Origin: a phage | Strand: one strand, 5' to 3' | Sequence record: PX216937.1 | DNA: 41,268 nt | Part shown: positions 1 through 41,268 of the stretch, in pieces | How positions within the stretch are numbered: the first letter of the stretch is position 1 | Layout of the letters: each line of letters opens with the position of its first letter | Made by a program: the position numbers and the translations under genes | Notes under the pieces: model-generated | Database searches by the model: none | Told to the model about the DNA's origin: nothing | The model's input: the letters and a program-made list of their open reading frames with translations, nothing else

Positions 1-198
1 AGGGACACAGAGAGGACTACATATAGTGGTCATAAGGTCCCACTAAGCACTACATCTAGTGGTAACACCCAAAGTTAACCCAATGTCTCACATAAGGATT
101 GACATTAAGTAAACCATAAGTTAACATAAGGGGTGGCACTCTTTGGGTGGAACTGAAGGAGGCCATAGGGGGGAACTCGGTGTGTATGAACTATGAGA
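1..198. repeat. Direct terminal repeat (copy at the phage right end); identical to 41071..41268
   Basis: Bases 1..198 (agggacacagagaggactacatatagtggtcataaggtcc...ctatgaga) recur exactly at 41071..41268. T7-like genomes carry terminal direct repeats of about this size. Confidence 0.85.
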
Positions 199-428
199 TA
201 CCCACTCAGATTTTTCTGTAGGATTCTTAAAGGGGTACATCAAGTATCTCATAAGGTTAACCACAGAGTGGCTATCATAAGGTGAGACTACGTGAGAGAC
301 CCTAAGAGACCCTGTAGACCATAGAGGGTACATAAGGGTTACTCTTAGAGTTGACTTCTTACAGTGATTATAGGGAAGATGTATATCGACCATAATCACT
401 AAGAGCGCGCTAAGCGCCAATGAGCAGT

Positions 429-584
429 CTAAGGAACACAAGTGAGTAGAGAACAAAGCAGAGTCTCCAGTTCACCGATGTGTTCAACACTAGATGCGAG
501 ACCAATGGAAGCAGCAAGTACAACGAGAAATTTATAGGTCACTCGATGCGTTGCTAGTGTCTTAAGCACGGATAGTAATCGCAT
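429..584 (-). CDS. 19.5: gp19.5-like small protein (51 aa, MRLLSVLKTLATHRVTYKFLVVLAASIGLASSVEHIGELETLLCSLLTCVP)
   Basis: Not in the ORF track (under 60 aa). Found by translating the minus strand downstream of phiOR; preceded by AAGGAGG; recalled similarity to T7 gp19.5 (HRVTYRFLVVL motif). Confidence 0.6.
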   Translation of the reverse strand: MRLLSVLKTLATHRVTYKFLVVLAASIGLASSVEHIGELETLLCSLLTCVP

Positions 585-742
585 AGAGCGTCCTCCTTGT
601 TATACTTGATGGTTACACTGATAGTTAGGGATGTAATTACAATTACTATCATCCCTCACTGTAAGGGTCTCTTAGAGTTAGTCACTAAGTATGCACTTTG
701 CATATGCAGTCTTTAAGTGTCTTTAAGTTGTCTTAGGGTGCC

Positions 743-765
743 CTTCCCAATAGTGAGTCGTATTA
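743..765 (-). promoter_or_regulatory. Phage RNAP promoter (phiOR-like), minus strand TAATACGACTCACTATTGGGAAG
   Basis: Top strand reads cttcccaatagtgagtcgtatta, the reverse complement of a T7-type 23-bp promoter; lies between gene 19 and gene 19.5 as phiOR does in T7. Confidence 0.8.
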
Positions 766-852
766 ATTTCTTCATGTATATCAGTAAGTTACTTAACGGT
801 AACGTAGCGGTACTAAGTGCTTACCTATGCACCTTTCCCGCATACTTATCTA

Positions 853-2613
853 TTACCACTCAATGAAGCAGCTAGAGTCTCCGTCGTCCTCGTAGTAGAT
901 GTCCACGCCACCAACATCGTAGCTATGGATAGCATCACCACCAATGGTCTGTTTCTCCATGTGGTGTTCAAGGAACTCAAGGGTCATCTCTTCTTCACCT
1001 ACACGGCTGTCCACAAGCATCCCTTCACGCAGGAACTCGATACCCAATGCGATAGCATCAAGTCGGTCATCGTGTGCCACAGCGCCTCGCTCACGGGTCA
1101 TACGGGTCATCTGATAGAACGCACTGTAGCGAACATCATGTTTCCCATCTAGGTCACGAGCAGTCTGATAATCTTCACGGATAACCTCATCACGAATGAC
1201 CAGCTTGTGCGCACCCATCAACGGCTCGATAGTATCGCAGATTCGCATCTCCTTCATGCCCTTAGCACGGATTTCCTCTAAGGCACACTTGTGGTGCTTC
1301 AGAAGAATCGGAGAGAAAATCTTACCGAACATACCGTCACCAAAGTTGGACTCATGGACTACTGTCTGTACCTTCCACTGCTTGGCCTTCTTAGCGAGCT
1401 TCTCTAGGGTAGCATCTTCGTAACCACCACGGAACCCACCGACTTCCATCAAGTAGATATAACCATTAAGTGAGTATAGTACTGCATACCCGGTCTCATC
1501 CTTACCACGACCACTTGGGTCAATGACCAGAATCTTAGACTGATACTCAGCGGTACGAGAAGAGCACGTATGGAACGCATGGATGTCATCACCCTTCAGA
1601 CCAACGTTAGGAAGTTCCTCATTGCGGTTCTGACGGTTCGGCAACCACTGGTAAGACAATGGGGCACGTTCAGGGTCCACAGCGCACACGATAGCGTCAC
1701 GGAGGCGTAGCGGGTACTTCTCGGCATCACTAAGGTTCGGGTTAAGCATGAACTGGAGTGTGTAGCCAGCTTTACCATATTCGAGTTCACGTTCACGGAG
1801 GTCATCCATATCGAATCGAACAGGGTCAGTAGGTTGACCACGGAGTAACTCGAAGCCCTCATCATATTCAGCCTTAAGCATCGGAGCCAAGCGGTCCCCA
1901 TAGTAGAGAGCCTCAGCGTCATTACGTGGATACTGTGCAGGCCAGATTACTGTGCTGTACCCTTTGTTATCCTCAAGTTCCTTATAGAGAGTCATCTCGG
2001 TTTGAGGTGTCCCAAGGTAGATAACACGAGAGGTAGGCAGCGGCTTAAGTAACGCAGCAAACTCAGTTACCAACGTCCAGAGCTTCTCACGGGCAGAACT
2101 CGTAGAGCTATTACCGGGAACCTCAACGTCATCCGCGATGATAATGTCAGCACGGCTACCAGTCAACTGACCAGTGATACCTACAGACTTCACAGAGGGT
2201 GAGTGGTCTGGTTTAGCCAATCCAACGTCGAAGCTAATCACAGAGTCTCGCTGTCCCGGTCGAGGTTTCAACTCAGAGAGGAACGGCAGCAGGTCAATGA
2301 TGTTCTTGATGAAGATGGAGTTAGCATCAGCACGTTCCTTAGAGGCAGACACGATGAGCACCTTGAGTTGAGGGTCACGCCATAAGACCCACACAACGAA
2401 CGCACAGGTGATAAAGGACTTGCCGATACCACGGAACGCCTGAAGGATAAACTTCTTGTGGTCGCCGTTAGCGAGTGTACGTGCCATATCAATCTGACAC
2501 TTGGTTGGTTTAGGTAAGTTCAGAGCCTTCCATAAGACGAACAGGAAAGCGACGAAGTCACCCTTAAGTTGCGCTATGATTAACGCATTCTTAGCTTCTT
2601 GGGATTGTGACAT
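853..2613 (-). CDS. 19: Terminase large subunit (DNA maturase B)
   Basis: 586-aa ORF; same length and terminal position as T7 gp19; Walker-type motif region (GIGKSF) present. Confidence 0.95.
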
Positions 2614-3059
2614 TACTTAGCCTCCTTCTTAGTTTGCATTTCTTTGATTGTATCTTGGAGCGCACGAATCCACGCATCCCCTCTTTGAGTTACTCCGATA
2701 AGACGCTTACTAAACTCTTCGTCAAGTTCGGCTCGACCATCAACGAGGCATCCACCGTTATCTTGGAGTTCTCGTGTGGTAGCTGATAGTTTGACGCGCA
2801 AGCGCTTACCATCGTTACGCAAATCATTAATGACCCTATCAGTGCTGCCTTCCAGCGCCGCAAGGTCTTCTTGGTATTGTCGTGAGATTTCGTTGACAGC
2901 AGTCTGTTTATTCGCAGTCGCCTTAACTTTCTTAATGTACTCATTGTGCACCTCCTGTTCCCATTTAGTGTTAGCTTTGTCATATCCATGGTTATACGCA
3001 AGGGTAATTCCCAAGGCAAACGCAGCGATTATGGCGTATCTCTTTAAATTCTTGAGCAT
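2613..3059 (-). CDS. 18.5: Rz-like i-spanin (gp18.5)
   Basis: 148 aa with an N-terminal transmembrane segment and coiled-coil-like remainder; position and size match T7 gp18.5. Confidence 0.8.
2690..2944 (-). CDS. 18.7: Rz1-like o-spanin (gp18.7), embedded in 18.5 in another frame
   Basis: Internal Met of track ORF 2690..3019 gives [11 protein letters not shown]...[17 protein letters not shown]...SLMVEPNLT, a lipobox-like Cys context and close recalled similarity to T7 gp18.7. Confidence 0.7.
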   Translation of the reverse strand: MSTLRKLRRLRINRLLSTKSHDNTKKTLRRWKAALIGSLMICVTMVSACASNYQLPHENSKITVDASLMVEPNLTKSLVSVLSE

Positions 3060-3157
3060 AACTACCCTCCCGTATTTTCAGATTTCAACGTGCGTTACCG
3101 CGAGTTGTGATAAAATATCATAAAGACCACTAGATGTAGTGGCCTTGAGTTATTCTA

Positions 3158-3427
3158 TCAGTTCAGTGTGTACTTCTCATCTTCAGTGAGACCGTCAGCG
3201 CCCACTAGGTTCTGGTACTCTTCGAGTCCATCTGCCAGGCCACCAAGGATGTTACGGTCTGGCTGTAACTTGGAGACTTGGAACTTGTGGCGCTCTAACA
3301 GTTTCCCGATAGCGTTGTACAGTTGAGGTGTGCGCTTATCATCATCCTGAAGGTCTTTCAGCATACGTTGAGCCATCTCAGTGTCCAGCATCTCAAGGAA
3401 TTGAATCAAGGACTTATCATTAGACAT
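3158..3427 (-). CDS. 18: Terminase small subunit (DNA maturase A)
   Basis: 89 aa, same size and position as T7 gp18. Confidence 0.85.
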   Translation of the reverse strand: MSNDKSLIQFLEMLDTEMAQRMLKDLQDDDKRTPQLYNAIGKLLERHKFQVSKLQPDRNILGGLADGLEEYQNLVGADGLTEDEKYTLN

Positions 3428-3626
3428 CTTTACCCTCCTTCTTCCATTTGATAATCACATCGACTACCTTGGCACCAATTTGAGCCACTGTGTAGGCAAT
3501 TGCAGCTACATAGAACCACTCGTTAAGGGACAGTCCGAAGAACAGACGGGCAGCACCATCGGCTACACCTGTCCCTACAATCGGAGCAGCCTTCACTACC
3601 TCGTTATTAAAATCTAATGAAAGCAT
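3420..3626 (-). CDS. 17.5: Class II holin (gp17.5)
   Basis: 68 aa MLSLDFNNEVVKAAPIVGTGVADGAARLFFGLSLNEWFYVAAIAYTV..., nearly identical to recalled T7 gp17.5. Confidence 0.9.
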   Translation of the reverse strand: MLSLDFNNEVVKAAPIVGTGVADGAARLFFGLSLNEWFYVAAIAYTVAQIGAKVVDVIIKWKKEGKDV

Positions 3627-3740
3627 AAAACCTCCAGTTTAAAAGCGGGTCGTCCGTGACCCAAAGTTGTTACCATACATTGGTCATCGTGTAGTTAGCC
3701 TCTACCTCCACAACCTTCGATGACTCAATACCATTCTATT

Positions 3741-3775
3741 GATAAACTAACCCGCCGAAACGGGGTTTGTTGTTG
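3741..3775. terminator. GC hairpin followed by a T-rich run in the 157-bp spacer between gene 17 and gene 17.5 (candidate terminator/attenuator, orientation ambiguous)
   Basis: Top strand aacccgccgaaacggggtttgttgttgtt: short GC stem, small loop, then a T-rich tract (reads as a plus-strand terminator; a weaker minus-strand reading also exists). Confidence 0.3.
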
Positions 3776-3783
3776 TTATATTA

Positions 3784-6495
3784 TTAATCAGCGTAAAGCA
3801 TTAAGAACATAATAAGCTCTTCATAACGGATTCCATACCGTACACCAGCTGGTTTAACTGTTACAACTTCCTCTAACGTTTCTGGATTAATGCTTCTTTC
3901 AGAAGATTCTTCCCACTCGTCCTTGCACCAGAATGCGTAATCCTCTGGTTTAAGTCCATGCTTTGTTAGGATAGAACCAACGGTTTGCGCACCAACACCG
4001 AAGTGGATACGTGCAGATGCTTCCCCCTTAAGTACTATAGCGTCAGTAAATTTGTAGCGAATAATATTCTTACGAATTTCATTAGCCGCATTTCTTTCCG
4101 CACTCTCATTCACTGCTGGGGTTTTTTTCTTCAGTGTTTCATCGGAAGTAACAATGGTGCTTGAAGCAGCATAAATAGCACTCCACCGATGATCCGTGTA
4201 ACCAAATACCGTAGAGTTATCGACAGCAGGTAAAATACCATTATACCCTTCAATAATGAGGTCACCCTTAGGGTTACCAGAAGACGACTTACCATCATAA
4301 CTAGTAAGGGTGATCCCCTTAGTGCCCCCAGTAGTTGTTAACATAATACCAGCATTGGTAGCACCCAAGAGCTGAATATCGCTATTATCATTACGCAAAT
4401 CCTGTACAGGTGCTTCAAGTACAGTTGACGTGAATTTCCATTTCGTATCAGAAAAAAGTTCGACCGGTTGCACGTCATCCTTCTGGTACATCATGGCTTT
4501 AACACCGGAGTCCTTGCGTCTTACACCGATTGCGTTTGGTTGTGACCCGGACCAGTTAGACGCGAAAGTAAACCCGTCAAATTCCACTACAGACTCATAA
4601 GGATTGCTGGTATCGTTATTGATGGGTTCTGTAATAAAAATCCATCCCCAGTCGAAATAGTTATTATAAGTCCCTACGTTAGCATCTATCTGATACGCCC
4701 GGGTGCACACCTCCCCATAGTAACCGTAGAATCTCAGGTTCCCAGCAACTTGTGAGTCTGAGCTTACGGTTTTAACCACACGCACACCACACGGTACATC
4801 TGCTGGTCCAGTTGCTTTGGTTATATTCTCACAAGAACCACCAAACACACGAAGTGAGTCCGTGCTTTCAATCCAGAACGCACAGTTTCCCGTTACGTGA
4901 ATTGGGTTGTAAATAGTGATTCTGGTGTTGTTGTTGTCGCCTGAAACACTCCGGTTGAATCTAAACCCGCAGTCAACGTTTTCAAATACTGGATTTTTTA
5001 TGGTGTGATAATATGCAGCACTATTAGCCCCAAAAACTGTTGGTCCCGGTTGCAGTAACACCCCTACAGAGACGTCTGTCGCTTTTGGGTTGTTTAGCTG
5101 ACAAAACTGTTGCGATACACGTGCAGTAGTTTGTGTGAGGTCTTCCGGGCTTATTGCGTATGCCACTACTTCTGTGAAACCATCTGGATTTATTACCGTA
5201 GGGTTAGTTACGATGCAGAAATCATGGCTCATTCTTAAGCATGTGATACCAGAAGCTCCTGCTACGATTGTTGTTCCGGTGAAATCAATATACCTTGTAG
5301 ACGTAACATCCTGCGTATACGAGCCATCGAATTTCATTACAAGACTTTGTGTTATGCGATATCTCGCACCTACTCTTCCTGTTAATTTACCAAACGGCAC
5401 AATCTCCAACCACGACAATGCCGCCAGCATCGCGGAGGTATCATTAGTTACACCGTCGCCAATAGCACCGAACTCTTCAAATGATTTTATTGTCGTAGCC
5501 CGATGGGCAATCTGGTCAATTGTTGCACCATGCTTTGTTAGATTAGATCTAATAGACGCATCACCAACACTAACCCACTTCCCTAATCCAATCCCACCGG
5601 AAGTTTCAGGAGTTGAACCAGCAGGGATGTTCTTTGGAAGCGTACCATCCCAGCGGTAATACTCACCATTCTCTTCCCACAGTAGTACCTCGTTCCATGT
5701 TACAACGTTGAAGCCTTTCTCGAAGGAGCGACGGGTAACATAGCCAATTCGAGCAGATGCCTTGATACTATCAGCGATTCGTCGTGCTTCGTCCTCGCTA
5801 TCCTTAGCGTTTCCAGCATAGCTACCAGCAGATGCTGCATATTGTCCAGAAGTATTCTTGAACTGCTCGGCTTCATTCCGGAATTCGTTAGCCTCATCGC
5901 GCCATTGCTTTGCGTTCGTAGCGTGGGTGCTGGACTCGTTCTTAAAGCCCTCCGCTTGATTTCTGAAAGTATCAGCCTCATTGCGGAACTGTAGGGCCTC
6001 ATTACGTGCCTGCCATGAGTTCTGGTTCATGGTCTTAAGTTGACCAAACGGAACAGCGTCTCGGTTATCCACGGCGTTCACTAGGTTCATGATACGACGA
6101 CCACGTGCATCCAAGTGACCATCATTATTGACCCCAATGGTATCCGCAGTTAGGTCTCGTGCTTCTTCAGCAACGTGAAGCGTTTGAATCTGTGCAATGT
6201 TCAGGTCATATGCGCGAAGGATTGAGCCATCAGCAAAGTCAACCAGACGGTCTGTCGCGGAGGTGAAACGACGAATCTCAATGGAGTCATATCCATCAGC
6301 AGCCGTCCATGCACGAGTTGTAGTGATTTGTGTCTTAGTGGTGAACCGATAGTCCTGATTGAGAACCAGTTCCTTACGGTCTTTACCAATTAGAGTTACC
6401 GTCACAAACTTACGCGCTAAATATTCGAAGGTGATTGCAAAGTCTACAGCACCAGTCAGCGGGTAAGTCATTACGGTACGAATTTTAAGAGCCAT
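3784..6495 (-). CDS. 17: Tail fibre/tailspike (gp17): T7-like N-terminal attachment domain fused to a long divergent C-terminal module
   Basis: 903 aa versus 553 aa in T7. The first ~250 aa match recalled T7 gp17 (ARKFVTVTLIG, DGSILRAYDLN, VNNDGHLDARGRRI, NQNSWQARNEALQFRNEA); the rest does not. Contains GDGVTNDTSA and a C-terminal SDETLKKK motif. Confidence 0.9.
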   Translation of the reverse strand: MALKIRTVMTYPLTGAVDFAITFEYLARKFVTVTLIGKDRKELVLNQDYRFTTKTQITTTRAWTAADGYDSIEIRRFTSATDRLVDFADGSILRAYDLNIAQIQTLHVAEEARDLTADTIGVNNDGHLDARGRRIMNLVNAVDNRDAVPFGQLKTMNQNSWQARNEALQFRNEADTFRNQAEGFKNESSTHATNAKQWRDEANEFRNEAEQFKNTSGQYAASAGSYAGNAKDSEDEARRIADSIKASARIGYVTRRSFEKGFNVVTWNEVLLWEENGEYYRWDGTLPKNIPAGSTPETSGGIGLGKWVSVGDASIRSNLTKHGATIDQIAHRATTIKSFEEFGAIGDGVTNDTSAMLAALSWLEIVPFGKLTGRVGARYRITQSLVMKFDGSYTQDVTSTRYIDFTGTTIVAGASGITCLRMSHDFCIVTNPTVINPDGFTEVVAYAISPEDLTQTTARVSQQFCQLNNPKATDVSVGVLLQPGPTVFGANSAAYYHTIKNPVFENVDCGFRFNRSVSGDNNNTRITIYNPIHVTGNCAFWIESTDSLRVFGGSCENITKATGPADVPCGVRVVKTVSSDSQVAGNLRFYGYYGEVCTRAYQIDANVGTYNNYFDWGWIFITEPINNDTSNPYESVVEFDGFTFASNWSGSQPNAIGVRRKDSGVKAMMYQKDDVQPVELFSDTKWKFTSTVLEAPVQDLRNDNSDIQLLGATNAGIMLTTTGGTKGITLTSYDGKSSSGNPKGDLIIEGYNGILPAVDNSTVFGYTDHRWSAIYAASSTIVTSDETLKKKTPAVNESAERNAANEIRKNIIRYKFTDAIVLKGEASARIHFGVGAQTVGSILTKHGLKPEDYAFWCKDEWEESSERSINPETLEEVVTVKPAGVRYGIRYEELIMFLMLYAD

Positions 6496-6540
6496 AATGT
6501 ACCTCCTTAGTTGGGTATGATAAAGGGAAGCTGTGTGAGC

Positions 6541-6563
6541 CTTCCCAATAGTGAGTCGTATTG
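6541..6563 (-). promoter_or_regulatory. Phage RNAP promoter (phi17-like), CAATACGACTCACTATTGGGAAG
   Basis: Reverse-complement promoter match immediately upstream of gene 17. Confidence 0.8.
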
Positions 6564-6564
6564 A

Positions 6565-9500
6565 TTACTTCTTGTCAGACTTAAGGTGAACACCATTGGC
6601 CTCATAGAACTTGATGAGCATCTGTTGGGAGATTGGGTCGTTAGGAACCATCTCTCGGTGAGCATTCATTAAGCCAGTCATCATCTCACGCTCGGTCACT
6701 TTGTTAGGAGCCGTAAGGACACCATAAGCATTTCGACCAGCAGCAAGAGTGGCACCAGCGAACCCAAGAGCAGGAACCTGTTCACCAATAGCGCCCATAA
6801 TGGAATCACCCATGTCACGAGAAGTTACCGCCTTATTGCGTTCACGCTTGTCATCACCTTTCGGTAGAATCGTAGAGCGAACCATAAGACCTTGGTCGTA
6901 GCCCGCAGCACCCATAAAGAAGTTAGCGATACTCAACGGAGACCCAAGGTGTGAACTTCGGGAAGCCGCAGCGTAGGCAATCATCTTAGGGTCCAGAGCT
7001 TTCTTCAAGTAATCCTTCTGTTGCTCTTTAGGAAGACCAGCAGCTTTCAAGTGAGCCTGTGCCACGTAATAGGAACCAGCAAGACCACCAGAGATAGCAT
7101 AGGTCAGCGCCATGTCCATAGCGCGATGGTTCTTAAAGGCTTCGTTGCCAGAGCGGATAAACTTAGAGTTCATCGACTTGATGACAAACGATTTAAACTG
7201 AAGGACTAACTTAGCGGTAGCACCAAACGCATGGGAATCCTGTAAGGAAACCTTATGAGGTCGGAGCATCGTCTCATCAGCAACCTTATCAGCTAAACGC
7301 CATAAGTCCATAGCACGAGGGTCATTAGCCAGCTTACGCTTATCCTTGAAGGTGAACTTACCGTCTTCACCACGAGTCACGTTCTCTCGGATGAGAGCCT
7401 GAATGCCTTCCCACTGTTCCTTAGAGATACTCGCAGACTTCAGCATGTCACCTTTAATCCACTTGTTGGCACCCTTGCCTGTAATGGCATGAGTTACCAC
7501 ATCACCCATCACGCCCTGCCGGGCCATGTCCAGAAGGTAGTTTGACGTACCATTGAGGAACTTGGTCAGAGGTGAGCGAGCCGCCAGTTCTTGAGTTGTG
7601 TGCTTAATAGAACCAACAACCTTAGCTGCAACATCAGGTGTATCAGTTGACTCACGGAGTCGCTGAATGATGTCTTGACGAGTCGGTCGGATTAACTGGT
7701 CGAACTCTTTACCGAACACCATAGAGTGGAGTTCTTTGAGTTCACTACCGGAGACTGGCTTGTTGCGGAACGCTAAGTCACGCAGAGCCGGAATGCCATG
7801 AAGCATCGCACGAATGTTACCCTTCGCCAACATACCGGAGATTTCAGTTAGGTTCTGCAAGCCCATATATGCGTTCTTCGTAAAGAAGGACATATCGGAC
7901 AGAGCGCGAACCATAGTGTCACCTACAGTATCCTGATTACGTCGAGCACGACCAGTGAGAATCTTAACGGTATCCTTAAGTGCTTCCACTTCACCTTTCA
8001 TCGTGCCCTTCCCTTCTGACTTCTTATCGAGAGCCATAATGGAATCCTTAAGTTCAGCAGTCGTCTTCCCTGTGCCACCCATGATAGCAATATCTCCATC
8101 AACACGGCGGTCATAGGCTGGCATAACGTGTTTCATATCGAAGTCACGTAAGTCATTCACAGAGAACTGTTGTCCGTTAGGGAGCGTTACAGGCATGTCA
8201 GAATCGAACAGGTTACGGGCTTCAAGGAACGAGTTGTTCTCAATACCCACGAGACCCTCAATGTTATCGTCAATGACACTTGAAGAGTTGAACTCATCTG
8301 TCTTCGCAATACCATAAGCCTTATCGCTGGCATGTTTCATCACCATCTCTTCGGTTACAGCCTTCGGGTCGATGCCCAAGGTCTCCGCTAAGTGCTCATC
8401 TACACGAGCCTTAACTTCTGGACGTGAACGGTAAGAGGTCATCCAGCTTGCAGCGATTGCTTCCTGTAAACCATCAGAGCCACCAAGAGCCTGTGAGTAC
8501 AACTGCTTGGCTTCCCGTGAGTACACATGAGGAACGTAAGTCCCTTTGTGACGACTGTTAGGGAAGATGGAAGTTGCCTTGTTACCGAACATCGACGGGT
8601 TCTCCATCATCTCACGCTTGAGGTCAAAGTGTTCCTTCATGATGTCCATCACCTTACGCTCTGCCTTGGTCAAGTTAGCCTGAAGTTCAGGACGCTCGAT
8701 AGCCACAGCAACACGACGATAGATTTCTTGACGGGCACCTTGAGCACCACTCTTGAACATACCCACAGACCACTCGGGGTCAGCCATAGCTTCCTTCATT
8801 GCACCATAGAGGTCATTGTAGGTTCGCTGGTTGGTACTGTGTAGTCGCTCTTTGATGTCAGATGCGGTAGCACCGAACTTACCATGTGAGCCAGACTCCA
8901 TCCCTGTAGGTGAGCGCACTAAGTCCTTAGCGAGTCCACGGATTTCGGCATGTTCAGAACGTAGAGTTCTCAGACCGATTTCACTCAGACCACGCATAGG
9001 CAATCCCCAAGCAGCACGTTCAGGGTCCACTTCAGCGAACTCTCTGGCTGTCATAGGGTTCGCTAGGTTGGTATCACTAATAATGGAACCATCACGCAGC
9101 ACTACCGCACCCGGTTCAGTTTCGAGAGGTGCATACTCAACGCCGTTGTGCTGTGAGAACACTCGGTCTTCACTAGGAGGCATACGACTTGCATCATATC
9201 CACCAGTGTTACGGGCAGTCTCACGAGCCTCGAAGCGCATCTGTGTAGCAGAAAACGGGTTCTCAATCTGTTCAGCGCCAGACTTACGGAGACCCGCAGC
9301 AACACCATCAGCAACCGCAGTGAGTCCCCCAGCAAGCAGCATACCAGCAAGAGCAGCTTCCGCATAGTGAGCATGACCACCAGCAATGGATGTGCGCAGA
9401 CCCTCAGAGGCAACGTTGAGTGCACCAGCTTGAGCACCAACCATCAACGCCTTGTTCACCAGCTTGAATCCATTGGCTGTAGTCCCTGCTAGTGGGACGT

Positions 9501-10512
9501 AGGTCAAAGGGTCCACACCAGCACCAATCAGGCCAGCAGACAGCTTGGCACCAAGTCCAGCTTCAGCAGCCTTAGCGTCAGCCTCGAAGTTCTCGTTAGC
9601 CAGCTTGATTAGCTCATCAAGGTTCTCAGCGGAACCGCCAAGCACAACGTTCATGTACGCAGGGTTCTTCACTTCTGTGCGAATCTTATCGAGTTCTTCA
9701 GGCGACCAAATATGACTATTAAACCGTGTCGGTTGAAGTACATCAGTGAGCACATCAAAACCATTGTCACGCTTACCAGCACGGAAGGCAACACCCAAGG
9801 TTGAGTTGGAGAGTTCTGCTTCAGCAGCACTACCGAATCCGAAGAAGGTTGAACGCTCATTGGCTTCGTCAAGAGTTGTTCCTTTTGCTTCCCAATAGTC
9901 TTTACCGAACGGCTGATTGGGAGCGGCCTGTTCTTTACCTTGAAAGGACATTTCGTGAGACTCAGGGAGTTCTGTAGTTACCTTTCCTTTCTTCCCGATA
10001 CCACTCATAGCAGCATCGAACGGAATCCCTTTACCCTTTGGGGTGATACCACCGAAGGACTCAATGTCACCACTCTTAGGAGACTTAGCGACATCCAGAA
10101 GTGAGCGCAAATAGTTACGCCCTTCATCCCCAATACCAGCAAAGTTACCGGAGTCGTAGGCTTCCAGTTGAGGCTTACCATTTTGGCCTTCGCCTTGGTT
10201 GTACGCAAGGGCAGCTTTCAGTTCGTCCCCGTTGTATTTCTTAACGAGGTCTGCAAGGTAACGAGCACCAGCATCAATAGACTTAGCCGGGTCGTTGAAG
10301 TCCTCATCGTTCTGGAGACCGTAAGCATTACCAGTTGCCTTGGTGAACTGCATGACACCTCTCGGTCCTGTTGGCGATTGAGCCGTAGGCTTAAAGCGGG
10401 ATTCTACCCAACCGACCTTCCGAAGAAGGCCATAGGAGACTCCATGTGTGTCAGCAGCTTGTTGAAATAACGCATCATATTCATGCGGTTCGTTCGGGTT
10501 ATACTTATCCAC
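6565..10512 (-). CDS. 16: Internal virion protein D (gp16) with N-terminal lytic-transglycosylase-like domain
   Basis: 1315 aa (T7 gp16 is about 1318); N-terminus contains an SLT-like motif (GWVESRF...GVMQF); position after gp15. Confidence 0.9.
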   Translation of the reverse strand: MDKYNPNEPHEYDALFQQAADTHGVSYGLLRKVGWVESRFKPTAQSPTGPRGVMQFTKATGNAYGLQNDEDFNDPAKSIDAGARYLADLVKKYNGDELKAALAYNQGEGQNGKPQLEAYDSGNFAGIGDEGRNYLRSLLDVAKSPKSGDIESFGGITPKGKGIPFDAAMSGIGKKGKVTTELPESHEMSFQGKEQAAPNQPFGKDYWEAKGTTLDEANERSTFFGFGSAAEAELSNSTLGVAFRAGKRDNGFDVLTDVLQPTRFNSHIWSPEELDKIRTEVKNPAYMNVVLGGSAENLDELIKLANENFEADAKAAEAGLGAKLSAGLIGAGVDPLTYVPLAGTTANGFKLVNKALMVGAQAGALNVASEGLRTSIAGGHAHYAEAALAGMLLAGGLTAVADGVAAGLRKSGAEQIENPFSATQMRFEARETARNTGGYDASRMPPSEDRVFSQHNGVEYAPLETEPGAVVLRDGSIISDTNLANPMTAREFAEVDPERAAWGLPMRGLSEIGLRTLRSEHAEIRGLAKDLVRSPTGMESGSHGKFGATASDIKERLHSTNQRTYNDLYGAMKEAMADPEWSVGMFKSGAQGARQEIYRRVAVAIERPELQANLTKAERKVMDIMKEHFDLKREMMENPSMFGNKATSIFPNSRHKGTYVPHVYSREAKQLYSQALGGSDGLQEAIAASWMTSYRSRPEVKARVDEHLAETLGIDPKAVTEEMVMKHASDKAYGIAKTDEFNSSSVIDDNIEGLVGIENNSFLEARNLFDSDMPVTLPNGQQFSVNDLRDFDMKHVMPAYDRRVDGDIAIMGGTGKTTAELKDSIMALDKKSEGKGTMKGEVEALKDTVKILTGRARRNQDTVGDTMVRALSDMSFFTKNAYMGLQNLTEISGMLAKGNIRAMLHGIPALRDLAFRNKPVSGSELKELHSMVFGKEFDQLIRPTRQDIIQRLRESTDTPDVAAKVVGSIKHTTQELAARSPLTKFLNGTSNYLLDMARQGVMGDVVTHAITGKGANKWIKGDMLKSASISKEQWEGIQALIRENVTRGEDGKFTFKDKRKLANDPRAMDLWRLADKVADETMLRPHKVSLQDSHAFGATAKLVLQFKSFVIKSMNSKFIRSGNEAFKNHRAMDMALTYAISGGLAGSYYVAQAHLKAAGLPKEQQKDYLKKALDPKMIAYAAASRSSHLGSPLSIANFFMGAAGYDQGLMVRSTILPKGDDKRERNKAVTSRDMGDSIMGAIGEQVPALGFAGATLAAGRNAYGVLTAPNKVTEREMMTGLMNAHREMVPNDPISQQMLIKFYEANGVHLKSDKK

Positions 10513-10535
10513 TTGGAACCTCCTATCGTGGTCTG

Positions 10536-12815
10536 TTAGTCTTTACCAGTCAGCGTATCCAGAATACCCTTGCCACTCACGCTATCGTACATGCTGCCAG
10601 AGCGCTTAGGCTTCTTAGCTTCACGTTCACGCTTGCGGTTCATAGCTCGTGTATGTAGGGTTCGCTTGTTGGCATCTTTGAGTGCCTTGTTACGGGCTTC
10701 CTCGTCCAGCTTCGCTTGGTTCTCTTGGTACATCTTCGAGAGTAACTGCTTGTCGTACCGAATGTTTACCTGTCCGGTTGTATCCATCAGGTAGATAGAG
10801 TCACCGCGCTCGAACACAGTGAGTTGCTTGTTAGTCACCCAAGGATTCGTCTCAGCGAGTTTCTTAGCGGCTTGGTCGATGATGTCCTTACCTTGTTTCC
10901 AAGAGTCCGGGTCATCGGTCACACGCAGAGAGTTTCTCGTTAAGACACCAATAGTATCACCATCAACACCATCAGCAGTGAGAGTCGTAGTGTTCTCTTT
11001 GAGATACTTATCGACCTGTTGCATTGCCAAATCCGCGTTACCTGTACGGTACTTAACGGAGTCGTAAATCTTACGGGCACCTGCATCAAGTGTTGCTGGC
11101 ATACGGGACAGTTCAGGAGACTGTGAGTTGTTCTTCAGAGAAGCCCACGCCTTATCATCCTCGTACTGCATCTCTTTGGTAAGAGACTGTCGAGCCTTGT
11201 CAGCATCTAAGAGAATCTGCGGGTCAATCCCTTGGTTGTCCATCATGTCCATAGTGAGGAACATCTCAGCCTTATCAGGATACAACGCAGCGAACAACTC
11301 AGGGTCAGCATTACGAACACGACGAAGAGCATTAAGTGCCACTCCACCATCTTCCGGCATCTTCCCGTTAATCACAGCGGACGTCCATTCCTTCTCAGCG
11401 TCACCAATCAGTTCACCAACCGCAGTACGGAAAGCACCCTTCTCGGAGTCAGCCTTGAGGTAGTCCAGCTTCATTCGGTCCTTCTGTTCATTAGGGATGT
11501 TCATAGCATCAATGTCAGCCAGCTTCTTGTTAGCATAGTTAACCATATCACTATGGGTGAACTCACCAGTGTTCTCGTTGGTAGGCATATCGCCATACGC
11601 AGTAGACACGTACTGACCATTGAGTCGCTTCTGGAACTGTGCATCAATGACATTCATCTTGTTCATCGACTTCTGTTGCTTGTCCATCTGCTTGGCTAAC
11701 TCAGCGGTCTCCCGCTTCATCCTGTCCTGCATCTGCGTCTGTGCATTGATTAACGCCTGACGTTCAGGTGTCATCTCTTCGCCCGGTTGCAGTGTGTCCA
11801 GTTCAGCCTTGATGGATTGCAACTGTTCCCAGCCAATGTTCACGTTCTCTTGGTTCAACGCAGAGTTCACATTAAGTTGGAACGCCTCGGTCTTCTTAGC
11901 ATTCAACTGGAACTCATTATGTTGAGCCTTAACCATCAGATTGTTCCACTGTTCGGCACCCATCAGTTCCTTGAAGGTAGTCTCCTTGCCATGAAGTTTG
12001 ACCTTACGGTTCTCAATCTGTTGCAGGAACTGACCACCGCCCTCACGGTTAACCACGTCAGAGAGGCCTTGGCTAATCATGGTGAACGCTTGGTCATCAC
12101 TAGGGATACTACCGGTCGTCAATCCAGCACTGAAGTAGTTCTCAAAGAAATCACCAGCATACGGAGAACGTAGGGTTTCCGGGTCGTTCAACACAGAGTT
12201 CAACTCAACTCGGCTATTGATTACAGCACCCTTCTTAGCTTGGTCGCTAAGGAAGTTATCATGTGCACCATAGAGAGCAATGTTACGCTCGGTGATGTCG
12301 GAGTTGAATCCCTTCTGATAGTGCTCATCAGTCTCGTCGATACCGAACTGTTCAGCATAGTTCTTAGCGGCTTCTTGTAGTCGGCTGTGACGGAACTCTT
12401 CCAACTCCTGACGAGTGCGGAACTCACCGTTCTTAACCTTCTGTGCCACCTCGTCATCAACTAAGTAGGCAGCGTTACGACCAGTCTTAATCTTCAAGGC
12501 TTCCATCGCGTATGGGTCATCCTGATACAGCAGTGTACCATTCTTAATGGCCTCTCGACGTTGTTCGGGAGTCAGCTTACGAATAATCTCGTTAGAGCGT
12601 TCGTCTGCTTTATCCTTCTGATACTGGTCATACTTCATATAAGCATCTGCGCCCATCTCAGCAAGTTTACCTACAGTACCAATCAGTGCAGACTTCTCAG
12701 CATACTTAGGGTCTTCATAGACGGTTGCAGCCTTCACTTCCACACGACCAGTGCCCCGCAGACGACTAGTAGACGGAGCGTTCATGCCACCCAATGCTTG
12801 AGCTAACTTACTCAT
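10536..12815 (-). CDS. 15: Internal virion protein C (gp15)
   Basis: 759 aa, largely helical/charged; size and synteny match T7 gp15. Confidence 0.85.
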   Translation of the reverse strand: MSKLAQALGGMNAPSTSRLRGTGRVEVKAATVYEDPKYAEKSALIGTVGKLAEMGADAYMKYDQYQKDKADERSNEIIRKLTPEQRREAIKNGTLLYQDDPYAMEALKIKTGRNAAYLVDDEVAQKVKNGEFRTRQELEEFRHSRLQEAAKNYAEQFGIDETDEHYQKGFNSDITERNIALYGAHDNFLSDQAKKGAVINSRVELNSVLNDPETLRSPYAGDFFENYFSAGLTTGSIPSDDQAFTMISQGLSDVVNREGGGQFLQQIENRKVKLHGKETTFKELMGAEQWNNLMVKAQHNEFQLNAKKTEAFQLNVNSALNQENVNIGWEQLQSIKAELDTLQPGEEMTPERQALINAQTQMQDRMKRETAELAKQMDKQQKSMNKMNVIDAQFQKRLNGQYVSTAYGDMPTNENTGEFTHSDMVNYANKKLADIDAMNIPNEQKDRMKLDYLKADSEKGAFRTAVGELIGDAEKEWTSAVINGKMPEDGGVALNALRRVRNADPELFAALYPDKAEMFLTMDMMDNQGIDPQILLDADKARQSLTKEMQYEDDKAWASLKNNSQSPELSRMPATLDAGARKIYDSVKYRTGNADLAMQQVDKYLKENTTTLTADGVDGDTIGVLTRNSLRVTDDPDSWKQGKDIIDQAAKKLAETNPWVTNKQLTVFERGDSIYLMDTTGQVNIRYDKQLLSKMYQENQAKLDEEARNKALKDANKRTLHTRAMNRKREREAKKPKRSGSMYDSVSGKGILDTLTGKD

Positions 12816-12829
12816 AAACTGTACCTCCT

Positions 12830-13435
12830 TTATTTACCTTGTCCGGTAGACTTAGCATCTGAAGCCCTAACCTTAGAGGCCACCTTCTTGCCTAACTTAT
12901 TGGTTAACGGACTACCAGCAGTAGCCACATCGACCAGCTTGGTTAAACCTAAACCCAATGGGTCAATGATTTGTTCCAGCTTGCCTTTCAGCTTAGGTTC
13001 AGACTTGTTGATTTCATTAATTTGACTCACTGTGTTCTCTCGGTTAGCAATACGCTTTCCTAAGATGACACTGTAGTCTCGTTGGTAGTTCTCAGTGAGA
13101 CCTTGGGACTCTCGAAGGAAGTCACCCTCAGTAACGCGAGCTACACGTTCCATAGAGTTACCCTCAAGCATCCCTTCACCGATTGCCGCACGGATAGTCC
13201 CCATGTTTCTCACACGGTTCATATTCGCTTGTGTCATCTCTTGGACAGTGGAGTCTACAAGGTCACGTTCCTCTAACTTAAGGTTCGCATCTGTGTAGTT
13301 CATCTCCTTAATCATCTGCCAACTTTGACGACGACCTTGGTCAATCTGTGCGGCCTTCGCCTGTTCTCCTTGCATACCGCCCATTACCATAGACACGCCT
13401 TGCATTGCGATAGGGATTGCAGCCATCCAGCACAT
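12830..13435 (-). CDS. 14: Internal virion protein B (gp14)
   Basis: 201 aa beginning MCWMAAIPIA...; recalled T7 gp14 begins MCWAAAIPIA; synteny. Confidence 0.85.
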   Translation of the reverse strand: MCWMAAIPIAMQGVSMVMGGMQGEQAKAAQIDQGRRQSWQMIKEMNYTDANLKLEERDLVDSTVQEMTQANMNRVRNMGTIRAAIGEGMLEGNSMERVARVTEGDFLRESQGLTENYQRDYSVILGKRIANRENTVSQINEINKSEPKLKGKLEQIIDPLGLGLTKLVDVATAGSPLTNKLGKKVASKVRASDAKSTGQGK

Positions 13436-13437
13436 GG

Positions 13438-13848
13438 TTAACCTCCTATTGTGAATAATTGGAATTGGTTACTGTCTCCAGTAAACGCATTATGGAACAC
13501 CGCACCGATGGACTTCAAGAACCTAATGTGGGACTTGTTGCCTAGCCATACATAGTTCCAGATTACTGGATACTGTTTCAGCATTGTATCGCGGTACTCT
13601 AGAATGAGCTTGCGGAACTCCTTACGTGACTTCAGACTTAATCTCCATACTTCAGCGGACGTTACGAACCACACTTGGTCTCCACGGTTCCCTCCAATTG
13701 CCACAGGAATCCCATGAAGAGACATAGTGACACACTCAGAGGCTGGTGGGAAGCTAGGTTCAATCCCATAGGCGTGAGCCTCAGCAATGTCTTCTGGAGA
13801 TGGTTCGAATAATTTAAAGTCTCTTTCTGTTGTTGGTCGGATAATCAT
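13438..13848 (-). CDS. 13: Internal virion protein A (gp13)
   Basis: 136 aa (T7 gp13 is about 138); position between the phi13-like promoter and gene 14. Called on synteny and size only. Confidence 0.7.
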   Translation of the reverse strand: MIIRPTTERDFKLFEPSPEDIAEAHAYGIEPSFPPASECVTMSLHGIPVAIGGNRGDQVWFVTSAEVWRLSLKSRKEFRKLILEYRDTMLKQYPVIWNYVWLGNKSHIRFLKSIGAVFHNAFTGDSNQFQLFTIGG

Positions 13849-13878
13849 AGAGTTTCTCTCCTATAGTATAAAACCCCC

Positions 13879-13901
13879 CTTCCCAATAGTGAGTCGTATT
13901 G
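13879..13901 (-). promoter_or_regulatory. Phage RNAP promoter (phi13-like), CAATACGACTCACTATTGGGAAG
   Basis: Reverse-complement promoter match between gene 12 and gene 13. Confidence 0.8.
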
Positions 13902-13929
13902 TTCACTAAATGAGTCGGGGTGTTTACGA

Positions 13930-16311
13930 TTAGATACCAGAAGAGCGACGCAGGTAGTTACCTTCCCAGCCACAACCAATCACGTTAAGTGGGGTCGTGT
14001 GGTCGGAGATAATACGCACTTCGTTCAACTTGGCGTTACCAGACACGGGGAACCGGAACTGCCCAGTACCAACGTTGAGTCCACCAGTGCGTAAGGCATT
14101 TGAACCCAACCTAGCTCCTGCCATGTCATAGCTGAAAAGACGTGAGGTGTTCTCTACTTCCACAACGAACGCACCAGAATCCTCATAGTTGACCCATGCG
14201 CGTCGAAGCTGTAAGCGACCAATGTCCTCGGTAGCTGTTGAGCCATCATCCTCTGTCTTCTTGATGAGGAACTTTGAGAACACATACCGAAAGTCAATAG
14301 CCAATCCAATGTACACCTTCTCACCCTCTCGGTTCCCATCAAGGACCAAGCGAGGTTCACCATTAGGCCATCCACCATGCGGCTCATCGAACCATGATAC
14401 CTTACCATCCATCGCCACAATGTAGAACTTACCTAAATAGTTCTTCATTCCGTAGAATTGACTTGGATAGATAACAGTCTCATACGTGTCATCATCGTAG
14501 GAACCATAAGGGATTGTTATTTCCAGCTTGTTATCTATGTAGATGCGGTAAGGTTCTTCAGGGTAGTCAATGGAGTTCTTTGTGAAGTGTGCCCGTGCCA
14601 TCCACGTATGGGACTGGTTGCGTAACAGAAGGTACATAGTGGAACCAATAGAATCACAAGCCAATACAGTTACGTTACTCCCTAGTTCCCAATGAGACCA
14701 CGACTGTTGCACATTTTCCTCATTCAAGTACAGAAATTTGTACATGAAGATTTTGCTTGGGGCGTTTGCGGATAACACCGAAACGAAGTTCTCAGTGCCA
14801 GAGCCTCGAATGGAGAACACACCATTAGGAATGTAGCTAGGAACGTGAGCACTCATGTCCTCCGCAGACTTCACGGAGCTAACATCCTGTACCGCATAGT
14901 ATCGGTTGATTGATGTATAGGATGCACGAGGTGACGCAAAGTAGACACCACGCCCAATACCAAAAGGTCTCGCCCTGTCTGACACATCGAACTCGGTCGT
15001 TAGGTTCAACTCAACTGACTTCGGTGAGAGGATACCAGAGGCAGATAATACGAACTGTGCTTGGTCAGACCATAGGAGCAACTCTTCGGAGAACGGTACA
15101 GCATATTTAAGCGTACTGATTCGGTTGTGTGACACAGCAACGTCGATTGGGTCATCATCGGATAGGTTGGCAACCGATGCAGGGAACAGTGAGAAATACT
15201 TGGATGTACGAGACATCACAATGTTTTCACCAGCAAGAAACCCTAAGCGGTTCCTGAAGAAGAACACATCGTTAATCCGCTGGTCTACGATAGACGGGTC
15301 GGGGTTAGTATTCATGTCACCACACTTGCGCTCATCCCATGGCAAGGCTTCCATCTTAAAGGAACCATCGGCCTGTCGAATCAATGCGTGTGGCATGGTT
15401 GCCCCATTGAGTCCCTTCTGTACTCCCCATCCGGCTACTTCCTTCCACACTTTACGTGCTGCATCGTACTGTACATAGAACGCATCGGAAGTCTTAGAGG
15501 TGTCGCCAACGATTTGTACGGAGTATCCATTAGGAGCCTCAGAGGGTAACTTAGTGAATGACTGGCTGGTGTGCATTACCGCAGACATCAACTGTCCACC
15601 ATAACCATCCTCTACCTCGACCTTCCAGATTGGTTCGTCACCTCGTGACACAATATGAATGAACCCAGCACCCTCGTTGACAGTCCATCCCCAAGTGTTT
15701 GCACCTCCTTCTCGAAGTAGCTGTGCCATCTTCTTAACGAGCCATTGTGCATCCGTCTGTTCAACTTCAGTGGCATTGGCACCATCAGCAATCTTATAGG
15801 ACGCAGAGATACCATTCAGTCTAATCGTAAAGGTACGACCATACTGACCACCACGGATGTTAATGAGACACTCGCCGTCTTCTCGAATAGTGTAGATAGG
15901 GTCTTTGTTGGCTTGAACAACCTTAGAGCGGTTCACTACGAACGTGTAGTCTGCCACAGTTACCATCCTTAAGTCATCCCTAGGGTTAGCACAGTTAGCA
16001 TATGAAGTGTCACCATGTACAACATACTCACGCCCATTGAGGTCAAATACTTTGATACCGCTTCCAGTGAACACAACGTAATACTGTTCGACGCTGTCAC
16101 GGTTTATTAGGTGAACTAAAGGTGCGCCACCAAGGAACCCAGCGTCACCAATAGTTTTCGTAAAGATGAAAGGTGGCCTCTTCTGGAGACCTTCAGTTTC
16201 AGACGACCATCCGTTAATCTGTTCAGCGCCCTGCTCGGGGAACCTTAAGATGTCTGGCTGTTGACTGATACCGCCTTTCAGGTTCTTGACGGATTGTGAA
16301 ATAAGAGCCAT
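13930..16311 (-). CDS. 12: Tail tubular protein B (gp12)
   Basis: Start placed at the internal Met (MALISQSVKNLKGGISQQPDILRFPEQG...), which matches the recalled T7 gp12 N-terminus and has AAGGAGG upstream; 793 aa. The track's 815-aa start is an upstream extension. Confidence 0.9.
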   Translation of the reverse strand: MALISQSVKNLKGGISQQPDILRFPEQGAEQINGWSSETEGLQKRPPFIFTKTIGDAGFLGGAPLVHLINRDSVEQYYVVFTGSGIKVFDLNGREYVVHGDTSYANCANPRDDLRMVTVADYTFVVNRSKVVQANKDPIYTIREDGECLINIRGGQYGRTFTIRLNGISASYKIADGANATEVEQTDAQWLVKKMAQLLREGGANTWGWTVNEGAGFIHIVSRGDEPIWKVEVEDGYGGQLMSAVMHTSQSFTKLPSEAPNGYSVQIVGDTSKTSDAFYVQYDAARKVWKEVAGWGVQKGLNGATMPHALIRQADGSFKMEALPWDERKCGDMNTNPDPSIVDQRINDVFFFRNRLGFLAGENIVMSRTSKYFSLFPASVANLSDDDPIDVAVSHNRISTLKYAVPFSEELLLWSDQAQFVLSASGILSPKSVELNLTTEFDVSDRARPFGIGRGVYFASPRASYTSINRYYAVQDVSSVKSAEDMSAHVPSYIPNGVFSIRGSGTENFVSVLSANAPSKIFMYKFLYLNEENVQQSWSHWELGSNVTVLACDSIGSTMYLLLRNQSHTWMARAHFTKNSIDYPEEPYRIYIDNKLEITIPYGSYDDDTYETVIYPSQFYGMKNYLGKFYIVAMDGKVSWFDEPHGGWPNGEPRLVLDGNREGEKVYIGLAIDFRYVFSKFLIKKTEDDGSTATEDIGRLQLRRAWVNYEDSGAFVVEVENTSRLFSYDMAGARLGSNALRTGGLNVGTGQFRFPVSGNAKLNEVRIISDHTTPLNVIGCGWEGNYLRRSSGI

Positions 16312-16336
16312 TAGAGACCTCCTTAAGTTATTACGA

Positions 16337-16927
16337 TTAGCGAGACAGCAGACCACCAGTGAAGGCATCACCGTCAAGCATGTTGAAGTTACCGAAGTCT
16401 AACTCGTATTCGGTGCACTGCATTTTTGCTTCCTGTTCCTCTTCAGCTAAGACAGCATCAATCTCAGGGGCACCAAAGAATCGGTTGTTAAACTGACGAG
16501 CGGCCTTTGTGACAATCCAATGGCGGAAGCACTCAGGCATCTCATAGAACTCTCGCATTCGGATGATAGTCACAGTGATAGGGTCTTTGAAGACATCAGT
16601 GCGGTTCTCTCGGTCATACACATAGCCGCCACGATTGACGTAAGCGGTAGTACCTCCTTCAGAGAACACAGCAAGGTAGTCGGACATGTAGGGAATCAGA
16701 CCGTTGAACACATCAGGTAGCAACTGTTGGCCTTCCTCGATGTTGAACGTCCAGCCCTTGGACTGAATCTGACGGTTAATCTTATTGAGTATTCGGCGAG
16801 CGTTAGCAACGTCAGCGTTAGCATCACCCTCCAGAGTGGACACAGGCGGTTCACCGATAGAGGCCAAGATGTCATTGACTGCATTCAACTCTTCGCCAGT
16901 CTCTAGGGTAGTCTCATAGGAACGCAT
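16337..16927 (-). CDS. 11: Tail tubular protein A (gp11)
   Basis: 196 aa, MRSY...[51 protein letters not shown]; near-identical motifs to recalled T7 gp11. Confidence 0.95.
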
Positions 16928-16935
16928 ATTGATTT

Positions 16936-16958
16936 CCTCCCATTAGTGAGTCTATTAG
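16936..16958 (-). promoter_or_regulatory. Degenerate phage-promoter-like element between T-phi and gene 11 (CTAATAGACTCACTAATGGGAGG)
   Basis: Keeps the GACTCACTA core and GGGAGG start region but lacks one base and has substitutions in the -17..-12 part relative to this genome's consensus. Confidence 0.4.
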
Positions 16959-16963
16959 TGGTA

Positions 16964-17005
16964 CGAAAAAAACCCCTCAAGCACCCGCGAAGGCACCCAA
17001 GGGGT
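16964..17005 (-). terminator. T-phi-like intrinsic terminator downstream of the capsid gene
   Basis: Minus-strand AAACCCCTTGGGTGCCTTCGCGGGTGCTTGAGGGGTTTTTTT: GC-rich stem with G-U pairs and a U-run, resembling T7 T-phi in sequence and position. Confidence 0.75.
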
Positions 17006-17025
17006 TTCATATAGTTTACTTACTG

Positions 17026-18179
17026 TTCAGCAGCCAGTTTCGCCGCCTTGTTAGCAGCACGGGTACGAGCAGCTTTCTGTTGTGGCGTTAGCTCTTGCTC
17101 AACTTCAGTAAGGGACTTAGTGTCCCCTACGAGTTTGCGAGAAGTTAAGCCGCTGTGAAAACCAGTGCACCTACTGCTTCAGGACGCAGACCACCGTGAC
17201 CCATCGCGTACTTAGCGATAATCTGGTCAGCCTGATAGTTAGCACGACGAGCACGTTCCAGCGCCATATCTTTCAACTTAACAGTACCAACGGCAGAGCG
17301 GTGACAGAACAGACCGACCACGTTGTCCAGAGCAACCTTATCATTACCAGTAGCAGTCGCAGGGAATGCGTGTTTCTGTTCAGAAGTTGCATCTTCACGG
17401 TCATTACCAGCACCACCAGCGGTCAAATGAGGAACTTCAATAACTTCGAAGCCCATGACGTTGCGGATAGAACCGGTAGACGGGTCAATCAGTGCCTGAT
17501 AGTTTGCAGCGTTAGGCATCAGAGCCGCCAGAATAGCAGAGTAGTTATCAGGAGTGGTGTAGAAGGTACGGTCAGCAGACGGTACATAGTTCTTAGTCAG
17601 ACGCGCACGAGCCAGAGTCAACTGTGCAATGATTGCCTGACCCAGCTTCACTTGGTCACCTTGCAGGTCAGCCGCAGTGCCTACTCCCAGAACACTTGCA
17701 GTACCCAAGCCAGCGATGTTCTCGTTGCTTGCAGCCGGAAGGTTACACAGTTTAGCCATTTCAGCCAGAACCGCGCCGTCAGCAGCCAGAGCCAGAGACT
17801 CACCCAACTGAGCGGTATATTCGGAACGCACGTCATAGTGGTTCATTGCGTCTTCGATGTCGTAAATCAGAACGTCAGCAGTCAGCAGTCCATCAATGTT
17901 AATGGTCTTCTCAGTGTGCTTCATATCTTTACGTTTATCATCAAGGTTCTCACCCGGTTGCAGGTAAGCAGCTTTGGTACGACCCAGCACAGGGAACTGC
18001 GCGGACTTACCGGACTGAATAGAACGCACGAGGTGTTTGTTCATAGTTACGGAGGTACGGGTAAATGCAGTCAGAACTTCACCACCAAAGACCTTCAGGA
18101 ACAGAGCCAGTTTATCACCAGCGCTCATGCCTTTACCTTGGTCCTTACCAATCTGTTGTCCACCAGTAATGTTAGCCAT
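17026..18179 (-). CDS. 10B: Minor capsid protein 10B, predicted by -1 frameshift near the end of 10A (extension about 43 aa)
   Basis: GGTTTTC lies 4 codons before the 10A stop. The -1 frame beyond it is open for about 43 codons (HSGLTSRKLVGDTKSLTEVEQELTPQQKAARTRAANKAAETGC) and ends just before the terminator. T7 makes 10B by -1 frameshifting at the same place. Confidence 0.45.
17145..18179 (-). CDS. 10A: Major capsid protein 10A
   Basis: 344 aa, MANITGGQQIGKDQGKG...KLALFLKVFGGEVLTAF...; close recalled match to T7 gp10A. Confidence 0.97.
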   Translation of the reverse strand: MANITGGQQIGKDQGKGMSAGDKLALFLKVFGGEVLTAFTRTSVTMNKHLVRSIQSGKSAQFPVLGRTKAAYLQPGENLDDKRKDMKHTEKTINIDGLLTADVLIYDIEDAMNHYDVRSEYTAQLGESLALAADGAVLAEMAKLCNLPAASNENIAGLGTASVLGVGTAADLQGDQVKLGQAIIAQLTLARARLTKNYVPSADRTFYTTPDNYSAILAALMPNAANYQALIDPSTGSIRNVMGFEVIEVPHLTAGGAGNDREDATSEQKHAFPATATGNDKVALDNVVGLFCHRSAVGTVKLKDMALERARRANYQADQIIAKYAMGHGGLRPEAVGALVFTAA

Positions 18180-18322
18180 GTTGAATCTCCTTCTGTTGAT
18201 TTATGATAAAAGTTTAAATGTGTGAGGTACTACTTGAAACGAGTTGGTTCTCATTGTGTATCACTCAGAGGAAACACGAAGGACTCGAACCTTCAGACCA
18301 GACCTCACTCAATCTGGATGTG

Positions 18323-18345
18323 TCTCCCAATAGTGAGTCGTATTA
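18323..18345 (-). promoter_or_regulatory. Phage RNAP promoter (phi10-like), TAATACGACTCACTATTGGGAGA
   Basis: Reverse-complement promoter match; about 145-nt leader to the gene 10 ATG at 18179. Confidence 0.85.
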
Positions 18346-18347
18346 AT

Positions 18348-19247
18348 TTAGAAGTTACTGTACATCATCTTGCGCTCAACTTCCGCACGGAACTTACTGT
18401 CGTGACGATAGCGAGGGTCGGACATTGCAGCAATCATCTCAGCCTGTGACTCAAAGCCAGACTGTTTTGTTCGCACAGGTGCAGCAGGTACGGCACGTTT
18501 AGAGATACTACGGGCAGCAGGTTTACCGAAAGTCTTCGCACGGCTTGCACCAGCGAGATTCACGATAGCCTTCACAGTGGAAAGGTCACGGTTCTCCAAG
18601 GCACTAATCAGAGACTCAGCAGCATCCGGGTTGGACACTTCGAGGTGATTGTAGATTGCTTGGAACTGTGCTTCACCGCCAGCATACTCCATAACGGACT
18701 GAACATACTGTTCTACCAGAGCTTCCTGACCACGGATGTAGGAGTCAACGAAGGACTTAGAGTAACCAGCTTTAGCCAGTTCTTCATAGGACTCTTCGGA
18801 CAGACCATCTTCGCCGTATTCTTGCTGGATTCGGATAATGGTTTCTTCTGACAGGCCACGTTCAGCCGCCTGATTGACCATCTCTTCGAAACCAGCTTCG
18901 TGCTCTTCGAGTTGACTTGAGGCTTCGTTCAGTTCATCTGGAACGTCACCAACTGGTTCAAACTCTTCTGAACCTTCTTCGTAGTCGATTTCACCTTCTT
19001 CGGTTACTTCCGGTTCACCATCAGTGGAGATACGAATCTCAGTGCGGTCTTCGTCCTCTTCACCAAACGGGTCATTACTACCATAAGGGTCGTCATTGTG
19101 TGCTAACTCAATGGAGTCATCGCCATCACGGGCAGCAACATCAAGTTCAAGCATTGCCTGTTCGTGGTCAGTCGGAGTAGACCCGCCAACAACCGCAGAG
19201 TTCACACCGAAAGATGCGTAAACGTCAGCATTAGATTCACCAGCCAT
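18348..19247 (-). CDS. 9: Capsid assembly/scaffolding protein (gp9)
   Basis: 299 aa, highly acidic; size and position match T7 gp9. Confidence 0.85.
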   Translation of the reverse strand: MAGESNADVYASFGVNSAVVGGSTPTDHEQAMLELDVAARDGDDSIELAHNDDPYGSNDPFGEEDEDRTEIRISTDGEPEVTEEGEIDYEEGSEEFEPVGDVPDELNEASSQLEEHEAGFEEMVNQAAERGLSEETIIRIQQEYGEDGLSEESYEELAKAGYSKSFVDSYIRGQEALVEQYVQSVMEYAGGEAQFQAIYNHLEVSNPDAAESLISALENRDLSTVKAIVNLAGASRAKTFGKPAARSISKRAVPAAPVRTKQSGFESQAEMIAAMSDPRYRHDSKFRAEVERKMMYSNF

Positions 19248-19300
19248 ATTTGTATCTCCTTTGATAATGAAATTCAGAACTCAAAGGGAGGACGTATGTC

Positions 19301-19323
19301 TCTCCCATTAGTGAGTCGTATTA
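19301..19323 (-). promoter_or_regulatory. Phage RNAP promoter (phi9-like), TAATACGACTCACTAATGGGAGA
   Basis: Reverse-complement promoter match overlapping the end of gene 8, upstream of gene 9. Confidence 0.8.
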
Positions 19324-20928
19324 ATTTGGAACCATACCAGCCTGTTCAGCAGCAGCTTGCATGTTCTCAGGACTTGCAGTAGCCAATGCACCAGCACCAG
19401 CACCAGCAGACGCAGCAGCATTCTCCATAGCCGTGCTTTGTGCAGCCTCAGCCATCTCCTGTTGTTTCTCTTCAGGTGTCTTAAGGATACCAGAAGTGTC
19501 GATGCCGATAGCGTTCGCAATGCGCAACTTAATGGTCGCAATGTTGATGTCCGGGTCATTCTGCATAGGAGCAAGAGCAGACCACGCAGCGATACAACGT
19601 TCCAGCTTATCGAGGTCTTGACCACGACCCAATGCTTCCATCCCGGTACTGATAGTAGGCTCAACGGCCTCTTTCGGTAACTCAGGAATCTGATTGGTTG
19701 CTTGAAGTTGTTTCAGCAGGACACGAACCATAGGTAACTGAAGTTCCTGTGAGAGAATCGAATAGACACCACCAAGGGTATCTTCCAGTTCCGATGCAAC
19801 ATAACGAATCTCTTCGGCTGTCACACGCTCACCAGTACGCTGTACCGCAGAGTTCAACATAAAGGCATAGGAAAGTCGACCTTCAATCTGTTCACTCACA
19901 GCTTTCGCTACAGAGAAGTCAGCGGCCTTTTCCAACTGAAGGAACGAGATGTCTTCTGGACGACCAGACACAAAGTCACCTGTCTGTGCTTTCGTTAAGC
20001 GGCGAACCTGTGTAATACCAGCCGGGTTAACCAAGCCGATAACTTTAGCACTAATCATTGACATCTTAACGATAGCTTCTTGGAGGTTCTCAAGGGACCG
20101 TAAGTCACCTAAGTATTCCTCACAGTAAGAACGACCATATGACTCTCCGTCAATACGCACCATGCGAACCGGGATATACGGACAAGCGTCCACCGGATAA
20201 GAAGCATCTGTGCCATCAACTTCAACGCCATCAATCTCTTCGTACTTGAGGTACTCACCAGATTCTTCGTCAAGATAAATGTGTGTGTACACATCAATCA
20301 TTTCGTCGCCTTTATGTTCCTGACCTGAGTCCATAGAGTTTCTTACGTCTTCTGGCAGTGCTGCATAAGCAGTCTTATCCAAGGTCACAATCTGTAGTAC
20401 CGTGCCGAATGCGTCTCGTTGGACAACATAAGAAGACAAGCGGTATAGCTTCATGGGATTGTAAGTGCCTTCAGGTTCAGGAATGTAGAGCAGAGCGTTA
20501 CCTGCAACGACCAACTGCTTGAGGGTCTCAAAGAGTGTCACACGGTATGAGTTCGACTCGATGTAGTTCATCAAGATTCGCTCGACCATAGAGAGACCTT
20601 CTTCGACCTTTGCTAGTTCGGCTGGCTGTGCAACCAATTGTTTCGCTTCGAACTCAGAGATGGTTAGCTTCATCCACGTCTGCATAGGGAACAGAGCGAG
20701 CATGAGCTTAGAGGCCAAGTTGTTCAAGCCACGAGCACCAACTGCTTGCCACGGAGTGGTATAGTCAGTAGAGGCGTTGTCGGAGTCTTTAGGGAACAAC
20801 GAAGGGATGGTGTACTTCGCACAGTTTTCCGCACGGGTCTCATAGGAGTTCCGGTCGTTCTTCAATGCGTCATACACCGCCTTGGCACCATTCTCCGCGA
20901 AGCCTTCACGTTTCTGTGAGCTTGCCAT
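19321..20928 (-). CDS. 8: Head-to-tail connector (portal) protein (gp8)
   Basis: 535 aa (T7 gp8 is 536); synteny between 7.3 and 9. Confidence 0.9.
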   Translation of the reverse strand: MASSQKREGFAENGAKAVYDALKNDRNSYETRAENCAKYTIPSLFPKDSDNASTDYTTPWQAVGARGLNNLASKLMLALFPMQTWMKLTISEFEAKQLVAQPAELAKVEEGLSMVERILMNYIESNSYRVTLFETLKQLVVAGNALLYIPEPEGTYNPMKLYRLSSYVVQRDAFGTVLQIVTLDKTAYAALPEDVRNSMDSGQEHKGDEMIDVYTHIYLDEESGEYLKYEEIDGVEVDGTDASYPVDACPYIPVRMVRIDGESYGRSYCEEYLGDLRSLENLQEAIVKMSMISAKVIGLVNPAGITQVRRLTKAQTGDFVSGRPEDISFLQLEKAADFSVAKAVSEQIEGRLSYAFMLNSAVQRTGERVTAEEIRYVASELEDTLGGVYSILSQELQLPMVRVLLKQLQATNQIPELPKEAVEPTISTGMEALGRGQDLDKLERCIAAWSALAPMQNDPDINIATIKLRIANAIGIDTSGILKTPEEKQQEMAEAAQSTAMENAAASAGAGAGALATASPENMQAAAEQAGMVPN

Positions 20929-20941
20929 AGTGCCTCCTTAA

Positions 20942-21232
20942 TCAGATATTCAGACCGCCGCCAGAACTGCGAGCGACACTCAGAGATTTCTTGCCACCAG
21001 CACGGGCTTTCTTCTTACCTGATTCAGTCTGTGCATCATCTTCGGTCTCTACGTCACCCTTTGTGGGTGCTTCGATAATCTGTGCCGGAGGTGGAGCGGC
21101 CTGTTCCATTACCTGAACACCAGACTTCTCGCCTTGACCAAGTACACCACCTACAGCACCCACAGCACCTTTGGCAACCTTCTCAATTGGCTTAGTGATT
21201 TTCTTAACGGCCTTTTTGATTTTCTTACCCAT
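20942..21232 (-). CDS. 7.3: Tail/virion protein gp7.3
   Basis: 96 aa, MGKKIKKAVKK...ESGKKKARAGGKKSLSVARSSGGGLNI; C-terminus near-identical to recalled T7 gp7.3. Confidence 0.85.
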   Translation of the reverse strand: MGKKIKKAVKKITKPIEKVAKGAVGAVGGVLGQGEKSGVQVMEQAAPPPAQIIEAPTKGDVETEDDAQTESGKKKARAGGKKSLSVARSSGGGLNI

Positions 21233-21234
21233 GA

Positions 21235-21621
21235 TTATACCCTCTTGAATACGTTTCGAATTGACCCATCGTGTTCATGTGCACAACGGGAGACCCACTG
21301 GCAACCTCTACGAGTCGCCTCAGCTAACACCCAGCGCCAGACCCAAGGTGCGTACCCTGAGCGAGGCTTAATGACTATATTGGTTATATCCAATATATCG
21401 CCCTTACGGTGTATGTCATTGCTGATACAGAGCGCTACATAAGCCACAGGATAACCCTTGGCATTCTTAAAGTAGAACTCTTCGTACCCAGCGTCATCCA
21501 TAAGCCCATCCACGTAGTCAGCGTACTCGCTTAACGTAGTGAACCCTTCTGGCAACCCTAAGTGCGCCACAGTCCAGACAATAGCAGCCGAGCGTTCTGT
21601 GCACTTATGTACTGTAACCAT
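21235..21621 (-). CDS. 7: gp7-like virion/host-range protein
   Basis: 128 aa; position between 6.7 and 7.3 as in T7 (gp7 is 133 aa). Called mainly on synteny. Confidence 0.6.
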   Translation of the reverse strand: MVTVHKCTERSAAIVWTVAHLGLPEGFTTLSEYADYVDGLMDDAGYEEFYFKNAKGYPVAYVALCISNDIHRKGDILDITNIVIKPRSGYAPWVWRWVLAEATRRGCQWVSRCAHEHDGSIRNVFKRV

Positions 21622-21639
21622 TTACCGAACTCCTCCTAA

Positions 21640-21918
21640 TTATCTCTTCTTAAAGACACTGGTACGAATACCAGACTTAGTTTTATTCTTGGCTGCATTA
21701 TCAGCCTTCTTGGACTTCTCATCGGAGTCATCCAGTTTAACCTTCAGGGACTTCTTGCCACCAGTTGGCACCTCAGAAGAGGTTCCGGTGTCCTTATTGG
21801 TATCATCATCGCCACCAAAGAGGATGCCTTTCGGTTCCTCAGTGAGTGGTGCAGGGTCTACCGCTCGGACTTTGTTAGTGTCCACTTTAGGCGTTTTAAT
21901 CTTAGGCGACCAGCACAT
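21640..21918 (-). CDS. 6.7: Head protein gp6.7
   Basis: 92 aa beginning MCWSPKIKTPKVDTNKVRAVDPAPLT; recalled T7 gp6.7 begins MCFSPKIKTPKMDTNQIRAVEPAPLT. Confidence 0.85.
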   Translation of the reverse strand: MCWSPKIKTPKVDTNKVRAVDPAPLTEEPKGILFGGDDDTNKDTGTSSEVPTGGKKSLKVKLDDSDEKSKKADNAAKNKTKSGIRTSVFKKR

Positions 21919-21937
21919 CAGATTACCTCCTGTTAGA

Positions 21938-22183
21938 TTAGGATTCTGCCTGTTCCTTACGGATTGCCTCCATGTCGTCTAATGTTTGAGACGCATAGTT
22001 TAGACCCGCGAGGAACCCAGCGATGTAGCTTTCAGACCACCCAGCCTGTTTCAATCGGTTGATAAGACCAGACTGAATAGCATATCCAGCATTGTATTGA
22101 ACCTGTAGGTACTCCATAGTCGCACGAGGCACATTAGGAATATCTTGTGGGTTCTCCATATGCTTCTTAATAGGGGTTAACAT
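21938..22183 (-). CDS. 6.5: gp6.5
   Basis: 81 aa beginning MLTPIKKHMENPQDIPNVPRATMEYLQVQ; matches the recalled T7 gp6.5 N-terminus. Confidence 0.8.
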   Translation of the reverse strand: MLTPIKKHMENPQDIPNVPRATMEYLQVQYNAGYAIQSGLINRLKQAGWSESYIAGFLAGLNYASQTLDDMEAIRKEQAES

Positions 22184-22235
22184 AGTTAATGTTCTCCTTA
22201 AAGTTAGAACTTAAAGTAGGTATCATATAGGCACC

Positions 22236-22258
22236 CCTCTCAATAGTGAGTCGTATTA
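22236..22258 (-). promoter_or_regulatory. Phage RNAP promoter (phi6.5-like), TAATACGACTCACTATTGAGAGG
   Basis: Reverse-complement promoter match upstream of gene 6.5. Confidence 0.8.
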
Positions 22259-22286
22259 ATTTCACTGTCGAGAAGAATGCCTAGAG

Positions 22287-22373
22287 TTACACACTCTTAG
22301 CTATAAATGCAGCCCACACCATAGAGAAGGCTACGGCTGTGAACATCACGAGCGCAACTGTTCCGGCGACCAT
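22287..22373 (-). CDS. Possible small hydrophobic protein (28 aa, MVAGTVALVMFTAVAFSMVWAAFIAKSV), gene 6.3 position
   Basis: ATG with AAGGAGA 7 nt upstream, overlapping the 3' end of gene 6 in another frame. T7 has a small gene 6.3 here. Not in the ORF track because of size. Confidence 0.35.
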   Translation of the reverse strand: MVAGTVALVMFTAVAFSMVWAAFIAKSV

Positions 22374-23260
22374 AGGTAAATCTCCTTGTCGATAAAGTTG
22401 TACTCTTCGAAACGCAGGATGCGAGCCATCTGGCCCTGCTTAATGATTTCCTGCTCGGTCATCCCAGCTTTCGCGCCAAGTGTCACAATGGCTTCCCATA
22501 GGGTTCGCTCACCAATGTCAACCTTTTTCCATTCGAGAACTGTCTGTCCCTTACGAGCACCAGACTTGAAAGTTTTCTCAACCTGTTCAAAGGCATATGG
22601 GTTCTCCAGCCACTCAGCGGTAGTCTCTCCCCAGCCCGGAATGCCACCATAGCCATCTGTCAAGTCACCTTTAATGGTCTGATAGATGTGCCAGTAGTCG
22701 GCAGTCGTTTGGTCTTGAGTCAAGATGTTACCAGTAGTGCACCACAAGAAGTCACAATCAGGGATGGTCTTAAAGTCCTTATCACAGGAGACCAGCACAG
22801 CCTTATTGAAACCAAAATGTTTAGCACCAGACCCAATGATTCCCATTACGTCATCACCCTCTAAGCGAGGCTCAAGGATAGACGTCCAGTCCTCACAGGC
22901 TTGAACACGCTCGATGAACGCACGGTAGCCTACAGGCTTACGGGATGCCTTACGGTTCTCCTTGTAGGTAGGGTCCACCAGTTCCTTACGCCAGTTCACA
23001 GAGTCAGTGAAGGCCAATACGATAGGCGCATCACGCCAAGCCTTCTTACGACCAGCATAGGACTTGATGGAGTCTACCAGAATGTTCCACGCTTTCCCGT
23101 GGTCACACTCTAACGACCAGCAGTCATCTCCCCAGTCGGTTTCTACTTCACTTGCTGCCATTGCCTGAAAGACAAGCCAGTCACCGTCCATCACTAGAAC
23201 ACCTTTGTCGGATTTACCTTGGCGAAGTTCATAATATTGTTTAAGAGTTAAAGCAGCCAT
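22346..23260 (-). CDS. 6: 5'-3' exonuclease (gp6)
   Basis: Start at the internal Met (MAALTLKQYYELR...); VMDGDWLVFQAM, APIVLAFTDSVNWRKELVDP, CDKDFKTIP, CDFLWCTTGNILTQ and AKAGMTE.IIKQGQMARILRF match recalled T7 gp6. Confidence 0.95.
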   Translation of the reverse strand: MAALTLKQYYELRQGKSDKGVLVMDGDWLVFQAMAASEVETDWGDDCWSLECDHGKAWNILVDSIKSYAGRKKAWRDAPIVLAFTDSVNWRKELVDPTYKENRKASRKPVGYRAFIERVQACEDWTSILEPRLEGDDVMGIIGSGAKHFGFNKAVLVSCDKDFKTIPDCDFLWCTTGNILTQDQTTADYWHIYQTIKGDLTDGYGGIPGWGETTAEWLENPYAFEQVEKTFKSGARKGQTVLEWKKVDIGERTLWEAIVTLGAKAGMTEQEIIKQGQMARILRFEEYNFIDKEIYLWSPEQLRS

Positions 23261-23261
23261 G

Positions 23262-23648
23262 TTAGTCCTCCACATGTTGATATGATTTGTAGTTCCTGAT
23301 AGCTAGAACGCCCTTGTGATCAATGCCATAATCAGCACCAACCTTGCGGGAACTTCTTGAGTCCTTACGGATAGCTCTCACCTGTTCATCAGTCAGCTTG
23401 GCCTTTGAGTGTCTACCGCGTGTCACGCAGTCCATCACATTGTCCCGCTGGGTTCCCAACTCAAGGTGTTCAGGGTTGACGCACAAAGGGTTATCGCACT
23501 TGTGGCGAACCACAAGCCCATCAGGGATAGCCCCAAAGGTTTGAGTGTATACCAAACGATGTGCAGCCCACTTAACTCCATCAACCTGAATCTGACCATA
23601 GCCACGGCCCGTTGTGTAGCCCGTCCAGTTAATACACTCAGTAACCAT
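23262..23648 (-). CDS. HNH endonuclease (homing-endonuclease-like), at the T7 gene 5.9 position
   Basis: Start at an internal Met whose ATG overlaps the gp5.7 stop (TAATG). Contains ...GYGQIQVDGVKWAAHRLVY...VVRHKCDNPLCVNPEHLELGTQRDN..., a typical HNH signature. The track's 147-aa start overlaps gp5.7. Confidence 0.8.
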   Translation of the reverse strand: MVTECINWTGYTTGRGYGQIQVDGVKWAAHRLVYTQTFGAIPDGLVVRHKCDNPLCVNPEHLELGTQRDNVMDCVTRGRHSKAKLTDEQVRAIRKDSRSSRKVGADYGIDHKGVLAIRNYKSYQHVED

Positions 23649-23857
23649 TAGACACAACCTCCCATCTTCTTCAGGAAACGGACACCAGCGCCTGTTACTT
23701 CCCAAGCGCCAGCATTACGCCCATCAACCGATAGGCAAGAGATATGGCCACGACTCGCAGCCTCAGCCACCAGTGACGCATTGTTGCGCACATAGTTCGA
23801 CTGAAAGGTCTTAGGGCAGCTTTTGATAGCCGCCAGTACACGTAGATAATCACCCAT
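23648..23857 (-). CDS. 5.7: gp5.7
   Basis: 69 aa, MGDYLRVLAAIKSCPKTFQSNYVRNNASLVAEAASRGHISC...; near-identical to recalled T7 gp5.7. Confidence 0.9.
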   Translation of the reverse strand: MGDYLRVLAAIKSCPKTFQSNYVRNNASLVAEAASRGHISCLSVDGRNAGAWEVTGAGVRFLKKMGGCV

Positions 23858-24150
23858 TACTTCACCTCGCGAATAGTTGCAGGTGCAAACTTAATGCCCT
23901 CTCCGTTGTGCTCAATGCCCATCTCACGGATTTCATTACGAATGCCCTGCTTAACAGCAAAGGCAACAACACCATCGGCACCATGAGTAAGAGCCTGTAC
24001 GAGTAACTCTTTGTCCTGTGCACTTACGAACTCACCATCACGAACGCTGCGAGCCAAATCTAAGATGCGTTCCTTAATCATATCCTCAGTCTCAGAGTCA
24101 ACCTTTACGGTCATTTCGAATGATACTTTAAAACGTTTAGTAATAGCCAT
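23857..24150 (-). CDS. 5.5: gp5.5 (H-NS-binding protein in T7)
   Basis: 97 aa, MAITKRFKVSFEMTVK...SPATIREV-type ends; size and position match T7 gp5.5. Confidence 0.8.
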   Translation of the reverse strand: MAITKRFKVSFEMTVKVDSETEDMIKERILDLARSVRDGEFVSAQDKELLVQALTHGADGVVAFAVKQGIRNEIREMGIEHNGEGIKFAPATIREVK

Positions 24151-24472
24151 GATATTTCTCCTTTGCTTCTAAGGTGATGACCTTCCGTTCTCGGTTAGTC
24201 TTGATTATATGTTCCCTCTTAGGGATACATTGTAGGTGCTCTATGTTACAGCACCCGCGATTCAGGCATAGATGGTCTATCTCATACCCTTCTGGTATCT
24301 TTCCGTGCCTTAACTCCCACACGAATCTGTGAAACATAAAGGCAAACTTAGTACCCTTTCGGGAAGACCCTATGCTATACCGGAAGTATCCATCTTGGTT
24401 CCGCTTATGGGAGACGCAGACAATACATCCAGTCGGCATGGTGTGAAACCTGAGCGTGGCAACGCCTCCCAT
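24137..24472 (-). CDS. 5.3: HNH endonuclease (gp5.3-like)
   Basis: 111 aa with H...YEIDHLCLNRGCCNIEHLQCIPKREH, a classic HNH/zinc-binding motif; T7 gp5.3 is also HNH-like at this position. Confidence 0.8.
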   Translation of the reverse strand: MGGVATLRFHTMPTGCIVCVSHKRNQDGYFRYSIGSSRKGTKFAFMFHRFVWELRHGKIPEGYEIDHLCLNRGCCNIEHLQCIPKREHIIKTNRERKVITLEAKEKYHGYY

Positions 24473-24483
24473 AGTCTACCTCC

Positions 24484-26622
24484 TTAGTGACATACCGCCC
24501 AATTCGGACCCATCTTTCCTTCAGTATCTAACTGACACCGGAAGTTAAAGTGGTCGCCTACCCAGCGCATAGCCTGTTGGGATACTTCGATTACAACTTT
24601 GGCAATCTCTTCTGTACGGCAAGCAAGCTGTTGCTCATCGTGAATCCACCCCATGAGGCAGAAGTCACCATCCCAGCCATGTTTGTAGCCCATCTCAAGG
24701 AGCATCTCTTCTGTCTTAACAATCCACAGTTTACAAATCAGAGCACCAGCAGACTGCAACAAGGTGTTCAACGCAGCGTGAGGACTACGGACGTGTACTT
24801 TACGACCATCCAAGCCACGAACCCAACGACGTTTCCAAGTTACTTTCTGTTCCCCGCCAACCCACTTAGAGTCCTTGACGAGTGTCCCTGTGATTGCTTC
24901 ACGTAACGCAGCAATAGCCGGAGTTTGCTCAAGGAAGTTCTTGATGAGTCGCTTACCGTCTTCGGCAGTACCACCAACAATCTGTCCAATCTTCGCAGCA
25001 CCAGCACCATAGAGGAACCCATAGATAAACGTCTTAGCGTTATCACGAGTAGGCAGACCAGCAGCCAATTGGTTCTTCGTATGGATGTCACCAGTGAGGA
25101 TAGTCTCAACGTACTCACCCTCATCATAACGATACATGAAGTGGCCCAAGCAGCGTAGCTCAAGGCCGGACGCATCCACACCAACTTGAATCCAAGGGTC
25201 TCCGATATAGCAAACTTCACCGTCGATAACCACCTTCTTCTTGTTATGCTCAGCACCGAAAGCAGCACGGCAAGGTTCACCATATGCAGCACGGATTGAA
25301 GGCACCTGTGCCACGTTAGGGAAGCTATGGGTTGCACGTCCAGTTACCGCACCGTTCGGGTTAACGCTTCCGTGAATACGACCATCATCTCCAATCATTC
25401 GGAGCCAGCCGTTATCACCTTCAGCAACCTGACCGATACGCTTCTGAATCATAAGGTATTCTTTAATCAACTCAATGCAACGCTGTGCATCCGGGTCGTC
25501 TACCTTAACGTGCTCTAAGACCTCATCGTCTACCTTTGGTGCACCACTAGGAGTGAACTCAACGGGCACCCAGCCAGCTTTGGTAAGCACACGGGTGATG
25601 TGGTCTCGGCTCGCAGGGTTAAACACAACGTGCTCAACCGGAGTATACGGAGCACCCTCAACGTAATCGCGGGTATCCAACTCACACGGTTCTAAGCCTT
25701 CACGTTGCTTCTTGTTCTTAGGCTTCTTAAAGATTCCACCCTGTTTCGGGTACTTCACACGAGGATACTTGGTGAGCGGCTTTCCGGTACGAGGATGCCT
25801 GAATGCTTCAGTACCGCCCTTAGCGGAGTACCATGAGCCAAACGTATTGGTTAACTCTACGAGTAGCTCACCACGTCTGCCAGCGAGTTCTGCGTAGAGA
25901 TTCTCCAAGGACTTGATGTCAATAGGAAAACCGTTACGTTCCATCTTAGCTAACAACCATGCAGCATCATGTTCCAGTTTGACAGCCTCAATGCTACCAT
26001 TCCAGAAACGGTCTGCTTCTGTGCTTCCAGCGGGTGTCTCGTTAGGGAAATAGAAAGTGTTACTACACAGTTTCTCAAAGAGTGCCTTGGTGACTACAAC
26101 GTCTTGAACGTTATATTCCATCATGTCTTCATTGAAGAACAGCCACTCCATCCCGTCTTCGTAGTCATCACCAGACTCTTCCAGTGACTTCTTAAAGTCG
26201 TCCTTGTACTCACCCTTCATTTCGCCTAAGCGGTAGCCCCATGCTTCCAGAGCGTGAGACCCAAAGCGACTACCCGGTAGCTTGCCAGCACGGAGCAGCC
26301 CAGCATCGGTGTCTTTGATGTTAGAGTAAATCAGTCGGGACATCACTAGGGTGTCCAAGACGTTCTCTTTCGGGAACTTAACGTCGCGGCCTAATAGTTT
26401 CTTGGCGAGCAACTCAATTACCGGGATGTCATACTTGTGACCGTTGTGGAACACAATGAGACCACCGCGAGCAACCTCAGCTTCGAGAGCATCAATGTAT
26501 GCCCCAAAGTCATCAGGTCGATAACGGATGTACTGGTCAGTTGTGTAGTCGTAAGTCACCGCACAGTGAAATTGACTAACGTTGTGCAGCAACCCGTTTG
26601 TTTCGATGTCGGATAGTAACAT
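24484..26622 (-). CDS. 5: DNA polymerase (gp5), family A with 3'-5' exonuclease domain
   Basis: 712 aa (T7 gp5 is 704); begins MLLSDIETNGLL (exonuclease Exo I motif DIE); synteny after gene 4. Confidence 0.97.
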   Translation of the reverse strand: MLLSDIETNGLLHNVSQFHCAVTYDYTTDQYIRYRPDDFGAYIDALEAEVARGGLIVFHNGHKYDIPVIELLAKKLLGRDVKFPKENVLDTLVMSRLIYSNIKDTDAGLLRAGKLPGSRFGSHALEAWGYRLGEMKGEYKDDFKKSLEESGDDYEDGMEWLFFNEDMMEYNVQDVVVTKALFEKLCSNTFYFPNETPAGSTEADRFWNGSIEAVKLEHDAAWLLAKMERNGFPIDIKSLENLYAELAGRRGELLVELTNTFGSWYSAKGGTEAFRHPRTGKPLTKYPRVKYPKQGGIFKKPKNKKQREGLEPCELDTRDYVEGAPYTPVEHVVFNPASRDHITRVLTKAGWVPVEFTPSGAPKVDDEVLEHVKVDDPDAQRCIELIKEYLMIQKRIGQVAEGDNGWLRMIGDDGRIHGSVNPNGAVTGRATHSFPNVAQVPSIRAAYGEPCRAAFGAEHNKKKVVIDGEVCYIGDPWIQVGVDASGLELRCLGHFMYRYDEGEYVETILTGDIHTKNQLAAGLPTRDNAKTFIYGFLYGAGAAKIGQIVGGTAEDGKRLIKNFLEQTPAIAALREAITGTLVKDSKWVGGEQKVTWKRRWVRGLDGRKVHVRSPHAALNTLLQSAGALICKLWIVKTEEMLLEMGYKHGWDGDFCLMGWIHDEQQLACRTEEIAKVVIEVSQQAMRWVGDHFNFRCQLDTEGKMGPNWAVCH

Positions 26623-26630
26623 TGTGTTTA

Positions 26631-26757
26631 CTCCTTAAGCGGATTGATAAGTGGGAACAGAGTGTCTGTCCCATTAGTGAGTTGTACTGATTGCTCAGAA
26701 GTCTTGACCATCGTCTTCTGGTTCCCAGCCGCTATCTCCATCTCCTTCATCTTCAGG
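26631..26757. repeat. 127-bp exact duplicate of 27911..28037 (gene 4 3' end plus phi4.3 promoter and Shine-Dalgarno), inserted directly upstream of gene 5
   Basis: Base-by-base comparison: ctccttaagcggattgataagtgggaacagagtgtctgtcccattagtgagttgtactgattgctcagaagtcttgaccatcgtcttctggttcccagccgctatctccatctccttcatcttcagg occurs at both sites. Confidence 0.9.
26666..26688 (-). promoter_or_regulatory. Duplicated copy of the phi4.3-type promoter (AGTACAACTCACTAATGGGACAG) about 45 bp upstream of the gene 5 start
   Basis: Identical to the promoter at 27946..27968; lies within the duplicated segment. Confidence 0.7.
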
Positions 26758-26868
26758 ATCAGGTCGATAACGGATGTACTGGTCAGTTGTGTAGTCGTAA
26801 GTCACCGCACAGTGAAATTGACTAACGTTGTGCAGCAACCCGTTTGTTTCGATGTCGGATAGTAACAT
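26696..26868 (-). pseudogene. Truncated second copy of the gene 5 5' end (first 37 codons plus RBS; exact repeat 26758..26884 of 26512..26638) fused in frame to the duplicated gene 4 tail (20 codons); potential 57-aa ORF
   Basis: 26758..26884 is identical to 26512..26638. Reading from the duplicated ATG gives MLLSDIETNGLLHNVSQFHCAVTYDYTTDQYIRYRPD followed in frame by [20 protein letters not shown] and a stop. Below the track's size cut-off. Confidence 0.6.
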
Positions 26869-26887
26869 TGTGTTTACTCCTTAAAGT

Positions 26888-27286
26888 TTAACGATGGGTG
26901 TATCCCATATAGTCTTTCGCGTTGATTACCTTCAGGTTCTCAGCTTTGATTCCAACGTTGTTACTGGTCACTAAGGTTCCATTAGGAGCAATGCGGGACA
27001 CTCGTGAGCACCAGCAGATGTTGCCAGCGACCGTGCGCACGTACCACAGAGAGGATGTCTCAGTTGATGCGCAGAAGTCACCTGCCTTAATGTGGGTCAT
27101 GGTGTCCTTATCGAACAGCTTGGTGTTTGCCTTGGCAGGTTTCACCCATTGACCACGAGAGCGAGTCCACCCTAAGTTCTTCAGGATGTGTATCGCAGAG
27201 TCACGAGCACATTCATACTCTTTGACATCAGCCAGTTCAGCTTGCAGCTTAGAGATTTCAGCTTCGATTACATTACGATTACGCAT
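26888..27286 (-). CDS. 4.7: Hypothetical protein at the gene 4.7 position
   Basis: 132 aa (T7 gp4.7 is 135); its ATG directly follows the phi4.7-like promoter. Identity by synteny and size only. Confidence 0.6.
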   Translation of the reverse strand: MRNRNVIEAEISKLQAELADVKEYECARDSAIHILKNLGWTRSRGQWVKPAKANTKLFDKDTMTHIKAGDFCASTETSSLWYVRTVAGNICWCSRVSRIAPNGTLVTSNNVGIKAENLKVINAKDYMGYTHR

Positions 27287-27293
27287 AGTGTTG

Positions 27294-27316
27294 TTCTCCC
27301 ATTAGTGAGTTGAATA
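27294..27316 (-). promoter_or_regulatory. Phage RNAP promoter (phi4.7-like), TATTCAACTCACTAATGGGAGAA
   Basis: Class-II-like variant of the promoter consensus immediately upstream of the 4.7-position ORF. Confidence 0.7.
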
Positions 27317-27319
27317 GAT

Positions 27320-27378
27320 TTCATACAAAAGTTAATCACGAAGGCCACCCGGAGATGACCTTTAGTTTAACTCTTTTA
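27320..27378 (-). promoter_or_regulatory. RNase III-type processing hairpin (R4.7-like)
   Basis: aaagttaatcacgaaggccacccggagatgacctttagtttaactc is one of a family of related imperfect hairpins (also 33741..33810, 34270..34400, 39787..39840, 40210..40265), placed between genes as T7 R-sites are. Confidence 0.5.
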
Positions 27379-27678
27379 GATTCCAGACTTCGCAGACAGC
27401 ACCATGCCCTCTTCGCCAGCCACTTTGGACAGCAGGAGTTCACGAGTCTTGTCTTCACCTACAGCCACAGTAGCAGCTACAGCAACGGAAGCCAGCAGAC
27501 GACCTGCCTGTGTGTCATCCAAAGTTACACGCTGTGTGTGCGCCTTGGTGGACTTATGGTCTTTCCAACGGTAGACCAGAGTGACCTTGCCATTACGGAC
27601 GTTGATGTGCACTCGACGAGCATACTGGTCGATGGTGTCGGACAGACGGATCGTGTTGCCGGGGAATTTAATAGCCAT
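27376..27678 (-). CDS. 4.5: Hypothetical protein at the gene 4.5 position
   Basis: 100-aa ORF between 4.3 and the R4.7-like hairpin; synteny only. Confidence 0.55.
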   Translation of the reverse strand: MAIKFPGNTIRLSDTIDQYARRVHINVRNGKVTLVYRWKDHKSTKAHTQRVTLDDTQAGRLLASVAVAATVAVGEDKTRELLLSKVAGEEGMVLSAKSGI

Positions 27679-27691
27679 AATGTGTCACTCC

Positions 27692-27904
27692 TTACAGGAA
27701 GAATTTGTTGAGGTCGGTTGCTTTAGCTGCAATCTTAGCAGCAGACGTTACGCCAGCACTTGCATCTTCAGACAGCAGACGGGCCTGTTTAGCCAAGCGT
27801 TGAGCCTGTTCAGCGTCCTTACGTGCCTTGTCGTTCAGACGTTTAGCTTCACGGAAGTACATTTTGACTACCAGCTTACCAAGAGTATTGATAAATTTAA
27901 ACAT
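27692..27904 (-). CDS. 4.3: gp4.3-like small protein (70 aa from the internal Met MFKFINTLGKLVVKMYFREAKRLNDKARKDAEQ...)
   Basis: Internal Met has AAGGAG 7 nt upstream and lies downstream of the phi4.3 promoter; the track's upstream extension overlaps the promoter and the gene 4 end. Confidence 0.65.
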   Translation of the reverse strand: MFKFINTLGKLVVKMYFREAKRLNDKARKDAEQAQRLAKQARLLSEDASAGVTSAAKIAAKATDLNKFFL

Positions 27905-27945
27905 TGTGAGTCTCCTTAAGCGGATTGATAAGTGGGAACAGAGTG

Positions 27946-27968
27946 TCTGTCCCATTAGTGAGTTGTAC
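27946..27968 (-). promoter_or_regulatory. Phage RNAP promoter (phi4.3-like), AGTACAACTCACTAATGGGACAG
   Basis: Promoter-like 23-mer between the gene 4 stop and the gene 4.3 start. Confidence 0.7.
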
Positions 27969-27975
27969 TGATTGC

Positions 27976-29785
<1,810 letters not shown>

Positions 29786-29835
29786 AGTGGTTACTCCTTA
29801 TACAATTTTAGCGAACAAAGGGAGAAACCTTTCGG

Positions 29836-29858
29836 TCCTCCCATAGTGAGTTCTATTA
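29836..29858 (-). promoter_or_regulatory. Phage RNAP promoter (phi3.8-like), TAATAGAACTCACTATGGGAGGA
   Basis: Reverse-complement promoter-like match just downstream of gene 3.5. Confidence 0.7.
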
Positions 29859-30311
29859 ACCCCAATCGCTTGTGACCAGTTCTCCAGTCTTCAGCCAGCG
29901 GCTCAAGTTGAAGGACGGACAGGCTTTAGGTGCCACGTCATGGTGGGCCATCAGCTTAGCACCGGGATACTTAGCGAGCAGGGTCTGCAAGAGACCACGG
30001 AGTTCGAACATCTGTGCTGGCGTAAAGTTAGCTTTGAACTTACCCTTATCGTCAATGCCACCTACGAGGCACACACCGACTGACTTACTATTCCAGTCCT
30101 TAACGTGAGACCCTACGACATCGACCGGACGGCCTTCTTCGATTGTCCCATCACGGCGAATAATGAAGTGGTAGCCTACATCAAGCCAGCCTTGTTCTTT
30201 ATGCCACTGACGGATTTCACGCAGCCCAATATTCATGGACGCTTTGGTTGCGCTACAGTGGACAAAGATTGCTTCTGTCACAGCGCGTGGTTTGAATTGT
30301 ACCTTACTCAT
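29856..30311 (-). CDS. 3.5: Lysozyme / N-acetylmuramoyl-L-alanine amidase (gp3.5; RNAP inhibitor in T7)
   Basis: 151 aa; AIFVHCSATK, REIRQWHKEQGWLDVGYHFII, GVCLVGGIDDKGKF.ANFTPAQM and APKACPSF match recalled T7 lysozyme. Confidence 0.95.
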   Translation of the reverse strand: MSKVQFKPRAVTEAIFVHCSATKASMNIGLREIRQWHKEQGWLDVGYHFIIRRDGTIEEGRPVDVVGSHVKDWNSKSVGVCLVGGIDDKGKFKANFTPAQMFELRGLLQTLLAKYPGAKLMAHHDVAPKACPSFNLSRWLKTGELVTSDWG

Positions 30312-30754
30312 TTCTTCTTCACCTCTTTAAATTTATCGAATGGAACATCCTTAGAAGGCTCTTTCAGCCAATCAACTGGAATTAACTTGTCAGCAAACAG
30401 AATGCCATGCTTCTCGCACCACTCACCGTAACTGGTCGGAGACCCTTTGTACAGCTTGGAGCGGCTTGAAGAGAACACGATGCGTACATCAAGTTCAGGG
30501 TACTGTTCACGAATCAGCAAGTGTTTCTTGCGGTCCTCACTGTCCCACAGACCTTTGGTTTCCACAAAGATGCCATTAGGTAACAGGAAGTCCGGGCAAT
30601 AGGTATGGTTGCTTGCAGGAATAACATAGGGTACTCGCCAACGCTCATAGTCGAACTTAATGTTCTTTGACTCAAGCTGTTTGCTTACCTTGTCCTCCAA
30701 GCCAGAGCGAAAGGCACCCACACGAGTGCCCCGACCTGCATATCCCTTAGCCAT
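30308..30754 (-). CDS. 3: Endonuclease I (Holliday-junction resolvase, gp3)
   Basis: 148 aa; VGAFRSGLEDKVSKQLESK, VPYVIPASNHTY.PDFLLPNGIFVETKGLW and HLLIREQ.PELD.RIVFSSSR match recalled T7 gp3. Confidence 0.95.
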   Translation of the reverse strand: MAKGYAGRGTRVGAFRSGLEDKVSKQLESKNIKFDYERWRVPYVIPASNHTYCPDFLLPNGIFVETKGLWDSEDRKKHLLIREQYPELDVRIVFSSSRSKLYKGSPTSYGEWCEKHGILFADKLIPVDWLKEPSKDVPFDKFKEVKKK

Positions 30755-31452
30755 TAGAAGTCGCCATCTTCATCTTCATCGTCTTCCGGTTCTTCGTTCC
30801 AACCAGAATCATTTTGGGGACGTTGACGGGCCTGGCTCTCATCAGCTTCGTAGCCATCTTCTTCGATTTCATCACCCCAATCGTCATCACCACCACCGAA
30901 CTCGACCAGCTTAATCAGCATCACGGAATCCAGTTGCAGCTTAACGGATGCACCTGCCACAGCAGACCAACCATAAGGGAACAGGGTGTATTTAATCTTC
31001 AGTTCAGAGCCACCTGAGATAGCCGGACGCTCACCACGAATGCGCTTACCTTTGGAGTCCACAATAGCCAAGTCGATTGGTTTGTTCTCACCAGTCTTCT
31101 TGTCAGTGAACGAGCCGTAGCACTTGAAGTTGAACGTAGTGGTTCCATCTTCGTTATCCATGAAAGGCATGTCGCCAACGTATGGCTTCAGCGGTTTCTT
31201 ACCCTTGACAACTTTCGGCGGGTTCGCTTCGTACTCTTCGAGACGTGCAGCGTAGTCCGTTTCGTGGGCTTCGACAATCTCGTCAATCATTTTCTGACAG
31301 CGAGGGTCGTCGTTGGATACAGTCAGTGACACTTTGTAGACACCACGTTCGTTCTTGAAGTCACCACTACCGAAGTCTGGTTTAGCCAGATAGCAGTAAG
31401 GTTCAGCAACACCACGAGCGGAAGTGAATACTTTACGTTTTGCGAATGCCAT
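30754..31452 (-). CDS. 2.5: Single-stranded DNA-binding protein (gp2.5)
   Basis: 232 aa, the same length as T7 gp2.5; FTSA.G.AEPY.Y.AKPD, RGVYKV, KDPRCQ.M.DEIV and EEYEANPP motifs; acidic C-terminus ending DEDGDF. Confidence 0.95.
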   Translation of the reverse strand: MAFAKRKVFTSARGVAEPYCYLAKPDFGSGDFKNERGVYKVSLTVSNDDPRCQKMIDEIVEAHETDYAARLEEYEANPPKVVKGKKPLKPYVGDMPFMDNEDGTTTFNFKCYGSFTDKKTGENKPIDLAIVDSKGKRIRGERPAISGGSELKIKYTLFPYGWSAVAGASVKLQLDSVMLIKLVEFGGGDDDWGDEIEEDGYEADESQARQRPQNDSGWNEEPEDDEDEDGDF

Positions 31453-31499
31453 AATGTTTCTCCTTTAGTTTCTGAAAGTTAAAAGTGGGAAACGTTGTG

Positions 31500-31522
31500 T
31501 CTCCCAATAGTGAGTCCTATTA
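31500..31522 (-). promoter_or_regulatory. Phage RNAP promoter (phi2.5-like), TAATAGGACTCACTATTGGGAGA
   Basis: Reverse-complement promoter match between gene 2 and gene 2.5. Confidence 0.8.
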
Positions 31523-31711
31523 AACCTTACGGTCTGGACGGATGCGTGTCACTGCGAAGCCAGCCGGGACATATTGCCACTCAGCTAACTCGTTGGCCTC
31601 TTCAAGAGACACAGCGAACACAGGTACTTCGAACGATTGGCCTTGGCCTTCTACCGTTGCGAAGAACTTCTTGTCACCGTTGACCAGTGACCCTTTGTTT
31701 AAATTGCTCAT
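31520..31711 (-). CDS. 2: Inhibitor of host RNA polymerase (gp2)
   Basis: Internal start [59 protein letters not shown]; close to recalled T7 gp2 ([11 protein letters not shown] identical). Confidence 0.9.
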
Positions 31712-31886
31712 TGTCCTCTCTCCTTCCACTGATTATATAACTCTAAGTAGTCGGTGTTGCCTGTCTTTTCAAACATACGCTCACACCATTCACTTGGTTT
31801 TACCATATTCCACCTCGATAGCCCGATACATTAAACGAAGCAATGCACCTACTCCAGCACAAATTAATCCGAAGTATAGAATGTCA

Positions 31887-32231
31887 TTAAGCATAGCACT
31901 TGTCCTTATGTTTCTCGTAAAGTTCACCATAGAACCCAGCTTTCGACATGTCCTTCTCTAAGAATGCCAGTTCGGATTTCTTACCAGCACGGAGGCGGTA
32001 CTTAAGGATGTTCCCTAAGCAGTACCCTTTGAACTGTTCGCGGGTCATCGACCGGGCAATCACTTCGATAGCCTCAATGTCATCAAACAACATATAGTGG
32101 CTCGGAGTCCGAACACCCTCTATATCTTGTGGTTTGTTAACTATTGGCTTACCAACATGCGGATAGCGGTCGTCACCATTACATGCTTCACAGTACGTGG
32201 TGCTATCACATCTTCCTGTGTTACGTGACAT
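31887..32231 (-). CDS. 1.7: gp1.7-like protein (nucleotide kinase family in T7), short form
   Basis: 114 aa; the C-terminal about 70 aa (IEGVRTPSHYMLFDDIEAIEVIARSMTREQFKGYC.GNILKYRLRAGKKSELA.LEKD...KHKDKCYA) matches recalled T7 gp1.7, and the N-terminal C..C..DDRYPH motif is kept; T7 gp1.7 is 196 aa. Confidence 0.85.
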   Translation of the reverse strand: MSRNTGRCDSTTYCEACNGDDRYPHVGKPIVNKPQDIEGVRTPSHYMLFDDIEAIEVIARSMTREQFKGYCLGNILKYRLRAGKKSELAFLEKDMSKAGFYGELYEKHKDKCYA

Positions 32232-32494
32232 TAGAACACCTCCTTGATACGTGCAATGACCAGACGGACTTTAGGGAAACGGGTGACGAGAACCGGAATG
32301 AAAGGCCGGGAGCCAGTGGTCGCTTCTTTATATAATCCAGTCGTAATCACAGCGTGAACACGGGGTGCTAACTCAATGGTCGAACCAAGCACTTTAGGGA
32401 TGACTGCGTGTTTCTCAGAGGCAAGAACCGTCGAGCGGTCAGCACCACGAGCCGAAAAGATACCATTAGATTTATTGAAGTGAAGTCTTAACAT
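32231..32494 (-). CDS. Hypothetical early protein (gene 1.6 position)
   Basis: 87 aa from the Met preceded by GGAGGA, immediately downstream of the phi1.6-like promoter; synteny only. Confidence 0.55.
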   Translation of the reverse strand: MLRLHFNKSNGIFSARGADRSTVLASEKHAVIPKVLGSTIELAPRVHAVITTGLYKEATTGSRPFIPVLVTRFPKVRLVIARIKEVF

Positions 32495-32500
32495 TTGTGT

Positions 32501-32523
32501 GTCCTCCATATGTGAGTCGTATT
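32501..32523 (-). promoter_or_regulatory. Phage RNAP promoter variant (phi1.6-like), TAATACGACTCACATATGGAGGA
   Basis: Promoter-like 23-mer with deviations around -4..-1. Confidence 0.6.
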
Positions 32524-32602
32524 AGCAATCAGGCCAGCAGTTGTCGTCAATGATAACGAGGGCAAACGTGGCAACAATGATAGCAACAATTAGAAATAGC
32601 AT
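32522..32602 (-). CDS. Possible small hydrophobic peptide (26 aa, MLFLIVAIIVATFALVIIDDNCWPDC)
   Basis: ATG preceded by GGAGGAA directly downstream of the phi1.5-like promoter. It is the in-frame 3' part of track ORF 32522..32836, whose upstream part overlaps the ligase gene and is rejected. Confidence 0.35.
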   Translation of the reverse strand: MLFLIVAIIVATFALVIIDDNCWPDC

Positions 32603-32623
32603 GAGGTCGTTCCTCCATAGTGA
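32601..32623 (-). promoter_or_regulatory. Phage RNAP promoter variant (phi1.5-like), TCTATTAGACTCACTATGGAGGA
   Basis: Promoter-like 23-mer immediately downstream of the TE-like hairpin. Confidence 0.55.
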
Positions 32624-32626
32624 GTC

Positions 32627-32658
32627 TAATAGAAACGCGAAAAGGCCAGCCCCTGTTA
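32627..32658 (-). terminator. TE-like early intrinsic terminator downstream of the ligase gene
   Basis: Minus-strand GGUCAGUCC-UUAACA-GGGGCUGGCC hairpin (with G-U pairs) followed by UUUUCGCGUUUCU; T7 places TE after gene 1.3. Confidence 0.55.
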
Positions 32659-32678
32659 AGGACTGACCGTTTGTTGGT

Positions 32679-33719
32679 TTACATCTTGACCGTTGGGTCT
32701 GACTCGACACCACGGAACATAACGAACGATGGGTGACGCAGAGAACCGTCTGGAGTTTCCTCCATGTAGGCAACCTGACAGGCGTGTCCATCGTAGAACT
32801 TCTCGCCCTCAATGTTAACCGTATTGGTGAACTCATCCATCAACGCTTGGCTGATATTGTTAGCTGAGACTACGCGACCGGACTCCAAGAGAACCTCGAA
32901 GCCAATCACTTTACCTTCATTAGCCAGACCCGGAGTACCCCAATTGAGTCCAACGATGACACCATCAGCTTCACATTCAGGCTTCATCTTCCAGTAGCCA
33001 GACTTCTTGCCACGCATGTAGAAGCCCAGTGGGTCTTTGACTACCAGACCTTCATGGCCATCGGCACGGGCTTTCTCATAGAGGGCATTCAGTTCTACCA
33101 TATCGTACACTTCGTAGCTCTCAGAGATGTCCCATTCGATTTCAGGGAAGTGCTCACGAAGAACAGGAAGCATAGCCTTAACGTGCTCACGCATCAGTAG
33201 GTTCATCACTTCGTAGGTCTCACCGGAGACCATAGAGTCAAACGGCATGACACCATAGAGAACAACCTTTAGTTTCTCAGGTGATAGCATGAATGGGTGA
33301 TTCTTACGGATTTTACCGTACATATCTACAGCTTCCACAAAGTTCTCGTCTGTGTTGAACTCAAGGTTCTTATCCTTAACCCACTTGGTCCTCAGTAAGC
33401 CAGACCCCGTGTTAAAGTCCACGCCTTTGACCATCAGTTCACCATCAAGCATGAAGCCATCAGGGAAGATACAGCGGTCATCCTTCAGGAGCATCTCCCA
33501 GCGCTTGTCGTACCCGTTGAGATGTGACAGAGAGGGAATCTCTTTAGATACGCGAGAGAGCCACAGTGAGTCAGCAGTGTTGTCAACTACAATGTTACCA
33601 CGAACGCCATCATATTTAATGTCAGCAATCAGGTAGCCAGCTTTGTCGAGGGCTTTATTAACGGCAGACTCAACGAATGATACAGCTTTGTGTGGGTTAG
33701 TCTTAAATGTGATTTCCAT
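32679..33719 (-). CDS. 1.3: ATP-dependent DNA ligase (gp1.3)
   Basis: 346 aa; KTNP.KAVSFVESA, active-site AEIKYDGVRGNI-type motif (ADIKYDGVRGNI), GFMLDGELMVKGVDFNTGSGLLRTKW, EGKVIGFEVLLESGR and ETPDGSLRHPSFVMFRG match recalled T7 ligase. Confidence 0.97.
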   Translation of the reverse strand: MEITFKTNPHKAVSFVESAVNKALDKAGYLIADIKYDGVRGNIVVDNTADSLWLSRVSKEIPSLSHLNGYDKRWEMLLKDDRCIFPDGFMLDGELMVKGVDFNTGSGLLRTKWVKDKNLEFNTDENFVEAVDMYGKIRKNHPFMLSPEKLKVVLYGVMPFDSMVSGETYEVMNLLMREHVKAMLPVLREHFPEIEWDISESYEVYDMVELNALYEKARADGHEGLVVKDPLGFYMRGKKSGYWKMKPECEADGVIVGLNWGTPGLANEGKVIGFEVLLESGRVVSANNISQALMDEFTNTVNIEGEKFYDGHACQVAYMEETPDGSLRHPSFVMFRGVESDPTVKM

Positions 33720-33740
33720 GATGGAACTCCTATGTATGTG

Positions 33741-33810
33741 TTATTGGTTAATGTTTAAGCAAAAGTTAATCACAAAGGCAACCCGTGAAGATGACCTTTA
33801 GTTTAACTCT
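33741..33810 (-). promoter_or_regulatory. RNase III-type processing hairpin (R1.3-like)
   Basis: aaagttaatcacaaaggcaacccgtgaagatgacctttagtttaactc, a paralogue of the 27320..27378 element. Confidence 0.5.
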
Positions 33811-33833
33811 TTCGCAATAGTGAGTCGTATTAC
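33811..33833 (-). promoter_or_regulatory. Phage RNAP promoter (phi1.3-like), TAATACGACTCACTATTGCGAAA
   Basis: Reverse-complement promoter match overlapping the gene 1.2 stop codon. Confidence 0.7.
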
Positions 33834-34102
33834 TTCCAGTGCTTCATATCACTGTGAACCTTGCGGAGCCATTCAGTCTGTGCATTACAGCGAACGTCTT
33901 CGTCTGACTGTTCGAAACACTTAGCGGTCAGCATTAAGCCGTTCCGTAAGACCACTCGAAGTGTCTCTCCGGCGACCATCCGTCGCTGTGCGAAGTCCTC
34001 ATAGCGATAAGTCTCAACGACCACATTTGCATCATGGTCTTCTTTAAGTCGTTCGATAGCGTCTTTGTATGCTATTAAGTTACCACTGTATAAGCGACCC
34101 AT
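33830..34102 (-). CDS. 1.2: gp1.2 (dGTPase inhibitor in T7)
   Basis: 90 aa, begins MGRLYSGNL and ends HWK; recalled T7 gp1.2 begins MGRLYSGNL and ends DWK. Confidence 0.85.
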   Translation of the reverse strand: MGRLYSGNLIAYKDAIERLKEDHDANVVVETYRYEDFAQRRMVAGETLRVVLRNGLMLTAKCFEQSDEDVRCNAQTEWLRKVHSDMKHWK

Positions 34103-34251
34103 TAGAGTGCCTCCTTCCAGTTGCGTTTCTCAGAGTTGCCACGTTGTGTCTTGTGGCGTTTCTTCATGCGGTCTTTACGTTCCTGCCATTCAGCACCATG
34201 TTCATTGATTACGTTGTTGCGCTTAGTGGTCGGTTCAAAGTTGGTACGCAT
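34102..34251 (-). CDS. 1.1: gp1.1-like small basic protein (49 aa, MRTNFEPTTKRNNVINEHGAEWQERKDRMKKRHKTQRGNSEKRNWKEAL)
   Basis: Found by translation (under 60 aa, not in the track); stop overlaps the gene 1.2 ATG (TAATG); basic composition and position resemble T7 gp1.1. Confidence 0.55.
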   Translation of the reverse strand: MRTNFEPTTKRNNVINEHGAEWQERKDRMKKRHKTQRGNSEKRNWKEAL

Positions 34252-34269
34252 AATATTGTTTCCTTCTGT

Positions 34270-34400
34270 GTAGTTAGTGGCAGTTAATCATGAAGGCCAC
34301 CACATCCATCCTTTCCGGTTCGACGGTGTGATTTTCCTACGTCCTACTCACTGGTTTGACAGCTATTCGGTAACGGGAGGTGATGACCTTGAGTTTAACT
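34270..34400 (-). promoter_or_regulatory. Extended RNase III-type hairpin region (R1.1-like)
   Basis: Starts and ends with the same arms as the 27320/33741 elements (ttaatcatgaaggccacc ... gatgaccttgagtttaac) but has about 70 extra bp inside. Confidence 0.45.
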
Positions 34401-34407
34401 TTCAGTG

Positions 34408-34430
34408 TTTCCCATTAGTGAGTCGTATTG
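34408..34430 (-). promoter_or_regulatory. Phage RNAP promoter (phi1.1B-like), CAATACGACTCACTAATGGGAAA
   Basis: Promoter match; the stop codon and last five codons (DNTTH) of the upstream ORF are encoded within it. Confidence 0.7.
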
Positions 34431-34972
34431 TCTGCAACCTTACGTGCAATCTCAATGCGACCAGCTACGTCTTTCTTATAATAGGTGAACTCTTTGCGCT
34501 CACCATCAGTGCACGTCTGTGTCAGCAGGTAGCGGTCCGATTGTTCTTTCCAGTGCAAACATGTAACCTCTTTGCCGCAAGACCCTATGCCTAGCTTGAA
34601 CTCAGTGCGCTTCCATCCAGCATCCGGGATGTGAGCAGTAAACTTGATAGACGTGATGTCACTGTGAGTGTACTCACGGATGGTACTCTTTGCCTCTTTA
34701 AGTTCCTTGCGGTACTCCACTGCCTCAGCGCGTAGACGCTCAATGAGTTCTCGTTGGTTCGACATGTCATATTGTTGTTCGAACTCTAAGGTACGGATTC
34801 GACCAGCCAGTTCCTGCTTCTCTCGCCATCCGTCTTCAAGTCTCTCTTTGAGTGCGTGAGAGTTCTTCTCTTCTTTGATTAGCTTGGTGAGAAATACCTT
34901 TGAGCGATTGTAGTATGTTGCTGCAAGAATGGTTGCCACGAGAGCGCCTACTGAAGTGATGAAAGTAAACAT
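34415..34972 (-). CDS. Hypothetical membrane-anchored protein with coiled-coil and Cys-rich C-terminal region (gene 1.05 position, between phi1.1A and phi1.1B)
   Basis: 185 aa from the Met preceded by AAGAGGAAA: N-terminal hydrophobic helix (FTFITSVGALVATILAATYY), charged heptad-like middle, C-terminal C-x6-C-x2-H...C-x3-E. No T7 counterpart that I recognise. Confidence 0.6.
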   Translation of the reverse strand: MFTFITSVGALVATILAATYYNRSKVFLTKLIKEEKNSHALKERLEDGWREKQELAGRIRTLEFEQQYDMSNQRELIERLRAEAVEYRKELKEAKSTIREYTHSDITSIKFTAHIPDAGWKRTEFKLGIGSCGKEVTCLHWKEQSDRYLLTQTCTDGERKEFTYYKKDVAGRIEIARKVADNTTH

Positions 34973-35032
34973 GATTATGTTTCCTCTTAAAGTTAAACTT
35001 AAAGTTATCTTAAAGTAGGGAAACCCCAAGGG

Positions 35033-35055
35033 TCTCCCAATAGTGAGTCGTATTA
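35033..35055 (-). promoter_or_regulatory. Phage RNAP promoter (phi1.1A-like), TAATACGACTCACTATTGGGAGA
   Basis: Consensus match 8 bp downstream of the gene 1 stop. Confidence 0.85.
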
Positions 35056-35062
35056 GATTCCG

Positions 35063-37714
35063 TTAGGCAAACGCAAAGTCTGACTTAAGGATTTCTTGGA
35101 GGTCAAGAGCGCCTTTAGCTGGCATCTCAGGCATCTTGTCAAGCTGTGACTCGTGCAACTGGTCAGCAAACTGTTCATAGAAGTCTGCAAGTACATCGTT
35201 CTCTTCGTAAGTGTTAACCATCGTTTCACGCACTGCTTTAAACAGGTTGCCAGCATCAGCAGGAATAGTACCAAAGGAGTCATGAATCAGTGCAAAGGAT
35301 TCCACACCGTAGACCTCATTGGAGCGAACCACAGTCATGCGCAGGTGACTACCATCCATTGAGTGAACAAAGTTAGGTGCGATGCCTGACTCCTGCTTAC
35401 GTGCGTCAATTCCGCTATCCTTGTTGGTGTTCACGGTAGGCTGCAAACGAATCTGCCCCAAGAACATCAGGTTCAAACGAGTCTGTACTGGCTTCTTGTA
35501 TTCCTGCCAGACCGGGAAGCCATCAGGAGTTACCCAATGTACCGCGCAGCGCTTGCGGAGAACCTCTTTAGTCTTCTTGTCCTTGACTTCAGCAGCCAGA
35601 AGTTTAGCAGCAGACTTCAACCAGTTCATCGCTTCAACCGCTGCGACAACTGTGACCGTTACAGCGTTCCAAATCAGTTTAGCCATATAGCCAGCCGCTT
35701 GGTTCGGTTGAGTGAACATCAATCCCTTGCCATCGTCGATAGCGGGCTGAATGGTGTCCTCAAGAACTTGGTCACGGAAGCCGTACTCTTTGGAACCGTA
35801 AGCCAACGTCATGACAGAACGTTTAGTGACCTTGCGGGTTACACCGTATGCCAGCCACTGACCAGCCAGTTCCTTCGTGCCTAACTTCAGCTTCTCAGTG
35901 ATTTCTCCCGTGTCCTTATTGGTCACTGTCTCTACTTCGTTGTCGGTCCCGTTGATAACATCTTGATTCAGGATTTCGTTAACACGGTCAGCAACAATGC
36001 GGTAGATGTCTTGGACTTCCTTGCTCGGCAGCAGGTTAACAGCGCGTCCACCTACTTCATCACGCAGCATTGCAGAGAAGTGCTGAATACCAGAGCAAGA
36101 GCCATCGAACGCCAGCGGCAGAGAGCAGTTGTAGTTCATACCGTGGTGCTGCACACCTGCATACTCAAAGCAGAATGCGAGGAAGCAGAACGGAGAGTCT
36201 TGTTCAGCCCACCAAGTGTTAGCAATAGGGTCAGCCGCAACGCTCATGATGTTCTCGTGGTTGTCCTCAATGAACTTGATGCGTTCTGCAAAGTCCACCT
36301 TGTCCACACCAGCAGTGTTTGCACCGTGAATCTTCAGCCAGTAGTACCCATCGACACCAATCGGTTTACCTTTAGCGAGCGTTAACAGACCCTTGGTCAT
36401 GTCGTTGCCTTGCGGGTTGAACATCGGTACAGCGTACACACGACCGCGCCAGTCCATGTTCATCGGGAACCAGATAGCTTTAAACTGTGCGAACTTATTG
36501 GCTTGTCCTAACATGAACTCCATGCTCATGCGACGAGACACGCGAGCCTTCTCTTTGCGATAGATTGCGGAGGCCGCTTTCTTCCACGCTTTCAGAGCCG
36601 CTTCGTTCGTGTCGATGTCTTCAGGTTTGACCGGAAGTTCACCACGTTCGAGAGCAGGTACATCTTCAACCGGGCAATGCTTCCAGTTCACAATCTCGTT
36701 GACCACTGCCAGAACCTTCTTGTTAATCTTCCAAGGAGTATTCTGTGCGATGTTCACCGCCTTGTAAACTTCAGGCATGTACACGTCGTTGTAACGCTCA
36801 AGTCCCTTCTTGGAACCAGTGCGAACCAGAGAGAGAGGCTTGCGACCAGCAGCCCAATATCCACCACCTACCGGAGAAGTCCAAGGCTTCGGCGGGACCA
36901 CACAAGGTTGGTACATTGGAGCGATTGCAGCCAGTGCGCCAGCACGTTTAGATAGCAGGTCAACATATTGCTCGGTTAACTGGATGTACTCACCATCCTT
37001 CTCAACGTTACCAGCAAACGGTCGGTGTAACTCAACGAGACCAGTAGACCCGATGAGCAGTTCCAACATGCGCACACCAACGTGGATTGATTCTTCAGGT
37101 GTCCATGTAGTCCACTTGGTTTGCAGTTGACCAGCATCTAACATCTTGCCTTCTACAGCTTGCATGAATGCTTTCTTGTAGACGATACCAACGCGCTTGT
37201 TCAGTGCCTCCTGTACGTGATTCTTAAAGTGTTTCGCTTCTTCATCACGAATGCGTCCGAAACGTAACTCATCTTCAATGCTACGACCAATCTTAGTGGC
37301 GACCGATTGAAGGTTCGTGTATTCCTCTTTCGTCAAGCAAGCCAGTGTGACCTTCAGTGTGATGAATGCGGCAGCTTCCGGTGCAATCTTCTGTACCAGA
37401 TTGTAGGCCACTGGACGCTTGCCACGCTTAGCTTCCACTTCGGTGAACCAAGTGTTCCATGCTTCAATGAACTTCGGTGCGAGAGATGACAGGAGCGGTT
37501 TAGCCACTGCGTTATCACCGAATTCACCAGCTTTGATTTGACGTTCCATAGCCTTCAGGAAACGCTTCTCGCCTTCGGTGTGCGCTTCGTGTTCCAACTC
37601 AAGCTGCGTAGCTGCAAGCTGTGCGCCATAATGGTCAGCCAGAATGTTGTACGGCTGAATTGCGTTAGCGATGTCAGAGAAGTCGTTCTTTGGTGCGTTG
37701 ATTACGTTAGTCAT
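35063..37714 (-). CDS. 1: Single-subunit DNA-directed RNA polymerase (T7 RNAP family)
   Basis: 883 aa, the same length as T7 RNAP; long identical blocks (GRRPLALVRT-like, KAIWFP.NMDWRGRVYAV, GNDMTKGLLTLAKGKPIG, DSPFCFLAFCFEYAGVQHHG, LPLAFDGSCSGIQHFSAMLRDEVGGRAVNLLPS, specificity-loop region NTNKDSGIDARKQESGIAPNFVHS, C-terminal FAFA). Confidence 0.99.
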   Translation of the reverse strand: MTNVINAPKNDFSDIANAIQPYNILADHYGAQLAATQLELEHEAHTEGEKRFLKAMERQIKAGEFGDNAVAKPLLSSLAPKFIEAWNTWFTEVEAKRGKRPVAYNLVQKIAPEAAAFITLKVTLACLTKEEYTNLQSVATKIGRSIEDELRFGRIRDEEAKHFKNHVQEALNKRVGIVYKKAFMQAVEGKMLDAGQLQTKWTTWTPEESIHVGVRMLELLIGSTGLVELHRPFAGNVEKDGEYIQLTEQYVDLLSKRAGALAAIAPMYQPCVVPPKPWTSPVGGGYWAAGRKPLSLVRTGSKKGLERYNDVYMPEVYKAVNIAQNTPWKINKKVLAVVNEIVNWKHCPVEDVPALERGELPVKPEDIDTNEAALKAWKKAASAIYRKEKARVSRRMSMEFMLGQANKFAQFKAIWFPMNMDWRGRVYAVPMFNPQGNDMTKGLLTLAKGKPIGVDGYYWLKIHGANTAGVDKVDFAERIKFIEDNHENIMSVAADPIANTWWAEQDSPFCFLAFCFEYAGVQHHGMNYNCSLPLAFDGSCSGIQHFSAMLRDEVGGRAVNLLPSKEVQDIYRIVADRVNEILNQDVINGTDNEVETVTNKDTGEITEKLKLGTKELAGQWLAYGVTRKVTKRSVMTLAYGSKEYGFRDQVLEDTIQPAIDDGKGLMFTQPNQAAGYMAKLIWNAVTVTVVAAVEAMNWLKSAAKLLAAEVKDKKTKEVLRKRCAVHWVTPDGFPVWQEYKKPVQTRLNLMFLGQIRLQPTVNTNKDSGIDARKQESGIAPNFVHSMDGSHLRMTVVRSNEVYGVESFALIHDSFGTIPADAGNLFKAVRETMVNTYEENDVLADFYEQFADQLHESQLDKMPEMPAKGALDLQEILKSDFAFA

Positions 37715-37740
37715 TGTTGCCTCACGTTGTTAAGAAAGTT

Positions 37741-37790
37741 TATCTATAAAGGCCAGCAGTCAGTGCCGACCTTGAAGATACACCTTATCA
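37741..37790 (-). promoter_or_regulatory. RNase III-type hairpin (R1-like) between gene 0.7 and gene 1
   Basis: Minus-strand AAGGUCGGCACUGACUGCUGGCCUU imperfect hairpin; no phage promoter here, consistent with host-RNAP transcription of gene 1. Confidence 0.45.
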
Positions 37791-38888
37791 GCCCATCAGT
37801 TTAGCGTCAAGTACCTTGTCGATGTTCAAAGGGAGACCCGCTTGGATTGCGAGGCGGTCCCCTAGTAGCCACTTAAGGCCGTTCACTTGGTCAATCTTGC
37901 GTATCGTTGCATTACCATTACGCAGCCAGAAGTCATGCCATGCAGACCCCATGAGCATCTCGGCACGGCGTTCGTTGCGCTCAATCGCACCGCGTTCCCT
38001 GCGGATTGCCATAAAATGTAAGCGGTCACGTTCAGCTACCTTAGCACGTAACTTACGGTTGCGCTTACGGCGTTTCATGTTAGATTTCTTGTTCATCCAG
38101 TAAGTGCCTTTAGGGTCACGCTTGGCCTTGCGGTTGCGACAGCGTTCAATGATGCGCTCGTTAGCTATCGCCTCAACCTCGGCAATCAGTGCTTCAGGGT
38201 CCAGAGGAAAACCGTCCTCACGTTCACGGTCATGTGAGAAACTCACCGGGTCAGTGATGTACGGAACATCGTTATCGTCGAACATAATGTTCCCGCTGTG
38301 CATGTCGAAGGACGCAATGCCATGGAAGAACTCACGAATCAGCTTGCATGTCTCAACAAACTCCCCGTCCCACCCAGTGCGGAAGTCATAAGCCCCAGAG
38401 TTCCACTCAATAACCTCACGTGCAATATCAGCGTACTCGTCGTGCACCTTGTTACCAAGTGGCGCACATTCATTCAGGGCATCGAGAACCACCGTGTAGC
38501 AACCTGCATGACGTGCTACGTGATAGACGTTAGGGATACCCGCTCGGCCTTGGTGCATCCTACAGAATGCAGTGTATGCAGCACCTGAATCCTCTTTCTT
38601 AAAGCCAACCTTGATGACCCGACCCGGTAACAATTCGTGCGAGTAGGCCGCGCTAAAGTGACCATTGCCTAACATGCGGAACCCTGCATCACGCATCAGT
38701 GCGCCCAATGTGTGCCACCAGTCCTGATACTCCAAGCCGTTCGAGCCATCGGTGTCGTTACCATCGCATGTTTCACCGTTCACGATGTCAGCAGCCAGTG
38801 CAACCAGAAGAGGCTGGCGCTTGTCCAAGTCGCTAATCGGAAGAGACTTGATGATTGCCAGACGTGCCTGAATGTCGGTGTAGTTCAT
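37788..38888 (-). CDS. 0.7: Serine/threonine protein kinase with host-shutoff region (gp0.7)
   Basis: 366 aa; ETCDG, GFKMLGNGHFSAAYSH.LLP.RVIKVGFKKEDSGAAYTAFCRM.QGR.GIPNVY, HAGCYTVVLDAL, GWDGEFVETCKLIR.FF.GIASFDMHSGNIMF and DVPYITDPVSFS match recalled T7 gp0.7. Confidence 0.95.
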   Translation of the reverse strand: MNYTDIQARLAIIKSLPISDLDKRQPLLVALAADIVNGETCDGNDTDGSNGLEYQDWWHTLGALMRDAGFRMLGNGHFSAAYSHELLPGRVIKVGFKKEDSGAAYTAFCRMHQGRAGIPNVYHVARHAGCYTVVLDALNECAPLGNKVHDEYADIAREVIEWNSGAYDFRTGWDGEFVETCKLIREFFHGIASFDMHSGNIMFDDNDVPYITDPVSFSHDREREDGFPLDPEALIAEVEAIANERIIERCRNRKAKRDPKGTYWMNKKSNMKRRKRNRKLRAKVAERDRLHFMAIRRERGAIERNERRAEMLMGSAWHDFWLRNGNATIRKIDQVNGLKWLLGDRLAIQAGLPLNIDKVLDAKLMG

Positions 38889-38909
38889 TAGATTGTGTCC
38901 TATTTAAGT

Positions 38910-39128
38910 TTAAGAAATAGCGTTCAATGTATTGGTTAATGCTTGTTCGAGTGCTGCGAGCTTCTGTGCTTTGACCTTGGCCTTTCGTCTATGCCATGCA
39001 GCCCGCTCCTGTTCCTTGCGTCGTTCGAGGTTGTTCTCACGCCAAGTTCTCACGATACGCCTGTTTGCTGCATTGAGTGTACCATTAGACCTATAGCCTT
39101 TCTTCAGTTCATCAGTGTGTTGCAACAT
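38910..39128 (-). CDS. Hypothetical small basic early protein
   Basis: 72-aa ORF, Arg/Lys-rich, coiled-coil-like; lies in the early region between the SAMase-like gene and the kinase. Confidence 0.5.
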   Translation of the reverse strand: MLQHTDELKKGYRSNGTLNAANRRIVRTWRENNLERRKEQERAAWHRRKAKVKAQKLAALEQALTNTLNAIS

Positions 39129-39324
39129 AGAAGATACCTACCTTGTTAGCCTTAAAGCGCCCGTTGAGTTCACGGACTGTGAATCGTGGTAGAAAGCCAT
39201 ACTTCAGGTGCGAGAAGTTAGCCTTGTGTACCTTGAGACCCTTGCGGAAGTCCCGAAGGAAGTACGCCCCAATCAGAGCGTACATTGTGATTACGAAGAG
39301 TGCGACCATTAGACCACCTTCCAA
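39112..39324 (-). CDS. Hypothetical small early protein with N-terminal hydrophobic segment
   Basis: 70-aa ORF (the true start may be the internal Met MVALFVITMYALIGAYFL); overlaps the SAMase stop by a few codons. Confidence 0.45.
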   Translation of the reverse strand: MEGGLMVALFVITMYALIGAYFLRDFRKGLKVHKANFSHLKYGFLPRFTVRELNGRFKANKVGIFYVATH

Positions 39325-39764
39325 CCACGTCCGAACTCATCGACCGTGTAGTTACCAGTCAGTTCAGCATCTTGTGCGACCATCTGGAAAGACCCAATGC
39401 GCTCAGTCTTCCAACCACCCAAGCCACCAGCAAAGATTAGTGCGGCGCTGTGAGTCTGTGCCTTATAGACCAGCACACAGTCTTGCTCATAGTCGTTACA
39501 AGCCAACCGTGCGACACTTACAGCTTGTGCCTTGGTTGTGCAGCGTACTCGGATGGTTTGCTCTTCAGCGGGTGACTCCATGCCAGCCTCATGGTAACAA
39601 CCTGTCAAGTCAGTAGACTCAACACTGCCATATTCCATCGGTGCATTGCGTAAGCTGTTGACTAAGCGACGATGACGGCTAAGGTTATCCAAGTGGTGCA
39701 GGTTAGAGCGGAACGCTGATACCAGTACATAGAATACGTTTGCAGGCTCGTTAGTGTAAATCAT
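39309..39764 (-). CDS. S-adenosyl-L-methionine hydrolase/lyase (T3-type SAMase-like anti-restriction protein)
   Basis: 151 aa, MIYTNEPANVFYVLVSAFRSNL...YGSVESTDLTGCY...VRC..KAQA..VARLACN..EQDCVLVYK.QTH...TIDEFGR.W.V; strong resemblance to the T3 gene 0.3 SAMase as I recall it (152 aa). Confidence 0.8.
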   Translation of the reverse strand: MIYTNEPANVFYVLVSAFRSNLHHLDNLSRHRRLVNSLRNAPMEYGSVESTDLTGCYHEAGMESPAEEQTIRVRCTTKAQAVSVARLACNDYEQDCVLVYKAQTHSAALIFAGGLGGWKTERIGSFQMVAQDAELTGNYTVDEFGRGWKVV

Positions 39765-39786
39765 GATAGTGCCTCATTATGTGTGT

Positions 39787-39840
39787 GTTAGTGATAATCA
39801 AAAAGGCCACTCGCTAGGAGCGACCTTGAGTTTATCACTC
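39787..39840 (-). promoter_or_regulatory. RNase III-type hairpin (R0.5-like) between the Ocr and SAMase-like genes
   Basis: gataatcaaaaaggccactcgctaggagcgaccttgagtttatcac; imperfect hairpin of the same family as 40210..40265. Confidence 0.5.
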
Positions 39841-40179
39841 AGCAGACTCTTCGACTTCCTCAAGATATTCGTCCAGTAAGTCCTCAGCGTCTTCCCAAAG
39901 GTCAATCGTTAATTGCTCATAGATACGTGCTTGCAGAATACGGATTACATCCTTGGTGTCCGGCATCAGACCAGAATCCTCAAACTCAAGGTTAATGCCT
40001 TCGCTTGCCATTACGCTGAAAACCTCGCTGTAGTAGTGCGGAACAGCATTATCAGCAGCCATGTGCACTGCATCGTGCAGGCCATCAGTGTCACGGATGT
40101 CATCATAACGGATGTTTTCTTTCAGCATTTCGTAAGCGTGGTCAAAAACGTTGTTATAAGTCATGTTAGACATAGCCAT
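39835..40179 (-). CDS. 0.3: Ocr (overcome classical restriction) DNA-mimic anti-restriction protein
   Basis: 114 aa, [48 protein letters not shown]...[56 protein letters not shown]; near-identical to recalled T7 Ocr. Confidence 0.97.
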
Positions 40180-40209
40180 CTTGTGTTACCTCATGTGGTT
40201 GTTAGTCAG

Positions 40210-40265
40210 TGATTATCAAAAAGGCTCCTCGTATAGTGCTTTCGAGTCACCTTGAGTTAATCACT
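40210..40265 (-). promoter_or_regulatory. RNase III-type hairpin (R0.3-like) upstream of the Ocr gene
   Basis: Minus-strand GUGAUUAACUCAAGGUGACUCGAAAGCACUAUACGAGGAGCCUUUUUGAUAAUCAC imperfect hairpin. Confidence 0.5.
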
Positions 40266-40534
40266 ATCGGCTTCGTCACTGTTTAAACGCTAGTGCGTTC
40301 ACGTCATCCCGTAGTTCTTGACTACCTGTCTCGCAGTAGGGAATTACACGACCAAATTGTTAAAGAACTTTAAGTGCAGGTTTGTTAGCACCGAGTCACT
40401 TTCAGTGTGTGACCTCACAAGAACGTTATGTATGTTTCCGACAAGCTCTTTATTATCGTGGTCGCTTGTGCTTTCGGCATCTATCCACTATGTCGCGTTT
40501 TTACACCTACGACACTCGGTGTCTACTGCGATAC

Positions 40535-40564
40535 ATCTTACATCTTGTTGTTGCTGCTTGTCAA
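40535..40564 (-). promoter_or_regulatory. Host sigma70-type early promoter (A3-position): TTGACA - 18 bp - TAAGAT
   Basis: Minus-strand TTGACAagcagcaacaacaagatgTAAGAT; the hexamers are the same as those I recall for a T7 early promoter. Confidence 0.55.
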
Positions 40565-40630
40565 CTACTTTTGTTTGTCACCGTGACACCTCATGTTGTT
40601 TCATAGGGCGACCATTTGTTGACGACTGCT

Positions 40631-40659
40631 ATACTACGTTATTGCTTTCGTTGAGTCAA
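40631..40659 (-). promoter_or_regulatory. Host sigma70-type early promoter (A2-position): TTGACT - 17 bp - TAGTAT
   Basis: Minus-strand TTGACTcaacgaaagcaataacgTAGTAT. Confidence 0.5.
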
Positions 40660-40765
40660 CCACTTTCTTATGTCTGGTTGATGACTACTTGAGACCCTTC
40701 AGCATTACCAGATAACTCGCGGTCTTGTCTGGTAGTTGATAGCGTTGTGTCTCTCAACGGTTGCT

Positions 40766-40794
40766 ATAGTCTCATAGTTGTTTCTCAGAGTCAA
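40766..40794 (-). promoter_or_regulatory. Host sigma70-type early promoter (A1-position): TTGACT - 17 bp - GACTAT
   Basis: Minus-strand TTGACTctgagaaacaactatgaGACTAT, followed by ...GAGAGACACAACG, which resembles the T7 A1 initial transcribed region (GAGAGGGACACGG). Confidence 0.45.
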
Positions 40795-40869
40795 CCATTA
40801 GTTGAAACTTTAAGTAGTCTTAGAGTCTCTTTAAGTTAGACATATAGAGAAGGGCAATCAACATAGACC

Positions 40870-40892
40870 ATTCTCAATAGTGAGTCGTATAG
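40870..40892 (-). promoter_or_regulatory. Phage RNAP promoter (phiOL-like), CTATACGACTCACTATTGAGAAT
   Basis: Promoter-like match near the genome left end, upstream of the sigma70 promoters, as phiOL is in T7. Confidence 0.65.
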
Positions 40893-40959
40893 CTGTATGG
40901 TCTTTAAGGCTGGTCTAATAGTGGTAACGATAGGTGTCTATAGACTGAAGGCACCGACT

Positions 40960-41230
40960 GAAGGTTAACATAAGGATAGGCAGCCATAAGGATAGACATA
41001 AGGTTAGCGTAGCTAATAAGAGGTGACATAAGGTGTTAACTCTAAGAGGAAACATAAGGTGATTACAGATAGGGACACAGAGAGGACTACATATAGTGGT
41101 CATAAGGTCCCACTAAGCACTACATCTAGTGGTAACACCCAAAGTTAACCCAATGTCTCACATAAGGATTGACATTAAGTAAACCATAAGTTAACATAAG
41201 GGGTGGCACTCTTTGGGTGGAACTGAAGGA
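40960..41230. repeat. Array of CATAAGG heptamers (about 9 copies, with CTAAGAG variants) at the genome end; similar copies at 100..350
   Basis: Repeated acataagg/ccataagg/tcataagg at irregular spacing across the terminal repeat and adjacent unique sequence at both genome ends. Confidence 0.6.
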
Positions 41231-41268
41231 GGCCATAGGGGGGAACTCGGTGTGTATGAACTATGAGA
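41071..41268. repeat. Direct terminal repeat (copy at the phage left end); identical to 1..198
   Basis: Exact 198-bp identity with the window start. Confidence 0.85.

What the first reader, a model, noticed from the sequence alone, without database searches (positions are those of the whole stretch)
100..350. Arrays of CATAAGG heptamers at both genome ends, extending beyond the terminal repeat
Short CATAAGG-type repeats (with CTAAGAG variants) occur about 9 times in 40960..41230 and again in 100..350, spanning the repeat and the adjacent unique sequence. T7 has short repeat arrays near the concatemer junction implicated in DNA processing and packaging; these may be the equivalent signals, but their sequence is specific to this phage.
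Basis: partly seen in the sequence, partly recalled or inferred. Interest (0 to 1): 0.35.

Follow-up and report, generated by a model that had tools for sequence, protein, structure and literature searches.

The report
T7-style heptamer repeats around terminal repeat
The short CATAAGG repeats at both ends of this T7-like phage genome are real and far above chance, but they are this genus's version of the short repeats long known around phage T7's terminal repeat, and their role in cutting and packaging the DNA is still unproven.

Summary
The window is a T7-like phage of the genus Berlinvirus, written as the reverse complement of the usual map, with an exact 198-bp direct terminal repeat (1-198 = 41071-41268). 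The non-redundant 571-bp junction region holds 11 exact CATAAGG, against 0.1 expected (0 of 5000 shuffles). All 11 lie on one strand: 3 inside the repeat, 3 in unique DNA on the gene-19.5 side and 5 on the early-gene side.

On the gene-sense strand the word is CCTTATG. All 11 Berlinvirus relatives examined carry 5-14 copies in the same places and on the same strand, so the word is genus-wide, not phage-specific. T7 carries 13 CCTAAAG in the equivalent positions. Other genera use CCTGAGG/CCTTAGG, CCTAATG or CCATAGG, giving a general form CCT-N-A-N-G. The termini and the ATCTGT junction word are conserved with T7.

The repeats are dispersed, not tandem. They are not coding and not phased with the DNA helix. 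"CTAAGAG" is not a variant of them.

Their identity as the counterpart of T7's junction short repeats is near-certain. Their function is inferred only. The most likely role is redundant, polar cis elements that help the phage packaging and processing machinery mark the concatemer junction. A by-product of slippage is not excluded. This is a new member of a known kind and of low interest.

The parts
1..198 (.). Direct terminal repeat, copy at the window's left end. This is the right end of the conventional map, because the window is reverse-complemented.
   Evidence: Exact 198-nt repeat of 41071-41268. It aligns with the annotated 192-194-bp terminal repeats of BA14, Kvp1, FE44 and PcCB251.
41071..41268 (.). 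Direct terminal repeat, copy at the window's right end (left end of the conventional map).
   Evidence: The reverse complement of the window's end reads TCTCATAGTTCATAC..., compared with TCTCACAGTGTACGG at T7's left end.
31..131 (+). Three CATAAGG copies inside the repeat, at 31-37, 91-97 and 125-131. They recur at 41101-41107, 41161-41167 and 41195-41201. One-mismatch copies are CATAAGT at 115-121 and CATAGGG at 164-170.
   Evidence: The aligned positions are CCTTATG in 8, 10 and 7 of 11 Berlinviruses respectively.
250..337 (+). Three CATAAGG copies in unique DNA between gene 19.5 and the repeat, at 250-256, 276-282 and 331-337. This is the counterpart of T7's right-hand short-repeat cluster.
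   Evidence: Conserved in 11, 11 and 9 of 11 relatives. T7 has CCTAAAG, CCTAAGG and CATAAAG words in the same interval.
40969..41059 (+). Five CATAAGG copies in unique DNA between the repeat and phiOL, at 40969, 40985, 40997, 41027 and 41053. This is the counterpart of T7's left-hand short-repeat cluster.
   Evidence: Copy number in this block varies among relatives through indels of heptamer-bearing units: a 26-bp unit repeated about 5 times in FE44 and CarlSpitteler, and a 10-bp unit in PcCB251.
40945..40964 (+). Two CTGAGG-type copies, CTGAAGG (CCTTCAG on the sense strand), at 40945-40951 and 40958-40964. A third is at 153-159 inside the repeat. This is a second heptamer of the same polarity.
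   Evidence: The blocks GGCCTCCTTCAG and TTAACCTTCAGTCGGTGCCTTCAG are conserved in the alignment.
41064..41070 (-). Concatemer-junction word ATCTGTA, immediately outside the repeat (...GTGTCCCT|ATCTGTA). It is the counterpart of T7's class II RNA-polymerase pause/terminator word ATCTGTT.
   Evidence: Sequence. It is invariant in 11 relatives. BA14 and K11 records annotate this spot as 'concatemeric junction'. The T7 junction pause/terminator is described in bioRxiv 10.64898/2026.02.12.705533.
40870..40892 (-). Phage RNA-polymerase promoter phiOL (CTATACGACTCACTATTGAGAAT). It bounds the repeat-bearing region on the early-gene side.
   Evidence: One of 11 promoter words, all on the same strand. 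It aligns with the annotated phiOL of BA14.
743..765 (-). Phage RNA-polymerase promoter phiOR (TAATACGACTCACTATTGGGAAG), upstream of gene 19.5.
   Evidence: It matches the phiOR annotated in BA14, T7, T3 and K11.
429..584 (-). Gene 19.5 (51 aa), the last real gene before the junction.
   Evidence: ORF list. It is colinear with the annotated 19.5 genes of BA14, Kvp1, FE44 and P694.
99..127 (+). Sigma-70-like promoter TTGACA-17-TAACAT inside the repeat, also at 41169-41197. It points outward (leftward on the conventional map). Its -10 overlaps heptamer 125-131.
   Evidence: The -35 is invariant in 11 relatives. A leftward 'A0' E. coli promoter is annotated in T3's repeat and beside T7's. This is a consensus match only.
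192..253 (.). Inverted repeat TATGAGATAC / GTATCTCATA (192-201 and 244-253, 42-nt loop). It straddles the terminus cut at 198|199 and overlaps heptamer 250-256.
   Evidence: The arms are 7-10 nt in 9 of 11 Berlinviruses. T7 has only a 6-nt match at a different spacing, and none was found in two relatives. Its significance is uncertain.

Best explanation
What it is (shown; about 0.9). These are the Berlinvirus form of the short repeats that populate the concatemer junction of T7-group phages. Eleven same-strand CCTTATG heptamers (CATAAGG as written in this reverse-complemented window), plus three CCTTCAG, are scattered at irregular 12-125-bp intervals. They lie in the roughly 570-bp non-coding stretch from gene 19.5, across the 198-bp terminal repeat, to promoter phiOL.

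How it most likely works (inferred; about 0.35). [quoted passage not shown] The heptamers would be redundant, low-affinity, orientation-specific contacts for a phage-encoded junction-processing factor. The likeliest reader is an oligomer of the small terminase gp18 (encoded at 3158-3427, - strand), acting as an accessory to the pacB recognition site. In this model the field raises the local concentration of terminase and prohead at the junction and fixes direction. Cutting then occurs at TA|TCTCATAG (198|199) and at GTCCCT|ATCTGT (41070|41071), where the phage RNA polymerase coming from phiOR pauses, and the repeat is duplicated. Number and density of sites would matter, not exact position.
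For: Non-random and polar: 11 copies against 0.097 expected, 0 of 5000 shuffles, and none on the other strand even at one mismatch.

Homogeneous: all 11 CCT-N-A-N-G words in the junction are the same one of 16 possible.

Placement: confined to non-coding junction DNA bounded by gene 19.5 and phiOL.

Genus-wide: 5-14 copies on the same strand in every Berlinvirus examined.

Same architecture with a different word in other genera:
- T7 has 13 CCTAAAG.
- T3 and phiYeO3-12 have CCTAAAG and CTTAAAG.
- K11 has CCTGAGG.
- K1F has CCTACAG and CCATAAG.
- gh-1 has CCATAGG.
- In 47 T7-like junctions from IMG/VR the dominant words are CCTTAGG (14), CCTGAGG (13), CCTAAAG (8), CCTAATG (7) and CCTTATG (5).

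The motif persists while positions turn over. Heptamer positions inside the repeat are not homologous between T7 and this phage. The left-hand block gains and loses heptamer-bearing units of different lengths in different lineages.

Most copies sit in unique spacers, not in tandem units: Tandem Repeats Finder finds only two-copy scraps. They are therefore not simply a recent duplication.

Framework from the literature: gp18 recognises pacB in the concatemer and gp19 cuts at pacC (PMC9860248).
Against: No binding or genetic evidence exists for any factor.

Heptamer columns are only slightly better conserved than spacers among 11 close relatives (0.892 against 0.839 identity; permutation p = 0.16).

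There is no helical phasing, as ordered wrapping might predict (Rayleigh p >= 0.5 at 10-11 bp in the window).

Copy number from 7 to 14 is tolerated, and individual copies are lost in some relatives.

gp18 is strongly conserved across genera that use different words (window 70-72% identical to T7, T3 and K11). Its match with heptamer type (T7-T3 92%) cannot be separated from linkage, because gp18.5 shows the same pattern.

From my own recollection, not from a held paper: plasmid-transduction deletion studies of T7 and T3 mapped the essential packaging determinants to sequences at or in the terminal repeat plus a phage promoter. No requirement for the flanking short repeats was ever demonstrated.
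Confidence: 0.55

Rival explanations
1. Selectively neutral by-product. Replication slippage and unequal recombination in non-coding junction DNA keep seeding heptamer-bearing units. Gene conversion between the adjacent clusters in concatemers keeps them uniform. Polarity follows automatically from tandem duplication.
For: Lineage-specific expansions exist: a 26-bp unit repeated about 5 times in FE44 and CarlSpitteler, a 10-bp unit in PcCB251, and a 26-bp unit in phage Berlin. Copy number varies from 7 to 14. The conservation excess is weak (p = 0.16). There is no phasing.
Against: In this window most copies lie in unique spacers with no tandem structure. The same field architecture is kept in at least six genera that have diverged in the word itself. 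Exact copies outnumber one-mismatch copies 11 to 2, and 2 is about what chance gives (1.1 per 571 nt); long-term neutral decay would not leave that ratio. The three copies in the gene-19.5-side block are present in 9-11 of 11 relatives.
Confidence: 0.22
2. Replication or repeat-duplication aids. The heptamers would act as pause, priming or loading sites for the replisome (gp4 primase-helicase, gp5) or for RNA polymerase. These would help copy the single terminal repeat of the concatemer into two.
For: The clusters bracket exactly the segment that must be duplicated. The first heptamer starts 12 nt past the ATCTGT pause word, compared with 15 nt in T7. An inverted repeat straddles the terminus cut.
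Against: The heptamer does not contain the T7 primase recognition core GTC (established knowledge of gp4). It acquires one only through variable flanks in 2 of 11 copies (read). It does not resemble the class II pause word. The inverted repeat is short and was not found at this spacing in T7 or in two relatives.
Confidence: 0.13
3. Transcription signals. The heptamers would be parts of host-polymerase promoters (the outward 'A0'-type promoter), or would act as RNA motifs in the phiOR read-through transcript.
For: One heptamer overlaps the -10 of a TTGACA-17-TAACAT match inside the repeat. A0 promoters are annotated in the same area of T3 and T7.
Against: Only 1 of 11 copies is so placed. CATAAG lacks the critical final T of a -10 element. 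Promoter-like matches are no more frequent than in shuffles (3 against 2.5, and 1 against 2.1). There are no Rfam matches.
Confidence: 0.05
4. Coding repeats. The copies at 121-456 would lie in a real gene: the 111-aa ORF annotated as 'unknown product' in BA14 and as a hypothetical protein in FE44.
For: An ORF is open at 121-456 on the - strand. Equivalent CDSs are annotated in BA14 and FE44.
Against: The open frame is not conserved. It is truncated to 34-84 codons, or ends well before the repeat, in Kvp1, PcCB251, WW1, S523, DS_BP2 and pEa57, and its extent differs among the phages where it stays open. Heptamer spacings are not multiples of three. The ORF would run off the physical end of the virion DNA.
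Confidence: 0.02

Closest known systems
Short repeated sequences flanking the terminal repetition of phage T7 (called SRL and SRR in Dunn & Studier 1983, as I recall; that paper is not held here)
   Same: Same interval (gene 19.5 - terminal repeat - phiOL) and the same single polarity on the gene-sense strand. Copies lie inside and on both sides of the repeat, at irregular spacing with frequent 12-13 and 26-bp steps. The number is similar (13 against 11). The conserved neighbours are the same: AAAAATCTGAGTG..TA|TCTCA.AGT at one cut and GTGTCCCT|ATCTGT at the other.
   Different: The word is CCTTATG, not CCTAAAG, differing at positions 4 and 6. Positions inside the repeat are not homologous. 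The repeat is 198 bp against 160 bp. The junction word is ATCTGTA, not ATCTGTT.
The same heptamer field in other Berlinvirus genomes (BA14, Kvp1, FE44, P694, Berlin and others)
   Same: Identical word and strand, and largely identical aligned positions. The flanks are 92-96% identical over 1-900.
   Different: Only copy number and spacer indels differ in the early-gene-side block. No held paper or database record annotates the heptamers themselves.
Multi-site small-terminase recognition regions of other phages (lambda cosB R-sites, SPP1 pacL/pacR boxes); established knowledge, not tested here
   Same: Several short, similar words are clustered next to the terminase cutting site. This is the functional analogy behind the proposed mechanism.
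   Different: Those sites are longer, fewer and experimentally shown to bind the small terminase. Here no binding is known, and the sites lie on both sides of two cuts.
T7 concatemer-junction class II pause/terminator (ATCTGTT)
   Same: It lies at the repeat boundary within the heptamer field and is conserved here as ATCTGTA.
   Different: It is a distinct single-copy element. The heptamers do not resemble it.

Membership tests
T7-group concatemer-junction short repeats (T7 SRL/SRR type) | The host genome is a T7-like phage with an exact short direct terminal repeat and conserved termini. | tested here: met
   198-bp exact repeat. Berlinvirus relatives are 92-96% identical. Termini TCTCATAGTT... 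and ...CTCTGTGTCCCT are present, and ATCTGT lies next to the repeat. There are 11 T7-type promoters, all on one strand.
T7-group concatemer-junction short repeats (T7 SRL/SRR type) | The repeats lie in the non-coding DNA between the last late gene (19.5) and phiOL, inside the terminal repeat and in unique DNA on both sides. | tested here: met
   There are 3 + 3 + 5 copies at the listed coordinates. The bounds are gene 19.5 at 429-584 and phiOL at 40870-40892. The ORF over the region is not conserved.
T7-group concatemer-junction short repeats (T7 SRL/SRR type) | A heptamer of the form CCT-N-A-N-G on the gene-sense strand, all copies in one orientation. | tested here: met
   CCTTATG occurs 11 times on the sense strand and 0 times on the other. 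The form was derived from T7, T3, K11 and 47 IMG/VR junctions.
T7-group concatemer-junction short repeats (T7 SRL/SRR type) | Many copies (about 10 per junction), far above chance, at irregular spacing. | tested here: met
   11 copies against 0.097 expected. Spacings run from 12 to 125 bp.
T7-group concatemer-junction short repeats (T7 SRL/SRR type) | A demonstrated role in concatemer processing or packaging. | not testable with these tools
Tandem repeat / microsatellite array | Head-to-tail copies of one unit. | tested here: not met
   Tandem Repeats Finder at minimum score 30 finds only arrays of 1.9-2.5 copies with scores of 45 or less. The heptamers are separated by unique spacers.
Small-terminase binding-site cluster (lambda cosB / SPP1 pac type) | Sequence-specific binding of the small terminase to the repeated words. 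| not testable with these tools
   Only indirect data are available. The gp18 identity pattern fits heptamer type but equally fits linkage.
Replication-origin iterons | Direct repeats of about 17-22 bp bound by a cognate initiator encoded nearby, next to an AT-rich unwinding region. | tested here: not met
   The units are 7 bp. No initiator gene is adjacent; the neighbours are gene 19.5, gene 19 and the early promoters. T7-group origins are promoter-driven (established knowledge).

The most novel reading that the evidence does not exclude
Positions 4 and 6 of the CCT-N-A-N-G heptamer would be a lineage-specific code: AA in T7 and T3, TT in Berlinvirus, AT in another lineage, GG or TG in Przondovirus. 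A co-evolving phage protein, most plausibly small terminase gp18, would read it. Each genus of T7-like phages would then have a private concatemer-junction identity, which would stop co-infecting relatives from packaging each other's DNA. Within a genome the field is strikingly uniform (11 of 11 identical here), and one IMG/VR junction (L049) mixes CCTAATG (7 copies) with CCTTATG (3 copies), which could be a switch in progress.
Probability: 0.12. Interest if true: 0.55.

Novelty: new member of a known kind. Interest (0 to 1): 0.22.

Why it matters
[quoted passage not shown] The heptamer field is the most conspicuous unexplained sequence feature of that junction. If it is functional, it gives a simple handle for mutation and swap experiments. 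It would also be relevant to engineered T7-family transducing particles and to biocontainment designs that rely on a defined packaging signal (PMC9860248). For this window in particular, the result mainly confirms that the genome ends are correctly placed and are typical of the genus.

Tried and rejected
1. Chance or base composition: rejected.

2. 'CTAAGAG is a variant': rejected. It occurs on both strands and is not enriched window-wide.

3. Tandem array: rejected.

4. Coding repeats in ORF 121-456: rejected, because the frame is not conserved.

5. Helical phasing: none.

6. Known RNA family: none in the whole window.

7. Column-conservation test, heptamer against spacer, in 11 relatives: the direction is as expected but not significant (p = 0.16). 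The set is too closely related.

8. A second IMG/VR scan to widen the Berlinvirus set gave only known isolates plus two unrelated chance hits.

9. gp18, gp19 and gp18.5 identity matrices as a covariation test: uninformative. T7 and T3 share the whole late-right region, so linkage explains the pattern.

10. Primase-site idea: the heptamer lacks GTC.

11. Host -10 element idea: only one copy overlaps a promoter-like match.

12. Literature: eight full-text searches and several direct look-ups found no held paper that describes these repeats in T7 or in Berlinviruses. Dunn & Studier 1983, Chung & Hinkle 1990, the phiYeO3-12 and phiA1122 genome papers and Casjens & Gilcrease 2009 are not held. Searches for the bare heptamers and for 'pacB' returned only primer lists and PacBio papers.

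Full report
WHAT THE WINDOW IS

Every large ORF is on the - strand, and 11 T7-type promoter words all read on the - strand. The ends match Berlinvirus phages (BA14, Kvp1, FE44, P694 and others) at 92-96% identity, on the opposite strand of records deposited in the standard orientation. The window is therefore a complete T7-like genome written as the reverse complement of the conventional map.

Positions 1-198 and 41071-41268 are an exact 198-bp direct terminal repeat. Relatives have annotated repeats of 192-194 bp. Read on the gene-sense strand, the genome begins TCTCATAGTTCATAC (T7: TCTCACAGTGTACGG). It ends ...CTCTCTGTGTCCCT, as in T7.

CHECKING THE OBSERVATION

CATAAGG occurs 22 times in the window against 3.97 +/- 1.81 expected. 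Fourteen of these are in the two ends. Counting the repeat once leaves 11 copies in 571 nt.
- Dinucleotide shuffles of that same 571 nt give a mean of 0.097 and a maximum of 3. None of 5000 reaches 11.
- The commonest 7-mer of a shuffle reaches 2.44 on average and 6 at most, so the result survives choosing the word after looking.
- The interior rate predicts 0.09 copies.
- All copies, and both one-mismatch copies (CATAAGT, CATAGGG), are on the + strand. None is on the - strand.

Three copies lie inside the repeat (31, 91, 125). Three lie in unique DNA beside it (250, 276, 331). Five lie in unique DNA beside the other copy (40969, 40985, 40997, 41027, 41053).

That word is on both strands and is not enriched over the window (9 against 5.6 expected). 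Three same-strand CTGAAGG copies (CCTTCAG on the sense strand) are a better second member.

ANATOMY IN THE CONCATEMER

Replicating T7-group DNA carries one repeat copy between genomes (established knowledge; PMC10438801). The three clusters are therefore contiguous in the concatemer:

gene 19 (853-2613) - phiOR (743-765) - gene 19.5 (429-584) - three heptamers - cut - repeat with three heptamers - cut - ATCTGTA - five heptamers plus two CCTTCAG - phiOL (40870-40892) - early promoters

Further properties of the region:
- It is non-coding. The 111-aa ORF at 121-456, annotated in BA14 and FE44, is not kept open in six relatives.
- The copies are dispersed, not tandem.
- Spacings run from 12 to 125 bp with recurrent 26-bp steps and no helical phasing.
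- No Rfam family matches.

RELATIVES

On the sense strand the word is CCTTATG. Every Berlinvirus examined has 5-14 copies, never on the other strand.

In an 11-genome alignment the copies are kept at the same columns in 5-11 of 11 genomes. The gene-19.5-side copies are the best kept, at 9-11 of 11. The early-gene-side block changes copy number through indels of heptamer-bearing units of different lengths. Heptamer columns are only modestly more conserved than spacers (0.892 against 0.839; permutation p = 0.16). The set is too closely related to say more.

T7 carries 13 CCTAAAG in the equivalent places: two in the right-hand unique DNA, three in the repeat and eight in the left-hand block. Other phages use:
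- T3 and phiYeO3-12: CCTAAAG and CTTAAAG
- K11: CCTGAGG
- K1F: CCTACAG and CCATAAG
- gh-1: CCATAGG

A scan of IMG/VR with the junction word TGTGTCCCTATCTGT returned 47 T7-like junctions. Their dominant words are CCTTAGG (14), CCTGAGG (13), CCTAAAG (8), CCTAATG (7) and CCTTATG (5). Seventy-three unrelated chance hits average 0.5 such words.

The general form is CCT-N-A-N-G, with lineage-specific bases at positions 4 and 6. In this window all 11 such words are the same one of 16 possible. Heptamer positions inside the repeat are not homologous between T7 and this phage. The motif and its polarity are maintained while individual sites turn over.

HOW IT LIKELY WORKS

Shown: the field is non-random and polar, confined to the junction, genus-wide, and paralleled across the subfamily.

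Inferred: it is a set of redundant cis contacts for a phage-encoded junction-processing factor. The literature framework is that small terminase gp18 recognises pacB in the concatemer and gp19 cuts at pacC (PMC9860248). A multi-site polar field around both cuts fits an accessory recruitment and orientation role for an oligomeric small terminase.

The evidence against is substantial:
- There are no binding data.
- The site-level conservation excess is weak.
- There is no phasing.
- Copy-number variation is tolerated.
- gp18 is 70-72% identical between genera that use different words. Its agreement with heptamer type (T7-T3 92%) is matched by the neighbouring gp18.5 (91%), so linkage explains it equally well.
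- As I recall, classic deletion analyses never showed a requirement for these repeats.

The estimates are identity about 0.9 and this mechanism about 0.35. The main rival, at about 0.2, is a neutral slippage and gene-conversion by-product. Against it stand the unique spacers, the 11:2 ratio of exact to one-off copies and retention of the architecture in at least six genera. Aids to replication or repeat duplication, transcription signals and coding repeats are less likely.

COMPARISON AND NOVELTY

This is the same kind of element as the short repeats described around T7's terminal repetition (Dunn & Studier 1983, from memory). It meets every sequence-level defining feature tested. The word itself is not unique to this phage.

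No held paper or database record annotates the heptamers in Berlinviruses. The cross-genus CCT-N-A-N-G pattern may be a useful summary, but it is not surprising to a T7 specialist. The verdict is a new member of a known kind, of low interest. The underlying open question, what these repeats do, remains real (PMC13595956).

Noticed in passing
window 26512-28038: There are two pairs of exact 127-nt repeats: A = 26512-26638 = 26758-26884, and B = 26631-26757 = 27912-28038. Compared with phage 285P, an extra 246 nt joins the 3' end of gene 4 directly to the 5' end of gene 5. This junction sits beside the full-length 4.2-4.7 region. It looks like a 1035-bp deletion-variant junction stitched into the assembly. 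Exactly 127 nt is the largest k of common de Bruijn assemblers, so this is probably an assembly artefact from a mixed population, and the true genome would be about 246 bp shorter.
   Followed up: partly
window 711-727, 40808-40835, 40902-40908: A second short word, CTTAAAG on the sense strand (CTTTAAG on +), sits just downstream of both phiOR and phiOL and just upstream of phiOL. T7 has it in the same places. This word is conserved between the genera, whereas the repeat-flanking heptamer is not. Window-wide there are 27 copies against 4.8 expected; many of the opposite-strand copies lie upstream of genes.
   Followed up: partly
window 192-201 / 244-253: A perfect 10-nt inverted repeat (TATGAGATAC / GTATCTCATA, 42-nt loop) straddles the terminus cut at 198|199 and overlaps a heptamer. 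The arms are 7-10 nt in 9 of 11 Berlinviruses. T7 has only a 6-nt match at a different spacing, and none was found in pEa_SNUABM_57 or CarlSpitteler. It might relate to the hairpin intermediates proposed for T7 concatemer processing, or it might be chance.
   Followed up: partly
window 99-127 (+), repeated at 41169-41197: A sigma-70-like promoter TTGACA-17-TAACAT lies inside the terminal repeat and points out of the genome end. Its -35 is invariant in 11 relatives. It is comparable in place and direction to the 'A0 (leftward)' promoters annotated in T3 and T7.
   Followed up: partly
window 121-456 (-): This 111-aa ORF corresponds to the CDSs annotated as 'unknown product' in BA14 and as a hypothetical protein in FE44. 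The frame is not conserved among relatives, and the ORF would run across the physical genome end. It is probably a mis-annotation in those records.
   Followed up: yes
window 41064-41070 (-): The concatemer-junction pause word is ATCTGTA in all Berlinviruses examined, and also in K1F and gh-1. In T7, T3 and K11 it is ATCTGTT, which is described as a strictly conserved seven-base class II signal for T7 RNA polymerase.
   Followed up: no
L049 (IMGVR_UViG_2974581333_000001), junction near 422-436: This T7-like junction mixes two heptamer types: CCTAATG (7 copies) and CCTTATG (3 copies). It is the only clear mixture seen outside the Przondovirus CCTGAGG/CCTTAGG pair.
   Followed up: no
L104 (IMG/VR locus), downstream of the junction word: After the junction word comes a long tandem array of a unit of about 21 bp (AAGGAACCACTGAGTATCATTG; the 7-mer AGGAACC occurs 12 times). 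It replaces the usual dispersed heptamers and is an atypical junction architecture.
   Followed up: no

Follow-up and report, generated by a model that had tools for sequence, protein, structure and literature searches.

Kluyvera phage Kvp1, a member of the genus Berlinvirus, has 14 annotated promoters in its RefSeq record (NC_011534) with the consensus TAATACGACTCACTATTGGGAGA, and its promoter logos were described as closest to those of Yersinia phage Berlin of the same genus (PMC2579914). For Pectobacterium phage PP74, the RNA polymerase (RNAP) is reported to transcribe in vitro from TAATACGACTCACTATTGGGAA, and a single-nucleotide change of the promoter eliminated the output; the promoter differing in one nucleotide was presumably that of T7 (PMC11475235). 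For T7-type polymerases, contacts of N748 with positions -11 and -10, of R756 with -9 and of Q758 with -8 have been described (PMC5937735). A search of a paper library with the exact 23-mer consensus yielded no papers, and the shorter query CACTATTGGGA led to the PP74 study (PMC11475235).

The DNA analysed here, termed the window, is the whole of record PX216937.1 (41,268 nt), a complete linear phage genome with terminal repeats of 198 bp. It shares 97 % identity with Escherichia phage P1338 and about 90 % with the Berlinvirus phages Kvp1, BA14 and FE44. The genome is that of a complete T7-like phage of the Berlinvirus type (Studiervirinae), presented in the window as the reverse complement. 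A promoter set with T at position -1 is already known for such phages: it is annotated in the RefSeq records of close relatives, its sequence has been used experimentally, and T(-1) is a feature of the whole Berlinvirus/Helsettvirus clade.

Number, strand and placement of the promoter elements

The promoter count was taken from a matrix scan of both strands of the window. It yielded eighteen sites of 23 nt (-17 to +6), each of them on the minus strand, and no site on the plus strand. The sites extend from 743-765 to 40870-40892 and are all in coding orientation. An earlier note on this DNA had spoken of about 20 promoters, a number to be lowered to 18, or to 17 should the copy at 26667-26689 prove artefactual (see below). 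The identical scan recovered 17 of 17 annotated T7 promoters and 14 annotated T3 promoters as positive control. With up to three mismatches to TAATACGACTCACTATTGGGAGA, ten matches were present in the window versus 0.00 expected from shuffled sequences. All sites are intergenic or overlap the last codons of the preceding gene, and their order is that known from T7; the next gene follows 14-276 nt downstream of each site with the exception of phiOL. Positions syntenic with T7 are phiOL, 1.1A, 1.3, 1.5, 1.6, 2.5, 3.8, 4.3, 4.7, 6.5, 9, 10, 13, 17 and OR; phi11 and phi1.05/1.1 are placed as in T3 and Kvp1.

The phiOL-type promoter CTATACGACTCACTATTGAGAAT (40870..40892, this and all following sites on the minus strand) was obtained by the matrix scan at the left end of the genome, positioned as T7 phiOL and as a Kvp1 site at 440. 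The early region carries phi1.05 (35033..35055), the counterpart of T7 phi1.1A and an exact consensus TAATACGACTCACTATTGGGAGA, followed by phi1.1 CAATACGACTCACTAATGGGAAA (34408..34430), phi1.3 TAATACGACTCACTATTGCGAAA (33810..33832) and phi1.5 CTATTAGACTCACTATGGAGGAA (32610..32632), the latter with G at -1 and a counterpart of the annotated Kvp1 phi1.5. The weakest candidate of the scan is TAATACGACTCACATATGGAGGA at the phi1.6 position (32502..32524); its core, CACATAT, is irregular and the site may be inactive. It is conserved in place in Berlin, Kvp1 and P1338 and carries no promoter annotation in Kvp1. Further downstream are phi2.5 TAATAGGACTCACTATTGGGAGA (31500..31522), phi3.8/4A TAATAGAACTCACTATGGGAGGA (29836..29858), again with G at -1, and, from the matrix scan, phi4.3 CAGTACAACTCACTAATGGGACA (27948..27970) and phi4.7 CTATTCAACTCACTAATGGGAGA (27295..27317). 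A second, identical phi4.3 copy is located directly upstream of gene 5 (26667..26689). Kvp1 and Berlin lack this extra copy. As it lies inside a 254-bp block composed of two exact 127-nt repeats, it may have arisen as an artefact of the assembly, and the site may thus be absent from the real genome. The duplicated 254-bp arrangement was absent from all 88 matching phage records.

The late region comprises phi6.5 TAATACGACTCACTATTGAGAGG (22236..22258), phi9 TAATACGACTCACTAATGGGAGA (19301..19323), phi10, an exact consensus match that precedes the major capsid gene (18323..18345), phi11 CTAATAGACTCACTAATGGGAGG (16936..16958), phi13 and phi17, both CAATACGACTCACTATTGGGAAG (13879..13901 and 6541..6563), and phiOR TAATACGACTCACTATTGGGAAG (743..765). 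Eight of the sites, namely phi1.05, 1.1, 9, 10, 11, 13, 17 and OR, agree in each of the 23 bases with promoters annotated in Kvp1, where the counterparts of phi10 and phiOR are named phi10A and phi19.2. Between gene 10 and phi11, a Tphi-like stem-loop with a T run downstream of it was observed (16974..16993, minus strand), at a position matching the Tphi terminators of T7 and T3.

Several promoters share bases with the stop codon of the preceding gene. The earlier note had located such overlaps at 33811, 34408 and 19301; the ORF ends agree with this and add two further cases, 31500 and 29836. The TAA of gene 1.2 (ORF 33830-34102) and the TAA of gene 8 (ORF 19321-20928) each form positions -17 to -15 of the promoters at 33810 and 19301, respectively, while the stop codon TAA of gene 1.05 (ORF 34415-35029) lies inside the site at 34408, at -4 to -2. 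The first TAA is likewise the stop of gene 2 in phi2.5 and of gene 3.5 in phi3.8/4A.

Dispersed repeats may also serve as recombination or packaging signals or as processing sites. Against this reading stand the strict single-strand orientation, the placement ahead of genes, the synteny with T7 and T3 promoters that have been defined by experiment, the cognate polymerase in the same genome and the in vitro activity of PP74 RNAP on this sequence (PMC11475235); we consider a non-promoter function highly improbable. The assignment of the elements to the polymerase of the phage itself, already made in the earlier note, is backed by the synteny, the Kvp1 annotation, the control of the scan and the PP74 activity (PMC11475235). 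The 18 elements of this Berlinvirus-type genome are very probably class II/III promoters of its own RNAP; T(-1) would be the base preferred in this lineage.

Sequence of the elements and the base at -1

Positions -10 to -5 (ACTCAC) and the G at +1 are invariant in all 18 sites. G occupies -11 in 14 of 18 sites and A occupies -10 in all of them. At -1, T was found in 16 sites, G in two and A in none, corresponding to 1.5 bits, and the replacement of the T7 base A by T described in the earlier note was borne out. The form CACTATAGGGA, the TATA-GGGA type, did not occur anywhere in the window. The strict T7 (Teseptimavirus) pattern with TATA at -4 to -1 in consensus and class III promoters is therefore missing; the consensus is TAATACGACTCACTATTGGGAGA with T at -1, together with an RNAP of the Berlinvirus clade, as is characteristic of the Berlinvirus type. 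Of the general traits of the T7 group (Studiervirinae), the repeated 23-bp element, the strand, placement and synteny of the sites and a cognate single-subunit RNAP were present. Six sites had been listed as reading TAATACGACTCACTATTGGGAGA, but the match is exact only at 18323 (phi10) and 35033 (phi1.05); phi2.5 has one mismatch, phiOR two, and phi13 and phi17 three each. The class-II-like variants were recovered as CACTAATGGGA (six sites), CACTATGGAGGA (32610) and CACTATGGGAGGA (29836).

Across the window, P1338, Kvp1, Berlin, PP74 and Yersinia phage fPS-54-ocr, A at -1 was observed in 0 of 81 sites versus 16 of 17 in T7. As these 81 sites form sets of orthologues, they do not count as independent events, and the missing A could be traced to one ancestral change, yet one that would have swept about 15 sites. 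The neighbouring position -2 is a mixture of T and A in T7 and in the T(-1) group alike. Orthologous promoters are 79-94 % identical versus 54-82 % for their 40-nt flanks, a comparison that is partly circular as the sites were picked by matrix similarity.

Canonical T7 promoters altered by sequencing errors were rejected as an explanation, since 16 sites carry T(-1) and five other genomes show it as well. A T7/T3 recombinant with foreign promoters, for which an unused T7-type promoter in T3 was considered as precedent, was rejected as well: all sites are of one type that matches the clade of the resident polymerase. A further possibility is a shifted register, in which an extra T was inserted, the start lies one base off the assumed G and the T at -1 is mislabelled. 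Two sites reading TATG-GGAG and TATG-GAGG, one base shorter ahead of the G run, could be taken in this way, and so could phi6.5, one of the small differences between Kvp1 and the window at class II-type sites, with TATGGGAGAG in Kvp1 and TATTGAGAGG in the window. The distance from ACTCAC to the first G, however, equals that of T7 in 16 of 18 sites, with an invariant G there, and the T7 promoter phi2.5 (TATT, then A) is annotated with its start at an equal distance (site start 9090, +1 at 9107). A register shift is very improbable on these grounds, and we keep to T as the base at -1.

RNA polymerase and a possible role of -1

Gene 1 (35063..37714, minus strand) encodes a single-subunit RNA polymerase of 883 aa (Pfam RNA_pol 2.3e-111, RPOL_N 1.7e-21), whose best solved structure by sequence match is T7 RNAP (1cez/1qln). 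The identity is 98.6 % to the enzyme of Kvp1, 97.4 % to Berlin, 93.8 % to PP74, 83.3 % to fPS-54-ocr and 76.9 % to T7. To call it highly T7-like, as was done before, is overstated, because T3 RNAP with 82.2 % identity is closer to the T7 enzyme; by sequence, the polymerase at 77 % identity represents a separate lineage. The catalytic residues D537, K631, Y639, H784 and D812 agree with those of T7 RNAP. The specificity loop is nearly unchanged, in line with the earlier note, with only I743V, F755I, I761V and E768G as exchanges and N748, R756 and Q758 retained. In the AT-rich recognition loop, the core AKRGKRP is likewise that of T7. The specificity is of the T7 and not of the T3 type: N748 is kept, where T3 has D, and is paired with G at -11 and A at -10. 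The proposed correspondence between a conserved loop and conserved upstream promoter positions holds, as -12 to -5 are unchanged, consistent with the published contacts (PMC5937735). The intercalating hairpin has diverged from HRQNAGVVGQDSETIE in T7 to HRPFAGNVEKDGEYIQ, with the changes Q232P, N233F, V236N, G238E, Q239K, S241G, T243Y and E245Q; G238E and Q239K occur in every polymerase of the T(-1) clade.

In the mechanism that we propose, gene 1 RNAP would bind the duplex from -17 to -5; the unchanged specificity loop (N748, R756, Q758) and AKRGKRP core would account for the identity of this part to its T7 counterpart. The intercalating hairpin would melt -4 to -1, TATT or TAAT here and TATA in T7, and by analogy to T7 the polymerase of this phage would initiate at the +1 G, which is invariant. 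T(-1) would be the base preferred by the polymerase lineage, fixed at essentially all Berlinvirus and Helsettvirus promoters; this preference is suggested by the sequence comparison. The near-fixation of T(-1) in the clade points to a co-evolution of the initiation region with a polymerase of diverged hairpin.

The base at -1 could also be functionally neutral, the RNAP using TATA and TATT alike and the difference reflecting lineage drift. Position -1 belongs to the melting and not to the binding region (PMC11617373), an exchange between T and A leaves this region AT-rich, the adjacent -2 varies freely between T and A in both clades, and with phi2.5 T7 itself has a natural TATT promoter, so that T(-1) alone need not exclude T7 RNAP. 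Drift should nevertheless yield a mixture at -1, as is seen at -2, whereas the information content at -1 is high in the window and the counts of A in the six genomes and in T7 are nearly opposite. The cross-transcription of BA14 was unlike that of T7 and T3, and with PP74 RNAP a one-nucleotide promoter change reportedly left no output (PMC11475235). Neutrality of T(-1) is in our judgement unlikely, and a preference of the polymerase lineage for T remains the favoured reading.

Whether -1 also separates the polymerases is a more tentative matter. It is possible, although we would not expect it, that the -1 base together with the diverged hairpin (e.g., G238E, Q239K) renders Berlinvirus-type polymerases orthogonal to that of T7. 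The idea is hinted at by the PP74 data, and the window contributes comparative counts only. If true, -1 and the hairpin would form a specificity switch beyond the classical code of -12 to -8 and the specificity loop, and would explain the BA14 cross-transcription result of 1982 despite identical binding regions. An orthogonality to T7 RNAP by the -1 base would offer a tiny handle for the engineering of orthogonal transcription systems and help to study the contribution of the melting region to promoter choice.

Comparison with T7-like promoter systems

The window shares with T7 the 23-bp promoter architecture, the binding region from -17 to -5, the initial transcribed sequence GGGAGA, the gene order, the promoter positions, promoters that overlap the stop codon of the preceding gene and the residues N748, R756 and Q758. 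It differs in the base at -1, which is A in 16 of 17 T7 promoters versus T in 16 of 18 sites of the window. Berlinvirus polymerases thus combine a binding region identical to that of T7 with a different base at -1. The promoters of Kvp1 and Berlin occupy the same genomic positions as those of the window. The PP74 promoter TAATACGACTCACTATTGGGAA equals the window consensus, and the PP74 RNAP has the same specificity loop and, except for V237I, the same hairpin; PP74 belongs to another species within the genus, and the in vitro activity refers to the PP74 enzyme. In the Helsettvirus fPS-54-ocr, T is found at -1 in 11 of 11 annotated promoters (TAATAC[GA]ACTCACTATTG[GA]GAGA) and -2 is always T, together with an RNAP hairpin of the same type as in the window.

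Genome, early genes and a block of repeats

All long open reading frames (ORFs) and all promoter-like sites of the window lie on the minus strand, thus it presents a T7-like phage genome in reverse-complement orientation. Exact direct terminal repeats of 198 bp (1-198 = 41071-41268; 194 bp in Kvp1) identify it as a complete linear genome. Its genes follow the T7 order, and the first 25 kb are 97.2 % identical to Escherichia phage vB_EcoS_P1338 and about 90 % identical to Kvp1, BA14, FE44, 285P and further members of the genus Berlinvirus. The early region encodes together an Ocr DNA mimic (39835-40179, minus; Pfam ocr, 4.3e-61) and a SAM lyase (39309-39764, minus; S-AdoMet_lyase, 1.1e-39), whereas T7 has only Ocr and T3 only the SAM lyase; Shigella phage A7 likewise carries the pair (PMC8427288). 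The gene 17 tail fibre ORF (3784-6495, minus) has 903 amino acids, far more than in T7 (553) or Kvp1 (590). Since the ORF of P1338 is equally long, these lengths suggest a swapped receptor-binding part.

Between gene 4.7 and gene 5 lies a 254-bp block (26631-26884) composed of two exact 127-nt repeats whose counterparts lie at 27912-28038 and 26512-26638. One repeat comprises the 3' end of gene 4 and the phi4.3 promoter, the other the ribosome-binding site and roughly 35 codons from the start of gene 5. The block creates a duplicate promoter (26667-26689, minus) and a chimeric ORF of 57 amino acids (26695-26868, minus), the gp5 N-terminus fused to the gp4 C-terminus, for which no Pfam match was obtained. 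The arrangement was present in none of 88 related phage records. The largest default k-mer of SPAdes is 127, exactly the length of the repeats in nt, which makes a k-mer artefact of the assembly likely; the block may also be a real duplication by illegitimate recombination.

Promoter sites and their placement

Ten matches to TAATACGACTCACTATTGGGAGA with up to three mismatches were detected, all on the minus strand, at an expectation of 0.00 from 100 shuffles. A matrix seeded with the annotated Kvp1 promoters revealed 18 strong minus-strand sites, the duplicate promoter being the 18th, and none on the plus strand; a second matrix, built de novo from 23-mers containing TCACTA, gave the same numbers. 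The de novo procedure is a fair detector, as it recovered 17 of 17 annotated T7 promoters at the correct coordinates and, in T3, 14 annotated promoters plus a T7-type sequence. The latter, upstream of T3 gene 17 (T3 32757-32779), is marked in the T3 record as not used by the T3 RNA polymerase (RNAP), thus a good sequence match is no guarantee of use by the resident polymerase. The earlier note had counted about 20 T7-like promoters: the family is real, but the matrix scan sets the number at 18. The outermost sites, 743-765 and 40870-40892 (both minus), coincide exactly with the range it gave. Six sites had been credited with one exact 23-mer. This applies to phi10 (18323, minus) and phi1.05 (35033, minus), the counterpart of T7 phi1.1A, but not to phi2.5 (one mismatch), phiOR (two), phi13 and phi17 (three each).

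Positions -10 to -5 (ACTCAC) and +1 (G) are invariant across the 18 sites. As the earlier note had described, T prevails at -1 (16 T, 2 G, no A), and -2 is occupied by T (11) or A (7). The sites read TATT (nine), TAAT (six), TATG (two; 32610 and 29836) or, in one case, contain the irregular core CACATAT; CACTATAGGGA occurs nowhere in the window. The irregular candidate site, 32502-32524 (minus), located at the position of phi1.6, is perfect from -17 to -5 and has one extra base before TAT. Its counterpart in Kvp1 and P1338 has CACCTAT; the site is conserved across the genus and carries no promoter annotation in Kvp1.

All sites are intergenic or overlap the final codons of the preceding gene, and the next gene follows 14-276 nt downstream, phiOL excepted. 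Their order is that of phiOL, 1.05/1.1A, 1.1, 1.3, 1.5, 1.6, 2.5, 3.8/4A, 4.3, 4.7, 6.5, 9, 10, 11, 13, 17 and OR in T7, T3 and Kvp1. The previously noted overlaps with stop codons are real: the opening TAA of a promoter is the stop of genes 1.2 (33830-33832), 8 (19321-19323), 2 (31520-31522) and 3.5 (29856-29858), and the gene 1.05 ORF stops at 34415-34417, at -4 to -2 of site 34408 (all minus). Such overlaps are likewise found in T7 and T3, e.g., T3 phi9 at 19698 with the end of gene 8 at 19700. Between gene 10 and phi11, a stem-loop followed by a T run occupies the position of Tphi in T7 and T3.

RNA polymerase

The single-subunit RNAP (883 amino acids; 35063-37714, minus; Pfam RNA_pol, 2.3e-111, and RPOL_N) has the T7 enzyme as nearest solved structure (1cez, 1qln). 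It had been called highly T7-like. However, its identity is 76.9 % to T7 and 75.5 % to T3 RNAP, below the 82.2 % between these two, thus it represents a distinct lineage rather than an especially close T7 copy. Identities were 98.6 % to Kvp1, 97.4 % to Berlin, 93.8 % to PP74 and 83.3 % to fPS-54-ocr. None of the 205 differences to T7 affects the catalytic residues D537, K631, Y639, H784 and D812.

The recognition loop is, as proposed before, nearly unchanged: only I743V, F755I, I761V and E768G differ from T7 in the specificity loop, and N748, R756 and Q758 are kept, whereas T3 RNAP has D748. These residues contact -11/-10, -9 and -8, respectively (PMC5937735), and their retention fits the T7-identical promoter region from -12 to -5. 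The core AKRGKRP of the AT-rich recognition loop is also kept. The intercalating hairpin has diverged from HRQNAGVVGQDSETIE in T7 to HRPFAGNVEKDGEYIQ. In 50 columns, including G238E, all five polymerases of the clade with T at -1 share a residue found in neither T7 nor T3. Within the initiation complex of T7, the -1 base of the template stacks on W422, a residue presumably conserved here.

The base at -1 in related phages

T at -1 is not special to this phage. The consensus is shared by 14 phage promoters annotated in the Kvp1 RefSeq record, and eight sites of the window agree with annotated Kvp1 promoters over 23 of 23 bases; the promoter logos of Kvp1 were described as nearest to those of phage Berlin (PMC2579914). 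The same scan revealed T at -1 in 13 of 16 sites of P1338, 12 of 16 of Kvp1, 12 of 14 of Berlin, 5 of 6 of PP74 (first 10 kb only) and 11 of 11 of fPS-54-ocr, a Helsettvirus with annotated promoters. The remaining sites in the four Berlinvirus relatives have G, never A. Thus, A at -1 was absent from all 81 sites of the window and five relatives but present in 16 of 17 in T7 (Fisher p ~2e-17, the sites not being independent); T7 phi2.5 reads TATT followed by A. In IMG/VR, ACGACTCACTATTGGGA was present in 53 stretches that belong to 22 contigs, most of them genomes of 38-41 kb, and the TATA version in 65 stretches. In a cell-free study, the promoters predicted for Jarilo, DU_PP_II and Mysterion also have T before the start (PMC11475235).

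Promoters of this type combine two elements, one for binding (-17 to -5) and one for melting and initiation (-4 to +6) (PMC11617373). In the present phage the binding element and the loops reading it correspond to those of T7, and the melting element has stayed AT-rich with T preferred at -1, opened by a hairpin that has diverged from T7. As -1 is almost fixed to a different base in each clade while -2 is a T/A mix in both, we infer that -1 is probably selected through polymerase preference and not drifting. Orthologous promoters were more conserved than their 40-nt flanks in a partly circular test, with 89.6 % versus 61-64 % identity to fPS-54-ocr and 79.1 % versus 54-55 % to T7.

In a coupled cell-free assay of 26 enzymes, PP74 RNAP was the most active, driven from TAATACGACTCACTATTGGGAA, and a change of one nucleotide in the promoter reportedly abolished its output (PMC11475235). 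Among the sequences compared, from part of its table and the T7 control, the T7 promoter alone differs from the PP74 promoter by a single nucleotide, and the '1-nt different' promoter of that work is probably the T7 promoter (PMC11475235). Together with the hairpin, -1 may be a genuine determinant of orthogonality. The main points of the earlier note are real and its interpretation is correct; the sites are the ordinary, previously annotated promoter set of a Berlinvirus and as such already known.

What the first reader, a model, noticed from the sequence alone, without database searches (positions are those of the whole stretch)
3784..5745. Tail fibre gene carries a long non-T7 C-terminal module (about 650 aa) with beta-helix-like and chaperone-like motifs
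gp17 is 903 aa. The first ~250 residues are T7-like (tail-attachment domain), but the remainder is unrelated to the T7 receptor-binding tip. It is rich in Gly/Asn/Thr/Ser repeats typical of right-handed beta-helix tailspikes, contains a GDGVTNDTSA motif reminiscent of pectate-lyase-fold depolymerases, and ends with an SDETLKKK-containing segment resembling the self-cleaving intramolecular chaperone domain (peptidase S74 type) of endosialidase-like tailspikes. This suggests a modular host-range swap, possibly to a capsule- or O-antigen-degrading tailspike.
Basis: partly seen in the sequence, partly recalled or inferred. Interest (0 to 1): 0.6.

Follow-up and report, generated by a model that had tools for sequence, protein, structure and literature searches.

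The report
T7-like phage with borrowed O-antigen tailspike
The tail-fibre gene of this T7-like phage keeps its T7 attachment end but has swapped its receptor-binding end for a sugar-cutting tailspike with a self-removing folding domain, a known kind of host-range swap, most likely aimed at the E. coli O166-type O-antigen.

Summary

- **aa 1-251:** T7 gp17 tail-attachment domain plus coiled coil.
- **aa 249-312:** Tail_spike_N domain.
- **aa 784-903:** S74-type intramolecular chaperone. The T5/K1F catalytic set is intact (D759, R770, T783, S784, K789).

The cassette (window ~3627..6051) replaces the Berlinvirus-type fibre. The same module occurs in a near-identical GenBank phage (vB_EcoS_P1338, 95% aa), in Kuttervirus TSP1 genes, in P22-like and lambdoid prophages, and in a siphovirus contig. 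It is flanked by the conserved junction and terminator motifs already described as tailspike recombination hotspots.

New here is a receptor prediction.
- Five of the seven complete E. coli genomes carrying the module are O166, against 18 O166 genomes among 5,426.
- Citrobacter strains with a collinear O166-like O-antigen cluster also carry it.
- O-antigen-modifying genes sit beside it in three prophages.

Overall this is a new member of a well-known kind. Enzyme activity, autocleavage and receptor are all untested.

The parts
3784..6495 (-). gp17 tailspike gene, 903 aa (99.7 kDa precursor)
   Evidence: ORF list. 95% aa identity to gp17 of Escherichia phage vB_EcoS_P1338.
6013..6495 (-). aa 1-161: T7 gp17 N-terminal tail-attachment domain (PF03906)
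   Evidence: Pfam 185 bits, E=7e-55. PDB 7boz, 8dsp and 8e4g. aa 1-148 (window 6052-6495) is the part still about 90.6% nt identical to Berlinvirus JSS1.
5752..6012 (-). aa 162-248: Ala/Asn/Glu-rich coiled-coil shaft, T7/T3-like
   Evidence: Aligned to T7 gp17 up to aa 251. Composition A 18.9%, E 11.1%, N 10%. About 84% nt identity to T3 and phiA1122 over nt 196-681.
5560..5751 (-). aa 249-312: Tail_spike_N domain (PF18668), shared with Ackermannviridae TSPs and G7C gp63.1
   Evidence: Pfam 66 bits, E=3e-18. PDB 4oj5, 5w6f, 5w6h and 4qnl.
5538..5671 (-). Junction DNA stretch (gp17 nt 825-958) where Kuttervirus similarity begins; widely conserved candidate recombination hotspot
   Evidence: Kuttervirus TSP similarity starts at window 5658. 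The 134 nt match 517 phage records at 686 places across Kayfuna-, Kutter-, Agtre- and siphovirus genomes. Corresponds to motifs one and two of Pas et al. 2023 (PMC10408124).
4648..5466 (-). aa 344-616: right-handed parallel β-helix, the predicted glycan-binding and cleaving domain. It starts with GDGVTNDTSA (window 5431-5460). Invariant D404, E451, D520, E543, E556 and D580; D546 conserved in all but one homologue
4147..4647 (-). aa 617-783: C-terminal β-rich region and stalk leading to the cleavage site (poorly modelled as a monomer). Contains D759, R770 and T783
   Evidence: pLDDT below 50 for much of this span. aa 708-783 align to PDB 9vvr, and aa 750-783 give a weak Pfam End_tail_spike C-terminal match. 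D759, R770 and T783 are invariant.
3787..4146 (-). aa 784-903: S74-type C-terminal intramolecular chaperone domain (13.6 kDa). Catalytic Ser784 (window 4144-4146) and Lys789 (window 4129-4131). Predicted cleavage between T783 and S784, leaving an 86.1 kDa mature protein
   Evidence: phmmer: 7y5s 3.6e-18, 9vvr 5e-16, 4uw8 2e-11, 3gw6 1e-10, 3gud 1e-7. Foldseek 3gw6 E=5e-8; 3gud TM 0.66. pLDDT 76-93. Pfam S74 sub-threshold here, but hit by 21 of 24 relatives. Masses.
3751..3764 (-). GC-rich hairpin 20 nt after the stop codon (terminator-like), part of the imported cassette
   Evidence: Terminator scan. The hairpin and about 70 nt of flank are conserved with siphovirus contig L010 and P1338, and partly with phage 38. 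Matches 'motif three' of Pas et al. 2023.
3627..6051 (-). Extent of the block that is not homologous to the Berlinvirus backbone (the replaced cassette)
   Evidence: blastn against JSS1: identity ends at window 6052 and resumes at window 3626, the holin start.

Best explanation
gp17 is a chimeric, trimeric tailspike.

**N-terminal part (aa 1-248, T7/Berlinvirus type).** By analogy with T7, the tail-attachment domain and coiled coil fix six trimers to the tail.

**Imported part (aa ~249/280-903).** It consists of a Tail_spike_N domain, a right-handed β-helix and a C-terminal S74 intramolecular chaperone. The β-helix binds and most likely cleaves a surface polysaccharide, so the virion can work its way down to the outer membrane. 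The chaperone drives trimer folding and then removes itself: Ser784, activated by Lys789, cleaves the T783-S784 bond, with R770 of a neighbouring chain, D759 and T783 completing the site as in T5 pb1. The result is an 86-kDa mature spike and a 13.6-kDa fragment.

**Origin.** The cassette was acquired by recombination at the conserved Tail_spike_N junction and at the downstream terminator motif. It comes from a pool shared with Kuttervirus TSP1 genes, P22-like and lambdoid prophages, and siphoviruses.

**Receptor.** The most likely substrate is the O166-type O-antigen: E. coli O166, the homologous Citrobacter freundii-complex O-type, and possibly the closely related Salmonella O66.

**Status of each step.**
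- Shown by computation: domain architecture, fold, conserved catalytic residues, mosaic breakpoints, and the association with O166 hosts.
- Inferred only: trimer state, cleavage, glycosidase or lyase activity, and the actual receptor.
For: **Architecture and homology.**
- Architecture.
- T7 N-terminus: E=9e-113.

**S74 domain.**
- Homology to four solved chaperone domains, with register-exact Ser/Lys.
- The roles of Asp1239, Arg1250, Thr1263, Ser1264 and Lys1269 in T5 pb1 are described in PMC4690869 section 3.7. The counterparts D759, R770, T783, S784 and K789 are invariant in 12 diverse homologues and at least 90% conserved in 24.
- 21 of 24 relatives hit Pfam S74, best E 6.7e-16.

**Mosaic origin.**
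- Breakpoints. Junction stretch in 517 phage records. Shared 3' terminator flank.
- Published recombination-motif model: PMC10408124.
- The module sits behind T7-type, Tail_spike_N-only and P22 head-binding N-termini.

**O-antigen receptor.**
- gtrA/gtrB/GtrII genes lie directly after the tailspike in an E. coli lambdoid prophage and a C. freundii prophage. An Acyl_transf_3 gene follows it in a P22-like C. freundii prophage.
- 5 of the 7 complete E. coli genomes holding the module carry O166 wzx/wzy, which only 18 of 5,426 genomes have. Hypergeometric P=4.6e-12. They include O166:H15 and O166:H27 strains and three different prophage contexts.
- O166 Wzy has essentially one outside relative, a 57%-identical Citrobacter polymerase. 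It lies in a collinear cluster whose six specific genes are 57-69% identical.
- At least four Citrobacter genomes carry both that Wzy and a tailspike of this family.
Against: - No experiment supports cleavage, activity or receptor.
- Pfam S74 is below the gathering score for this protein (19.7-20.2 against 22 bits).
- The model is a monomer with mean pLDDT 71, and aa 617-780 are unreliable. The position of the invariant acidic residues relative to a substrate groove could not be checked.
- The O166 link is indirect. O166-host copies are only 69-76% identical in the β-helix. The closest prophage copies (C. freundii P0009, 91%) come from assemblies whose O-type I could not determine.
- Two module-bearing E. 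coli genomes (23CRST032 and MLI104K2, the latter only a 10% fragment) lack O166 wzx/wzy.
- The genomes are not phylogenetically independent, so the P-value overstates the evidence.
- The record for P1338 gives its host only as 'Escherichia coli'.
Confidence: 0.8

Rival explanations
1. The spike is a capsule (K-antigen) depolymerase rather than an O-antigen enzyme, like the K1F endosialidase or the Klebsiella KP32-type depolymerases, which share the T7 N-terminus and the S74 chaperone.
For: - The architecture is the same as in K1F-type spikes.
- There are weak Pfam matches to endosialidase stalk and N-terminal pieces.
- Many structural neighbours are capsule depolymerases, for example Depo32, K1 lyase, K5 lyase and Acinetobacter TSPs.
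- The β-helix fold alone does not discriminate between substrates.
Against: - There is no β-propeller sialidase domain; PF12217 is absent.
- The module co-occurs with O166 wzx/wzy and not with any capsule locus that I saw.
- O-antigen-modifying gtr and acyltransferase genes flank it in prophages.
- Its relatives in Kuttervirus and P22-like phages belong to groups whose characterised spikes target O-antigens (PMC8432352, PMC10408124).
Confidence: 0.1
2. The β-helix is a non-catalytic adhesin: it binds the glycan without cleaving it, or modifies it (for example by deacetylation) rather than depolymerising it.
For: - No CAZy-type family is assigned by sequence. Only 8 of 24 relatives hit PF12708, and this protein does not.
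- The active site is not mapped.
Against: - Six acidic residues (D404, E451, D520, E543, E556, D580), plus R515, R525, H533 and K575, are invariant down to members at about 33-39% identity. D546 is conserved in all but one compared homologue. That pattern is typical of an active site.
- There is no esterase (SGNH) domain.
- Nearly all characterised tailspikes of this architecture are depolymerases (general knowledge; PMC10408124 introduction).
Confidence: 0.08
3. The receptor is an O-antigen other than O166-type: for example a distinct Citrobacter or Salmonella O-type, or an E. coli serogroup not sampled here. On this view the O166 association applies only to the more distant (69-76%) sub-clade.
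For: - The β-helix is 91-96% identical to C. freundii prophage and siphovirus copies of unknown host O-type, but only 69-76% to O166-host copies.
- Kuttervirus carriers were isolated on Salmonella.
- 23CRST032 carries the module without O166 genes.
Against: - Pas et al. treat at least 30% RBD identity as one specificity subtype (PMC10408124).
- An O166-like cluster exists in the C. freundii complex and co-occurs with the module there.
- The Salmonella O66 antigen is reported as closely related to E. coli O166 (Liu et al. 2010, PMID 20185508, title as cited in PMC10370184).
- Taken together, the Citrobacter and Salmonella carriers are compatible with one antigen family.
Confidence: 0.3

Closest known systems
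gp17 of Escherichia phage vB_EcoS_P1338 (GenBank PP882707.1, XBW77981.1)
   Same: 903 aa, 95% aa identity with no gaps, same genome type (97% nt over the backbone), same position before the holin gene.
   Different: 41 substitutions, mostly in the stalk and chaperone; the β-helix is 98% identical. It is annotated only as 'non-contractile tail fiber protein', and I found no paper on it. The two genomes also differ by small insertions elsewhere.
Kuttervirus (Ackermannviridae) TSP1 of Salmonella phages SS9, SS3, SeKF_64 and 38, and of Escherichia phage PhaxI
   Same: aa 246-903 align end to end at about 70-72% aa identity and about 71-74% nt. They share the Tail_spike_N, β-helix, stalk and S74 chaperone (87.5% in the chaperone).
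   Different: The N-terminus is the Kuttervirus anchor for a branched four-spike complex, not a T7 tail adaptor. The virion is a 157-kb myovirus. The papers I read assign no receptor to this TSP1 subtype.
Bacteriophage K1F endosialidase (endoNF; chaperone domain PDB 3gw6)
   Same: T7-like podovirus, gp17-type N-terminal adaptor, C-terminal S74 intramolecular chaperone with the Ser-x4-Lys site.
   Different: The K1F catalytic domain is a six-bladed β-propeller sialidase acting on the K1 capsule (from recall). Here the catalytic domain is a β-helix and the predicted substrate is an O-antigen. No PF12217 match.
T5 L-shaped tail fibre pb1 C-terminus (PDB 4uw8) and Klebsiella phage Kp7 gp51 (PDB 7y5s)
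   Same: Homologous chaperone domain (E = 2e-11 and 4e-18). The catalytic residues Asp, Arg, Thr, Ser and Lys align one to one.
   Different: The receptor-binding parts upstream of the cleavage site are unrelated to this module's β-helix by sequence.
PDB 9vvr, 843-aa 'Tail spike protein' of Kayfunavirus-type coliphages (cluster P0040-P0056)
   Same: Same overall plan: T7 N-terminus, Tail_spike_N (about 80% identical over aa 217-318), a GDGVT-type β-helix start, and an S74 chaperone.
   Different: The central catalytic domain is not detectably similar by sequence, implying a different specificity. No paper was found for the entry.
P22-like and lambdoid prophage tailspikes of E. coli O166 strains (e.g. 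WP_367763970.1 in O166:H15 JNE21-009) and of the Citrobacter freundii complex (P0007-P0009, cluster P0013)
   Same: Same β-helix, stalk and chaperone module (60-79% overall; β-helix 69-91%).
   Different: The N-termini are the P22 head-binding domain (PF09008) or siphovirus-type adaptors. These are temperate elements with adjacent O-antigen-modification genes.

Membership tests
T7 gp17 tail fibre (Phage_T7_tail, PF03906) | N-terminal tail-attachment domain scoring above Pfam's gathering score | tested here: met
   185.4 bits against cut-off 25.2, aa 1-161. E=9e-113 to T7 gp17.
T7 gp17 tail fibre (Phage_T7_tail, PF03906) | T7-type C-terminal shaft and tip (receptor-binding) domain | tested here: not met
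   The alignment to T7 gp17 ends at aa 251/252. The backbone relative JSS1 loses similarity after gp17 nt 444.
Peptidase S74 / C-terminal intramolecular chaperone domain (PF13884) | Match to the Pfam model above the gathering score | tested here: inconclusive
   19.7-20.2 bits against cut-off 22 for this protein. However, 21 of 24 aligned relatives match at E<=0.01, best 6.7e-16.
Peptidase S74 / C-terminal intramolecular chaperone domain (PF13884) | Sequence homology to solved chaperone domains (K1F endoNF, T5 pb1, phi29 gp12) | tested here: met
   phmmer: 7y5s 3.6e-18, 4uw8 2.2e-11, 3gw6 1.2e-10, 3gud 1.1e-7.
Peptidase S74 / C-terminal intramolecular chaperone domain (PF13884) | Catalytic Ser and Lys five residues apart, plus the upstream Thr, Arg and Asp of the T5 pb1 site | tested here: met
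   S784/K789, T783, R770 and D759 align with S1264/K1269, T1263, R1250 and D1239 (PMC4690869). Invariant in homologues.
Peptidase S74 / C-terminal intramolecular chaperone domain (PF13884) | Chaperone fold | tested here: met
   aa 790-903 modelled at pLDDT 76-93. Foldseek 3gw6 E=4.7e-8; 3gud TM(target) 0.66, rmsd 3.4 Å.
Peptidase S74 / C-terminal intramolecular chaperone domain (PF13884) | Autoproteolytic release of the domain after trimer folding | not testable with these tools
   Needs SDS-PAGE or mass spectrometry of wild type against S784A.
Right-handed parallel β-helix tailspike depolymerases (pectin-lyase fold) | β-helix fold of the central domain | tested here: met
Right-handed parallel β-helix tailspike depolymerases (pectin-lyase fold) | Conserved acidic catalytic residues in a substrate groove | tested here: inconclusive
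   D404, E451, D520, E543, E556 and D580 are invariant; D546 is conserved in all but one compared homologue.
Right-handed parallel β-helix tailspike depolymerases (pectin-lyase fold) | Homotrimer with polysaccharide-degrading activity | not testable with these tools
   Only a monomer could be modelled. Activity needs biochemistry.
Tail_spike_N (PF18668) adaptor domain of Ackermannviridae / G7C-type spikes | Match above the gathering score | tested here: met
   66 bits against cut-off 25, aa 249-312.
Endosialidase (GH58, K1F/K1E type) | β-propeller sialidase catalytic domain (PF12217) | tested here: not met
   No match in this protein or in any of its 23 aligned relatives. Only sub-threshold hits to the stalk end (PF12219, 16.4 bits) and to the N-terminal extension (PF12218, 14.4 bits).
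Same RBP subtype as Kuttervirus SS9/PhaxI TSP1 and the O166-host prophage tailspikes (criterion of Pas et al. 2023) | At least 30% aa identity across the receptor-binding domain | tested here: met
   71.6% to SS9 TSP1; 60-71% to E. coli O166 prophage spikes; β-helix 69-76%. Criterion quoted from PMC10408124.
Same RBP subtype as Kuttervirus SS9/PhaxI TSP1 and the O166-host prophage tailspikes (criterion of Pas et al. 2023) | Hosts of the subtype consistently share one serogroup | tested here: inconclusive
   5 of 7 E. coli genomes are O166. At least 4 Citrobacter genomes have an O166-like cluster. The hosts of this phage, of P1338, of the Kutterviruses and of the closest C. freundii copies are untyped, and 23CRST032 is an exception.

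The most novel reading that the evidence does not exclude
This module is the receptor-binding and depolymerase domain of a so-far undescribed O166-type O-antigen specificity class. That class would cover E. coli O166, a homologous Citrobacter freundii-complex O-type and perhaps Salmonella O66. The module circulates as one cassette among five virion architectures: T7-like podovirus, Kuttervirus myovirus, P22-like and lambdoid prophages, and a lytic-type siphovirus. The phage in this window would then be a ready-made T7-chassis reagent against O166 ETEC and atypical diarrhoeagenic strains. It would also assign the orphan TSP1 subtype of SS9/SS3/PhaxI to a receptor.
Probability: 0.5. Interest if true: 0.4.

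Novelty: new member of a known kind. Interest (0 to 1): 0.3.

Why it matters
The finding itself is a textbook case of tail-fibre modularity. A T7-type adaptor fused to a β-helix depolymerase with an S74 chaperone is already well documented, for example in K1F and in Kayfunavirus spikes, and in the recombination-motif model of Pas et al. A 95%-identical protein is already in GenBank.

Its practical value lies in the receptor prediction. O166 is a recurrent ETEC and atypical diarrhoeagenic E. coli serogroup, and none of the tailspike-specificity surveys I could read lists an O166 spike. If confirmed, the module would add one serogroup to the catalogue used for host-range prediction, diagnostics and phage engineering. 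It would also explain why Salmonella Kutterviruses and Citrobacter prophages carry the same spike.

Tried and rejected
1. **Literature on P1338 and PDB 9vvr.** Nothing relevant was found.
2. **TSP1 subtype or receptor for SS9/SS3/PhaxI in Sørensen et al. 2021.** The main text lists other TSPs of these phages but gives no receptor for this one. The single held supplement has no entries for them.
3. **Typing the exception strain 23CRST032.** Three 40-50 kb windows missed its O-antigen locus, because the genome is inverted relative to K-12 and interrupted by islands. I abandoned the attempt.
4. **Reading Liu et al. 2010 on O166/O66.** The paper is not held. Only its title is used, as cited elsewhere.
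6. **ORFs downstream of the P22-like tailspikes in E. coli O166 (368 aa and 267 aa).** No Pfam match, so no conclusion about O-antigen modification there.
7. **Endosialidase membership.** Considered because of weak Pfam hits; rejected because the β-propeller domain is absent.
8. **A second, docked tailspike (as in SP6, K1-5 or KP32-type phages).** Rejected. The genome has the plain T7 gene order, the holin follows gp17 directly, and there is no further spike-sized ORF.
9. **The 174-aa antisense ORF inside gp17 (5135..5659, + strand).** Treated as a chance ORF and not examined further.
Full report
**1. Observation**

The window is a complete T7-like genome read on its reverse strand. It is 97% identical over the first 25 kb (97% of that query covered) to Escherichia phage vB_EcoS_P1338. 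It is about 90-92% identical to Berlinvirus-type phages such as JSS1, vB_YenP_WW1, SPLA4 and FE44.

gp17 is an ATG-started 903-aa ORF at 3784..6495 on the minus strand. The finding's interval, 3784-5745, is exactly aa 251-903. GDGVTNDTSA is at aa 346-355 and SDETLKKK at aa 784-791. The description is therefore accurate. Only the phrase 'repeats' is loose: the region is moderately G/T/S/N-rich, and I saw no literal repeats (no repeat search was run).

**2. Anatomy**

| Residues | Feature | Evidence |
|---|---|---|
| 1-161 | Phage_T7_tail (PF03906) | 185 bits |
| 1-251 | T7 gp17 attachment domain plus coiled coil | E=9e-113 to T7 gp17 aa 1-252 |
| 249-312 | Tail_spike_N (PF18668) | 66 bits |
| 784-848 | Peptidase_S74 (PF13884) | 19.7 bits, cut-off 22 |

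The Tail_spike_N domain is shared with CBA120 TSP1, TSP3 and TSP4 and with G7C gp63.1.

I built a 24-sequence alignment of homologues at 33-89% identity and used it for an AlphaFold2 model of aa 251-903. Mean pLDDT is 71. The Tail_spike_N domain, a long β-rich core (aa ~344-616) and the last 115 residues are confident. aa 617-780 are poor, as expected for a segment that folds only in the trimer.

The GDGVT(N/D)DT motif is the first turn of this β-helix. Eight of the 24 relatives reach Pfam's Pect-lyase_RHGA_epim model. Six acidic residues (D404, E451, D520, E543, E556, D580), plus R515, R525, H533 and K575, are invariant even in members at about 33-39% identity. D546 is conserved in all but one compared homologue. 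These are candidate catalytic residues, but I could not map them in three dimensions.

**3. The chaperone-protease**

The last 168 residues hit four families of solved intramolecular chaperones by sequence:

| PDB | Protein | E-value |
|---|---|---|
| 7y5s | Kp7 gp51 | 3.6e-18 |
| 4uw8 | T5 pb1 | 2.2e-11 |
| 3gw6 | K1F endoNF | 1.2e-10 |
| 3gud | phi29 gp12 | 1.1e-7 |

In those alignments our T783-S784-D-E-T-L-K789 lies on T1263-(S1264A)-D-A-R-L-K1269 of T5 pb1. It also lies on the corresponding segment of the K1F construct 3gw6, where I take the Ala from recall to be the S911A substitution.

Garcia-Doval et al. describe the T5 site as follows. Ser1264 is activated by Lys1269, there is a kink at Thr1263, and Arg1250 of a neighbouring chain sits between Asp1239 and Thr1263, so cleavage depends on correct trimer formation. 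The serine leaves with the chaperone (PMC4690869).

All five positions are present here (D759, R770, T783, S784, K789). They are invariant in 12 diverse homologues. 21 of 24 relatives hit PF13884, with a best E of 6.7e-16.

The predicted products are an 86.1-kDa mature spike (aa 1-783) and a 13.6-kDa fragment. This step is inferred, not shown.

**4. How it got there**

- Against Berlinvirus JSS1, identity (90.6%) runs through gene 16 and gp17 nt 1-444. It then vanishes and resumes (91.6%) exactly at the holin start, so window 3627..6051 is the replaced block.
- Kuttervirus TSP genes (SS9, PhaxI, phage 38) align from gp17 nt 838 (aa 280, inside Tail_spike_N) to the stop codon. For phage 38 the alignment continues 33 nt beyond it.
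- The 134-nt junction stretch occurs in 517 phage records at 686 places. These include Kayfunaviruses, several TSP paralogues per Kuttervirus genome, Agtrevirus AV101 and 45-kb siphoviruses.
- The 3' flank holds a GC-rich hairpin 20 nt after the stop plus about 70 nt more. It is shared with a siphovirus contig whose spike is 89% identical, and in part with phage 38.
- This matches the conserved motifs before and after the receptor-binding domain that Pas et al. proposed as cross-genus recombination hotspots (PMC10408124).

The same β-helix, stalk and chaperone module sits behind at least four kinds of N-terminus:
- T7 adaptor (this phage and P1338);
- Kuttervirus TSP1 anchor;
- P22 head-binding domain, PF09008;
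- siphovirus or lambdoid adaptors.

**5. What it probably binds**

In complete E. coli genomes the module is rare: 7 of 5,426. One carrier is typed O166:H15 in its record. Another, E7476, is O166:H27 according to PMC5149512.

I extracted the O166 wzy-wzx stretch from JNE21-009 and searched it. Only 18 genomes have it, and 5 of the 7 module carriers are among them. The hypergeometric P is 4.6e-12, which is optimistic because genomes are not independent. The five cover three prophage contexts:
- an intact P22-like prophage at argW;
- an IS3-truncated remnant at the same site;
- a lambdoid prophage.

O166 Wzy has essentially one relative outside E. coli, a 57%-identical polymerase of the Citrobacter freundii complex. 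It lies in a collinear galF-wzx-GT2-wzy-GT-GT-GT-galE-gnd cluster whose six specific genes are 57-69% identical to those of O166.

Cluster membership shows that at least four Citrobacter genomes carry both this Wzy and a prophage spike of the family. They are Cpo032, Cpo148, a C. portucalensis chromosome of 4,853,120 bp and a C. freundii chromosome of 5,067,279 bp.

O-antigen-modifying genes sit directly after the spike gene in three prophages. gtrA/gtrB/GtrII follow it in an E. coli lambdoid prophage and a C. freundii prophage. An Acyl_transf_3 gene follows it in a P22-like C. freundii prophage. This arrangement is usual for phages that use the O-antigen as receptor.

The Salmonella O66 antigen is reported to be closely related to E. 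coli O166 (Liu et al. 2010, title as cited in PMC10370184 and PMC5643014). That would account for the Salmonella Kuttervirus copies.

Caveats:
- Our β-helix is 96-98% identical to the siphovirus and P1338 copies and 91% to a C. freundii prophage copy of unknown O-type. It is only 69-76% identical to the copies in typed O166 hosts.
- 23CRST032 carries the module without O166 genes.
- I put the O166-type assignment for this particular phage at roughly 0.5-0.6.

**6. Comparison with what is known**

The plan (T7 adaptor, coiled coil, Tail_spike_N, catalytic domain, S74 chaperone) is that of K1F and of many Kayfunavirus spikes, including PDB 9vvr, which aligns over three of the four modules. It is not an endosialidase, because the β-propeller is absent.

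By the 30%-identity criterion of Pas et al. it belongs to one subtype with the SS9, SS3, PhaxI and phage 38 TSP1 genes and with the O166-host prophage spikes. Neither Pas et al. nor Sørensen et al. lists O166 or assigns this TSP1 subtype a receptor. Horizontal exchange of gp17 in Studiervirinae is itself documented (PMC7693777, found).

**7. Verdict**

The feature is real, functional-looking and conserved, but it is an ordinary example of a well-understood phenomenon. A near-identical, uncharacterised copy is already public.

The added value of this second look is threefold:
- the exact cleavage site and catalytic set;
- the mapped recombination boundaries;
- a specific, testable receptor prediction (O166-type O-antigen).

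Interest 0.3; new member of a known kind.

Noticed in passing
window 34129-34969 (ORF 34415..35029, minus strand, 204 aa): An insertion of about 840 nt relative to P1338, between the RNA polymerase and ligase genes. It encodes a protein whose C-terminal part matches the T3 gene 1.05 family (PF25755, E=1.5e-29) behind a coiled-coil-like N-terminal extension.
   Followed up: partly
window 23255-23651 (ORF 23262..23705, minus strand); also window 766-842: An HNH_3 homing-endonuclease ORF (E=2.5e-16) is present here but absent at this site in P1338. Conversely, P1338 has a 'putative homing endonuclease' after the terminase gene that the window lacks. The two near-identical phages therefore differ by mobile endonuclease genes.
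   Followed up: partly
window 39266-39845 (ORF 39309..39764, minus strand, 151 aa): The early region encodes an S-adenosylmethionine lyase (T3 gp0.3 type, PF23780, E=1e-39). This stretch does not align with P1338, whose record annotates an ocr-like anti-restriction protein in the early region. The two phages may use different anti-restriction strategies.
   Followed up: partly
L003 (Escherichia phage PhaxI NC_019452.1) 6449-8692; L002 (Salmonella phage 38) about 5900-7870: PhaxI's copy of this TSP1 is annotated as 474 aa because of five in-frame stops at codons 474-490, although homology continues in the same frame to the normal end. Phage 38's copy is split over three frames. These are either pseudogenes or sequencing errors.
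   Followed up: partly
L008 (E. coli OZ197100.1) 4705-7611; L009 (E. coli PCP07014) 4536-8883: In two O166 strains the prophage tailspike gene is cut by insertion sequences: IS3 removes the N-terminal part in one, and an IS66/ISEc8 element truncates the C-terminus in the other. The otherwise identical prophage in 23CRST032 has the intact 698-aa gene.
   Followed up: no
L019-L028 (Citrobacter freundii-complex contigs), e.g. L019 6541-16970: A Citrobacter O-antigen gene cluster is collinear with E. coli O166 (wzx, GT2, wzy and three GTs at 57-69% aa identity), with galE apparently fragmented into several short ORFs. None of the papers I read describes this cross-genus O-antigen relationship.
   Followed up: partly
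window 5135..5659 (plus strand): A 174-aa GTG-started ORF lies antisense to the β-helix-coding part of gp17. There is no evidence that it is a gene.
   Followed up: no
window 3751-3764: The post-gp17 hairpin (CCCGTTTCGGCGGG) has a shorter, imperfect stem compared with the CCCCGCTTCGGCGGGG version in the siphovirus and phage 38 copies. It is followed by a weak T-run, so it may be a decaying terminator.
   Followed up: no

Follow-up and report, generated by a model that had tools for sequence, protein, structure and literature searches.

We found that gene 10A, the major capsid gene of the phage PX216937.1, carries a programmed −1 frameshift site, G GUU UUC, that would make a minor, somewhat longer capsid protein, 10B. 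The frameshift is almost certainly real, yet ordinary, as experiments on T7 and on another phage of the genus have already demonstrated this site. It is an event already known, a textbook case of recoding documented in T7, where Condron, Atkins and Gesteland reportedly described the programmed −1 ribosomal frameshift of gene 10A/10B in 1991, and within the genus to which the phage studied here belongs.

The window (the whole stretch of DNA that was analysed, 41,268 nucleotides) is a T7-like podovirus genome of the Berlinvirus group. Essentially all of its genes lie on the minus strand, as do 17 of the 18 ORFs that reach 200 aa. Escherichia phage vB_EcoS_P1338 and Shigella phage A7 have the nearest GenBank records, at ~97% nucleotide identity; Salmonella phage BP12A and Kluyvera phage Kvp1, both assigned to Berlinvirus within Studiervirinae, come next. 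Around the site the genes stand in the order scaffold (18348..19247), major capsid (Table 1), tail tube A (16337..16927) and tail tube B (13930..16377). The product of gene 10A matched the Pfam family Gp10A-like (PF21703) with E = 8.9e-108, was 89–99% identical at the amino acid level to Berlinvirus capsid proteins and aligned at its C-terminus with T7 10A chains in the PDB (2xvr); the host gene of the shift site is, indeed, the homologue of the gene for the T7 major capsid protein gp10A. The record of the closest relative, P1338, shows the capsid gene as two overlapping CDSs labelled 'major head protein', and its BLAST match falls into two pieces, which suggests an indel in that record; the gene in the window is intact. 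The sole large plus-strand ORF of the window (17196..18206, 336 aa) runs antisense to the whole capsid gene; its most likely origin is the codon usage of a highly expressed gene, which would make it a mirror-frame artefact.

Table 1. Positions of the features at the 3′ end of gene 10A and downstream of it in the window
Feature	Position	Strand	Description
Gene 10A, major capsid protein	17145..18179	−	344 aa, 36.4 kDa; stop TAA 17147..17145
Slippery heptamer G GTT TTC (Val-Phe)	17157..17163	−	−1 shift site
−1 frame extension of 10B	17020..17157	−	HSGLTSRKLVGDTKSLTEVEQELTPQQKAARTRAANKAAKLAAEQ, 45 codons + TAA 17022..17020
Conserved block of the 10B tail	17038..17091	−	LTPQQKAARTRAANKAAK; mostly inside predicted alpha-helix
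Local hairpin	17108..17130	−	GUAGGGGAC-ACUAA-GUCCCUUAC; 9 bp, inside the extension, 26 nt 3′ of the heptamer (MFE fold)
Tphi-type intrinsic terminator	16966..17008	−	18-bp hairpin GAAACCCCUUGGGUGCCU/GGGUGCUUGAGGGGUUUU + 7 T (MFE fold, terminator scan)

The 3′ end of gene 10A reads GCA CTG GTT TTC ACA GCG GCT TAA. An earlier note on this DNA had placed GGTTTTC four codons before the 10A stop, and this is where it lies: three sense codons (ACA GCG GCT) follow TTC, and the stop is the fourth codon after it. The heptamer is an imperfect version of the pattern X XXY YYZ (X XX is G GU). On a −1 slip the base C17157 would serve in two codons, closing TTC and then opening CAC. From this CAC (17157..17155) to CAG (17025..17023) the −1 frame holds 45 sense codons after Phe, 41 of them past the 10A stop, and the +1 frame closes after 9 codons. 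The earlier note was right that the −1 frame is open and ends just before a T-phi-like hairpin, but its figure of about 43 codons was slightly off. The junction peptide that it gave (...ALVF-HSGLTS...) is the one obtained by translating the −1 frame. Predicted 10B has 386 aa and a mass of 41.0 kDa, compared with 344 aa and 36.4 kDa for 10A, and the difference of 4.6 kDa fits the 4–5 kDa that had been proposed. The predicted tryptic peptide that spans the junction is PEAVGALVFHSGLTSR, and the peptides predicted from the tail are LVGDTK, SLTEVEQELTPQQK, LAAEQ, AAKLAAEQ and ...GALVFHSGLTSR.

The heptamer is uninformative by itself, since its count in the window (4 copies versus 5.4 expected) is at chance level. 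An open frame of 45 codons is by itself not rare either, and the window taken alone, thus, does not go beyond chance. The unremarkable heptamer frequency and ORF length, together with the conserved RNA elements of the region (the terminator and the local hairpin), would suit a reading with no recoding at all, in which the open −1 frame is an untranslated leftover or chance ORF, conserved as nucleic acid between 10A and Tphi. What lifts the case above chance is that the position and register of the site are kept in relatives, that the −1 frame is conserved and carries a coding signature, and that the +1 frame closes.

We compared 81 related loci (denoted by L and a number). T7 (L004) and each of the 14 unique Berlinvirus-type relatives had the identical heptamer in the same register, and the spacing between the heptamer and the 10A stop was the same in T7 and in every Berlinvirus-type relative. 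In the same phages the −1 frame stayed open for 41–52 codons past the 10A stop, Yep-phi excepted, and the +1 frame was closed after 7–10 codons. The Val-Phe pair at the site was conserved far more widely than the frameshift. Among unique sequences with a slippery GTT TTC/T at this pair, 28 of 29 had a −1 ORF of at least 40 codons, as against 8 of 24 with a non-slippery pair (Fisher p = 7e-7, for sequences that are not phylogenetically independent). The non-slippery pairs were mostly synonymous, for example GTC TTC and GTG TTC, and some of the 8 sequences that combine such a pair with a long −1 ORF may use another site.

The tail itself was found to be conserved as a protein. According to the earlier note the extension differs from that of T7; this holds for the N-terminal half of the tail but not for its C-terminal 26 aa, which are 69% identical to T7 10B (BLASTP E = 2e-10). 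The block LTPxQKAARTRAANKAxK is common to T7 (Teseptimavirus), Berlinvirus, fPS-9 (Helsettvirus), L1 (Elunavirus), Sarma103 and others, including unclassified relatives. In 16 unique sequences, the variable sites of the conserved block were distributed over the three codon positions as 6, 5 and 17 of 18, and pN/pS was 0.14 in the −1 frame versus 3.9 and 2.1 in the other two sense frames. The −1 frame was open in 16/16 unique homologous sequences; the other two sense frames carried 3–5 stops. Substitutions at third positions and a pN/pS of 0.14 point to constraint on a protein and not on an RNA element, and the comparison shows purifying selection on the distal half of the 10B tail across genera. 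With substitutions clustered in this way, with the frame open in every one of the diverged sequences, and with 10B peptides found in the virion of Kvp1 (PMC2579914), we regard it as very improbable that the extension is an untranslated remnant.

The codon-position test by itself, however, cannot separate the 10B frame from its antisense mirror frame. A plus-strand ORF (17048..17158, 36 aa, TTG start) has its third-codon positions in common with the 10B frame, shows a pN/pS of 0.21 and is open in 14 of the 16 sequences, so that the conserved coding signal might be thought to belong to an antisense gene. We consider this less probable still. Such a signal is the expected mirror-frame artefact and is weaker than that of the sense frame, the ORF is interrupted by stops in L078 and L079, and every one of the 17 real genes with 200 aa or more lies on the minus strand. 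Moreover, T7-like phages transcribe one strand only, and the peptides identified by mass spectrometry in Kvp1 match the sense frame.

Since neither ATG, GTG nor TTG occurs anywhere in the −1 ORF of the window, this frame is reachable only by recoding and does not form an independent gene. The tail is annotated as a separate small or hypothetical ORF in fPS-9 (g033) and pEp_SNUABM_11, and PHROG families exist for stand-alone calls of this kind; the tail alone matched phrog_12582 'head protein' (E = 5.9e-15), a family seemingly made up of such tails, each called in a relative as an ORF of its own. These annotations would be in line with a tail expressed by a route other than ribosomal −1 frameshifting: independent initiation, or slippage of RNA polymerase on the T-run. 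The former would have to do without any of the three start codons. As to the latter, the T-run is just four bases long, and appreciable transcriptional slippage needs homopolymers well above four bases. In addition, a 43.6 kDa band of the Kvp1 virion gave, by MALDI MS, tryptic peptides over residues 327–372 including the distinct C-terminal sequence (PMC2579914); these span 10A into the tail, and the two are, thus, joined in one protein. Expression of the tail by either of these routes is, in our view, as improbable as the absence of recoding, and programmed −1 frameshifting is the reading that we adopt.

We propose that a minority of the ribosomes translating gene 10A would slip back by one nucleotide at G GUU UUC. 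The A-site tRNA-Phe would re-pair from UUC to UUU, and the P-site tRNA-Val would re-pair, imperfectly, from GUU to GGU. The slipped ribosomes would then read CAC AGC GGC ... in the −1 frame, past the 10A stop, up to the TAA at 17022..17020, and their product would consist of 10A residues 1–341 followed by the tail of 45 aa. The tail would have two parts, a linker that varies and is probably disordered and a basic helix that is conserved, PQQKAARTRAANKAAKLAAE. By analogy with T7 and Kvp1, 10B is expected to be made, perhaps at a level like the ~10% of T7 and with some help from the distal CCCC, and to co-assemble in the capsid as a minor species, with its tail on the outer surface as in T7. The C-terminus of T7 10B is the display point of the T7Select vectors, and the tail encoded in the window should, by the same analogy, lie on the capsid exterior.

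Single-sequence AlphaFold2 is consistent with such a tail, as it predicted a linker without structure followed by a helix over residues 32–51 of the 52-aa ORF (pLDDT ~85); the predicted helix covers PQQKAARTRAANKAAKLAAE, with moderate confidence. There was no solved structure for the tail, the PDB chains matching 10B being limited to the capsid body. In the Yersinia phage Yep-phi (L010 / L076) one GAG-to-TAG change leaves a tail of just 19 aa. The sequence beyond the TAG is still conserved and in frame, which points to a recent nonsense mutation or a sequencing error. The truncation shows that the 10B tail can be lost. Taken with T7 10B, which PMC5592923 describes as non-essential, the nonsense codon implies that the product is dispensable at least in the laboratory. 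Purifying selection nevertheless argues that the tail, and with it the 'non-essential' 10B, has a function, a modest comparative point. A bolder proposal, which we hold to be rather unlikely, is that the conserved basic helix is a functional surface module with a role in nature (for example, binding of the host envelope or of a nucleic-acid ligand) despite its laboratory dispensability, and that the near-constant location of the 10B stop 7–12 nt upstream of Tphi reflects functional coupling of −1-frame ribosomes with the terminator hairpin.

The Tphi-type hairpin of the window is G+C-rich and begins 11 nt past the −1 stop. Its arms are the same as those of T7 Tphi (AACCCCUUGGG...CUUGAGGGGUUUUUU), CCCC included, and RNAalifold (11 sequences) supported the hairpin, with 5 stem pairs showing changes on both sides. 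The CCCC-containing terminator region is present and conserved among relatives; in T7, as stated in the review PMC5009743, the far-downstream CCCC of the terminator is involved in gene 10 frameshifting in a way still unexplained. The Yersinia phage PYPS50 (L017) and Erwinia phage L1 (L025 / L081) have extra sequence between the 10B stop and any Tphi-like terminator, which shows that the usual 7–12 nt juxtaposition of the two has exceptions. The stretch from the terminator to gene 11 of the window contains ACTAATAGACTCACTAATGGGAG (16937..16959, minus strand), a putative phage promoter whose position matches the phi11 promoter annotated in Kvp1 and whose sequence is shared with BP12A; no second copy within 3 mismatches was found in the window.

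Closer to the shift site, no hairpin or pseudoknot was found 5–9 nt downstream of the heptamer, either by MFE folding or by RNAalifold of 11 sequences, and no Rfam family matched at E <= 1. The nearest hairpin is the local one inside the extension; its pairing is kept in the close relatives L001, L005 and L009 via G-U/G-C swaps, which alter the peptide too (SL to SP). This hairpin is absent outside the Berlinvirus type and its spacer is far above the usual 5–9 nt, and it is probably not a classical stimulator. We also set aside three other candidate elements. The upstream Shine-Dalgarno-like AGGUG stems from Gly-Ala codons and varies among relatives, L002 and L079 having GGC. A pairing of UGGUUUUC (heptamer) with CAGAAAGCUG ~110 nt downstream, proposed by RNAalifold, consists of pairs that are invariant or change on one side only; it was not counted, because it lacks two-sided changes, that is, covariation, and both of its sides are constrained by protein. 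A G-run partner for the terminator CCCC is not conserved either, being absent in L060, L078 and L079; Berlinvirus-type phages have GGGG 32 nt after the site and T7 has GGGGG 17 nt after it. The site, thus, behaves like that of T7, as an intrinsically shifty U-run with at most distal help, its efficiency not being predictable from sequence. This adds one more instance to an old point, that a T7-type site works without a nearby stimulatory structure.

The main value of the finding is for annotation, in which a joined 10B CDS is due (18179..17157 joined to 17157..17020, minus strand). The GenBank records of P1338 and Shigella phage A7 have no 10B annotation. The records of Kvp1 and L1 give 10B as a two-piece join, to which that of Kvp1 adds 'results from ribosomal frameshifting'; a minor or 10B capsid protein is annotated in BSP161, FE44 and ETEP21B, and the heptamer is marked as a slippage site in BP12A.

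Other extensions were seen at the same place in other loci. In other Studiervirinae the GTT TTC site adds tails of ~90–100 aa, found in one group comprising L038, L039, L041, L044 and L052 and in another comprising L006, L021, L022, L063 and L070. One of these tail groups is a clear Big_2 domain (E = 7.5e-20, L038); the tail of L006, one representative of the other, looks beta-rich and had no Pfam match. The presence of different tails at the same GTT TTC site indicates that the tail module has been swapped while the shift site was kept. Two further loci, L031 and L045 (IMGVR_UViG_3300034349_000001 and IMGVR_UViG_3300034127_000003), have G GTT TTT A at the homologous Val-Phe site, directly after the capsid gene. 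There no stop interrupts the −1 frame before the end of the locus, a stretch of at least 336 codons that encodes a Big_2 Ig-like domain (E = 4e-11). Beyond this domain we noted by eye blocks resembling those of SGNH hydrolases (GDSLT, GTNN and DGTHSN), in a region with no Pfam match, and the extension may be a capsid-fused esterase made by frameshifting.

Compared with known systems, the site shares with E. coli dnaX and the IS elements the slippage of tandem tRNAs by bacterial ribosomes on a heptamer. The canonical cassette of the dnaX / IS type, however, combines a heptamer that fits X XXY YYZ perfectly with a Shine-Dalgarno-like stimulator upstream and, 5–9 nt downstream, a hairpin or pseudoknot. 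None of these is evident in the window, and the site does not belong to that type. In T3 and phiYeO3-12, as proposed here, ribosomes shift to the −1 frame close to the end of the homologous capsid gene, which gives a minor capsid species with a C-terminal extension, but their heptamer is C CCA AAG, with the slip on Lys codons, and the extension is 85–90 aa long (L018, L023 and L074). The review PMC5009743 describes an extension of the T3 / phiYeO3-12 type as Ig-like. The tail in the window, in contrast, is predicted by AlphaFold2 to be a linker with one helix and no Ig-like fold, and it had no Pfam match, as against the strong Big_2 match of the L038 tail.

Kvp1 is much closer. It belongs to the same genus-level group (89% amino acid identity of the capsid protein), with the same heptamer and the same terminator, and its authors ascribed 10B to −1 frameshifting at the U-run (PMC2579914). 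Tail residues 3–38 are identical in the two phages bar one (K14 here, E in Kvp1). The ends of the tails differ: that of Kvp1 is ...KARKEAELAATE (48 aa, like T7), whereas that of the window is ...KAAKLAAEQ (45 aa), as in BP12A, A7 and P1338.

In T7, ~10% frameshifting at GGTTTTC yields 10B, as given in PMC1635266, and PMC5009743 writes the gene 10 shift site as G_GU U_UUC, an imperfect X XXY YYZ. Some details set the window apart from T7. The tail has 45 aa instead of 56, and the N-terminal linker half is unrelated in sequence; ~150 nt separate the shift site from the terminator instead of ~180–200 nt, and only the Berlinvirus type has the 9-bp hairpin 26 nt downstream. The likeness to the T7 10A/10B arrangement that the earlier note had pointed out was nonetheless confirmed against L004: the capsid gene is homologous, the heptamer and its register are identical, the same three sense codons' distance separates it from the 10A stop, the −1 ORF ends a few nt before Tphi, the terminator has the same arms including CCCC, and the C-terminal tail block LTPxQxAARTRAANKAxK is homologous.

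Follow-up and report, generated by a model that had tools for sequence, protein, structure and literature searches.

Two probable free-standing HNH homing endonuclease genes in a T7-like phage genome, and the apparent replacement of gene 5.9 by one of them

Genome and gene layout

The stretch of DNA analyzed here (sequence record PX216937.1, 41,268 nucleotides, referred to as the window) is, by DNA similarity, the complete genome of a T7-like phage from the Berlinvirus group of Studiervirinae. It carries a direct terminal repeat of 198 nt (1-198 is identical to 41071-41268), and all of its genes lie on the minus strand. The nearest record is Escherichia phage P1338, which shares ~96% identity across the region of interest. 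In coding order, this region contains two HNH genes, termed HNH-A and HNH-B, among the following features:

24484-26622, minus strand: gene 5, DNA polymerase, the first gene of the region in coding order
24137-24472, minus strand: HNH-A, an HNH gene encoding 111 aa, between the gene 5 stop and gene 5.5
23857-24150, minus strand: gene 5.5, homolog of the H-NS inhibitor (Pfam Phage_T7_55, E=1.9e-19)
23648-23857, minus strand: gene 5.7, its stop overlapping the HNH-B ATG
23262-23648, minus strand: HNH-B, an HNH gene encoding 128 aa, at the position of gene 5.9
22346-23260, minus strand: gene 6, 5'-3' exonuclease, 304 aa from the ATG at 23260

The final 14 nt of HNH-A overlap the start of gene 5.5. 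At the other end of the bracketed genes, the gp5.7 stop overlaps the HNH-B ATG in the sequence TAATG, and the TAA stop of HNH-B is followed by a single base (C) and then by the gene 6 ATG at 23260, so that both HNH-B junctions are as an earlier reading of the letters alone (the sequence-only reading) had described them. A Shine-Dalgarno sequence for HNH-B, GGGAGG, is located inside gene 5.7. The open reading frame list proposed earlier starts, a TTG (23705) for HNH-B and an ATG (23275) for gene 6, neither of which is used by homologs. Gene 6 matches Pfam 5_3_exonuc_N with E=6.9e-07, which is under the gathering cut-off; its homologs are annotated as exonucleases and start at the equivalent ATG. 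The gp5.7 protein is 100% identical in several Yersinia phages, and the gene 5.5 allele is of the type found in P1338 and Erwinia phage FE44. Over a 2.3-kb segment of the window, the best record in the phage collection covers at most 83%, and this combination of alleles is therefore new.

Upstream of the locus, two pairs of exact 127-nt repeats were observed (26512-26638 equals 26758-26884, and 26631-26757 equals 27912-28038). In the 246-nt block at 26512-26757 (127+127-8), the gene 4 end is fused to the gene 5 start via the 8-nt repeat TTAAGGAG; this block is absent from P1338 and FE44. Judged from this structure, the 246-nt duplication is probably a k=127 assembly-graph edge derived from a deletion variant without the 4.x genes, and not real sequence.

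Two maintained HNH genes

The HNH signatures that the sequence-only reading had noticed at 24137..24472 and 23262..23648 are borne out at these coordinates. Both proteins match Pfam HNH_3 (PF13392) far above its gathering cut-off of 24.8 bits (HNH-A, E=6.9e-18, 64.5 bits; HNH-B, E=1.9e-16, 59.8 bits), and both have phrog_1872 "endonuclease" as their best PHROG. In protein comparisons of the BLASTP type, the matches of both are HNH endonucleases of T7-like phages, either free-standing or borne by introns. The two genes are under purifying selection, with dN/dS values of 0.05-0.18 against relatives (0.08-0.16 for HNH-A), which identifies them as maintained protein-coding genes and not chance reading frames. 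Sequence searches of the PDB returned no match for either protein, and six other HNH/endonuclease queries taken from relatives found no further homing endonuclease gene (HEG) in the window.

HNH-A and the polymerase gene

HNH-A is a predicted free-standing homing endonuclease gene of the HNH family and corresponds in type to T3 gene 5.3. Its product is 100% identical to the homolog in P1338, 89-94% identical to those in Carena, ETEP21B, and S523, and 77.5% identical to T3 gp5.3, which is encoded at the same position. In all genomes examined for this (P1338, Carena, ETEP21B, and T3), the homolog directly follows gene 5. The HNH-A motif DHLCLNRGCCNIEHL differs from the corresponding DHICLNRGCCNVEHL of T3 gp5.3 only by conservative L/I and I/V changes. 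T3 gene 5.3 is reportedly an active free-standing homing endonuclease; its cut in intronless polymerase genes is said to coincide in position with that of the intron enzyme I-TslI. HNH-A is of the same lineage as I-TslI, which is intron-encoded in PhiI/W31, and it is 46-49% identical to HNH reading frames that interrupt the DNA polymerase genes of K1F and PC192. The polymerase CDS of K1F is annotated as two joined pieces; in PC192, the HNH-containing insertion, read as an intron, lies exactly at WVH|DE of polymerase motif C.

The earlier assignment of an HNH gene to the "5.3 position" thus holds with respect to T3 gene 5.3, of which HNH-A is a homolog. It does not extend to the gp5.3 of T7 itself, which is unrelated and not an HNH protein. 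The best tblastn hit of T7 gp5.3 (E=0.19) fell in gene 6 and not in HNH-A, and HNH-A was rejected as its homolog; T7 gp5.3 also gave no match when included in the HEG search.

The distribution of HNH-A among close relatives is patchy. P1338, Carena, and ETEP21B carry the gene, whereas FE44 and the metagenome-derived contig L065 do not. At the empty site of FE44 and L065, the gene 5 stop is directly followed by the Shine-Dalgarno sequence and ATG of gene 5.5; in the window, the bases of these same signals are read through by the last codons of HNH-A. The presence of the gene is accompanied by a change in the adjoining polymerase sequence:

24484..24723, minus strand: 3' 240 nt of gene 5, linked to HNH-A and delimited by an identity break against genomes without HNH-A

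Upstream of ~24723, the window does not differ from FE44 or L065, neither of which carries HNH-A. From there down to the gene 5 stop, 5-15 mismatches per 30 nt separate it from both, and over the same 240 nt it stays close throughout to the HNH-A-carrying P1338 and Carena. This segment includes polymerase motif C (24625-24663), which reads FCLMGWIHDEQQL in the four Berlin-type genomes with HNH-A (window, P1338, Carena, and ETEP21B), as opposed to AYMAWVHDE(I/L)Q(V/I), for example AYMAWVHDEIQV, in the five genomes compared that are devoid of the gene. For the coding DNA of motif C in gene 5, the comparison is CLMGWIHDEQQL in the window and AYMAWVHDEIQV in FE44. T3 and pO91, which both carry an HNH-A-type gene, depart from the reading without HNH-A by one and three residues, respectively; compared with the T3 motif C AYMAWIHDEIQV, the Berlin-type FCLMGWIHDEQQL is much more altered.

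The empty sites, the identity break, and the variation in motif C are what would be expected of a HEG that has a resistant allele of its own target beside it. The target of HNH-A would be the coding sequence of motif C (WVHDE), located ~150-190 nt upstream of the HNH-A insertion point, and the altered motif C is presumed to be this target made resistant. HNH-A would then travel with a resistant variant of the sequence that it cuts.

HNH-B and its family

HNH-B, too, is a predicted free-standing homing endonuclease gene of the HNH type, and its product would combine a His-Me finger with a helix-turn-helix at the C-terminus. Residues H49, C51, C56, H61, G65, and N70 are kept in HNH-B and represent all columns that are invariant in 48 homologs. 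An AF2 model built from the alignment of these 48 homologs (mean pLDDT 86) takes on strands and helices that are followed by three C-terminal helices. Its best PDB match, over the whole length, is I-HmuI (PDB 1u3e), the nicking HNH enzyme of Bacillus phage SPO1, although the match is weak (E=0.02, TM 0.44). On this match, the two proteins would share the arrangement of a His-Me finger and a subsequent helical DNA-binding part; they differ in sequence (23% identity) and in that I-HmuI is intron-encoded and HNH-B free-standing. The next matches, to the His-Me-finger folds of I-PpoI and Smad MH1, are also weak (E 0.02-0.09, TM 0.3-0.44 across these matches).

The same combination of HNH_3 and a C-terminal helix-turn-helix is found in gp7.7 of T7 and 13a, to which HNH-B is 42-47% identical (42% for T7 gp7.7). 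However, gp7.7 is encoded between genes 7.3 and 8, a different locus that presumably corresponds to a different target, and the two are best described as paralogous HEG lineages and not as orthologs. The HNH-B family as a whole is widespread in phages, where it occupies many different positions (1814 records).

Alleles that are at least 75% identical to HNH-B are confined to 10 phage records, compared with 1267 records that carry gp5.7. The closest is FE44 gp28 (V419_gp28; 98%), which is annotated as "7.7-like putative homing endonuclease" and lies between genes 5.7 and 6 as in the window, again bounded by TAATG and TAAC-ATG. It is followed by PC192 and PC127 (94.5%) and by the Kayfunaviruses pO91, KE05/14/18, Monomax, and Baskent (75-77%). 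Wherever the flanks of these alleles were examined (FE44, PC192, pO91, KE05, and Monomax), the gene lies between genes 5.7 and 6. The same junction is occupied in the metagenome-derived contigs L065 (a Logan contig that encodes an identical protein), L066 (95%), and L068 (55%); in L067, the homolog (61%) likewise immediately precedes gene 6, although the gene ahead of it is a different one. A scan of IMG/VR with HNH-B returned FE44 as the only close relative. In PC192 and PC127, HNH-B is a pseudogene that is interrupted by an in-frame stop and has a deletion of 3 nt. The bracketing by two HNH genes is not unique to the window, as pO91 also possesses an HNH-A-type gene.

The possibility that HNH-B is an ordinary conserved gene of this phage group was rejected on the grounds of its rarity (10 records at 75% identity or more vs 1267 with gp5.7) and its decay in one lineage. 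The 128-aa reading frame is not a conserved core gene and is probably an insertion, as the sequence-only reading had suggested. Alleles at the 5.7/6 site nonetheless span 55%-100% identity, a range that could also result from long vertical residence instead of repeated homing.

The 5.7/6 junction and the absence of gene 5.9

Among close relatives of the window, the interval between genes 5.7 and 6 is polymorphic and holds gp5.9, HNH-B, an HNH-B pseudogene, or nothing. Gp5.9 is annotated there in P1338, ETEP21B, JSS1, P694, T7, and T3. FE44, L065, L066, and pO91 carry HNH-B, which P1338, Carena, ETEP21B, and K1F lack. In Carena and K1F, the interval is empty, gene 6 beginning with an ATG that overlaps the 5.7 stop. 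Carena lost gene 5.9 by a clean deletion, and K1F represents the empty site of the Kayfunaviruses, in which the same HEG is a plain insertion that replaced no gene.

The sequence-only reading had not found gene 5.9, and dedicated searches of the whole window agree. Tblastn with the gp5.9 proteins of T7, P1338, and ETEP21B gave a best E of 0.3, and a profile HMM of the three sequences reached no better than E=4.9 over every six-frame segment of 20 aa or longer. Neither search, across all six frames, gives any sign of a gp5.9 that is hidden or relocated. The absence of gene 5.9 is real yet not unusual. Gp5.9 of the P1338 type could be detected in 178 phage records vs 1267 with gp5.7, a count that may miss divergent T7-type alleles, and gene 5.9 is called nonessential in the T7 and T3 reference records.

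A probable conversion tract around HNH-B

The origin of the HNH-B region was traced with three-way informative sites at which the window was compared with P1338 and L065. Genes 5.5 and 5.7 are P1338-type at all but a handful of ~117 informative sites, down to position 23667, which is 17 nt before the HNH-B ATG junction. The start of gene 6 (23257 to 23054) is L065-type at 33 of 33 informative sites, and from 22915 to 22817 the window is P1338-type again (13 of 13). The foreign part of gene 6 is thereby delimited as follows:

23054..23260, minus strand: 5' end of gene 6, co-converted with HNH-B; minimum tract from informative sites, with the right breakpoint between 23054 and 22915

The left breakpoint is no more than 17 nt away from the junction, and the right one falls 200-345 nt into gene 6. 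Between the start of HNH-B and ~22910, the window and L065 differ at only three positions. L065 itself has a very different gene 5.5 and no HNH-A. The first ~170 nt of gene 6 reach at most 84-87% identity to the annotated phage collection and match L065. FE44 resembles the window in gene 6 only for the first ~50 nt and then diverges for ~100 nt (26 mismatches at nt 51-150); it differs further by having no HNH-A, and the cassette of the window is of the L065 type.

The simplest reading of this pattern is that an L065-like donor converted a P1338-like genome that possessed gene 5.9. The recipient would have acquired a copy of HNH-B together with the initial 200-345 nt of gene 6, at the cost of the 180-nt gene 5.9 situated between the flanks. 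This supports the earlier proposal that HNH-B was inserted in place of gene 5.9: the L065-type tract sits in a P1338-like backbone, and P1338 has gp5.9 at exactly this place.

Two sequences are candidates for the site of action of HNH-B. Its target may be the end of gene 5.7 with the stop/ATG overlap GGAGGYTGYSTATGAG, which is common to the empty sites of K1F and Carena and has a similar counterpart in the 5.7/5.9 junction of P1338. The first 36 nt of gene 6 would be the second candidate, either for the target or for an immunity site. Berlin-type genomes with HNH-B share MAALTLKQYYEL in this stretch (MSALTLKQYYEL in PC192), and genomes without HNH-B have MSALTLNEFYEI or MSAITLKEFYEL. Candidate positions for the nick or cut are thus near GGAGGTTGYGTATGAG or at the start of gene 6. 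A cut at the 5.7 stop would account for a left tract that is almost nil and a right tract that has to cross gene 5.9 to reach homology.

Homing, ordinary recombination, or domestication

HEGs are selfish nuclease genes that reside between phage genes and spread in mixed infections. The nuclease cuts or nicks a relative that is devoid of the HEG near the empty site, and repair by recombination then draws on the HEG-carrying genome. We consider it likely, with a probability of roughly 80%, that both reading frames are free-standing HNH HEGs of this kind and that the HNH-B tract replaced gene 5.9 by conversion. Several hallmarks of HEGs are found at the locus: presence is sporadic with clean empty sites, flanking sequence was co-converted with breakpoints adjacent to the gene, and decaying copies occur in PC192 and PC127. 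The nuclease activity, the exact target sites, and homing as the source of the tract are inferred from sequence comparison, and a mosaic tract of this shape could also be left by ordinary homologous recombination without a nuclease.

The two genes might alternatively be domesticated nucleases that have become immobile and serve in host DNA breakdown, in replication or recombination, or in the exclusion of competitors, with flanks that were shuffled by ordinary recombination. The purifying selection on both reading frames, their translational coupling into the class II DNA-metabolism operon, and the HNH-B alleles that go down to 55% at one site, compatible with long residence, would all be expected of resident genes with a function for the phage. 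However, both genes are lacking from phages that are very closely related and grow normally, PC192 and PC127 have only a pseudogene of HNH-B, the recombination breakpoints lie tightly against the HNH-B cassette, and the variation of the polymerase target site tracks the presence of HNH-A. Domestication is improbable in view of these observations, and homing by two separate HEGs is preferred.

The arrangement invites comparison with the intronless homing and marker exclusion of the free-standing Seg and Mob HEGs of T4 and with "HEG islands", in which HEGs lie beside essential DNA-metabolism genes, flanks are co-converted, and a short gene block is bracketed (Barth, Dunham & Seed 2023, PMC10448857). 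In contrast to such islands, the bracketed genes 5.5-5.7 of the window are nonessential and did not move with HNH-B. Genes 5.5-5.7 and HNH-A are P1338-type, and HNH-B with the start of gene 6 is L065-type; a joint transfer of 5.5-5.7 by the two HEGs as one "HEG island" is therefore not supported, and in this lineage the HNH pair does not act as a single island.

Consequences for RecBCD inhibition

Gp5.9 is a DNA-mimic inhibitor of RecBCD (PMC9836394). With gene 5.9 lost by conversion, the phage would make no RecBCD inhibitor of the gp5.9 type. The sequence-only reading had suggested that this phage may deal with host RecBCD differently from T7. This idea is weakened by the annotation of gene 5.9 as nonessential in T7 and T3 and by its absence from many relatives. 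Nothing in the window points to a substitute for gp5.9, HNH-B included, as it is not gp5.9-like. Extra Chi sites were considered as a compensation for the loss of gene 5.9 and dismissed, with five sites in the window and the same number in the 5.9-carrying P1338.

It could still be argued that HNH-B itself takes the place of gp5.9, with its nuclease or DNA-binding domain acting against RecBCD, and that the swap was adaptive and not selfish. What speaks for this is positional: HNH-B sits in the exact slot of gene 5.9 with the same Shine-Dalgarno sequence and translational coupling. HNH-B shows no similarity to gp5.9, however, and is not an acidic DNA mimic; the Kayfunavirus HEG was inserted where gene 5.9 had never been (K1F empty site), Carena does without both HNH-B and gene 5.9, and gene 5.9 is annotated as nonessential in T7 and T3. 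A functional substitution is accordingly very improbable.

A different possibility is that the loss of gene 5.9 was itself selected, as an escape from defenses that sense the inhibition of RecBCD, and that the HEG was only the vehicle. Gp5.9 sets off abortive infection by retron Ec48, and T7 mutants that escape Ec48 carry an L23P change in gene 5.9 (bioRxiv 10.1101/2020.06.21.156273). Gene 5.9 was also lost independently, by the clean deletion in Carena and by HEG replacement. On the other hand, HEG drive alone accounts for the pattern, and the Chi count equals that of P1338, so that no compensating change of the genome is visible. Selected loss is an unlikely addition to the conversion by HNH-B. 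Equally tentative is a broader view in which HNH-B and gene 5.9 are mutually exclusive alleles and the HEG drives the loss of an anti-RecBCD gene through T7-like populations, where it is tolerated or, with Ec48-type hosts, favored; we would give this little weight at present.

Significance for T7-like phages

Both genes are of a well-known kind, the free-standing HNH homing endonucleases of T7-like phages, and the locus represents a known kind of phage gene turnover that reveals no new kind of system. Added to this are the correlation between the presence of HNH-A and an altered polymerase motif C, a set of natural gp5.9-null phages, and a resolved conversion tract that replaced gene 5.9. The locus provides a clean natural example of HEGs reshuffling T7-like genomes, with breakpoints located to a few nucleotides. 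It further indicates that the spread of a HEG can remove a counter-defense gene, here the RecBCD inhibitor gp5.9, as a side effect. The phage of the window and its HNH-B-carrying relatives are flagged as natural gp5.9-null phages, which could be used to test the need of T7-like phages for RecBCD inhibition and their escape from defenses that guard RecBCD.

Features of the genome sequence

The genome carries an exact direct terminal repeat, in keeping with a complete T7-like genome, and is written in an orientation that is the reverse of the T7 convention. The features discussed here are as follows.

Features of the window
1-198 and 41071-41268: exact direct terminal repeat, 198 nt
26512-26757: 246-nt block fusing the 3′ end of gene 4 to the start of gene 5, built from two exact 127-nt direct repeats (127+127-8)
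26758-26884 and 27912-28038: partner copies of the 127-nt repeats
26695-26868, minus strand: chimeric ORF, with 37 aa from the N-terminus of the polymerase and 20 aa from the C-terminus of the gene 4 product
34415-34975, minus strand: 186-aa ORF downstream of the RNA polymerase gene

Within the 246-nt block, the 3′ end of gene 4 is joined to the start of gene 5 via the 8-nt repeat TTAAGGAG, and it is this fusion that gives rise to the chimeric ORF. The block has no counterpart in P1338, the nearest record, or in FE44 when these genomes are compared with the window. Its structure resembles that of an assembly-graph edge at k=127 that was put into the contig by mistake, and the source of this edge appears to be a subpopulation in which the 4.x genes (26885-27911) are deleted.

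The 186-aa ORF lies in a stretch of ~840 nt that likewise has no counterpart in P1338 or FE44, and the PHROG families that it hits all lack an assigned function (phrog_8103, E=8e-62).

The Chi octamer GCTGGTGG occurs five times in the window versus 1.5 expected, a count that is reached by 3 of 100 shuffles. There are five copies in P1338 and nine in FE44, which lacks gp5.9; all these counts are too small to interpret.

Homing endonucleases of close relatives

The whole genomes of P1338 and FE44 differ from the window in their sets of homing endonucleases, which include HNH-A (the ORF after gene 5) and HNH-B (the ORF at the 5.7/gene 6 junction).

Homing endonuclease sets
Window: HNH-A and HNH-B only
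P1338: HNH-A and an HNH that follows the terminase gene
FE44: a gp2.8-type HNH, HNH-B, and gp13.5 (annotated as endonuclease VII)

In Salmonella phage PC192 the segments 256-1008 and 1501-1884 are of note for an interrupted DNA polymerase gene and an HNH-B copy. The polymerase insertion falls exactly at motif C (WVH|DE) and contains an HNH ORF with 49% identity to HNH-A; by analogy with the introns of PhiI and W31, it is presumably a group I intron. The HNH-B copy is a pseudogene that is marked by a 3-nt deletion and an in-frame stop.

Variation at the 5.7/gene 6 junction

Escherichia phage Carena (2440-2460) harbors neither gp5.9 nor HNH-B, and its gene 6 ATG is overlapped by the 5.7 stop. 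The junction reads as if 5.9 had been precisely deleted between two TATGAG repeats, which in relatives form the starts of 5.9 and gene 6. The Logan contig from SRR30397383 (3001-3440) encodes an HNH-B allele with only 55% protein identity to that of the window, and its DNA is almost identical to the window at both HNH-B junctions and over ~45 nt at the start of gene 6. The cassette thus combines conserved ends with a divergent interior.

Follow-up and report, generated by a model that had tools for sequence, protein, structure and literature searches.

The window, by which we mean the whole stretch of 41,268 nucleotides analysed here (PX216937.1), is a complete Berlinvirus (T7-like) genome of 41,268 bp, in reverse-complement orientation relative to the customary gene order. 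It carries a direct terminal repeat of 198 bp (1-198 = 41071-41268), which shows that the record was re-originated and finished, either by hand or with a termini tool. At least 15 phage-RNAP promoters are present in the window on the minus strand (consensus TAATACGACTCACTATTGGGA). The best match at the locus under study was phage P694 (96% identity); phage vB_EcoS_P1338 matched at 97% over 25 kb, and none of the collections searched contained an identical record. The order of the features on the minus strand is gene 4, phi4.3, 4.3, 4.5, phi4.7, 4.7, a disputed block and gene 5, and the gene identities (primase/helicase, 4.3, 4.5, 4.7 and DNA polymerase) were confirmed:

27976-29688, minus strand: gene 4, primase/helicase, 570 aa with the ATG as start; the acidic C-terminal tail has DF as its last two residues
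27950-27973, minus strand: native phi4.3 promoter, a member of the phage-RNAP promoter repeat family
27692-27904, minus strand: gene 4.3
27376-27678, minus strand: gene 4.5, toxin-antitoxin (TA) inhibitor family
27297-27320, minus strand: phi4.7 promoter
26888-27286, minus strand: gene 4.7
24484-26622, minus strand: gene 5, DNA polymerase, 712 aa

The promoters phi4.7 and phi4.3 constitute a divergent promoter subclass (..CAACTCACTAATGGGA; A at -11, where the consensus has G) when compared with the other approximately 13 promoters of the genome.

The disputed block between gene 4.7 and gene 5 is built from two different direct repeats, V1 (26631-26757 = 27912-28038) and V2 (26512-26638 = 26758-26884), both of them exact (100% identity) and reaching a maximal length of exactly 127 bp, all four flanks being mismatched. 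The copying of 26512-26638 into 26758-26884 had been reported previously and was an exact match; the duplication of 26631-26757 was also present, its source being displaced by one base from the one reported (27912-28038 instead of 27911-28037). Since the V1 and V2 pieces overlap by 8 bp (TTAAGGAG), the net extra DNA amounts to 246 bp and not to 254 bp: the insertion described in the initial annotation exists, and its size has to be corrected. Repeats of 127 bp are far beyond chance. The genome has a single further exact repeat of at least 30 bp, the terminal repeat (198 bp), and there were no internal exact repeats longer than 41 bp in four complete relatives. The features of the block are:

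26512-26638, minus strand: V2 copy that runs into the rest of the full-length gene 5 (TTAAGGAGTAAACACA plus gene 5 codons 1-37)
26758-26884, minus strand: V2 copy located after the gene 4.7 stop, at the site of the single copy in every relative (TTAAGGAGTAAACACA plus gene 5 codons 1-37)
26631-26757, minus strand: V1 extra copy (the final 20 gene 4 codons with their stop, phi4.3, 5' leader and TTAAGGAG)
27912-28038, minus strand: V1 native copy, located where gene 4 ends and gene 4.3 starts, an exact repeat
26631-26638, minus strand: shared 8-mer TTAAGGAG, the Shine-Dalgarno of 4.3 and 5; deletion junction of the putative minority haplotype discussed below
26757-26758, unstranded: blunt join with zero microhomology, the presumed concatenation point of two contig ends
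26512-26757, unstranded: 246-bp block (127+127-8), equal to the k=127 unitig of the phi4.3/TTAAGGAG-to-gene 5 deletion junction
26669-26692, minus strand: extra phi4.3 copy (AATCAGTACAACTCACTAATGGGA; +1 G at 26672), identical to the native 27950-27973
26695-26868, minus strand: 57-aa chimeric ORF (gp5 residues 1-37 plus the last 20 residues of gp4)

The copied phi4.3 24-mer belongs to the promoter repeat family, with 4/23 mismatches to the genome consensus TAATACGACTCACTATTGGG. It resembles the T7-like class II promoters phi4.3 and phi4.7 in being a member of the same family, identical to the native phi4.3; it differs from them in its location, as no phage promoter was found between gene 4.7 and gene 5 in any of the relatives inspected. 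The in-frame gp5/gp4-tail ORF of 57 aa was recovered in the ORF listing at 26695-26868 on the minus strand; judged from its sequence, its tail is acidic, with an aromatic F at the end. The acidic gp4 tail is the element that contacts gp5 in T7 (PMC12593628), as the initial annotation had indicated. The last 20 residues of the ORF, acidic and F-ending, are the window phage's counterpart of the T7 tail that meets the gp5 basic patches; in contrast, the T7 tail works within the hexameric helicase, whereas the product of the ORF in the window would be a free peptide. To our knowledge, neither a free gp4 tail peptide nor a gp5-N-terminal fusion has been described. The ORF had no PHROG family and no exact protein record (exact matches to the gp4.7 and gp5 of the window were likewise not found), and it was carried by none of the relatives compared; the homology search gave a single candidate, which was not significant, and the query is too short for this search to be informative (gp5 N-termini were unrecovered too). 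The 57-aa chimeric ORF is probably not real.

Taken at face value, these features would correspond to a real, recent mosaic, in which a tandem duplication of 1,281 bp, spanning the gene 4 tail through codon 37 of gene 5, arose first and its second copy then lost 1,035 bp between the TTAAGGAG repeats. What remained would be a second phi4.3, some 50 nt ahead of the gene 5 ATG, and a gp5(1-37)/gp4-acidic-tail peptide of 57 aa. Duplications and deletions of this sort are known from T7-like phages, where either step could occur mechanistically, and an 8-bp direct repeat contains one of the junctions; the in-frame ORF is equipped with a Shine-Dalgarno of its own; in T7, gp5 is known to be contacted by the acidic gp4 tail (PMC12593628); and 246 bp more would be tolerable for packaging, given that relatives reach 41,129 bp. 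If the mosaic were true, this would be a Berlinvirus with a dedicated phi4.3 for its DNA polymerase gene, the promoter could raise polymerase expression, and the peptide could compete for the gp5 basic patches, acting as a decoy which tunes helicase-polymerase coupling. However, in this history both free end points, for which any position over hundreds of bases was available, must lie precisely 127 bp away from the 8-mer, a distance equal to the assembler's k (a probability of about 1e-5 or less for 127/127, by our own uncomputed estimate). The absence of any homologue of the 57-aa ORF on record, the lack of microhomology at the duplication junction and a structure which is unique among related genomes and all the collections searched also count against it, and we consider a real mosaic very improbable.

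The two novel junctions behave differently with respect to direct repeats. The first lies within the 8-bp TTAAGGAG, found at 26631-26638 as previously proposed. At the second (26757|26758) the bases differ at once on both sides; no base is shared (microhomology of 0 bp), nor is the adjacent CCTGA used. The CCTGA motif noticed in the initial annotation was indeed located at this junction, in the form CCTGA-T-CCTGA; it was considered as a recombination microhomology and rejected, because both copies are retained and the join lies outside the motif. A 5-mer recurring near a junction is not unusual, and the motif is best read as a coincidence.

The structure was then compared with related phages and sequence collections, a check suggested in the initial annotation, and the mosaic was found in no relative or collection searched. 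The relatives inspected were 11: seven contigs with an identical gp4.5, plus P694, 285P, P483 and P1338. The block was missing in all of them (11/11); the gene 4.7 stop leads directly into TTAAGGAGTAAACACAATG and gene 5 in 10/11, and an HNH gene lies in between in the remaining one (1/11). The blunt junction 26757|26758 was absent from approximately 110 related phage records that have both halves, from IMG/VR and from the GTDB genomes; in the JGI metagenomes, the 22-mer spanning it had a sole match, in an unrelated GC-rich contig. This match (contig L003) was rejected as a real junction, the contig being GC-rich, cytochrome-oxidase-like and non-phage, and the match one of chance. The deletion junction, joining phi4.3/TTAAGGAG to gene 5, was absent from the related phage records and from IMG/VR.

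A value of 127 is the largest k used by the assembler SPAdes. We reconstructed the wild type from the window by removing 26639-26884 (41,022 bp), and a variant by removing 1,035 bp between the two TTAAGGAG 8-mers; the joint de Bruijn graph of wild type plus variant was compacted at k=127, and also at k = 99, 125, 126, 128 and 129. At k=127 the unitigs correspond to window positions 1-26638 (26638 bp), 26512-26757 (246 bp), 26758-28038 (1281 bp) and 27912-41070 (13159 bp). Placed in this order, the four unitigs tile the window exactly, with two merged overlaps of 127 bp and one blunt join, at 26757|26758; V2 (26512-26638) is the vertex of the k=127 graph at which the haplotype paths rejoin. At the other values (k = 99, 125, 126, 128 and 129) the unitig lengths differ and the observed repeats are not reproduced. 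The exact k=127 tiling indicates that 26512-26757 represents a bubble's alternative branch, placed beside the wild-type branch.

The mosaic block is consequently best interpreted as not being a real feature: we assign a probability of about 0.88 to a scar of k=127 de Bruijn assembly and contig joining, produced by SPAdes or a SPAdes-based pipeline. Both repeats have a length of exactly 127 bp, the maximum k of SPAdes, which makes a contig-stitching error almost certain. An assembly artefact was the third option offered in the initial annotation, and it is the one supported by the 127/127 geometry, the k=127 tiling, the blunt join and the absence of the structure elsewhere. The recent rearrangement with a second phi4.3 and a decoy peptide, proposed in the same place, finds no support: the exact 127-bp repeats equal the SPAdes maximum k, and 26512-26757 (246 bp = 127+127-8) is the graph edge of a deletion haplotype. 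In phage genomes, SPAdes is documented to leave artefactual duplications of 127 bp at the ends of contigs (PMC5923482; PMC8104045). The window resembles these cases in that its duplicates are exact, measure 127 bp and lie at would-be contig ends. It differs from them in that the usual artefact has one 127-mer at both contig ends, whereas here two different 127-mers stand back to back inside a finished record; this pattern, unlike the usual one, needs a two-haplotype bubble and a blunt rejoining of contig ends.

The sequence of events that we propose is as follows. The read set would have contained two haplotypes: the normal genome, with TTAAGGAG and gene 5 coming immediately after the gene 4.7 stop, and a minority without 1,035 bp (4.3, 4.5, 4.7). 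The two haplotypes would form a bubble in the graph, in which a wild-type edge of 1,281 bp and a deletion edge of 246 bp run between one and the same pair of 127-mers. Collapse of the terminal repeat makes T7-like genomes assemble as circles; the contig path could have started in the wild-type branch, circled, met the bubble again, taken the unused deletion branch and stopped. The resulting contig would have one 127-mer at its start and the other at its end and, as these 127-mers are different, there would be no terminal overlap to alert the user. Re-origination at the physical terminus, with addition of the terminal repeat, would then have joined the old ends bluntly at 26757|26758. An extra manual or tool step must be assumed here, because SPAdes makes no blunt joins within a contig, and this weighs against the artefact. 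We infer the assembler, and hence the use of k=127, from the geometry alone, and we likewise infer the wrap-and-rejoin history of the contig.

Two further observations speak against an artefact. The genome was otherwise finished with care, terminal repeats included; and the in-frame fusion, together with intact copies of the promoter and the Shine-Dalgarno, resembles a real event that was selected. An in-frame fusion would arise by chance with a probability of 1/3, and the intact copies of the promoter and the Shine-Dalgarno are an automatic consequence of copying. The fusion in frame, the boundaries on codons and the intact regulatory parts are also what would be expected from an engineered construct, a promoter/peptide cassette placed upstream of gene 5. 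Against this origin, the block lacks restriction sites, linkers, tags and foreign sequence, every base copies neighbouring phage DNA, and no design rationale accounts for the 127/127 geometry, so that deliberate engineering is extremely improbable. Biological processes yielding a symmetric 119+8+119 block were considered as well; we could conceive of none.

Under the assembly-scar reading, some reads must run from phi4.3/TTAAGGAG straight into gene 5 to produce the 246-bp edge. The segment missing from the presumed minority haplotype would be:

26885-27919, minus strand: 1,035 bp comprising 4.3, 4.5, phi4.7 and 4.7 (boundaries ambiguous by 8 bp)

Given the artefact, it is reasonably probable that the edge reflects a real deletion variant, and its likeliest source is probably a phage sub-population without 4.3-4.7, deleted between the 8-bp repeats. 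The initiation regions of 4.3 (27905-27919) and 5 (26623-26638), both on the minus strand, have in common TTAAGGAG, a spacer of 4-5 nt and ACAATGTT. A split homology of 16 nt, 1,035 bp apart and with only dispensable genes in between, makes a natural deletion hotspot. Genes 4.2, 4.3, 4.5 and 4.7 are of low essentiality in T7, and T7 4.3 and 4.5 are toxic on over-expression (PMC11482910); by analogy, the presumed 1,035-bp deletion would be viable. The window is similar to the T7 deletions between direct repeats in that the putative 1,035-bp deletion lies between 8-bp repeats and removes genes that are dispensable in T7; it differs in that the deletion is deduced from a 246-bp block within a consensus sequence. 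Pierce and Masker reportedly described, in 1989, T7 deletions between short direct repeats, and T7 deletion mutants are said to have been obtained by Studier. A natural relative without 4.3-4.7, with phi4.3 fused to gene 5, was considered as a donor and rejected, there being none in the phage records or in IMG/VR.

The 246-bp edge could alternatively come from chimeric reads formed in vitro, in which case the block would still be an artefact and there would be no real variant. PCR or library template switching at the TTAAGGAG-N4/5-ACAATGTT regions of 4.3 and 5 would generate such reads, and very deep coverage would have kept the edge. The 8+8 bases of homology in the 4.3 and 5 leaders are compatible with this route, and over-deep phage data are known to give extra SPAdes sequence, for which subsampling is advised (PMC5923482). 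However, chimeric connections of low coverage are stripped by SPAdes, and an edge that survives cleanly points to a frequency that is not trivial; moreover, the loss of dispensable genes, some of them toxic when over-expressed, is a plausible laboratory-passage variant. A purely in vitro origin of the edge is therefore possible, if rather doubtful.

The assembly-scar reading has practical consequences. The promoter duplication and the decoy peptide call for neither annotation nor follow-up before the junction is verified. After correction the genome would measure 41,022 bp, made up of 40,824 bp and a single 198-bp terminal repeat. The scar is itself informative: the lysate probably contained a sub-population lacking 4.3-4.7, including the toxin-antitoxin inhibitor gp4.5, in which phi4.3 would be fused directly to the polymerase gene. 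The fingerprint, namely two different exact repeats of length k back to back, together with an adjacent block of 2k minus the microhomology length, marks a two-haplotype bubble traversed twice, and public phage genomes can be screened for it.

Assembly scars seem to be common in phages of the Berlinvirus group. The records of P694 (KP090454.1) and P483 (KP090453.1) have exact end overlaps of 229 bp (1-229 = 40249-40477) and 226 bp (1-226 = 40604-40829), respectively, and both begin in the late-gene region, near holin/packaging genes; these overlaps have the appearance of redundancy from wrap-around assembly, not of genuine terminal repeats. The closest relative, vB_EcoS_P1338 (PP882707.1), has the same reverse-complement orientation as the window, is labelled circular and starts 118 bases inside the left end of the window; the two records may come from a common laboratory or pipeline.

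Other minor variations were detected around gene 5. Immediately downstream of it there is an HNH homing-endonuclease ORF of 111 aa (24137-24472, minus strand; PHROG endonuclease/HNH, E=5e-28), and P1338 also has an HNH gene directly downstream of gene 5; elsewhere among the relatives, HNH genes were located between 4.7 and 5 (contig L007) and upstream of gene 4 (contig L004). The gp5 of the window has 712 aa, compared with 704 aa in the relatives, the polymerase being otherwise 94% identical; the 8 extra residues fall in a single variable patch at residues 461-476 (approximately 25195-25242, minus strand), which reads KKKVVIDGEVCYIGDP in the window and LK--DGKP--DP in the relatives.

What the first reader, a model, noticed from the sequence alone, without database searches (positions are those of the whole stretch)
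38910..39324. Two small early ORFs of unknown function between the SAMase-like gene and the kinase
A 70-aa ORF with a hydrophobic N-terminal segment and a 72-aa highly basic ORF occupy the position of T7 genes 0.4-0.6, a class of early host-takeover proteins. I could not match either to T7 proteins from memory, so they may be novel early effectors.
Basis: inference. Interest (0 to 1): 0.35.

Follow-up and report, generated by a model that had tools for sequence, protein, structure and literature searches.

The report
Known T3/T7 early genes 0.6 and 0.62
The two small ORFs are real, strongly conserved early genes of T7-like phages (T3-type gene 0.6 and the gene called 0.62, 0.65 or "0.6B" in Kvp1 and T7), so they are not new genes, although nobody has shown what they do.

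Summary
The window is a Berlinvirus-like T7-group phage in reverse orientation, with gene order ocr, SAM lyase, ORF A, ORF B, kinase 0.7, RNA polymerase.

- **ORF A:** its real start is the ATG at 39309, giving 65 aa rather than 70. It is T3-type gene 0.6 (phrog_2385), 98% identical to Kvp1 and BA14 and 62% to T3. It occurs in 572 phage records, all annotated "hypothetical". It has an N-terminal membrane helix and a small, invariant basic beta domain.
- **ORF B:** 72 aa, pI 11.2, one long helix. It is Kvp1 gene 0.62 and is 86% identical to the T7 ORF first named 0.65 and later "possible 0.6B". That ORF looks broken in the T7 reference only because NC_001604 lacks one A that resequenced T7 genomes carry.
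- **Both are real genes:** pN/pS for ORF B is 0.11. Each has a strong Shine-Dalgarno site. ORF B starts at an ATG 17 nt inside gene 0.6, and that ATG co-varies with the presence of a downstream gene. This indicates coupled independent initiation, not frameshifting.
- **Function:** untested. The only lead is T7 "Gp0.6", a reported MreB inhibitor.

The finding is ordinary and these genes are already known.

The parts
39112..39309 (-). Gene 0.6 (T3 type), 65 aa: membrane helix at residues 2-18 plus a basic cytoplasmic mini-domain. ATG at 39309-39307, stop TGA at 39114-39112.
   Evidence: phrog_2385 E 6e-29. 98% identical to Kvp1/BA14 0.6 and 62% to T3 0.6. AF2 pLDDT 91: helix 2-27, three strands, short C-terminal helix. 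Kyte-Doolittle mean 2.24 over residues 2-18, pI 10.6. C-terminal residues are invariant despite synonymous variation.
39310..39324 (-). Five extra codons (TTG start) of the 70-aa reading of the first ORF. Probably not translated; they lie inside the SAM lyase C-terminus.
   Evidence: Shine-Dalgarno dG -4.2 for the TTG against -8.0 for the ATG. Homologues start at the ATG.
39314..39322 (-). Shine-Dalgarno site GGAAGGTGG for gene 0.6, inside the end of the SAM lyase gene (TAATG stop/start overlap at 39311-39307).
38910..39128 (-). Gene 0.62 (= T7 '0.65' / '0.6B' ORF), 72 aa, pI 11.2, one long helix over residues 20-71 with a leucine-heptad C-terminal end.
   Evidence: phrog_8393, profile positions 53-102 of 111, E 2.6e-13. 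86% identical to resequenced T7 and 88-93% to LPST144 (88%), Kvp1 (90%), pO103 and Shigella phage A7 (93% each). pN/pS 0.11. AF2 pLDDT 88. Physical properties.
39136..39144 (-). Shine-Dalgarno site AAGGTAGGT for gene 0.62, embedded in codons 56-58 (K-V-G) of gene 0.6, 7 nt upstream of the ATG.
   Evidence: dG -8.9 kcal/mol, the strongest of the early genes in the window and within the top ~6% of all ATGs on this strand.
39112..39128 (-). 17-nt overlap of gene 0.6 (frame 0) with gene 0.62 (frame +1). It holds the 0.62 ATG inside TTCTATGTTGCAAC.
   Evidence: The same geometry occurs in Kvp1, LPST144, T7, Yanou, YpP-R and pO103. The ATG co-varies with the presence of a downstream gene in 76 loci.
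39309..39764 (-). Context: SAM lyase (T3 0.3-type 'SAMase').
   Evidence: PF23780 E 1e-39, phrog_2226
37788..38888 (-). Context: gene 0.7 serine/threonine kinase, starting 21 nt after the stop of gene 0.62.
   Evidence: phrog_2828 E 8e-178
39835..40179 (-). Context: ocr (T7 0.3-type DNA mimic), upstream of the SAM lyase gene.
   Evidence: PF08684 E 4e-61

Best explanation
**What the region is.** It holds two genuine class I (early) genes of a T7-group phage. The host RNA polymerase transcribes them from the left-end promoters as part of the operon ocr, SAM lyase, 0.6, 0.62, 0.7, gene 1.

**Gene 0.6 (65 aa).** It is the T3-type gp0.6. It has one N-terminal membrane helix. Because the positive charges sit after that helix, the roughly 45-residue basic domain (three strands and a short helix) is probably tethered to the cytoplasmic face of the inner membrane.

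**Gene 0.62 (72 aa).** It is the orthologue of the T7 ORF variously called 0.65 or 0.6B. It is a soluble, very basic protein made of one long helix. The last three heptads of that helix look like a short zipper, so it may form a dimer.

**How 0.62 is expressed.** It is translated from its own ATG and Shine-Dalgarno site. Both lie inside the conserved last 35 nt of gene 0.6, so initiation is coupled to 0.6 translation. It is not made by a +1 frameshift. The conserved 3' end of the upstream gene acts as a fixed start adaptor, and different phages carry different small genes behind it.

**What is shown and what is inferred.**
- Shown here: identity, coding status, start sites, overlap geometry and mosaic exchange.
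- Inferred: both proteins are dispensable host-takeover accessories.
- Most likely target class (my estimate about 25-30%): the host cell-envelope and morphogenesis machinery (MreB/elongasome). T7 'Gp0.6', from this same locus, is reported to bind and inhibit MreB, and several other phages use small early proteins, some of them membrane-located, against the divisome or elongasome.
For: - **Identity:** HMM and BLAST matches and the annotations of Kvp1, BA14, T3, T7 and LPST144.
- **T7 link:** phrog_8393 is a 111-position chimera. T7 0.6A fills positions 1-53 and ORF B matches positions 53-102.
- **T7 reference:** the only difference between NC_001604 and AY264774 in this stretch is one A, which restores the 72-aa ORF. 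The 72-aa T7 protein is seen on 333 contigs. The exact 111-aa fusion sequence is on 3 contigs and carries only annotation-derived names.
- **Coding status:** pN/pS 0.11 in frame, 0.28-3.3 in the other five frames. Gene 0.6 shows synonymous-only variation across residues 41-65.
- **Starts:** Shine-Dalgarno dG -8.0 and -8.9. The +1-frame ATG is present in 55 of 76 loci, and 51 of those have an ORF of at least 30 aa behind it. Of 21 loci without the ATG, 16 have no such ORF (Fisher p 6.5e-9; the loci are not phylogenetically independent).
- **Structure:**
- **Mosaicism:** ORF B is 82-86% identical to Teseptimavirus copies, while the adjacent kinase is only 51-56% identical. Shigella phage A7 has a T7-type 0.6A in place of T3-type 0.6, followed by the same 0.62.
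- **Early operon:** sigma-70-like promoters lie at 40564-40535 and 40659-40631 on the same strand.
- **MreB lead:** PMC5624674, PMC6965359, PMC5502672 and bioRxiv 10.64898/2026.09.14.751387, all citing Molshanski-Mor 2014.
Against: - There is no direct evidence of translation (proteomics or ribosome profiling) for either ORF in this phage.
- The function is not shown. No match of any significance came from Pfam, NCBIfam, PADLOC, PDB sequences or Foldseek against PDB.
- T3-type gp0.6 is not detectably homologous to T7 gp0.6A beyond the last 14 residues (E 0.043), so the MreB function cannot be transferred by homology.
- I could not read the primary MreB paper. I therefore do not know whether T7 'Gp0.6' meant 0.6A, the 72-aa ORF or both.
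- The ATG/ORF association counts related genomes, not independent events.
Confidence: 0.75

Rival explanations
1. ORF B is not an independent gene. It is the C-terminal half of a +1 frameshift fusion with gene 0.6, as in the T7 'possible gene 0.6B' annotation and the RAST note 'occurs due to frameshifting prior to stop codon of Gp0.6A'.
For: NC_001604 annotates a joined 111-aa 0.6B. Several records copy the frameshift note. ORF B is in the +1 frame relative to 0.6 and overlaps its stop codon.
Against: - ORF B has its own ATG with the strongest Shine-Dalgarno site of the early region.
- That ATG is lost exactly where no downstream gene exists.
- The proposed shift site (CAC UGA U) has no slippery P-site codon, since tRNA-His cannot re-pair on ACU. 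Both the His codon and the stop codon vary (CAC/CAT, TGA/TAA) among loci.
- The earlier T7 record and the resequenced T7 record both annotate the ORF as independent.
- The odd C-terminus of the T7 fusion comes from a missing base in the reference.
Confidence: 0.05
2. gp0.6 is a membrane protein that works in superinfection exclusion, or counters a membrane-associated host defence or exclusion system, rather than acting on cell-shape machinery.
For: It is a small early single-pass membrane protein. It sits in a block of anti-restriction and host-shutoff genes (ocr, SAM lyase, kinase). The neighbouring slot turns over rapidly, as accessory loci involved in phage-host conflict typically do.
Against: gp0.6 itself is highly conserved across phages of many host genera, with 572 records and invariant residues. 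That is unlike fast-evolving anti-defence genes. It has no PADLOC or other match. There is no experimental evidence either way.
Confidence: 0.25
3. gp0.62 is a nucleic-acid-binding regulator. A basic helix followed by a short zipper would dimerise and bind DNA or RNA, for example to modulate host or early phage gene expression, rather than act as a cytoskeleton effector.
For: It has 17 K+R in 72 residues and pI 11.2. It forms a single helix over residues 20-71. The basic stretch at 22-56 is followed by L57, L60, L64, L68 and I71 in heptad spacing, with hydrophobic moment 0.81. W29 and W45 and the arginines are invariant or nearly so.
Against: It has no match to any DNA- or RNA-binding family. 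The bZIP signature N-x2-AA-x2-[SC]-R is absent by inspection of the sequence. A long basic helix could equally bind an acidic protein.
Confidence: 0.25
4. One or both ORFs are chance or decaying reading frames with no function.
For: Both are short and have no known domain. ORF B is absent from most relatives, for example BA14 and P694. T7 early-region deletion mutants are viable.
Against: pN/pS is 0.11 with pS 0.51 over 15 distinct sequences and no frameshift or stop. ORF A is invariant at the protein level across hundreds of phages. Both have strong Shine-Dalgarno sites.
Confidence: 0.02

Closest known systems
T3 gene 0.6 protein, also annotated as phiYeO3-12/BA14 gp0.6A and Kvp1 gp0.6 (phrog_2385)
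   Same: ORF A is a member. It has the same 65-aa length, the same membrane helix, the same motif PRFTVR..NGRFKANKVGIFYVATH and the same position directly upstream of the 0.7 kinase. It is 98% identical to Kvp1/BA14 and 62% to T3.
   Different: Only point differences, such as L48 where relatives have R, P or S at a variable site. The exact sequence is not in the 15-billion-protein collection. The family has no assigned function.
T7 ORF 1781..1999 ('0.65 protein' in V01127, 'possible gene 0.6B' in NC_001604, '0.6B protein' in GU071091), also annotated as Kvp1 gene 0.62 (second half of phrog_8393)
   Same: ORF B is a member. It is 72 aa, 86% identical to resequenced T7 and about 90% to Kvp1. It has the same 17-nt overlap with the upstream gene and the same short distance to the kinase start.
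   Different: In T7 the upstream partner is 0.6A rather than T3-type 0.6. The reference T7 entry reads a different C-terminus because one A is missing.
T7 gp0.6A (53 aa)
   Same: It occupies the same slot as ORF A, upstream of and overlapping the 0.62-type ORF. It shares the last ~45 nt (14 aa..NK[IV]G..Y..TH), which carry the Shine-Dalgarno site and ATG of the downstream gene. In Shigella phage A7 it replaces T3-type 0.6 in an otherwise window-like early region.
   Different: It has no membrane helix (highest Kyte-Doolittle mean 0.24) and no detectable homology outside the tail (hhalign probability 1.2%, E 0.043). It is a positional analogue, not a homologue.
T7 'Gp0.6', reported inhibitor of the actin-like protein MreB (Molshanski-Mor et al. 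2014, as cited in PMC5624674, PMC6965359 and bioRxiv 10.64898/2026.09.14.751387)
   Same: It comes from the same locus, and ORF B is the orthologue of one of the two T7 ORFs there. It is small, early, dispensable and growth-inhibitory when expressed.
   Different: It is not known here which T7 ORF carries the activity, because the primary paper was not available. Nothing was tested for this phage.
T3 gene 0.65 family and its relatives (phrog_10380 and phrog_23914: 54-, 56- and 77-aa proteins)
   Same: They use the same slot, the same overlapping +1-frame start and a similar first 6-9 residues (M-S/L-Q-R/H-T-D/N-L-K), and they are small and basic.
   Different: They are not detectably homologous to ORF B (hhalign probability 0.2-12%), although they are related to each other (probability 89-97%).
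Small early phage proteins, some membrane-located, that target the divisome or elongasome (for example PhiNM1 Gp11, PMC11237401; Mosigvirus AV110 Emp, bioRxiv 10.64898/2026.09.14.751387)
   Same: They belong to the same general class as ORF A: a short early protein located at the membrane or cell periphery.
   Different: There is no sequence or fold similarity. This is an analogy only.

Membership tests
T3-type gp0.6 (phrog_2385) | Significant full-length match to the family profile | tested here: met
   E 6.1e-29 over residues 5-70 of the 70-aa reading and profile positions 6-66 of 70. 174 homologous clusters.
T3-type gp0.6 (phrog_2385) | About 65 aa, with an N-terminal hydrophobic helix followed by the conserved motif D-F-x-K-G-L-x-V-H-K-A ... 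P-R-F-T-V-R-x-x-N-G-R-F-K-A-N-K-V-G | tested here: met
   All invariant columns are present. Kyte-Doolittle mean 2.24 over residues 2-18. AF2 helix 2-27 plus three strands.
T3-type gp0.6 (phrog_2385) | Position in the early operon: downstream of the 0.3-type gene and upstream of kinase 0.7 | tested here: met
   The order holds in 71 IMG/VR loci and in the annotated phages, apart from a few loci that lack a detectable 0.3-type gene or kinase.
T7 0.65/0.6B-ORF and Kvp1 0.62 family (C-terminal half of phrog_8393) | Significant sequence match over the full 72 aa | tested here: met
   phrog_8393 E 2.6e-13. 53 of 62 matching phage records cover at least 80% of the query. 97% identity to P0001.
T7 0.65/0.6B-ORF and Kvp1 0.62 family (C-terminal half of phrog_8393) | ATG 17 nt inside the 3' end of the upstream 0.6/0.6A gene, in the +1 frame, with the kinase start about 20 nt after its stop | tested here: met
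Programmed +1 ribosomal frameshift gene (0.6A to 0.6B fusion) | A slippery or shift-prone P-site codon at the junction, and no independent initiation signal for the downstream frame | tested here: not met
   The junction is CAC UGA U, where tRNA-His cannot re-pair in +1. The His and stop codons vary among loci. The downstream frame has its own ATG and a Shine-Dalgarno site of dG -8.9, and the ATG co-varies with the downstream gene.
Programmed +1 ribosomal frameshift gene (0.6A to 0.6B fusion) | A fusion protein detected in infected cells | not testable with these tools
   No proteomic data are available. The literature found only repeats the annotation.
T7 gp0.6A | Sequence homology over the body of the protein | tested here: not met
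   hhalign of T7 0.6A against the gp0.6 alignment gave probability 1.2% and E 0.043, with only the last 14 residues aligned.
MreB inhibitors (functional class of T7 Gp0.6) | Binds MreB, causes rounded or lemon-shaped cells, and mreB mutations confer resistance | not testable with these tools
   The only support is the literature lead.
bZIP-like basic region plus leucine zipper | The basic-region signature N-x2-A-A-x2-[SC]-R, followed in register by at least four leucine heptads | tested here: not met
   By inspection of the sequence, no N/AA/[SC]R spacing is present, and only about three heptads exist (L57, L64, I71 with L60 and L68). There is no Pfam bZIP match.

The most novel reading that the evidence does not exclude
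The locus that the field calls T7 'gene 0.6' may really be two independent overlapping genes: a swappable upstream effector (T7-type 0.6A or membrane-anchored T3-type 0.6) and the 72-aa basic-helix protein. If so, the reported MreB-inhibiting activity, or a second unrecognised host-takeover activity, could belong to the 72-aa protein present in this window. The invariant 3' end of gene 0.6 would then be a dedicated translational-coupling adaptor that lets T7-group phages plug in at least five unrelated small-gene cassettes at one site.
Probability: 0.15. Interest if true: 0.45.

Novelty: already known. Interest (0 to 1): 0.17.

Why it matters
As a discovery it matters little. Both genes were annotated in T3, T7, Kvp1 and hundreds of other phage genomes years ago.

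Three things are still useful.
- gp0.6 is one of the most conserved uncharacterised early proteins of T7-group phages. It occurs in 572 records, 410 of them Klebsiella phages, a group that includes candidates for phage therapy.
- The T7 reference annotation of '0.6B' as a frameshift fusion rests on a one-base gap in the 1983 sequence. That annotation has spread into protein-family databases (phrog_8393 is a chimera) and into automatic annotation notes.
- Anyone following up the reported T7 Gp0.6-MreB interaction should test the two ORFs separately.

Tried and rejected
- **Domain and family searches.** Pfam, NCBIfam and PADLOC gave only sub-threshold noise for both proteins: DUF3149, DUF7607 and RepA_IncFII.
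- **PDB sequence profiles.** Nothing for gp0.6. For gp0.62 there were two hits with E near 1.
- **Foldseek against PDB on both AF2 models.** The best E-values were 2.1 (YkfF) and 9.2, which are not meaningful. The third fold-search job (viral library) was not used.
- **Profile search for gp0.6 in 1.84 billion representative proteins.** It found only 12 clusters. The 11 I retrieved are all short; most keep the membrane helix and the GRF-type motif, several are truncated or frameshifted copies, and none is fused to an informative domain.
- **Homology of ORF B to the T3 0.65 family.** Rejected by hhalign.
- **Homology of T7 0.6A to T3-type 0.6.** Rejected except for the shared tail.
- **Frameshift fusion.** Rejected (see rival explanations).
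- **bZIP reading of gp0.62.** The signature is absent.
- **Rfam on 37000-41268.** No hits.
- **Literature.** One search was swamped by numeric '0.6a/0.6b' matches. The primary MreB paper (PNAS 2014, PMC4284602) is not held, so I could not establish which T7 ORF was cloned as 'Gp0.6'.
- **Plus-strand and alternative-frame ORFs in the region** (for example 39143..39616 +, 38943..39149 +). These are treated as by-products of codon composition. Antisense frames stay open in homologues, but their pN/pS is 0.28-3.3 against 0.11 for the sense frame.
Full report
**1. Observation.** The window is a T7-group phage in reverse orientation. It is Berlinvirus-like, and the half I searched (20000-41268) is about 93% identical to Escherichia phage P694. 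On the minus strand the left-end early operon reads as follows:
- ocr, 40179..39835
- SAM lyase, 39764..39309
- ORF A, 39324 or 39309..39112
- ORF B, 39128..38910
- kinase 0.7, 38888..37788
- RNA polymerase, 37714..35063

Sigma-70-like promoters lie upstream at about 40564-40535 and 40659-40631. One has a hydrophobic N-terminus (Kyte-Doolittle mean 2.24 over residues 2-18). The other is very basic (17 K+R, pI 11.2).

The 70-aa reading of ORF A uses a TTG inside the SAM lyase gene. The real start is almost certainly the ATG at 39309, giving 65 aa. It overlaps the SAM lyase stop as TAATG and follows GGAAGGTGG (dG -8.0 against -4.2 for the TTG). It also aligns with the start of nearly all homologues.

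**2. Identity of ORF A.**
- It matches phrog_2385 (E 6e-29).
- It is 98% identical to the proteins annotated as gene 0.6 in Kluyvera phage Kvp1 and gp0.6A in BA14, and 62% identical to T3 'gene 0.6 protein'.
- tblastn finds it in 572 phage records: 410 Klebsiella phages, then Escherichia, Salmonella, Pectobacterium, Yersinia, Erwinia and Serratia. Every listed match is annotated 'hypothetical protein' or not annotated.
- A profile search of 1.84 billion representative proteins found only 12 clusters. The 11 I retrieved are all short; most keep the membrane helix and a P-R-F-T-x-R-x3-G-R-F-x2-N motif, and several are truncated or frameshifted copies. The family therefore appears confined to T7-like phages and is never fused to an informative domain.

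**3. Identity of ORF B.**
- It matches positions 53-102 of the 111-position phrog_8393 (E 2.6e-13). T7 gp0.6A fills positions 1-53 of the same profile. The family is therefore built on the T7 '0.6B' fusion annotation.
- ORF B is about 90% identical to Kvp1 gene 0.62 and 86% identical over all 72 residues to an ORF at 1781..1999 in nearly every resequenced T7 genome.
- That ORF was annotated as an independent '0.65 protein' in the 1981 left-end record V01127. It became a joined 'possible gene 0.6B' in V01146/NC_001604 and is again an independent '0.6B protein' in GU071091.
- A direct alignment shows the only difference in this stretch between NC_001604 and AY264774 is one A (CAAGG-ACAAG against CAAGGAACAAG). 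With it, T7 reads the same 72-aa protein ending ..NTLNAIS.
- The 72-aa T7 sequence is seen on 333 contigs in public data. The exact 111-aa fusion sequence is on 3 contigs and carries only annotation-derived names.

**4. Both are real genes.**
- For ORF B I used 15 distinct full-length DNA sequences from Berlinvirus and Teseptimavirus genomes. Over the non-overlapping codons 7-72 they give pS 0.51 and pN 0.057, so pN/pS is 0.11.
- The two other sense frames give 1.4 and 2.5. The antisense frames give 1.2, 0.28 (the usual mirror frame) and 3.3. No homologue carries a stop or frameshift apart from the T7 reference.
- For ORF A, 62 distinct sequences show abundant synonymous change and almost no amino-acid change across residues 41-65. 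The conservation therefore acts on the protein, not only on the embedded ribosome-binding site.

**5. How ORF B is expressed.**
- ORF B starts at an ATG 17 nt before the end of gene 0.6, in the +1 frame. It is preceded at 7 nt by AAGGTAGGT (dG -8.9), the strongest Shine-Dalgarno site of the early genes here and within the top ~6% of all ATGs on the strand.
- In 76 loci carrying gene 0.6, the sequence TTC TAT GTy GCA, which contains the ATG, is present in 55. Of those, 51 have an ORF of at least 30 aa in that frame.
- Where the kinase follows 0.6 directly (gap 22-36 nt), the codons are TAC ATC and there is no ATG. Of 21 loci without the ATG, 16 have no downstream ORF.
- Of the five exceptions, T3 starts one codon later at a TTG, two have downstream genes with their own later start, and one frame runs on into the kinase gene; I did not examine the fifth (L070). 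Fisher p is 6.5e-9, with the caveat that related genomes are not independent.
- The proposed T7 shift site, CAC UGA U, offers no +1 re-pairing for tRNA-His. Both the His codon and the stop codon vary among loci.

I conclude that ORF B is translated by independent, probably coupled, initiation. The 'frameshift' note that automatic pipelines still attach to it is a legacy of the 1983 annotation.

**6. A mosaic two-slot locus.**
- *The slot behind gene 0.6* holds different cassettes in different phages, all using the same overlapping ATG:
  - the 0.62 family (62 phage records);
  - the T3-0.65 family and its 54- and 77-aa relatives (phrog_10380 and phrog_23914);
  - a 59-aa family (phrog_12100);
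  - an endonuclease VII homologue (PF02945);
  - a 27-aa hydrophobic peptide in BA14;
  - nothing at all.
- A Bro-N protein also occupies this slot in some phages, but it more likely starts at its own ATG a few codons downstream.
- hhalign relates the 0.65, 54-aa and 77-aa families to each other (probability 89-97%) but not to 0.62 (probability 12% or less).
- *The upstream slot* is also exchangeable. Shigella phage A7 shares the window's ocr (96%), 0.62 (93%) and kinase (83%), yet carries a T7-type 0.6A instead of T3-type 0.6.
- T7 0.6A and T3-type 0.6 share only the last 14 residues (about 45 nt), which is exactly the stretch holding the downstream Shine-Dalgarno site and ATG.
- ORF B is 82-86% identical to Teseptimavirus copies, while the adjacent kinase is only 51-56% identical. 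The cassette has therefore moved between genera.

**7. Structure.**
- AF2 with 58 homologues gives gp0.6 a confident model (best model pLDDT 91; the other four models 70-78). It has a helix over residues 2-27, strands at 31-36, 40-46 and 52-57, and a helix at 59-64.
- There are no charges before the hydrophobic helix and R19, R22, K23, K26 and K29 follow it. By the positive-inside rule this places the C-terminal domain in the cytoplasm (inference).
- gp0.62 is predicted as a single helix over residues 20-71 (pLDDT 88). Its basic stretch at 22-56 is followed by L57, L60, L64, L68 and I71 in heptad spacing, with hydrophobic moment 0.81. This is compatible with a dimer that binds a polyanion or an acidic protein.
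- Neither model nor either profile matches anything in the PDB.

**8. Function.** Nothing was shown here and nothing is established for these exact proteins.
- The early region of T7 is dispensable in the laboratory.
- The one experimental lead is that T7 'Gp0.6' binds and inhibits MreB and produces lemon-shaped cells. This comes from Molshanski-Mor et al. 2014, as described in PMC5624674, PMC6965359, PMC5502672 and bioRxiv 10.64898/2026.09.14.751387.
- I could not read the primary paper, so I do not know whether the active product was 0.6A, the 72-aa ORF or both.
- ORF B is the orthologue of one of those two ORFs, and ORF A is the positional replacement for the other. Small early proteins at the membrane or cell periphery that act on the divisome or elongasome are also an established class (PMC11237401; the Emp preprint).
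- On that basis I rate 'modulators of the host envelope/morphogenesis machinery' as the single most likely function, at about 25-30%.
- Two alternatives are about equally likely: a defence or exclusion role for gp0.6, and a nucleic-acid-binding role for gp0.62.

**9. Verdict.** Both ORFs are long-annotated, well-conserved 'hypothetical' early genes of T3/T7-like phages, so they are already known. The finding has low interest as a discovery. The side results have modest practical value:
- the corrected start of ORF A;
- evidence against the 0.6B frameshift;
- the one-base gap in the T7 reference;
- the cassette adaptor at the end of gene 0.6.

Noticed in passing
window 39309-40290 (minus strand): The phage carries both anti-restriction genes that normally alternate at position 0.3: ocr (T7 type) followed by SAM lyase (T3 type). 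In the phage collection only Shigella phage A7 (same order), P694 (reverse order) and, from a partial match, probably P151 show both. Only two records, both of phage A7, cover at least 80% of this 1-kb stretch, out of 204 with any match.
   Followed up: partly
window 39765-39850 and 40180-40275 (minus strand): Each of ocr and the SAM lyase gene is preceded by its own copy of a hairpin plus ribosome-binding-site leader, with 81% mean column identity between copies. The copy at 39827-39803 scores as a stem-loop followed by a T run. They resemble the R0.3 RNase III site annotated in T3, which suggests the two 0.3-type genes were stacked as complete cassettes. Rfam has no model that matches.
   Followed up: partly
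L004 (NC_001604) 1098-1100 against L087 (AY264774); T7 coordinates about 1896: The T7 reference sequence lacks one A (CAAGG-ACAAG) compared with resequenced T7 genomes (39,937 against 39,938 bp). This truncates the 72-aa ORF and produced the odd C-terminus of 'possible gene 0.6B'. PHROG family 8393 is a chimera of 0.6A and this ORF as a result.
   Followed up: yes
L006-L076, just downstream of gene 0.6: The slot between gene 0.6 and kinase 0.7 is a cassette hot-spot. At least five unrelated families share the same overlapping ATG: 0.62, the related 0.65/54-aa/77-aa group, a 59-aa family, an endonuclease VII homologue and a 27-aa hydrophobic peptide. A Bro-N protein also sits there but probably uses its own later start. 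When the slot is empty the ATG is lost through synonymous or conservative codon changes in 0.6.
   Followed up: yes
L077 (Shigella phage VB_Ship_A7) 1308-1517: This close relative has a T7-type 0.6A (..MLKHYVMPIHTNNG..) in place of T3-type 0.6, followed by the same 0.62. The two unrelated upstream genes therefore behave as alternative alleles of one slot.
   Followed up: partly
L092 (Salmonella phage JSS1) 1135-1398; also P0005 (phage vB_EcoS_P1338): These are 87-aa variants of gp0.62 with a 15-residue insertion after MLQH (..INAANLVHALDAGAQNK..). The conserved core starts at LKKGY, so the N-terminus is tolerant of change.
   Followed up: no
P0002 (Escherichia phage vB_Eco_D226): The 72-aa gp0.62 orthologue of this phage is deposited under the name 'DNA-directed RNA polymerase'. 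This is an obvious annotation error that could propagate.
   Followed up: no
window 37788-38888 (minus strand): The 0.7 kinase matches PHROGs strongly (E 8e-178) but has no Pfam-A hit at E <= 0.1. Its C-terminal third is extremely basic (..KKSNMKRRKRNRKLRAK..).
   Followed up: no
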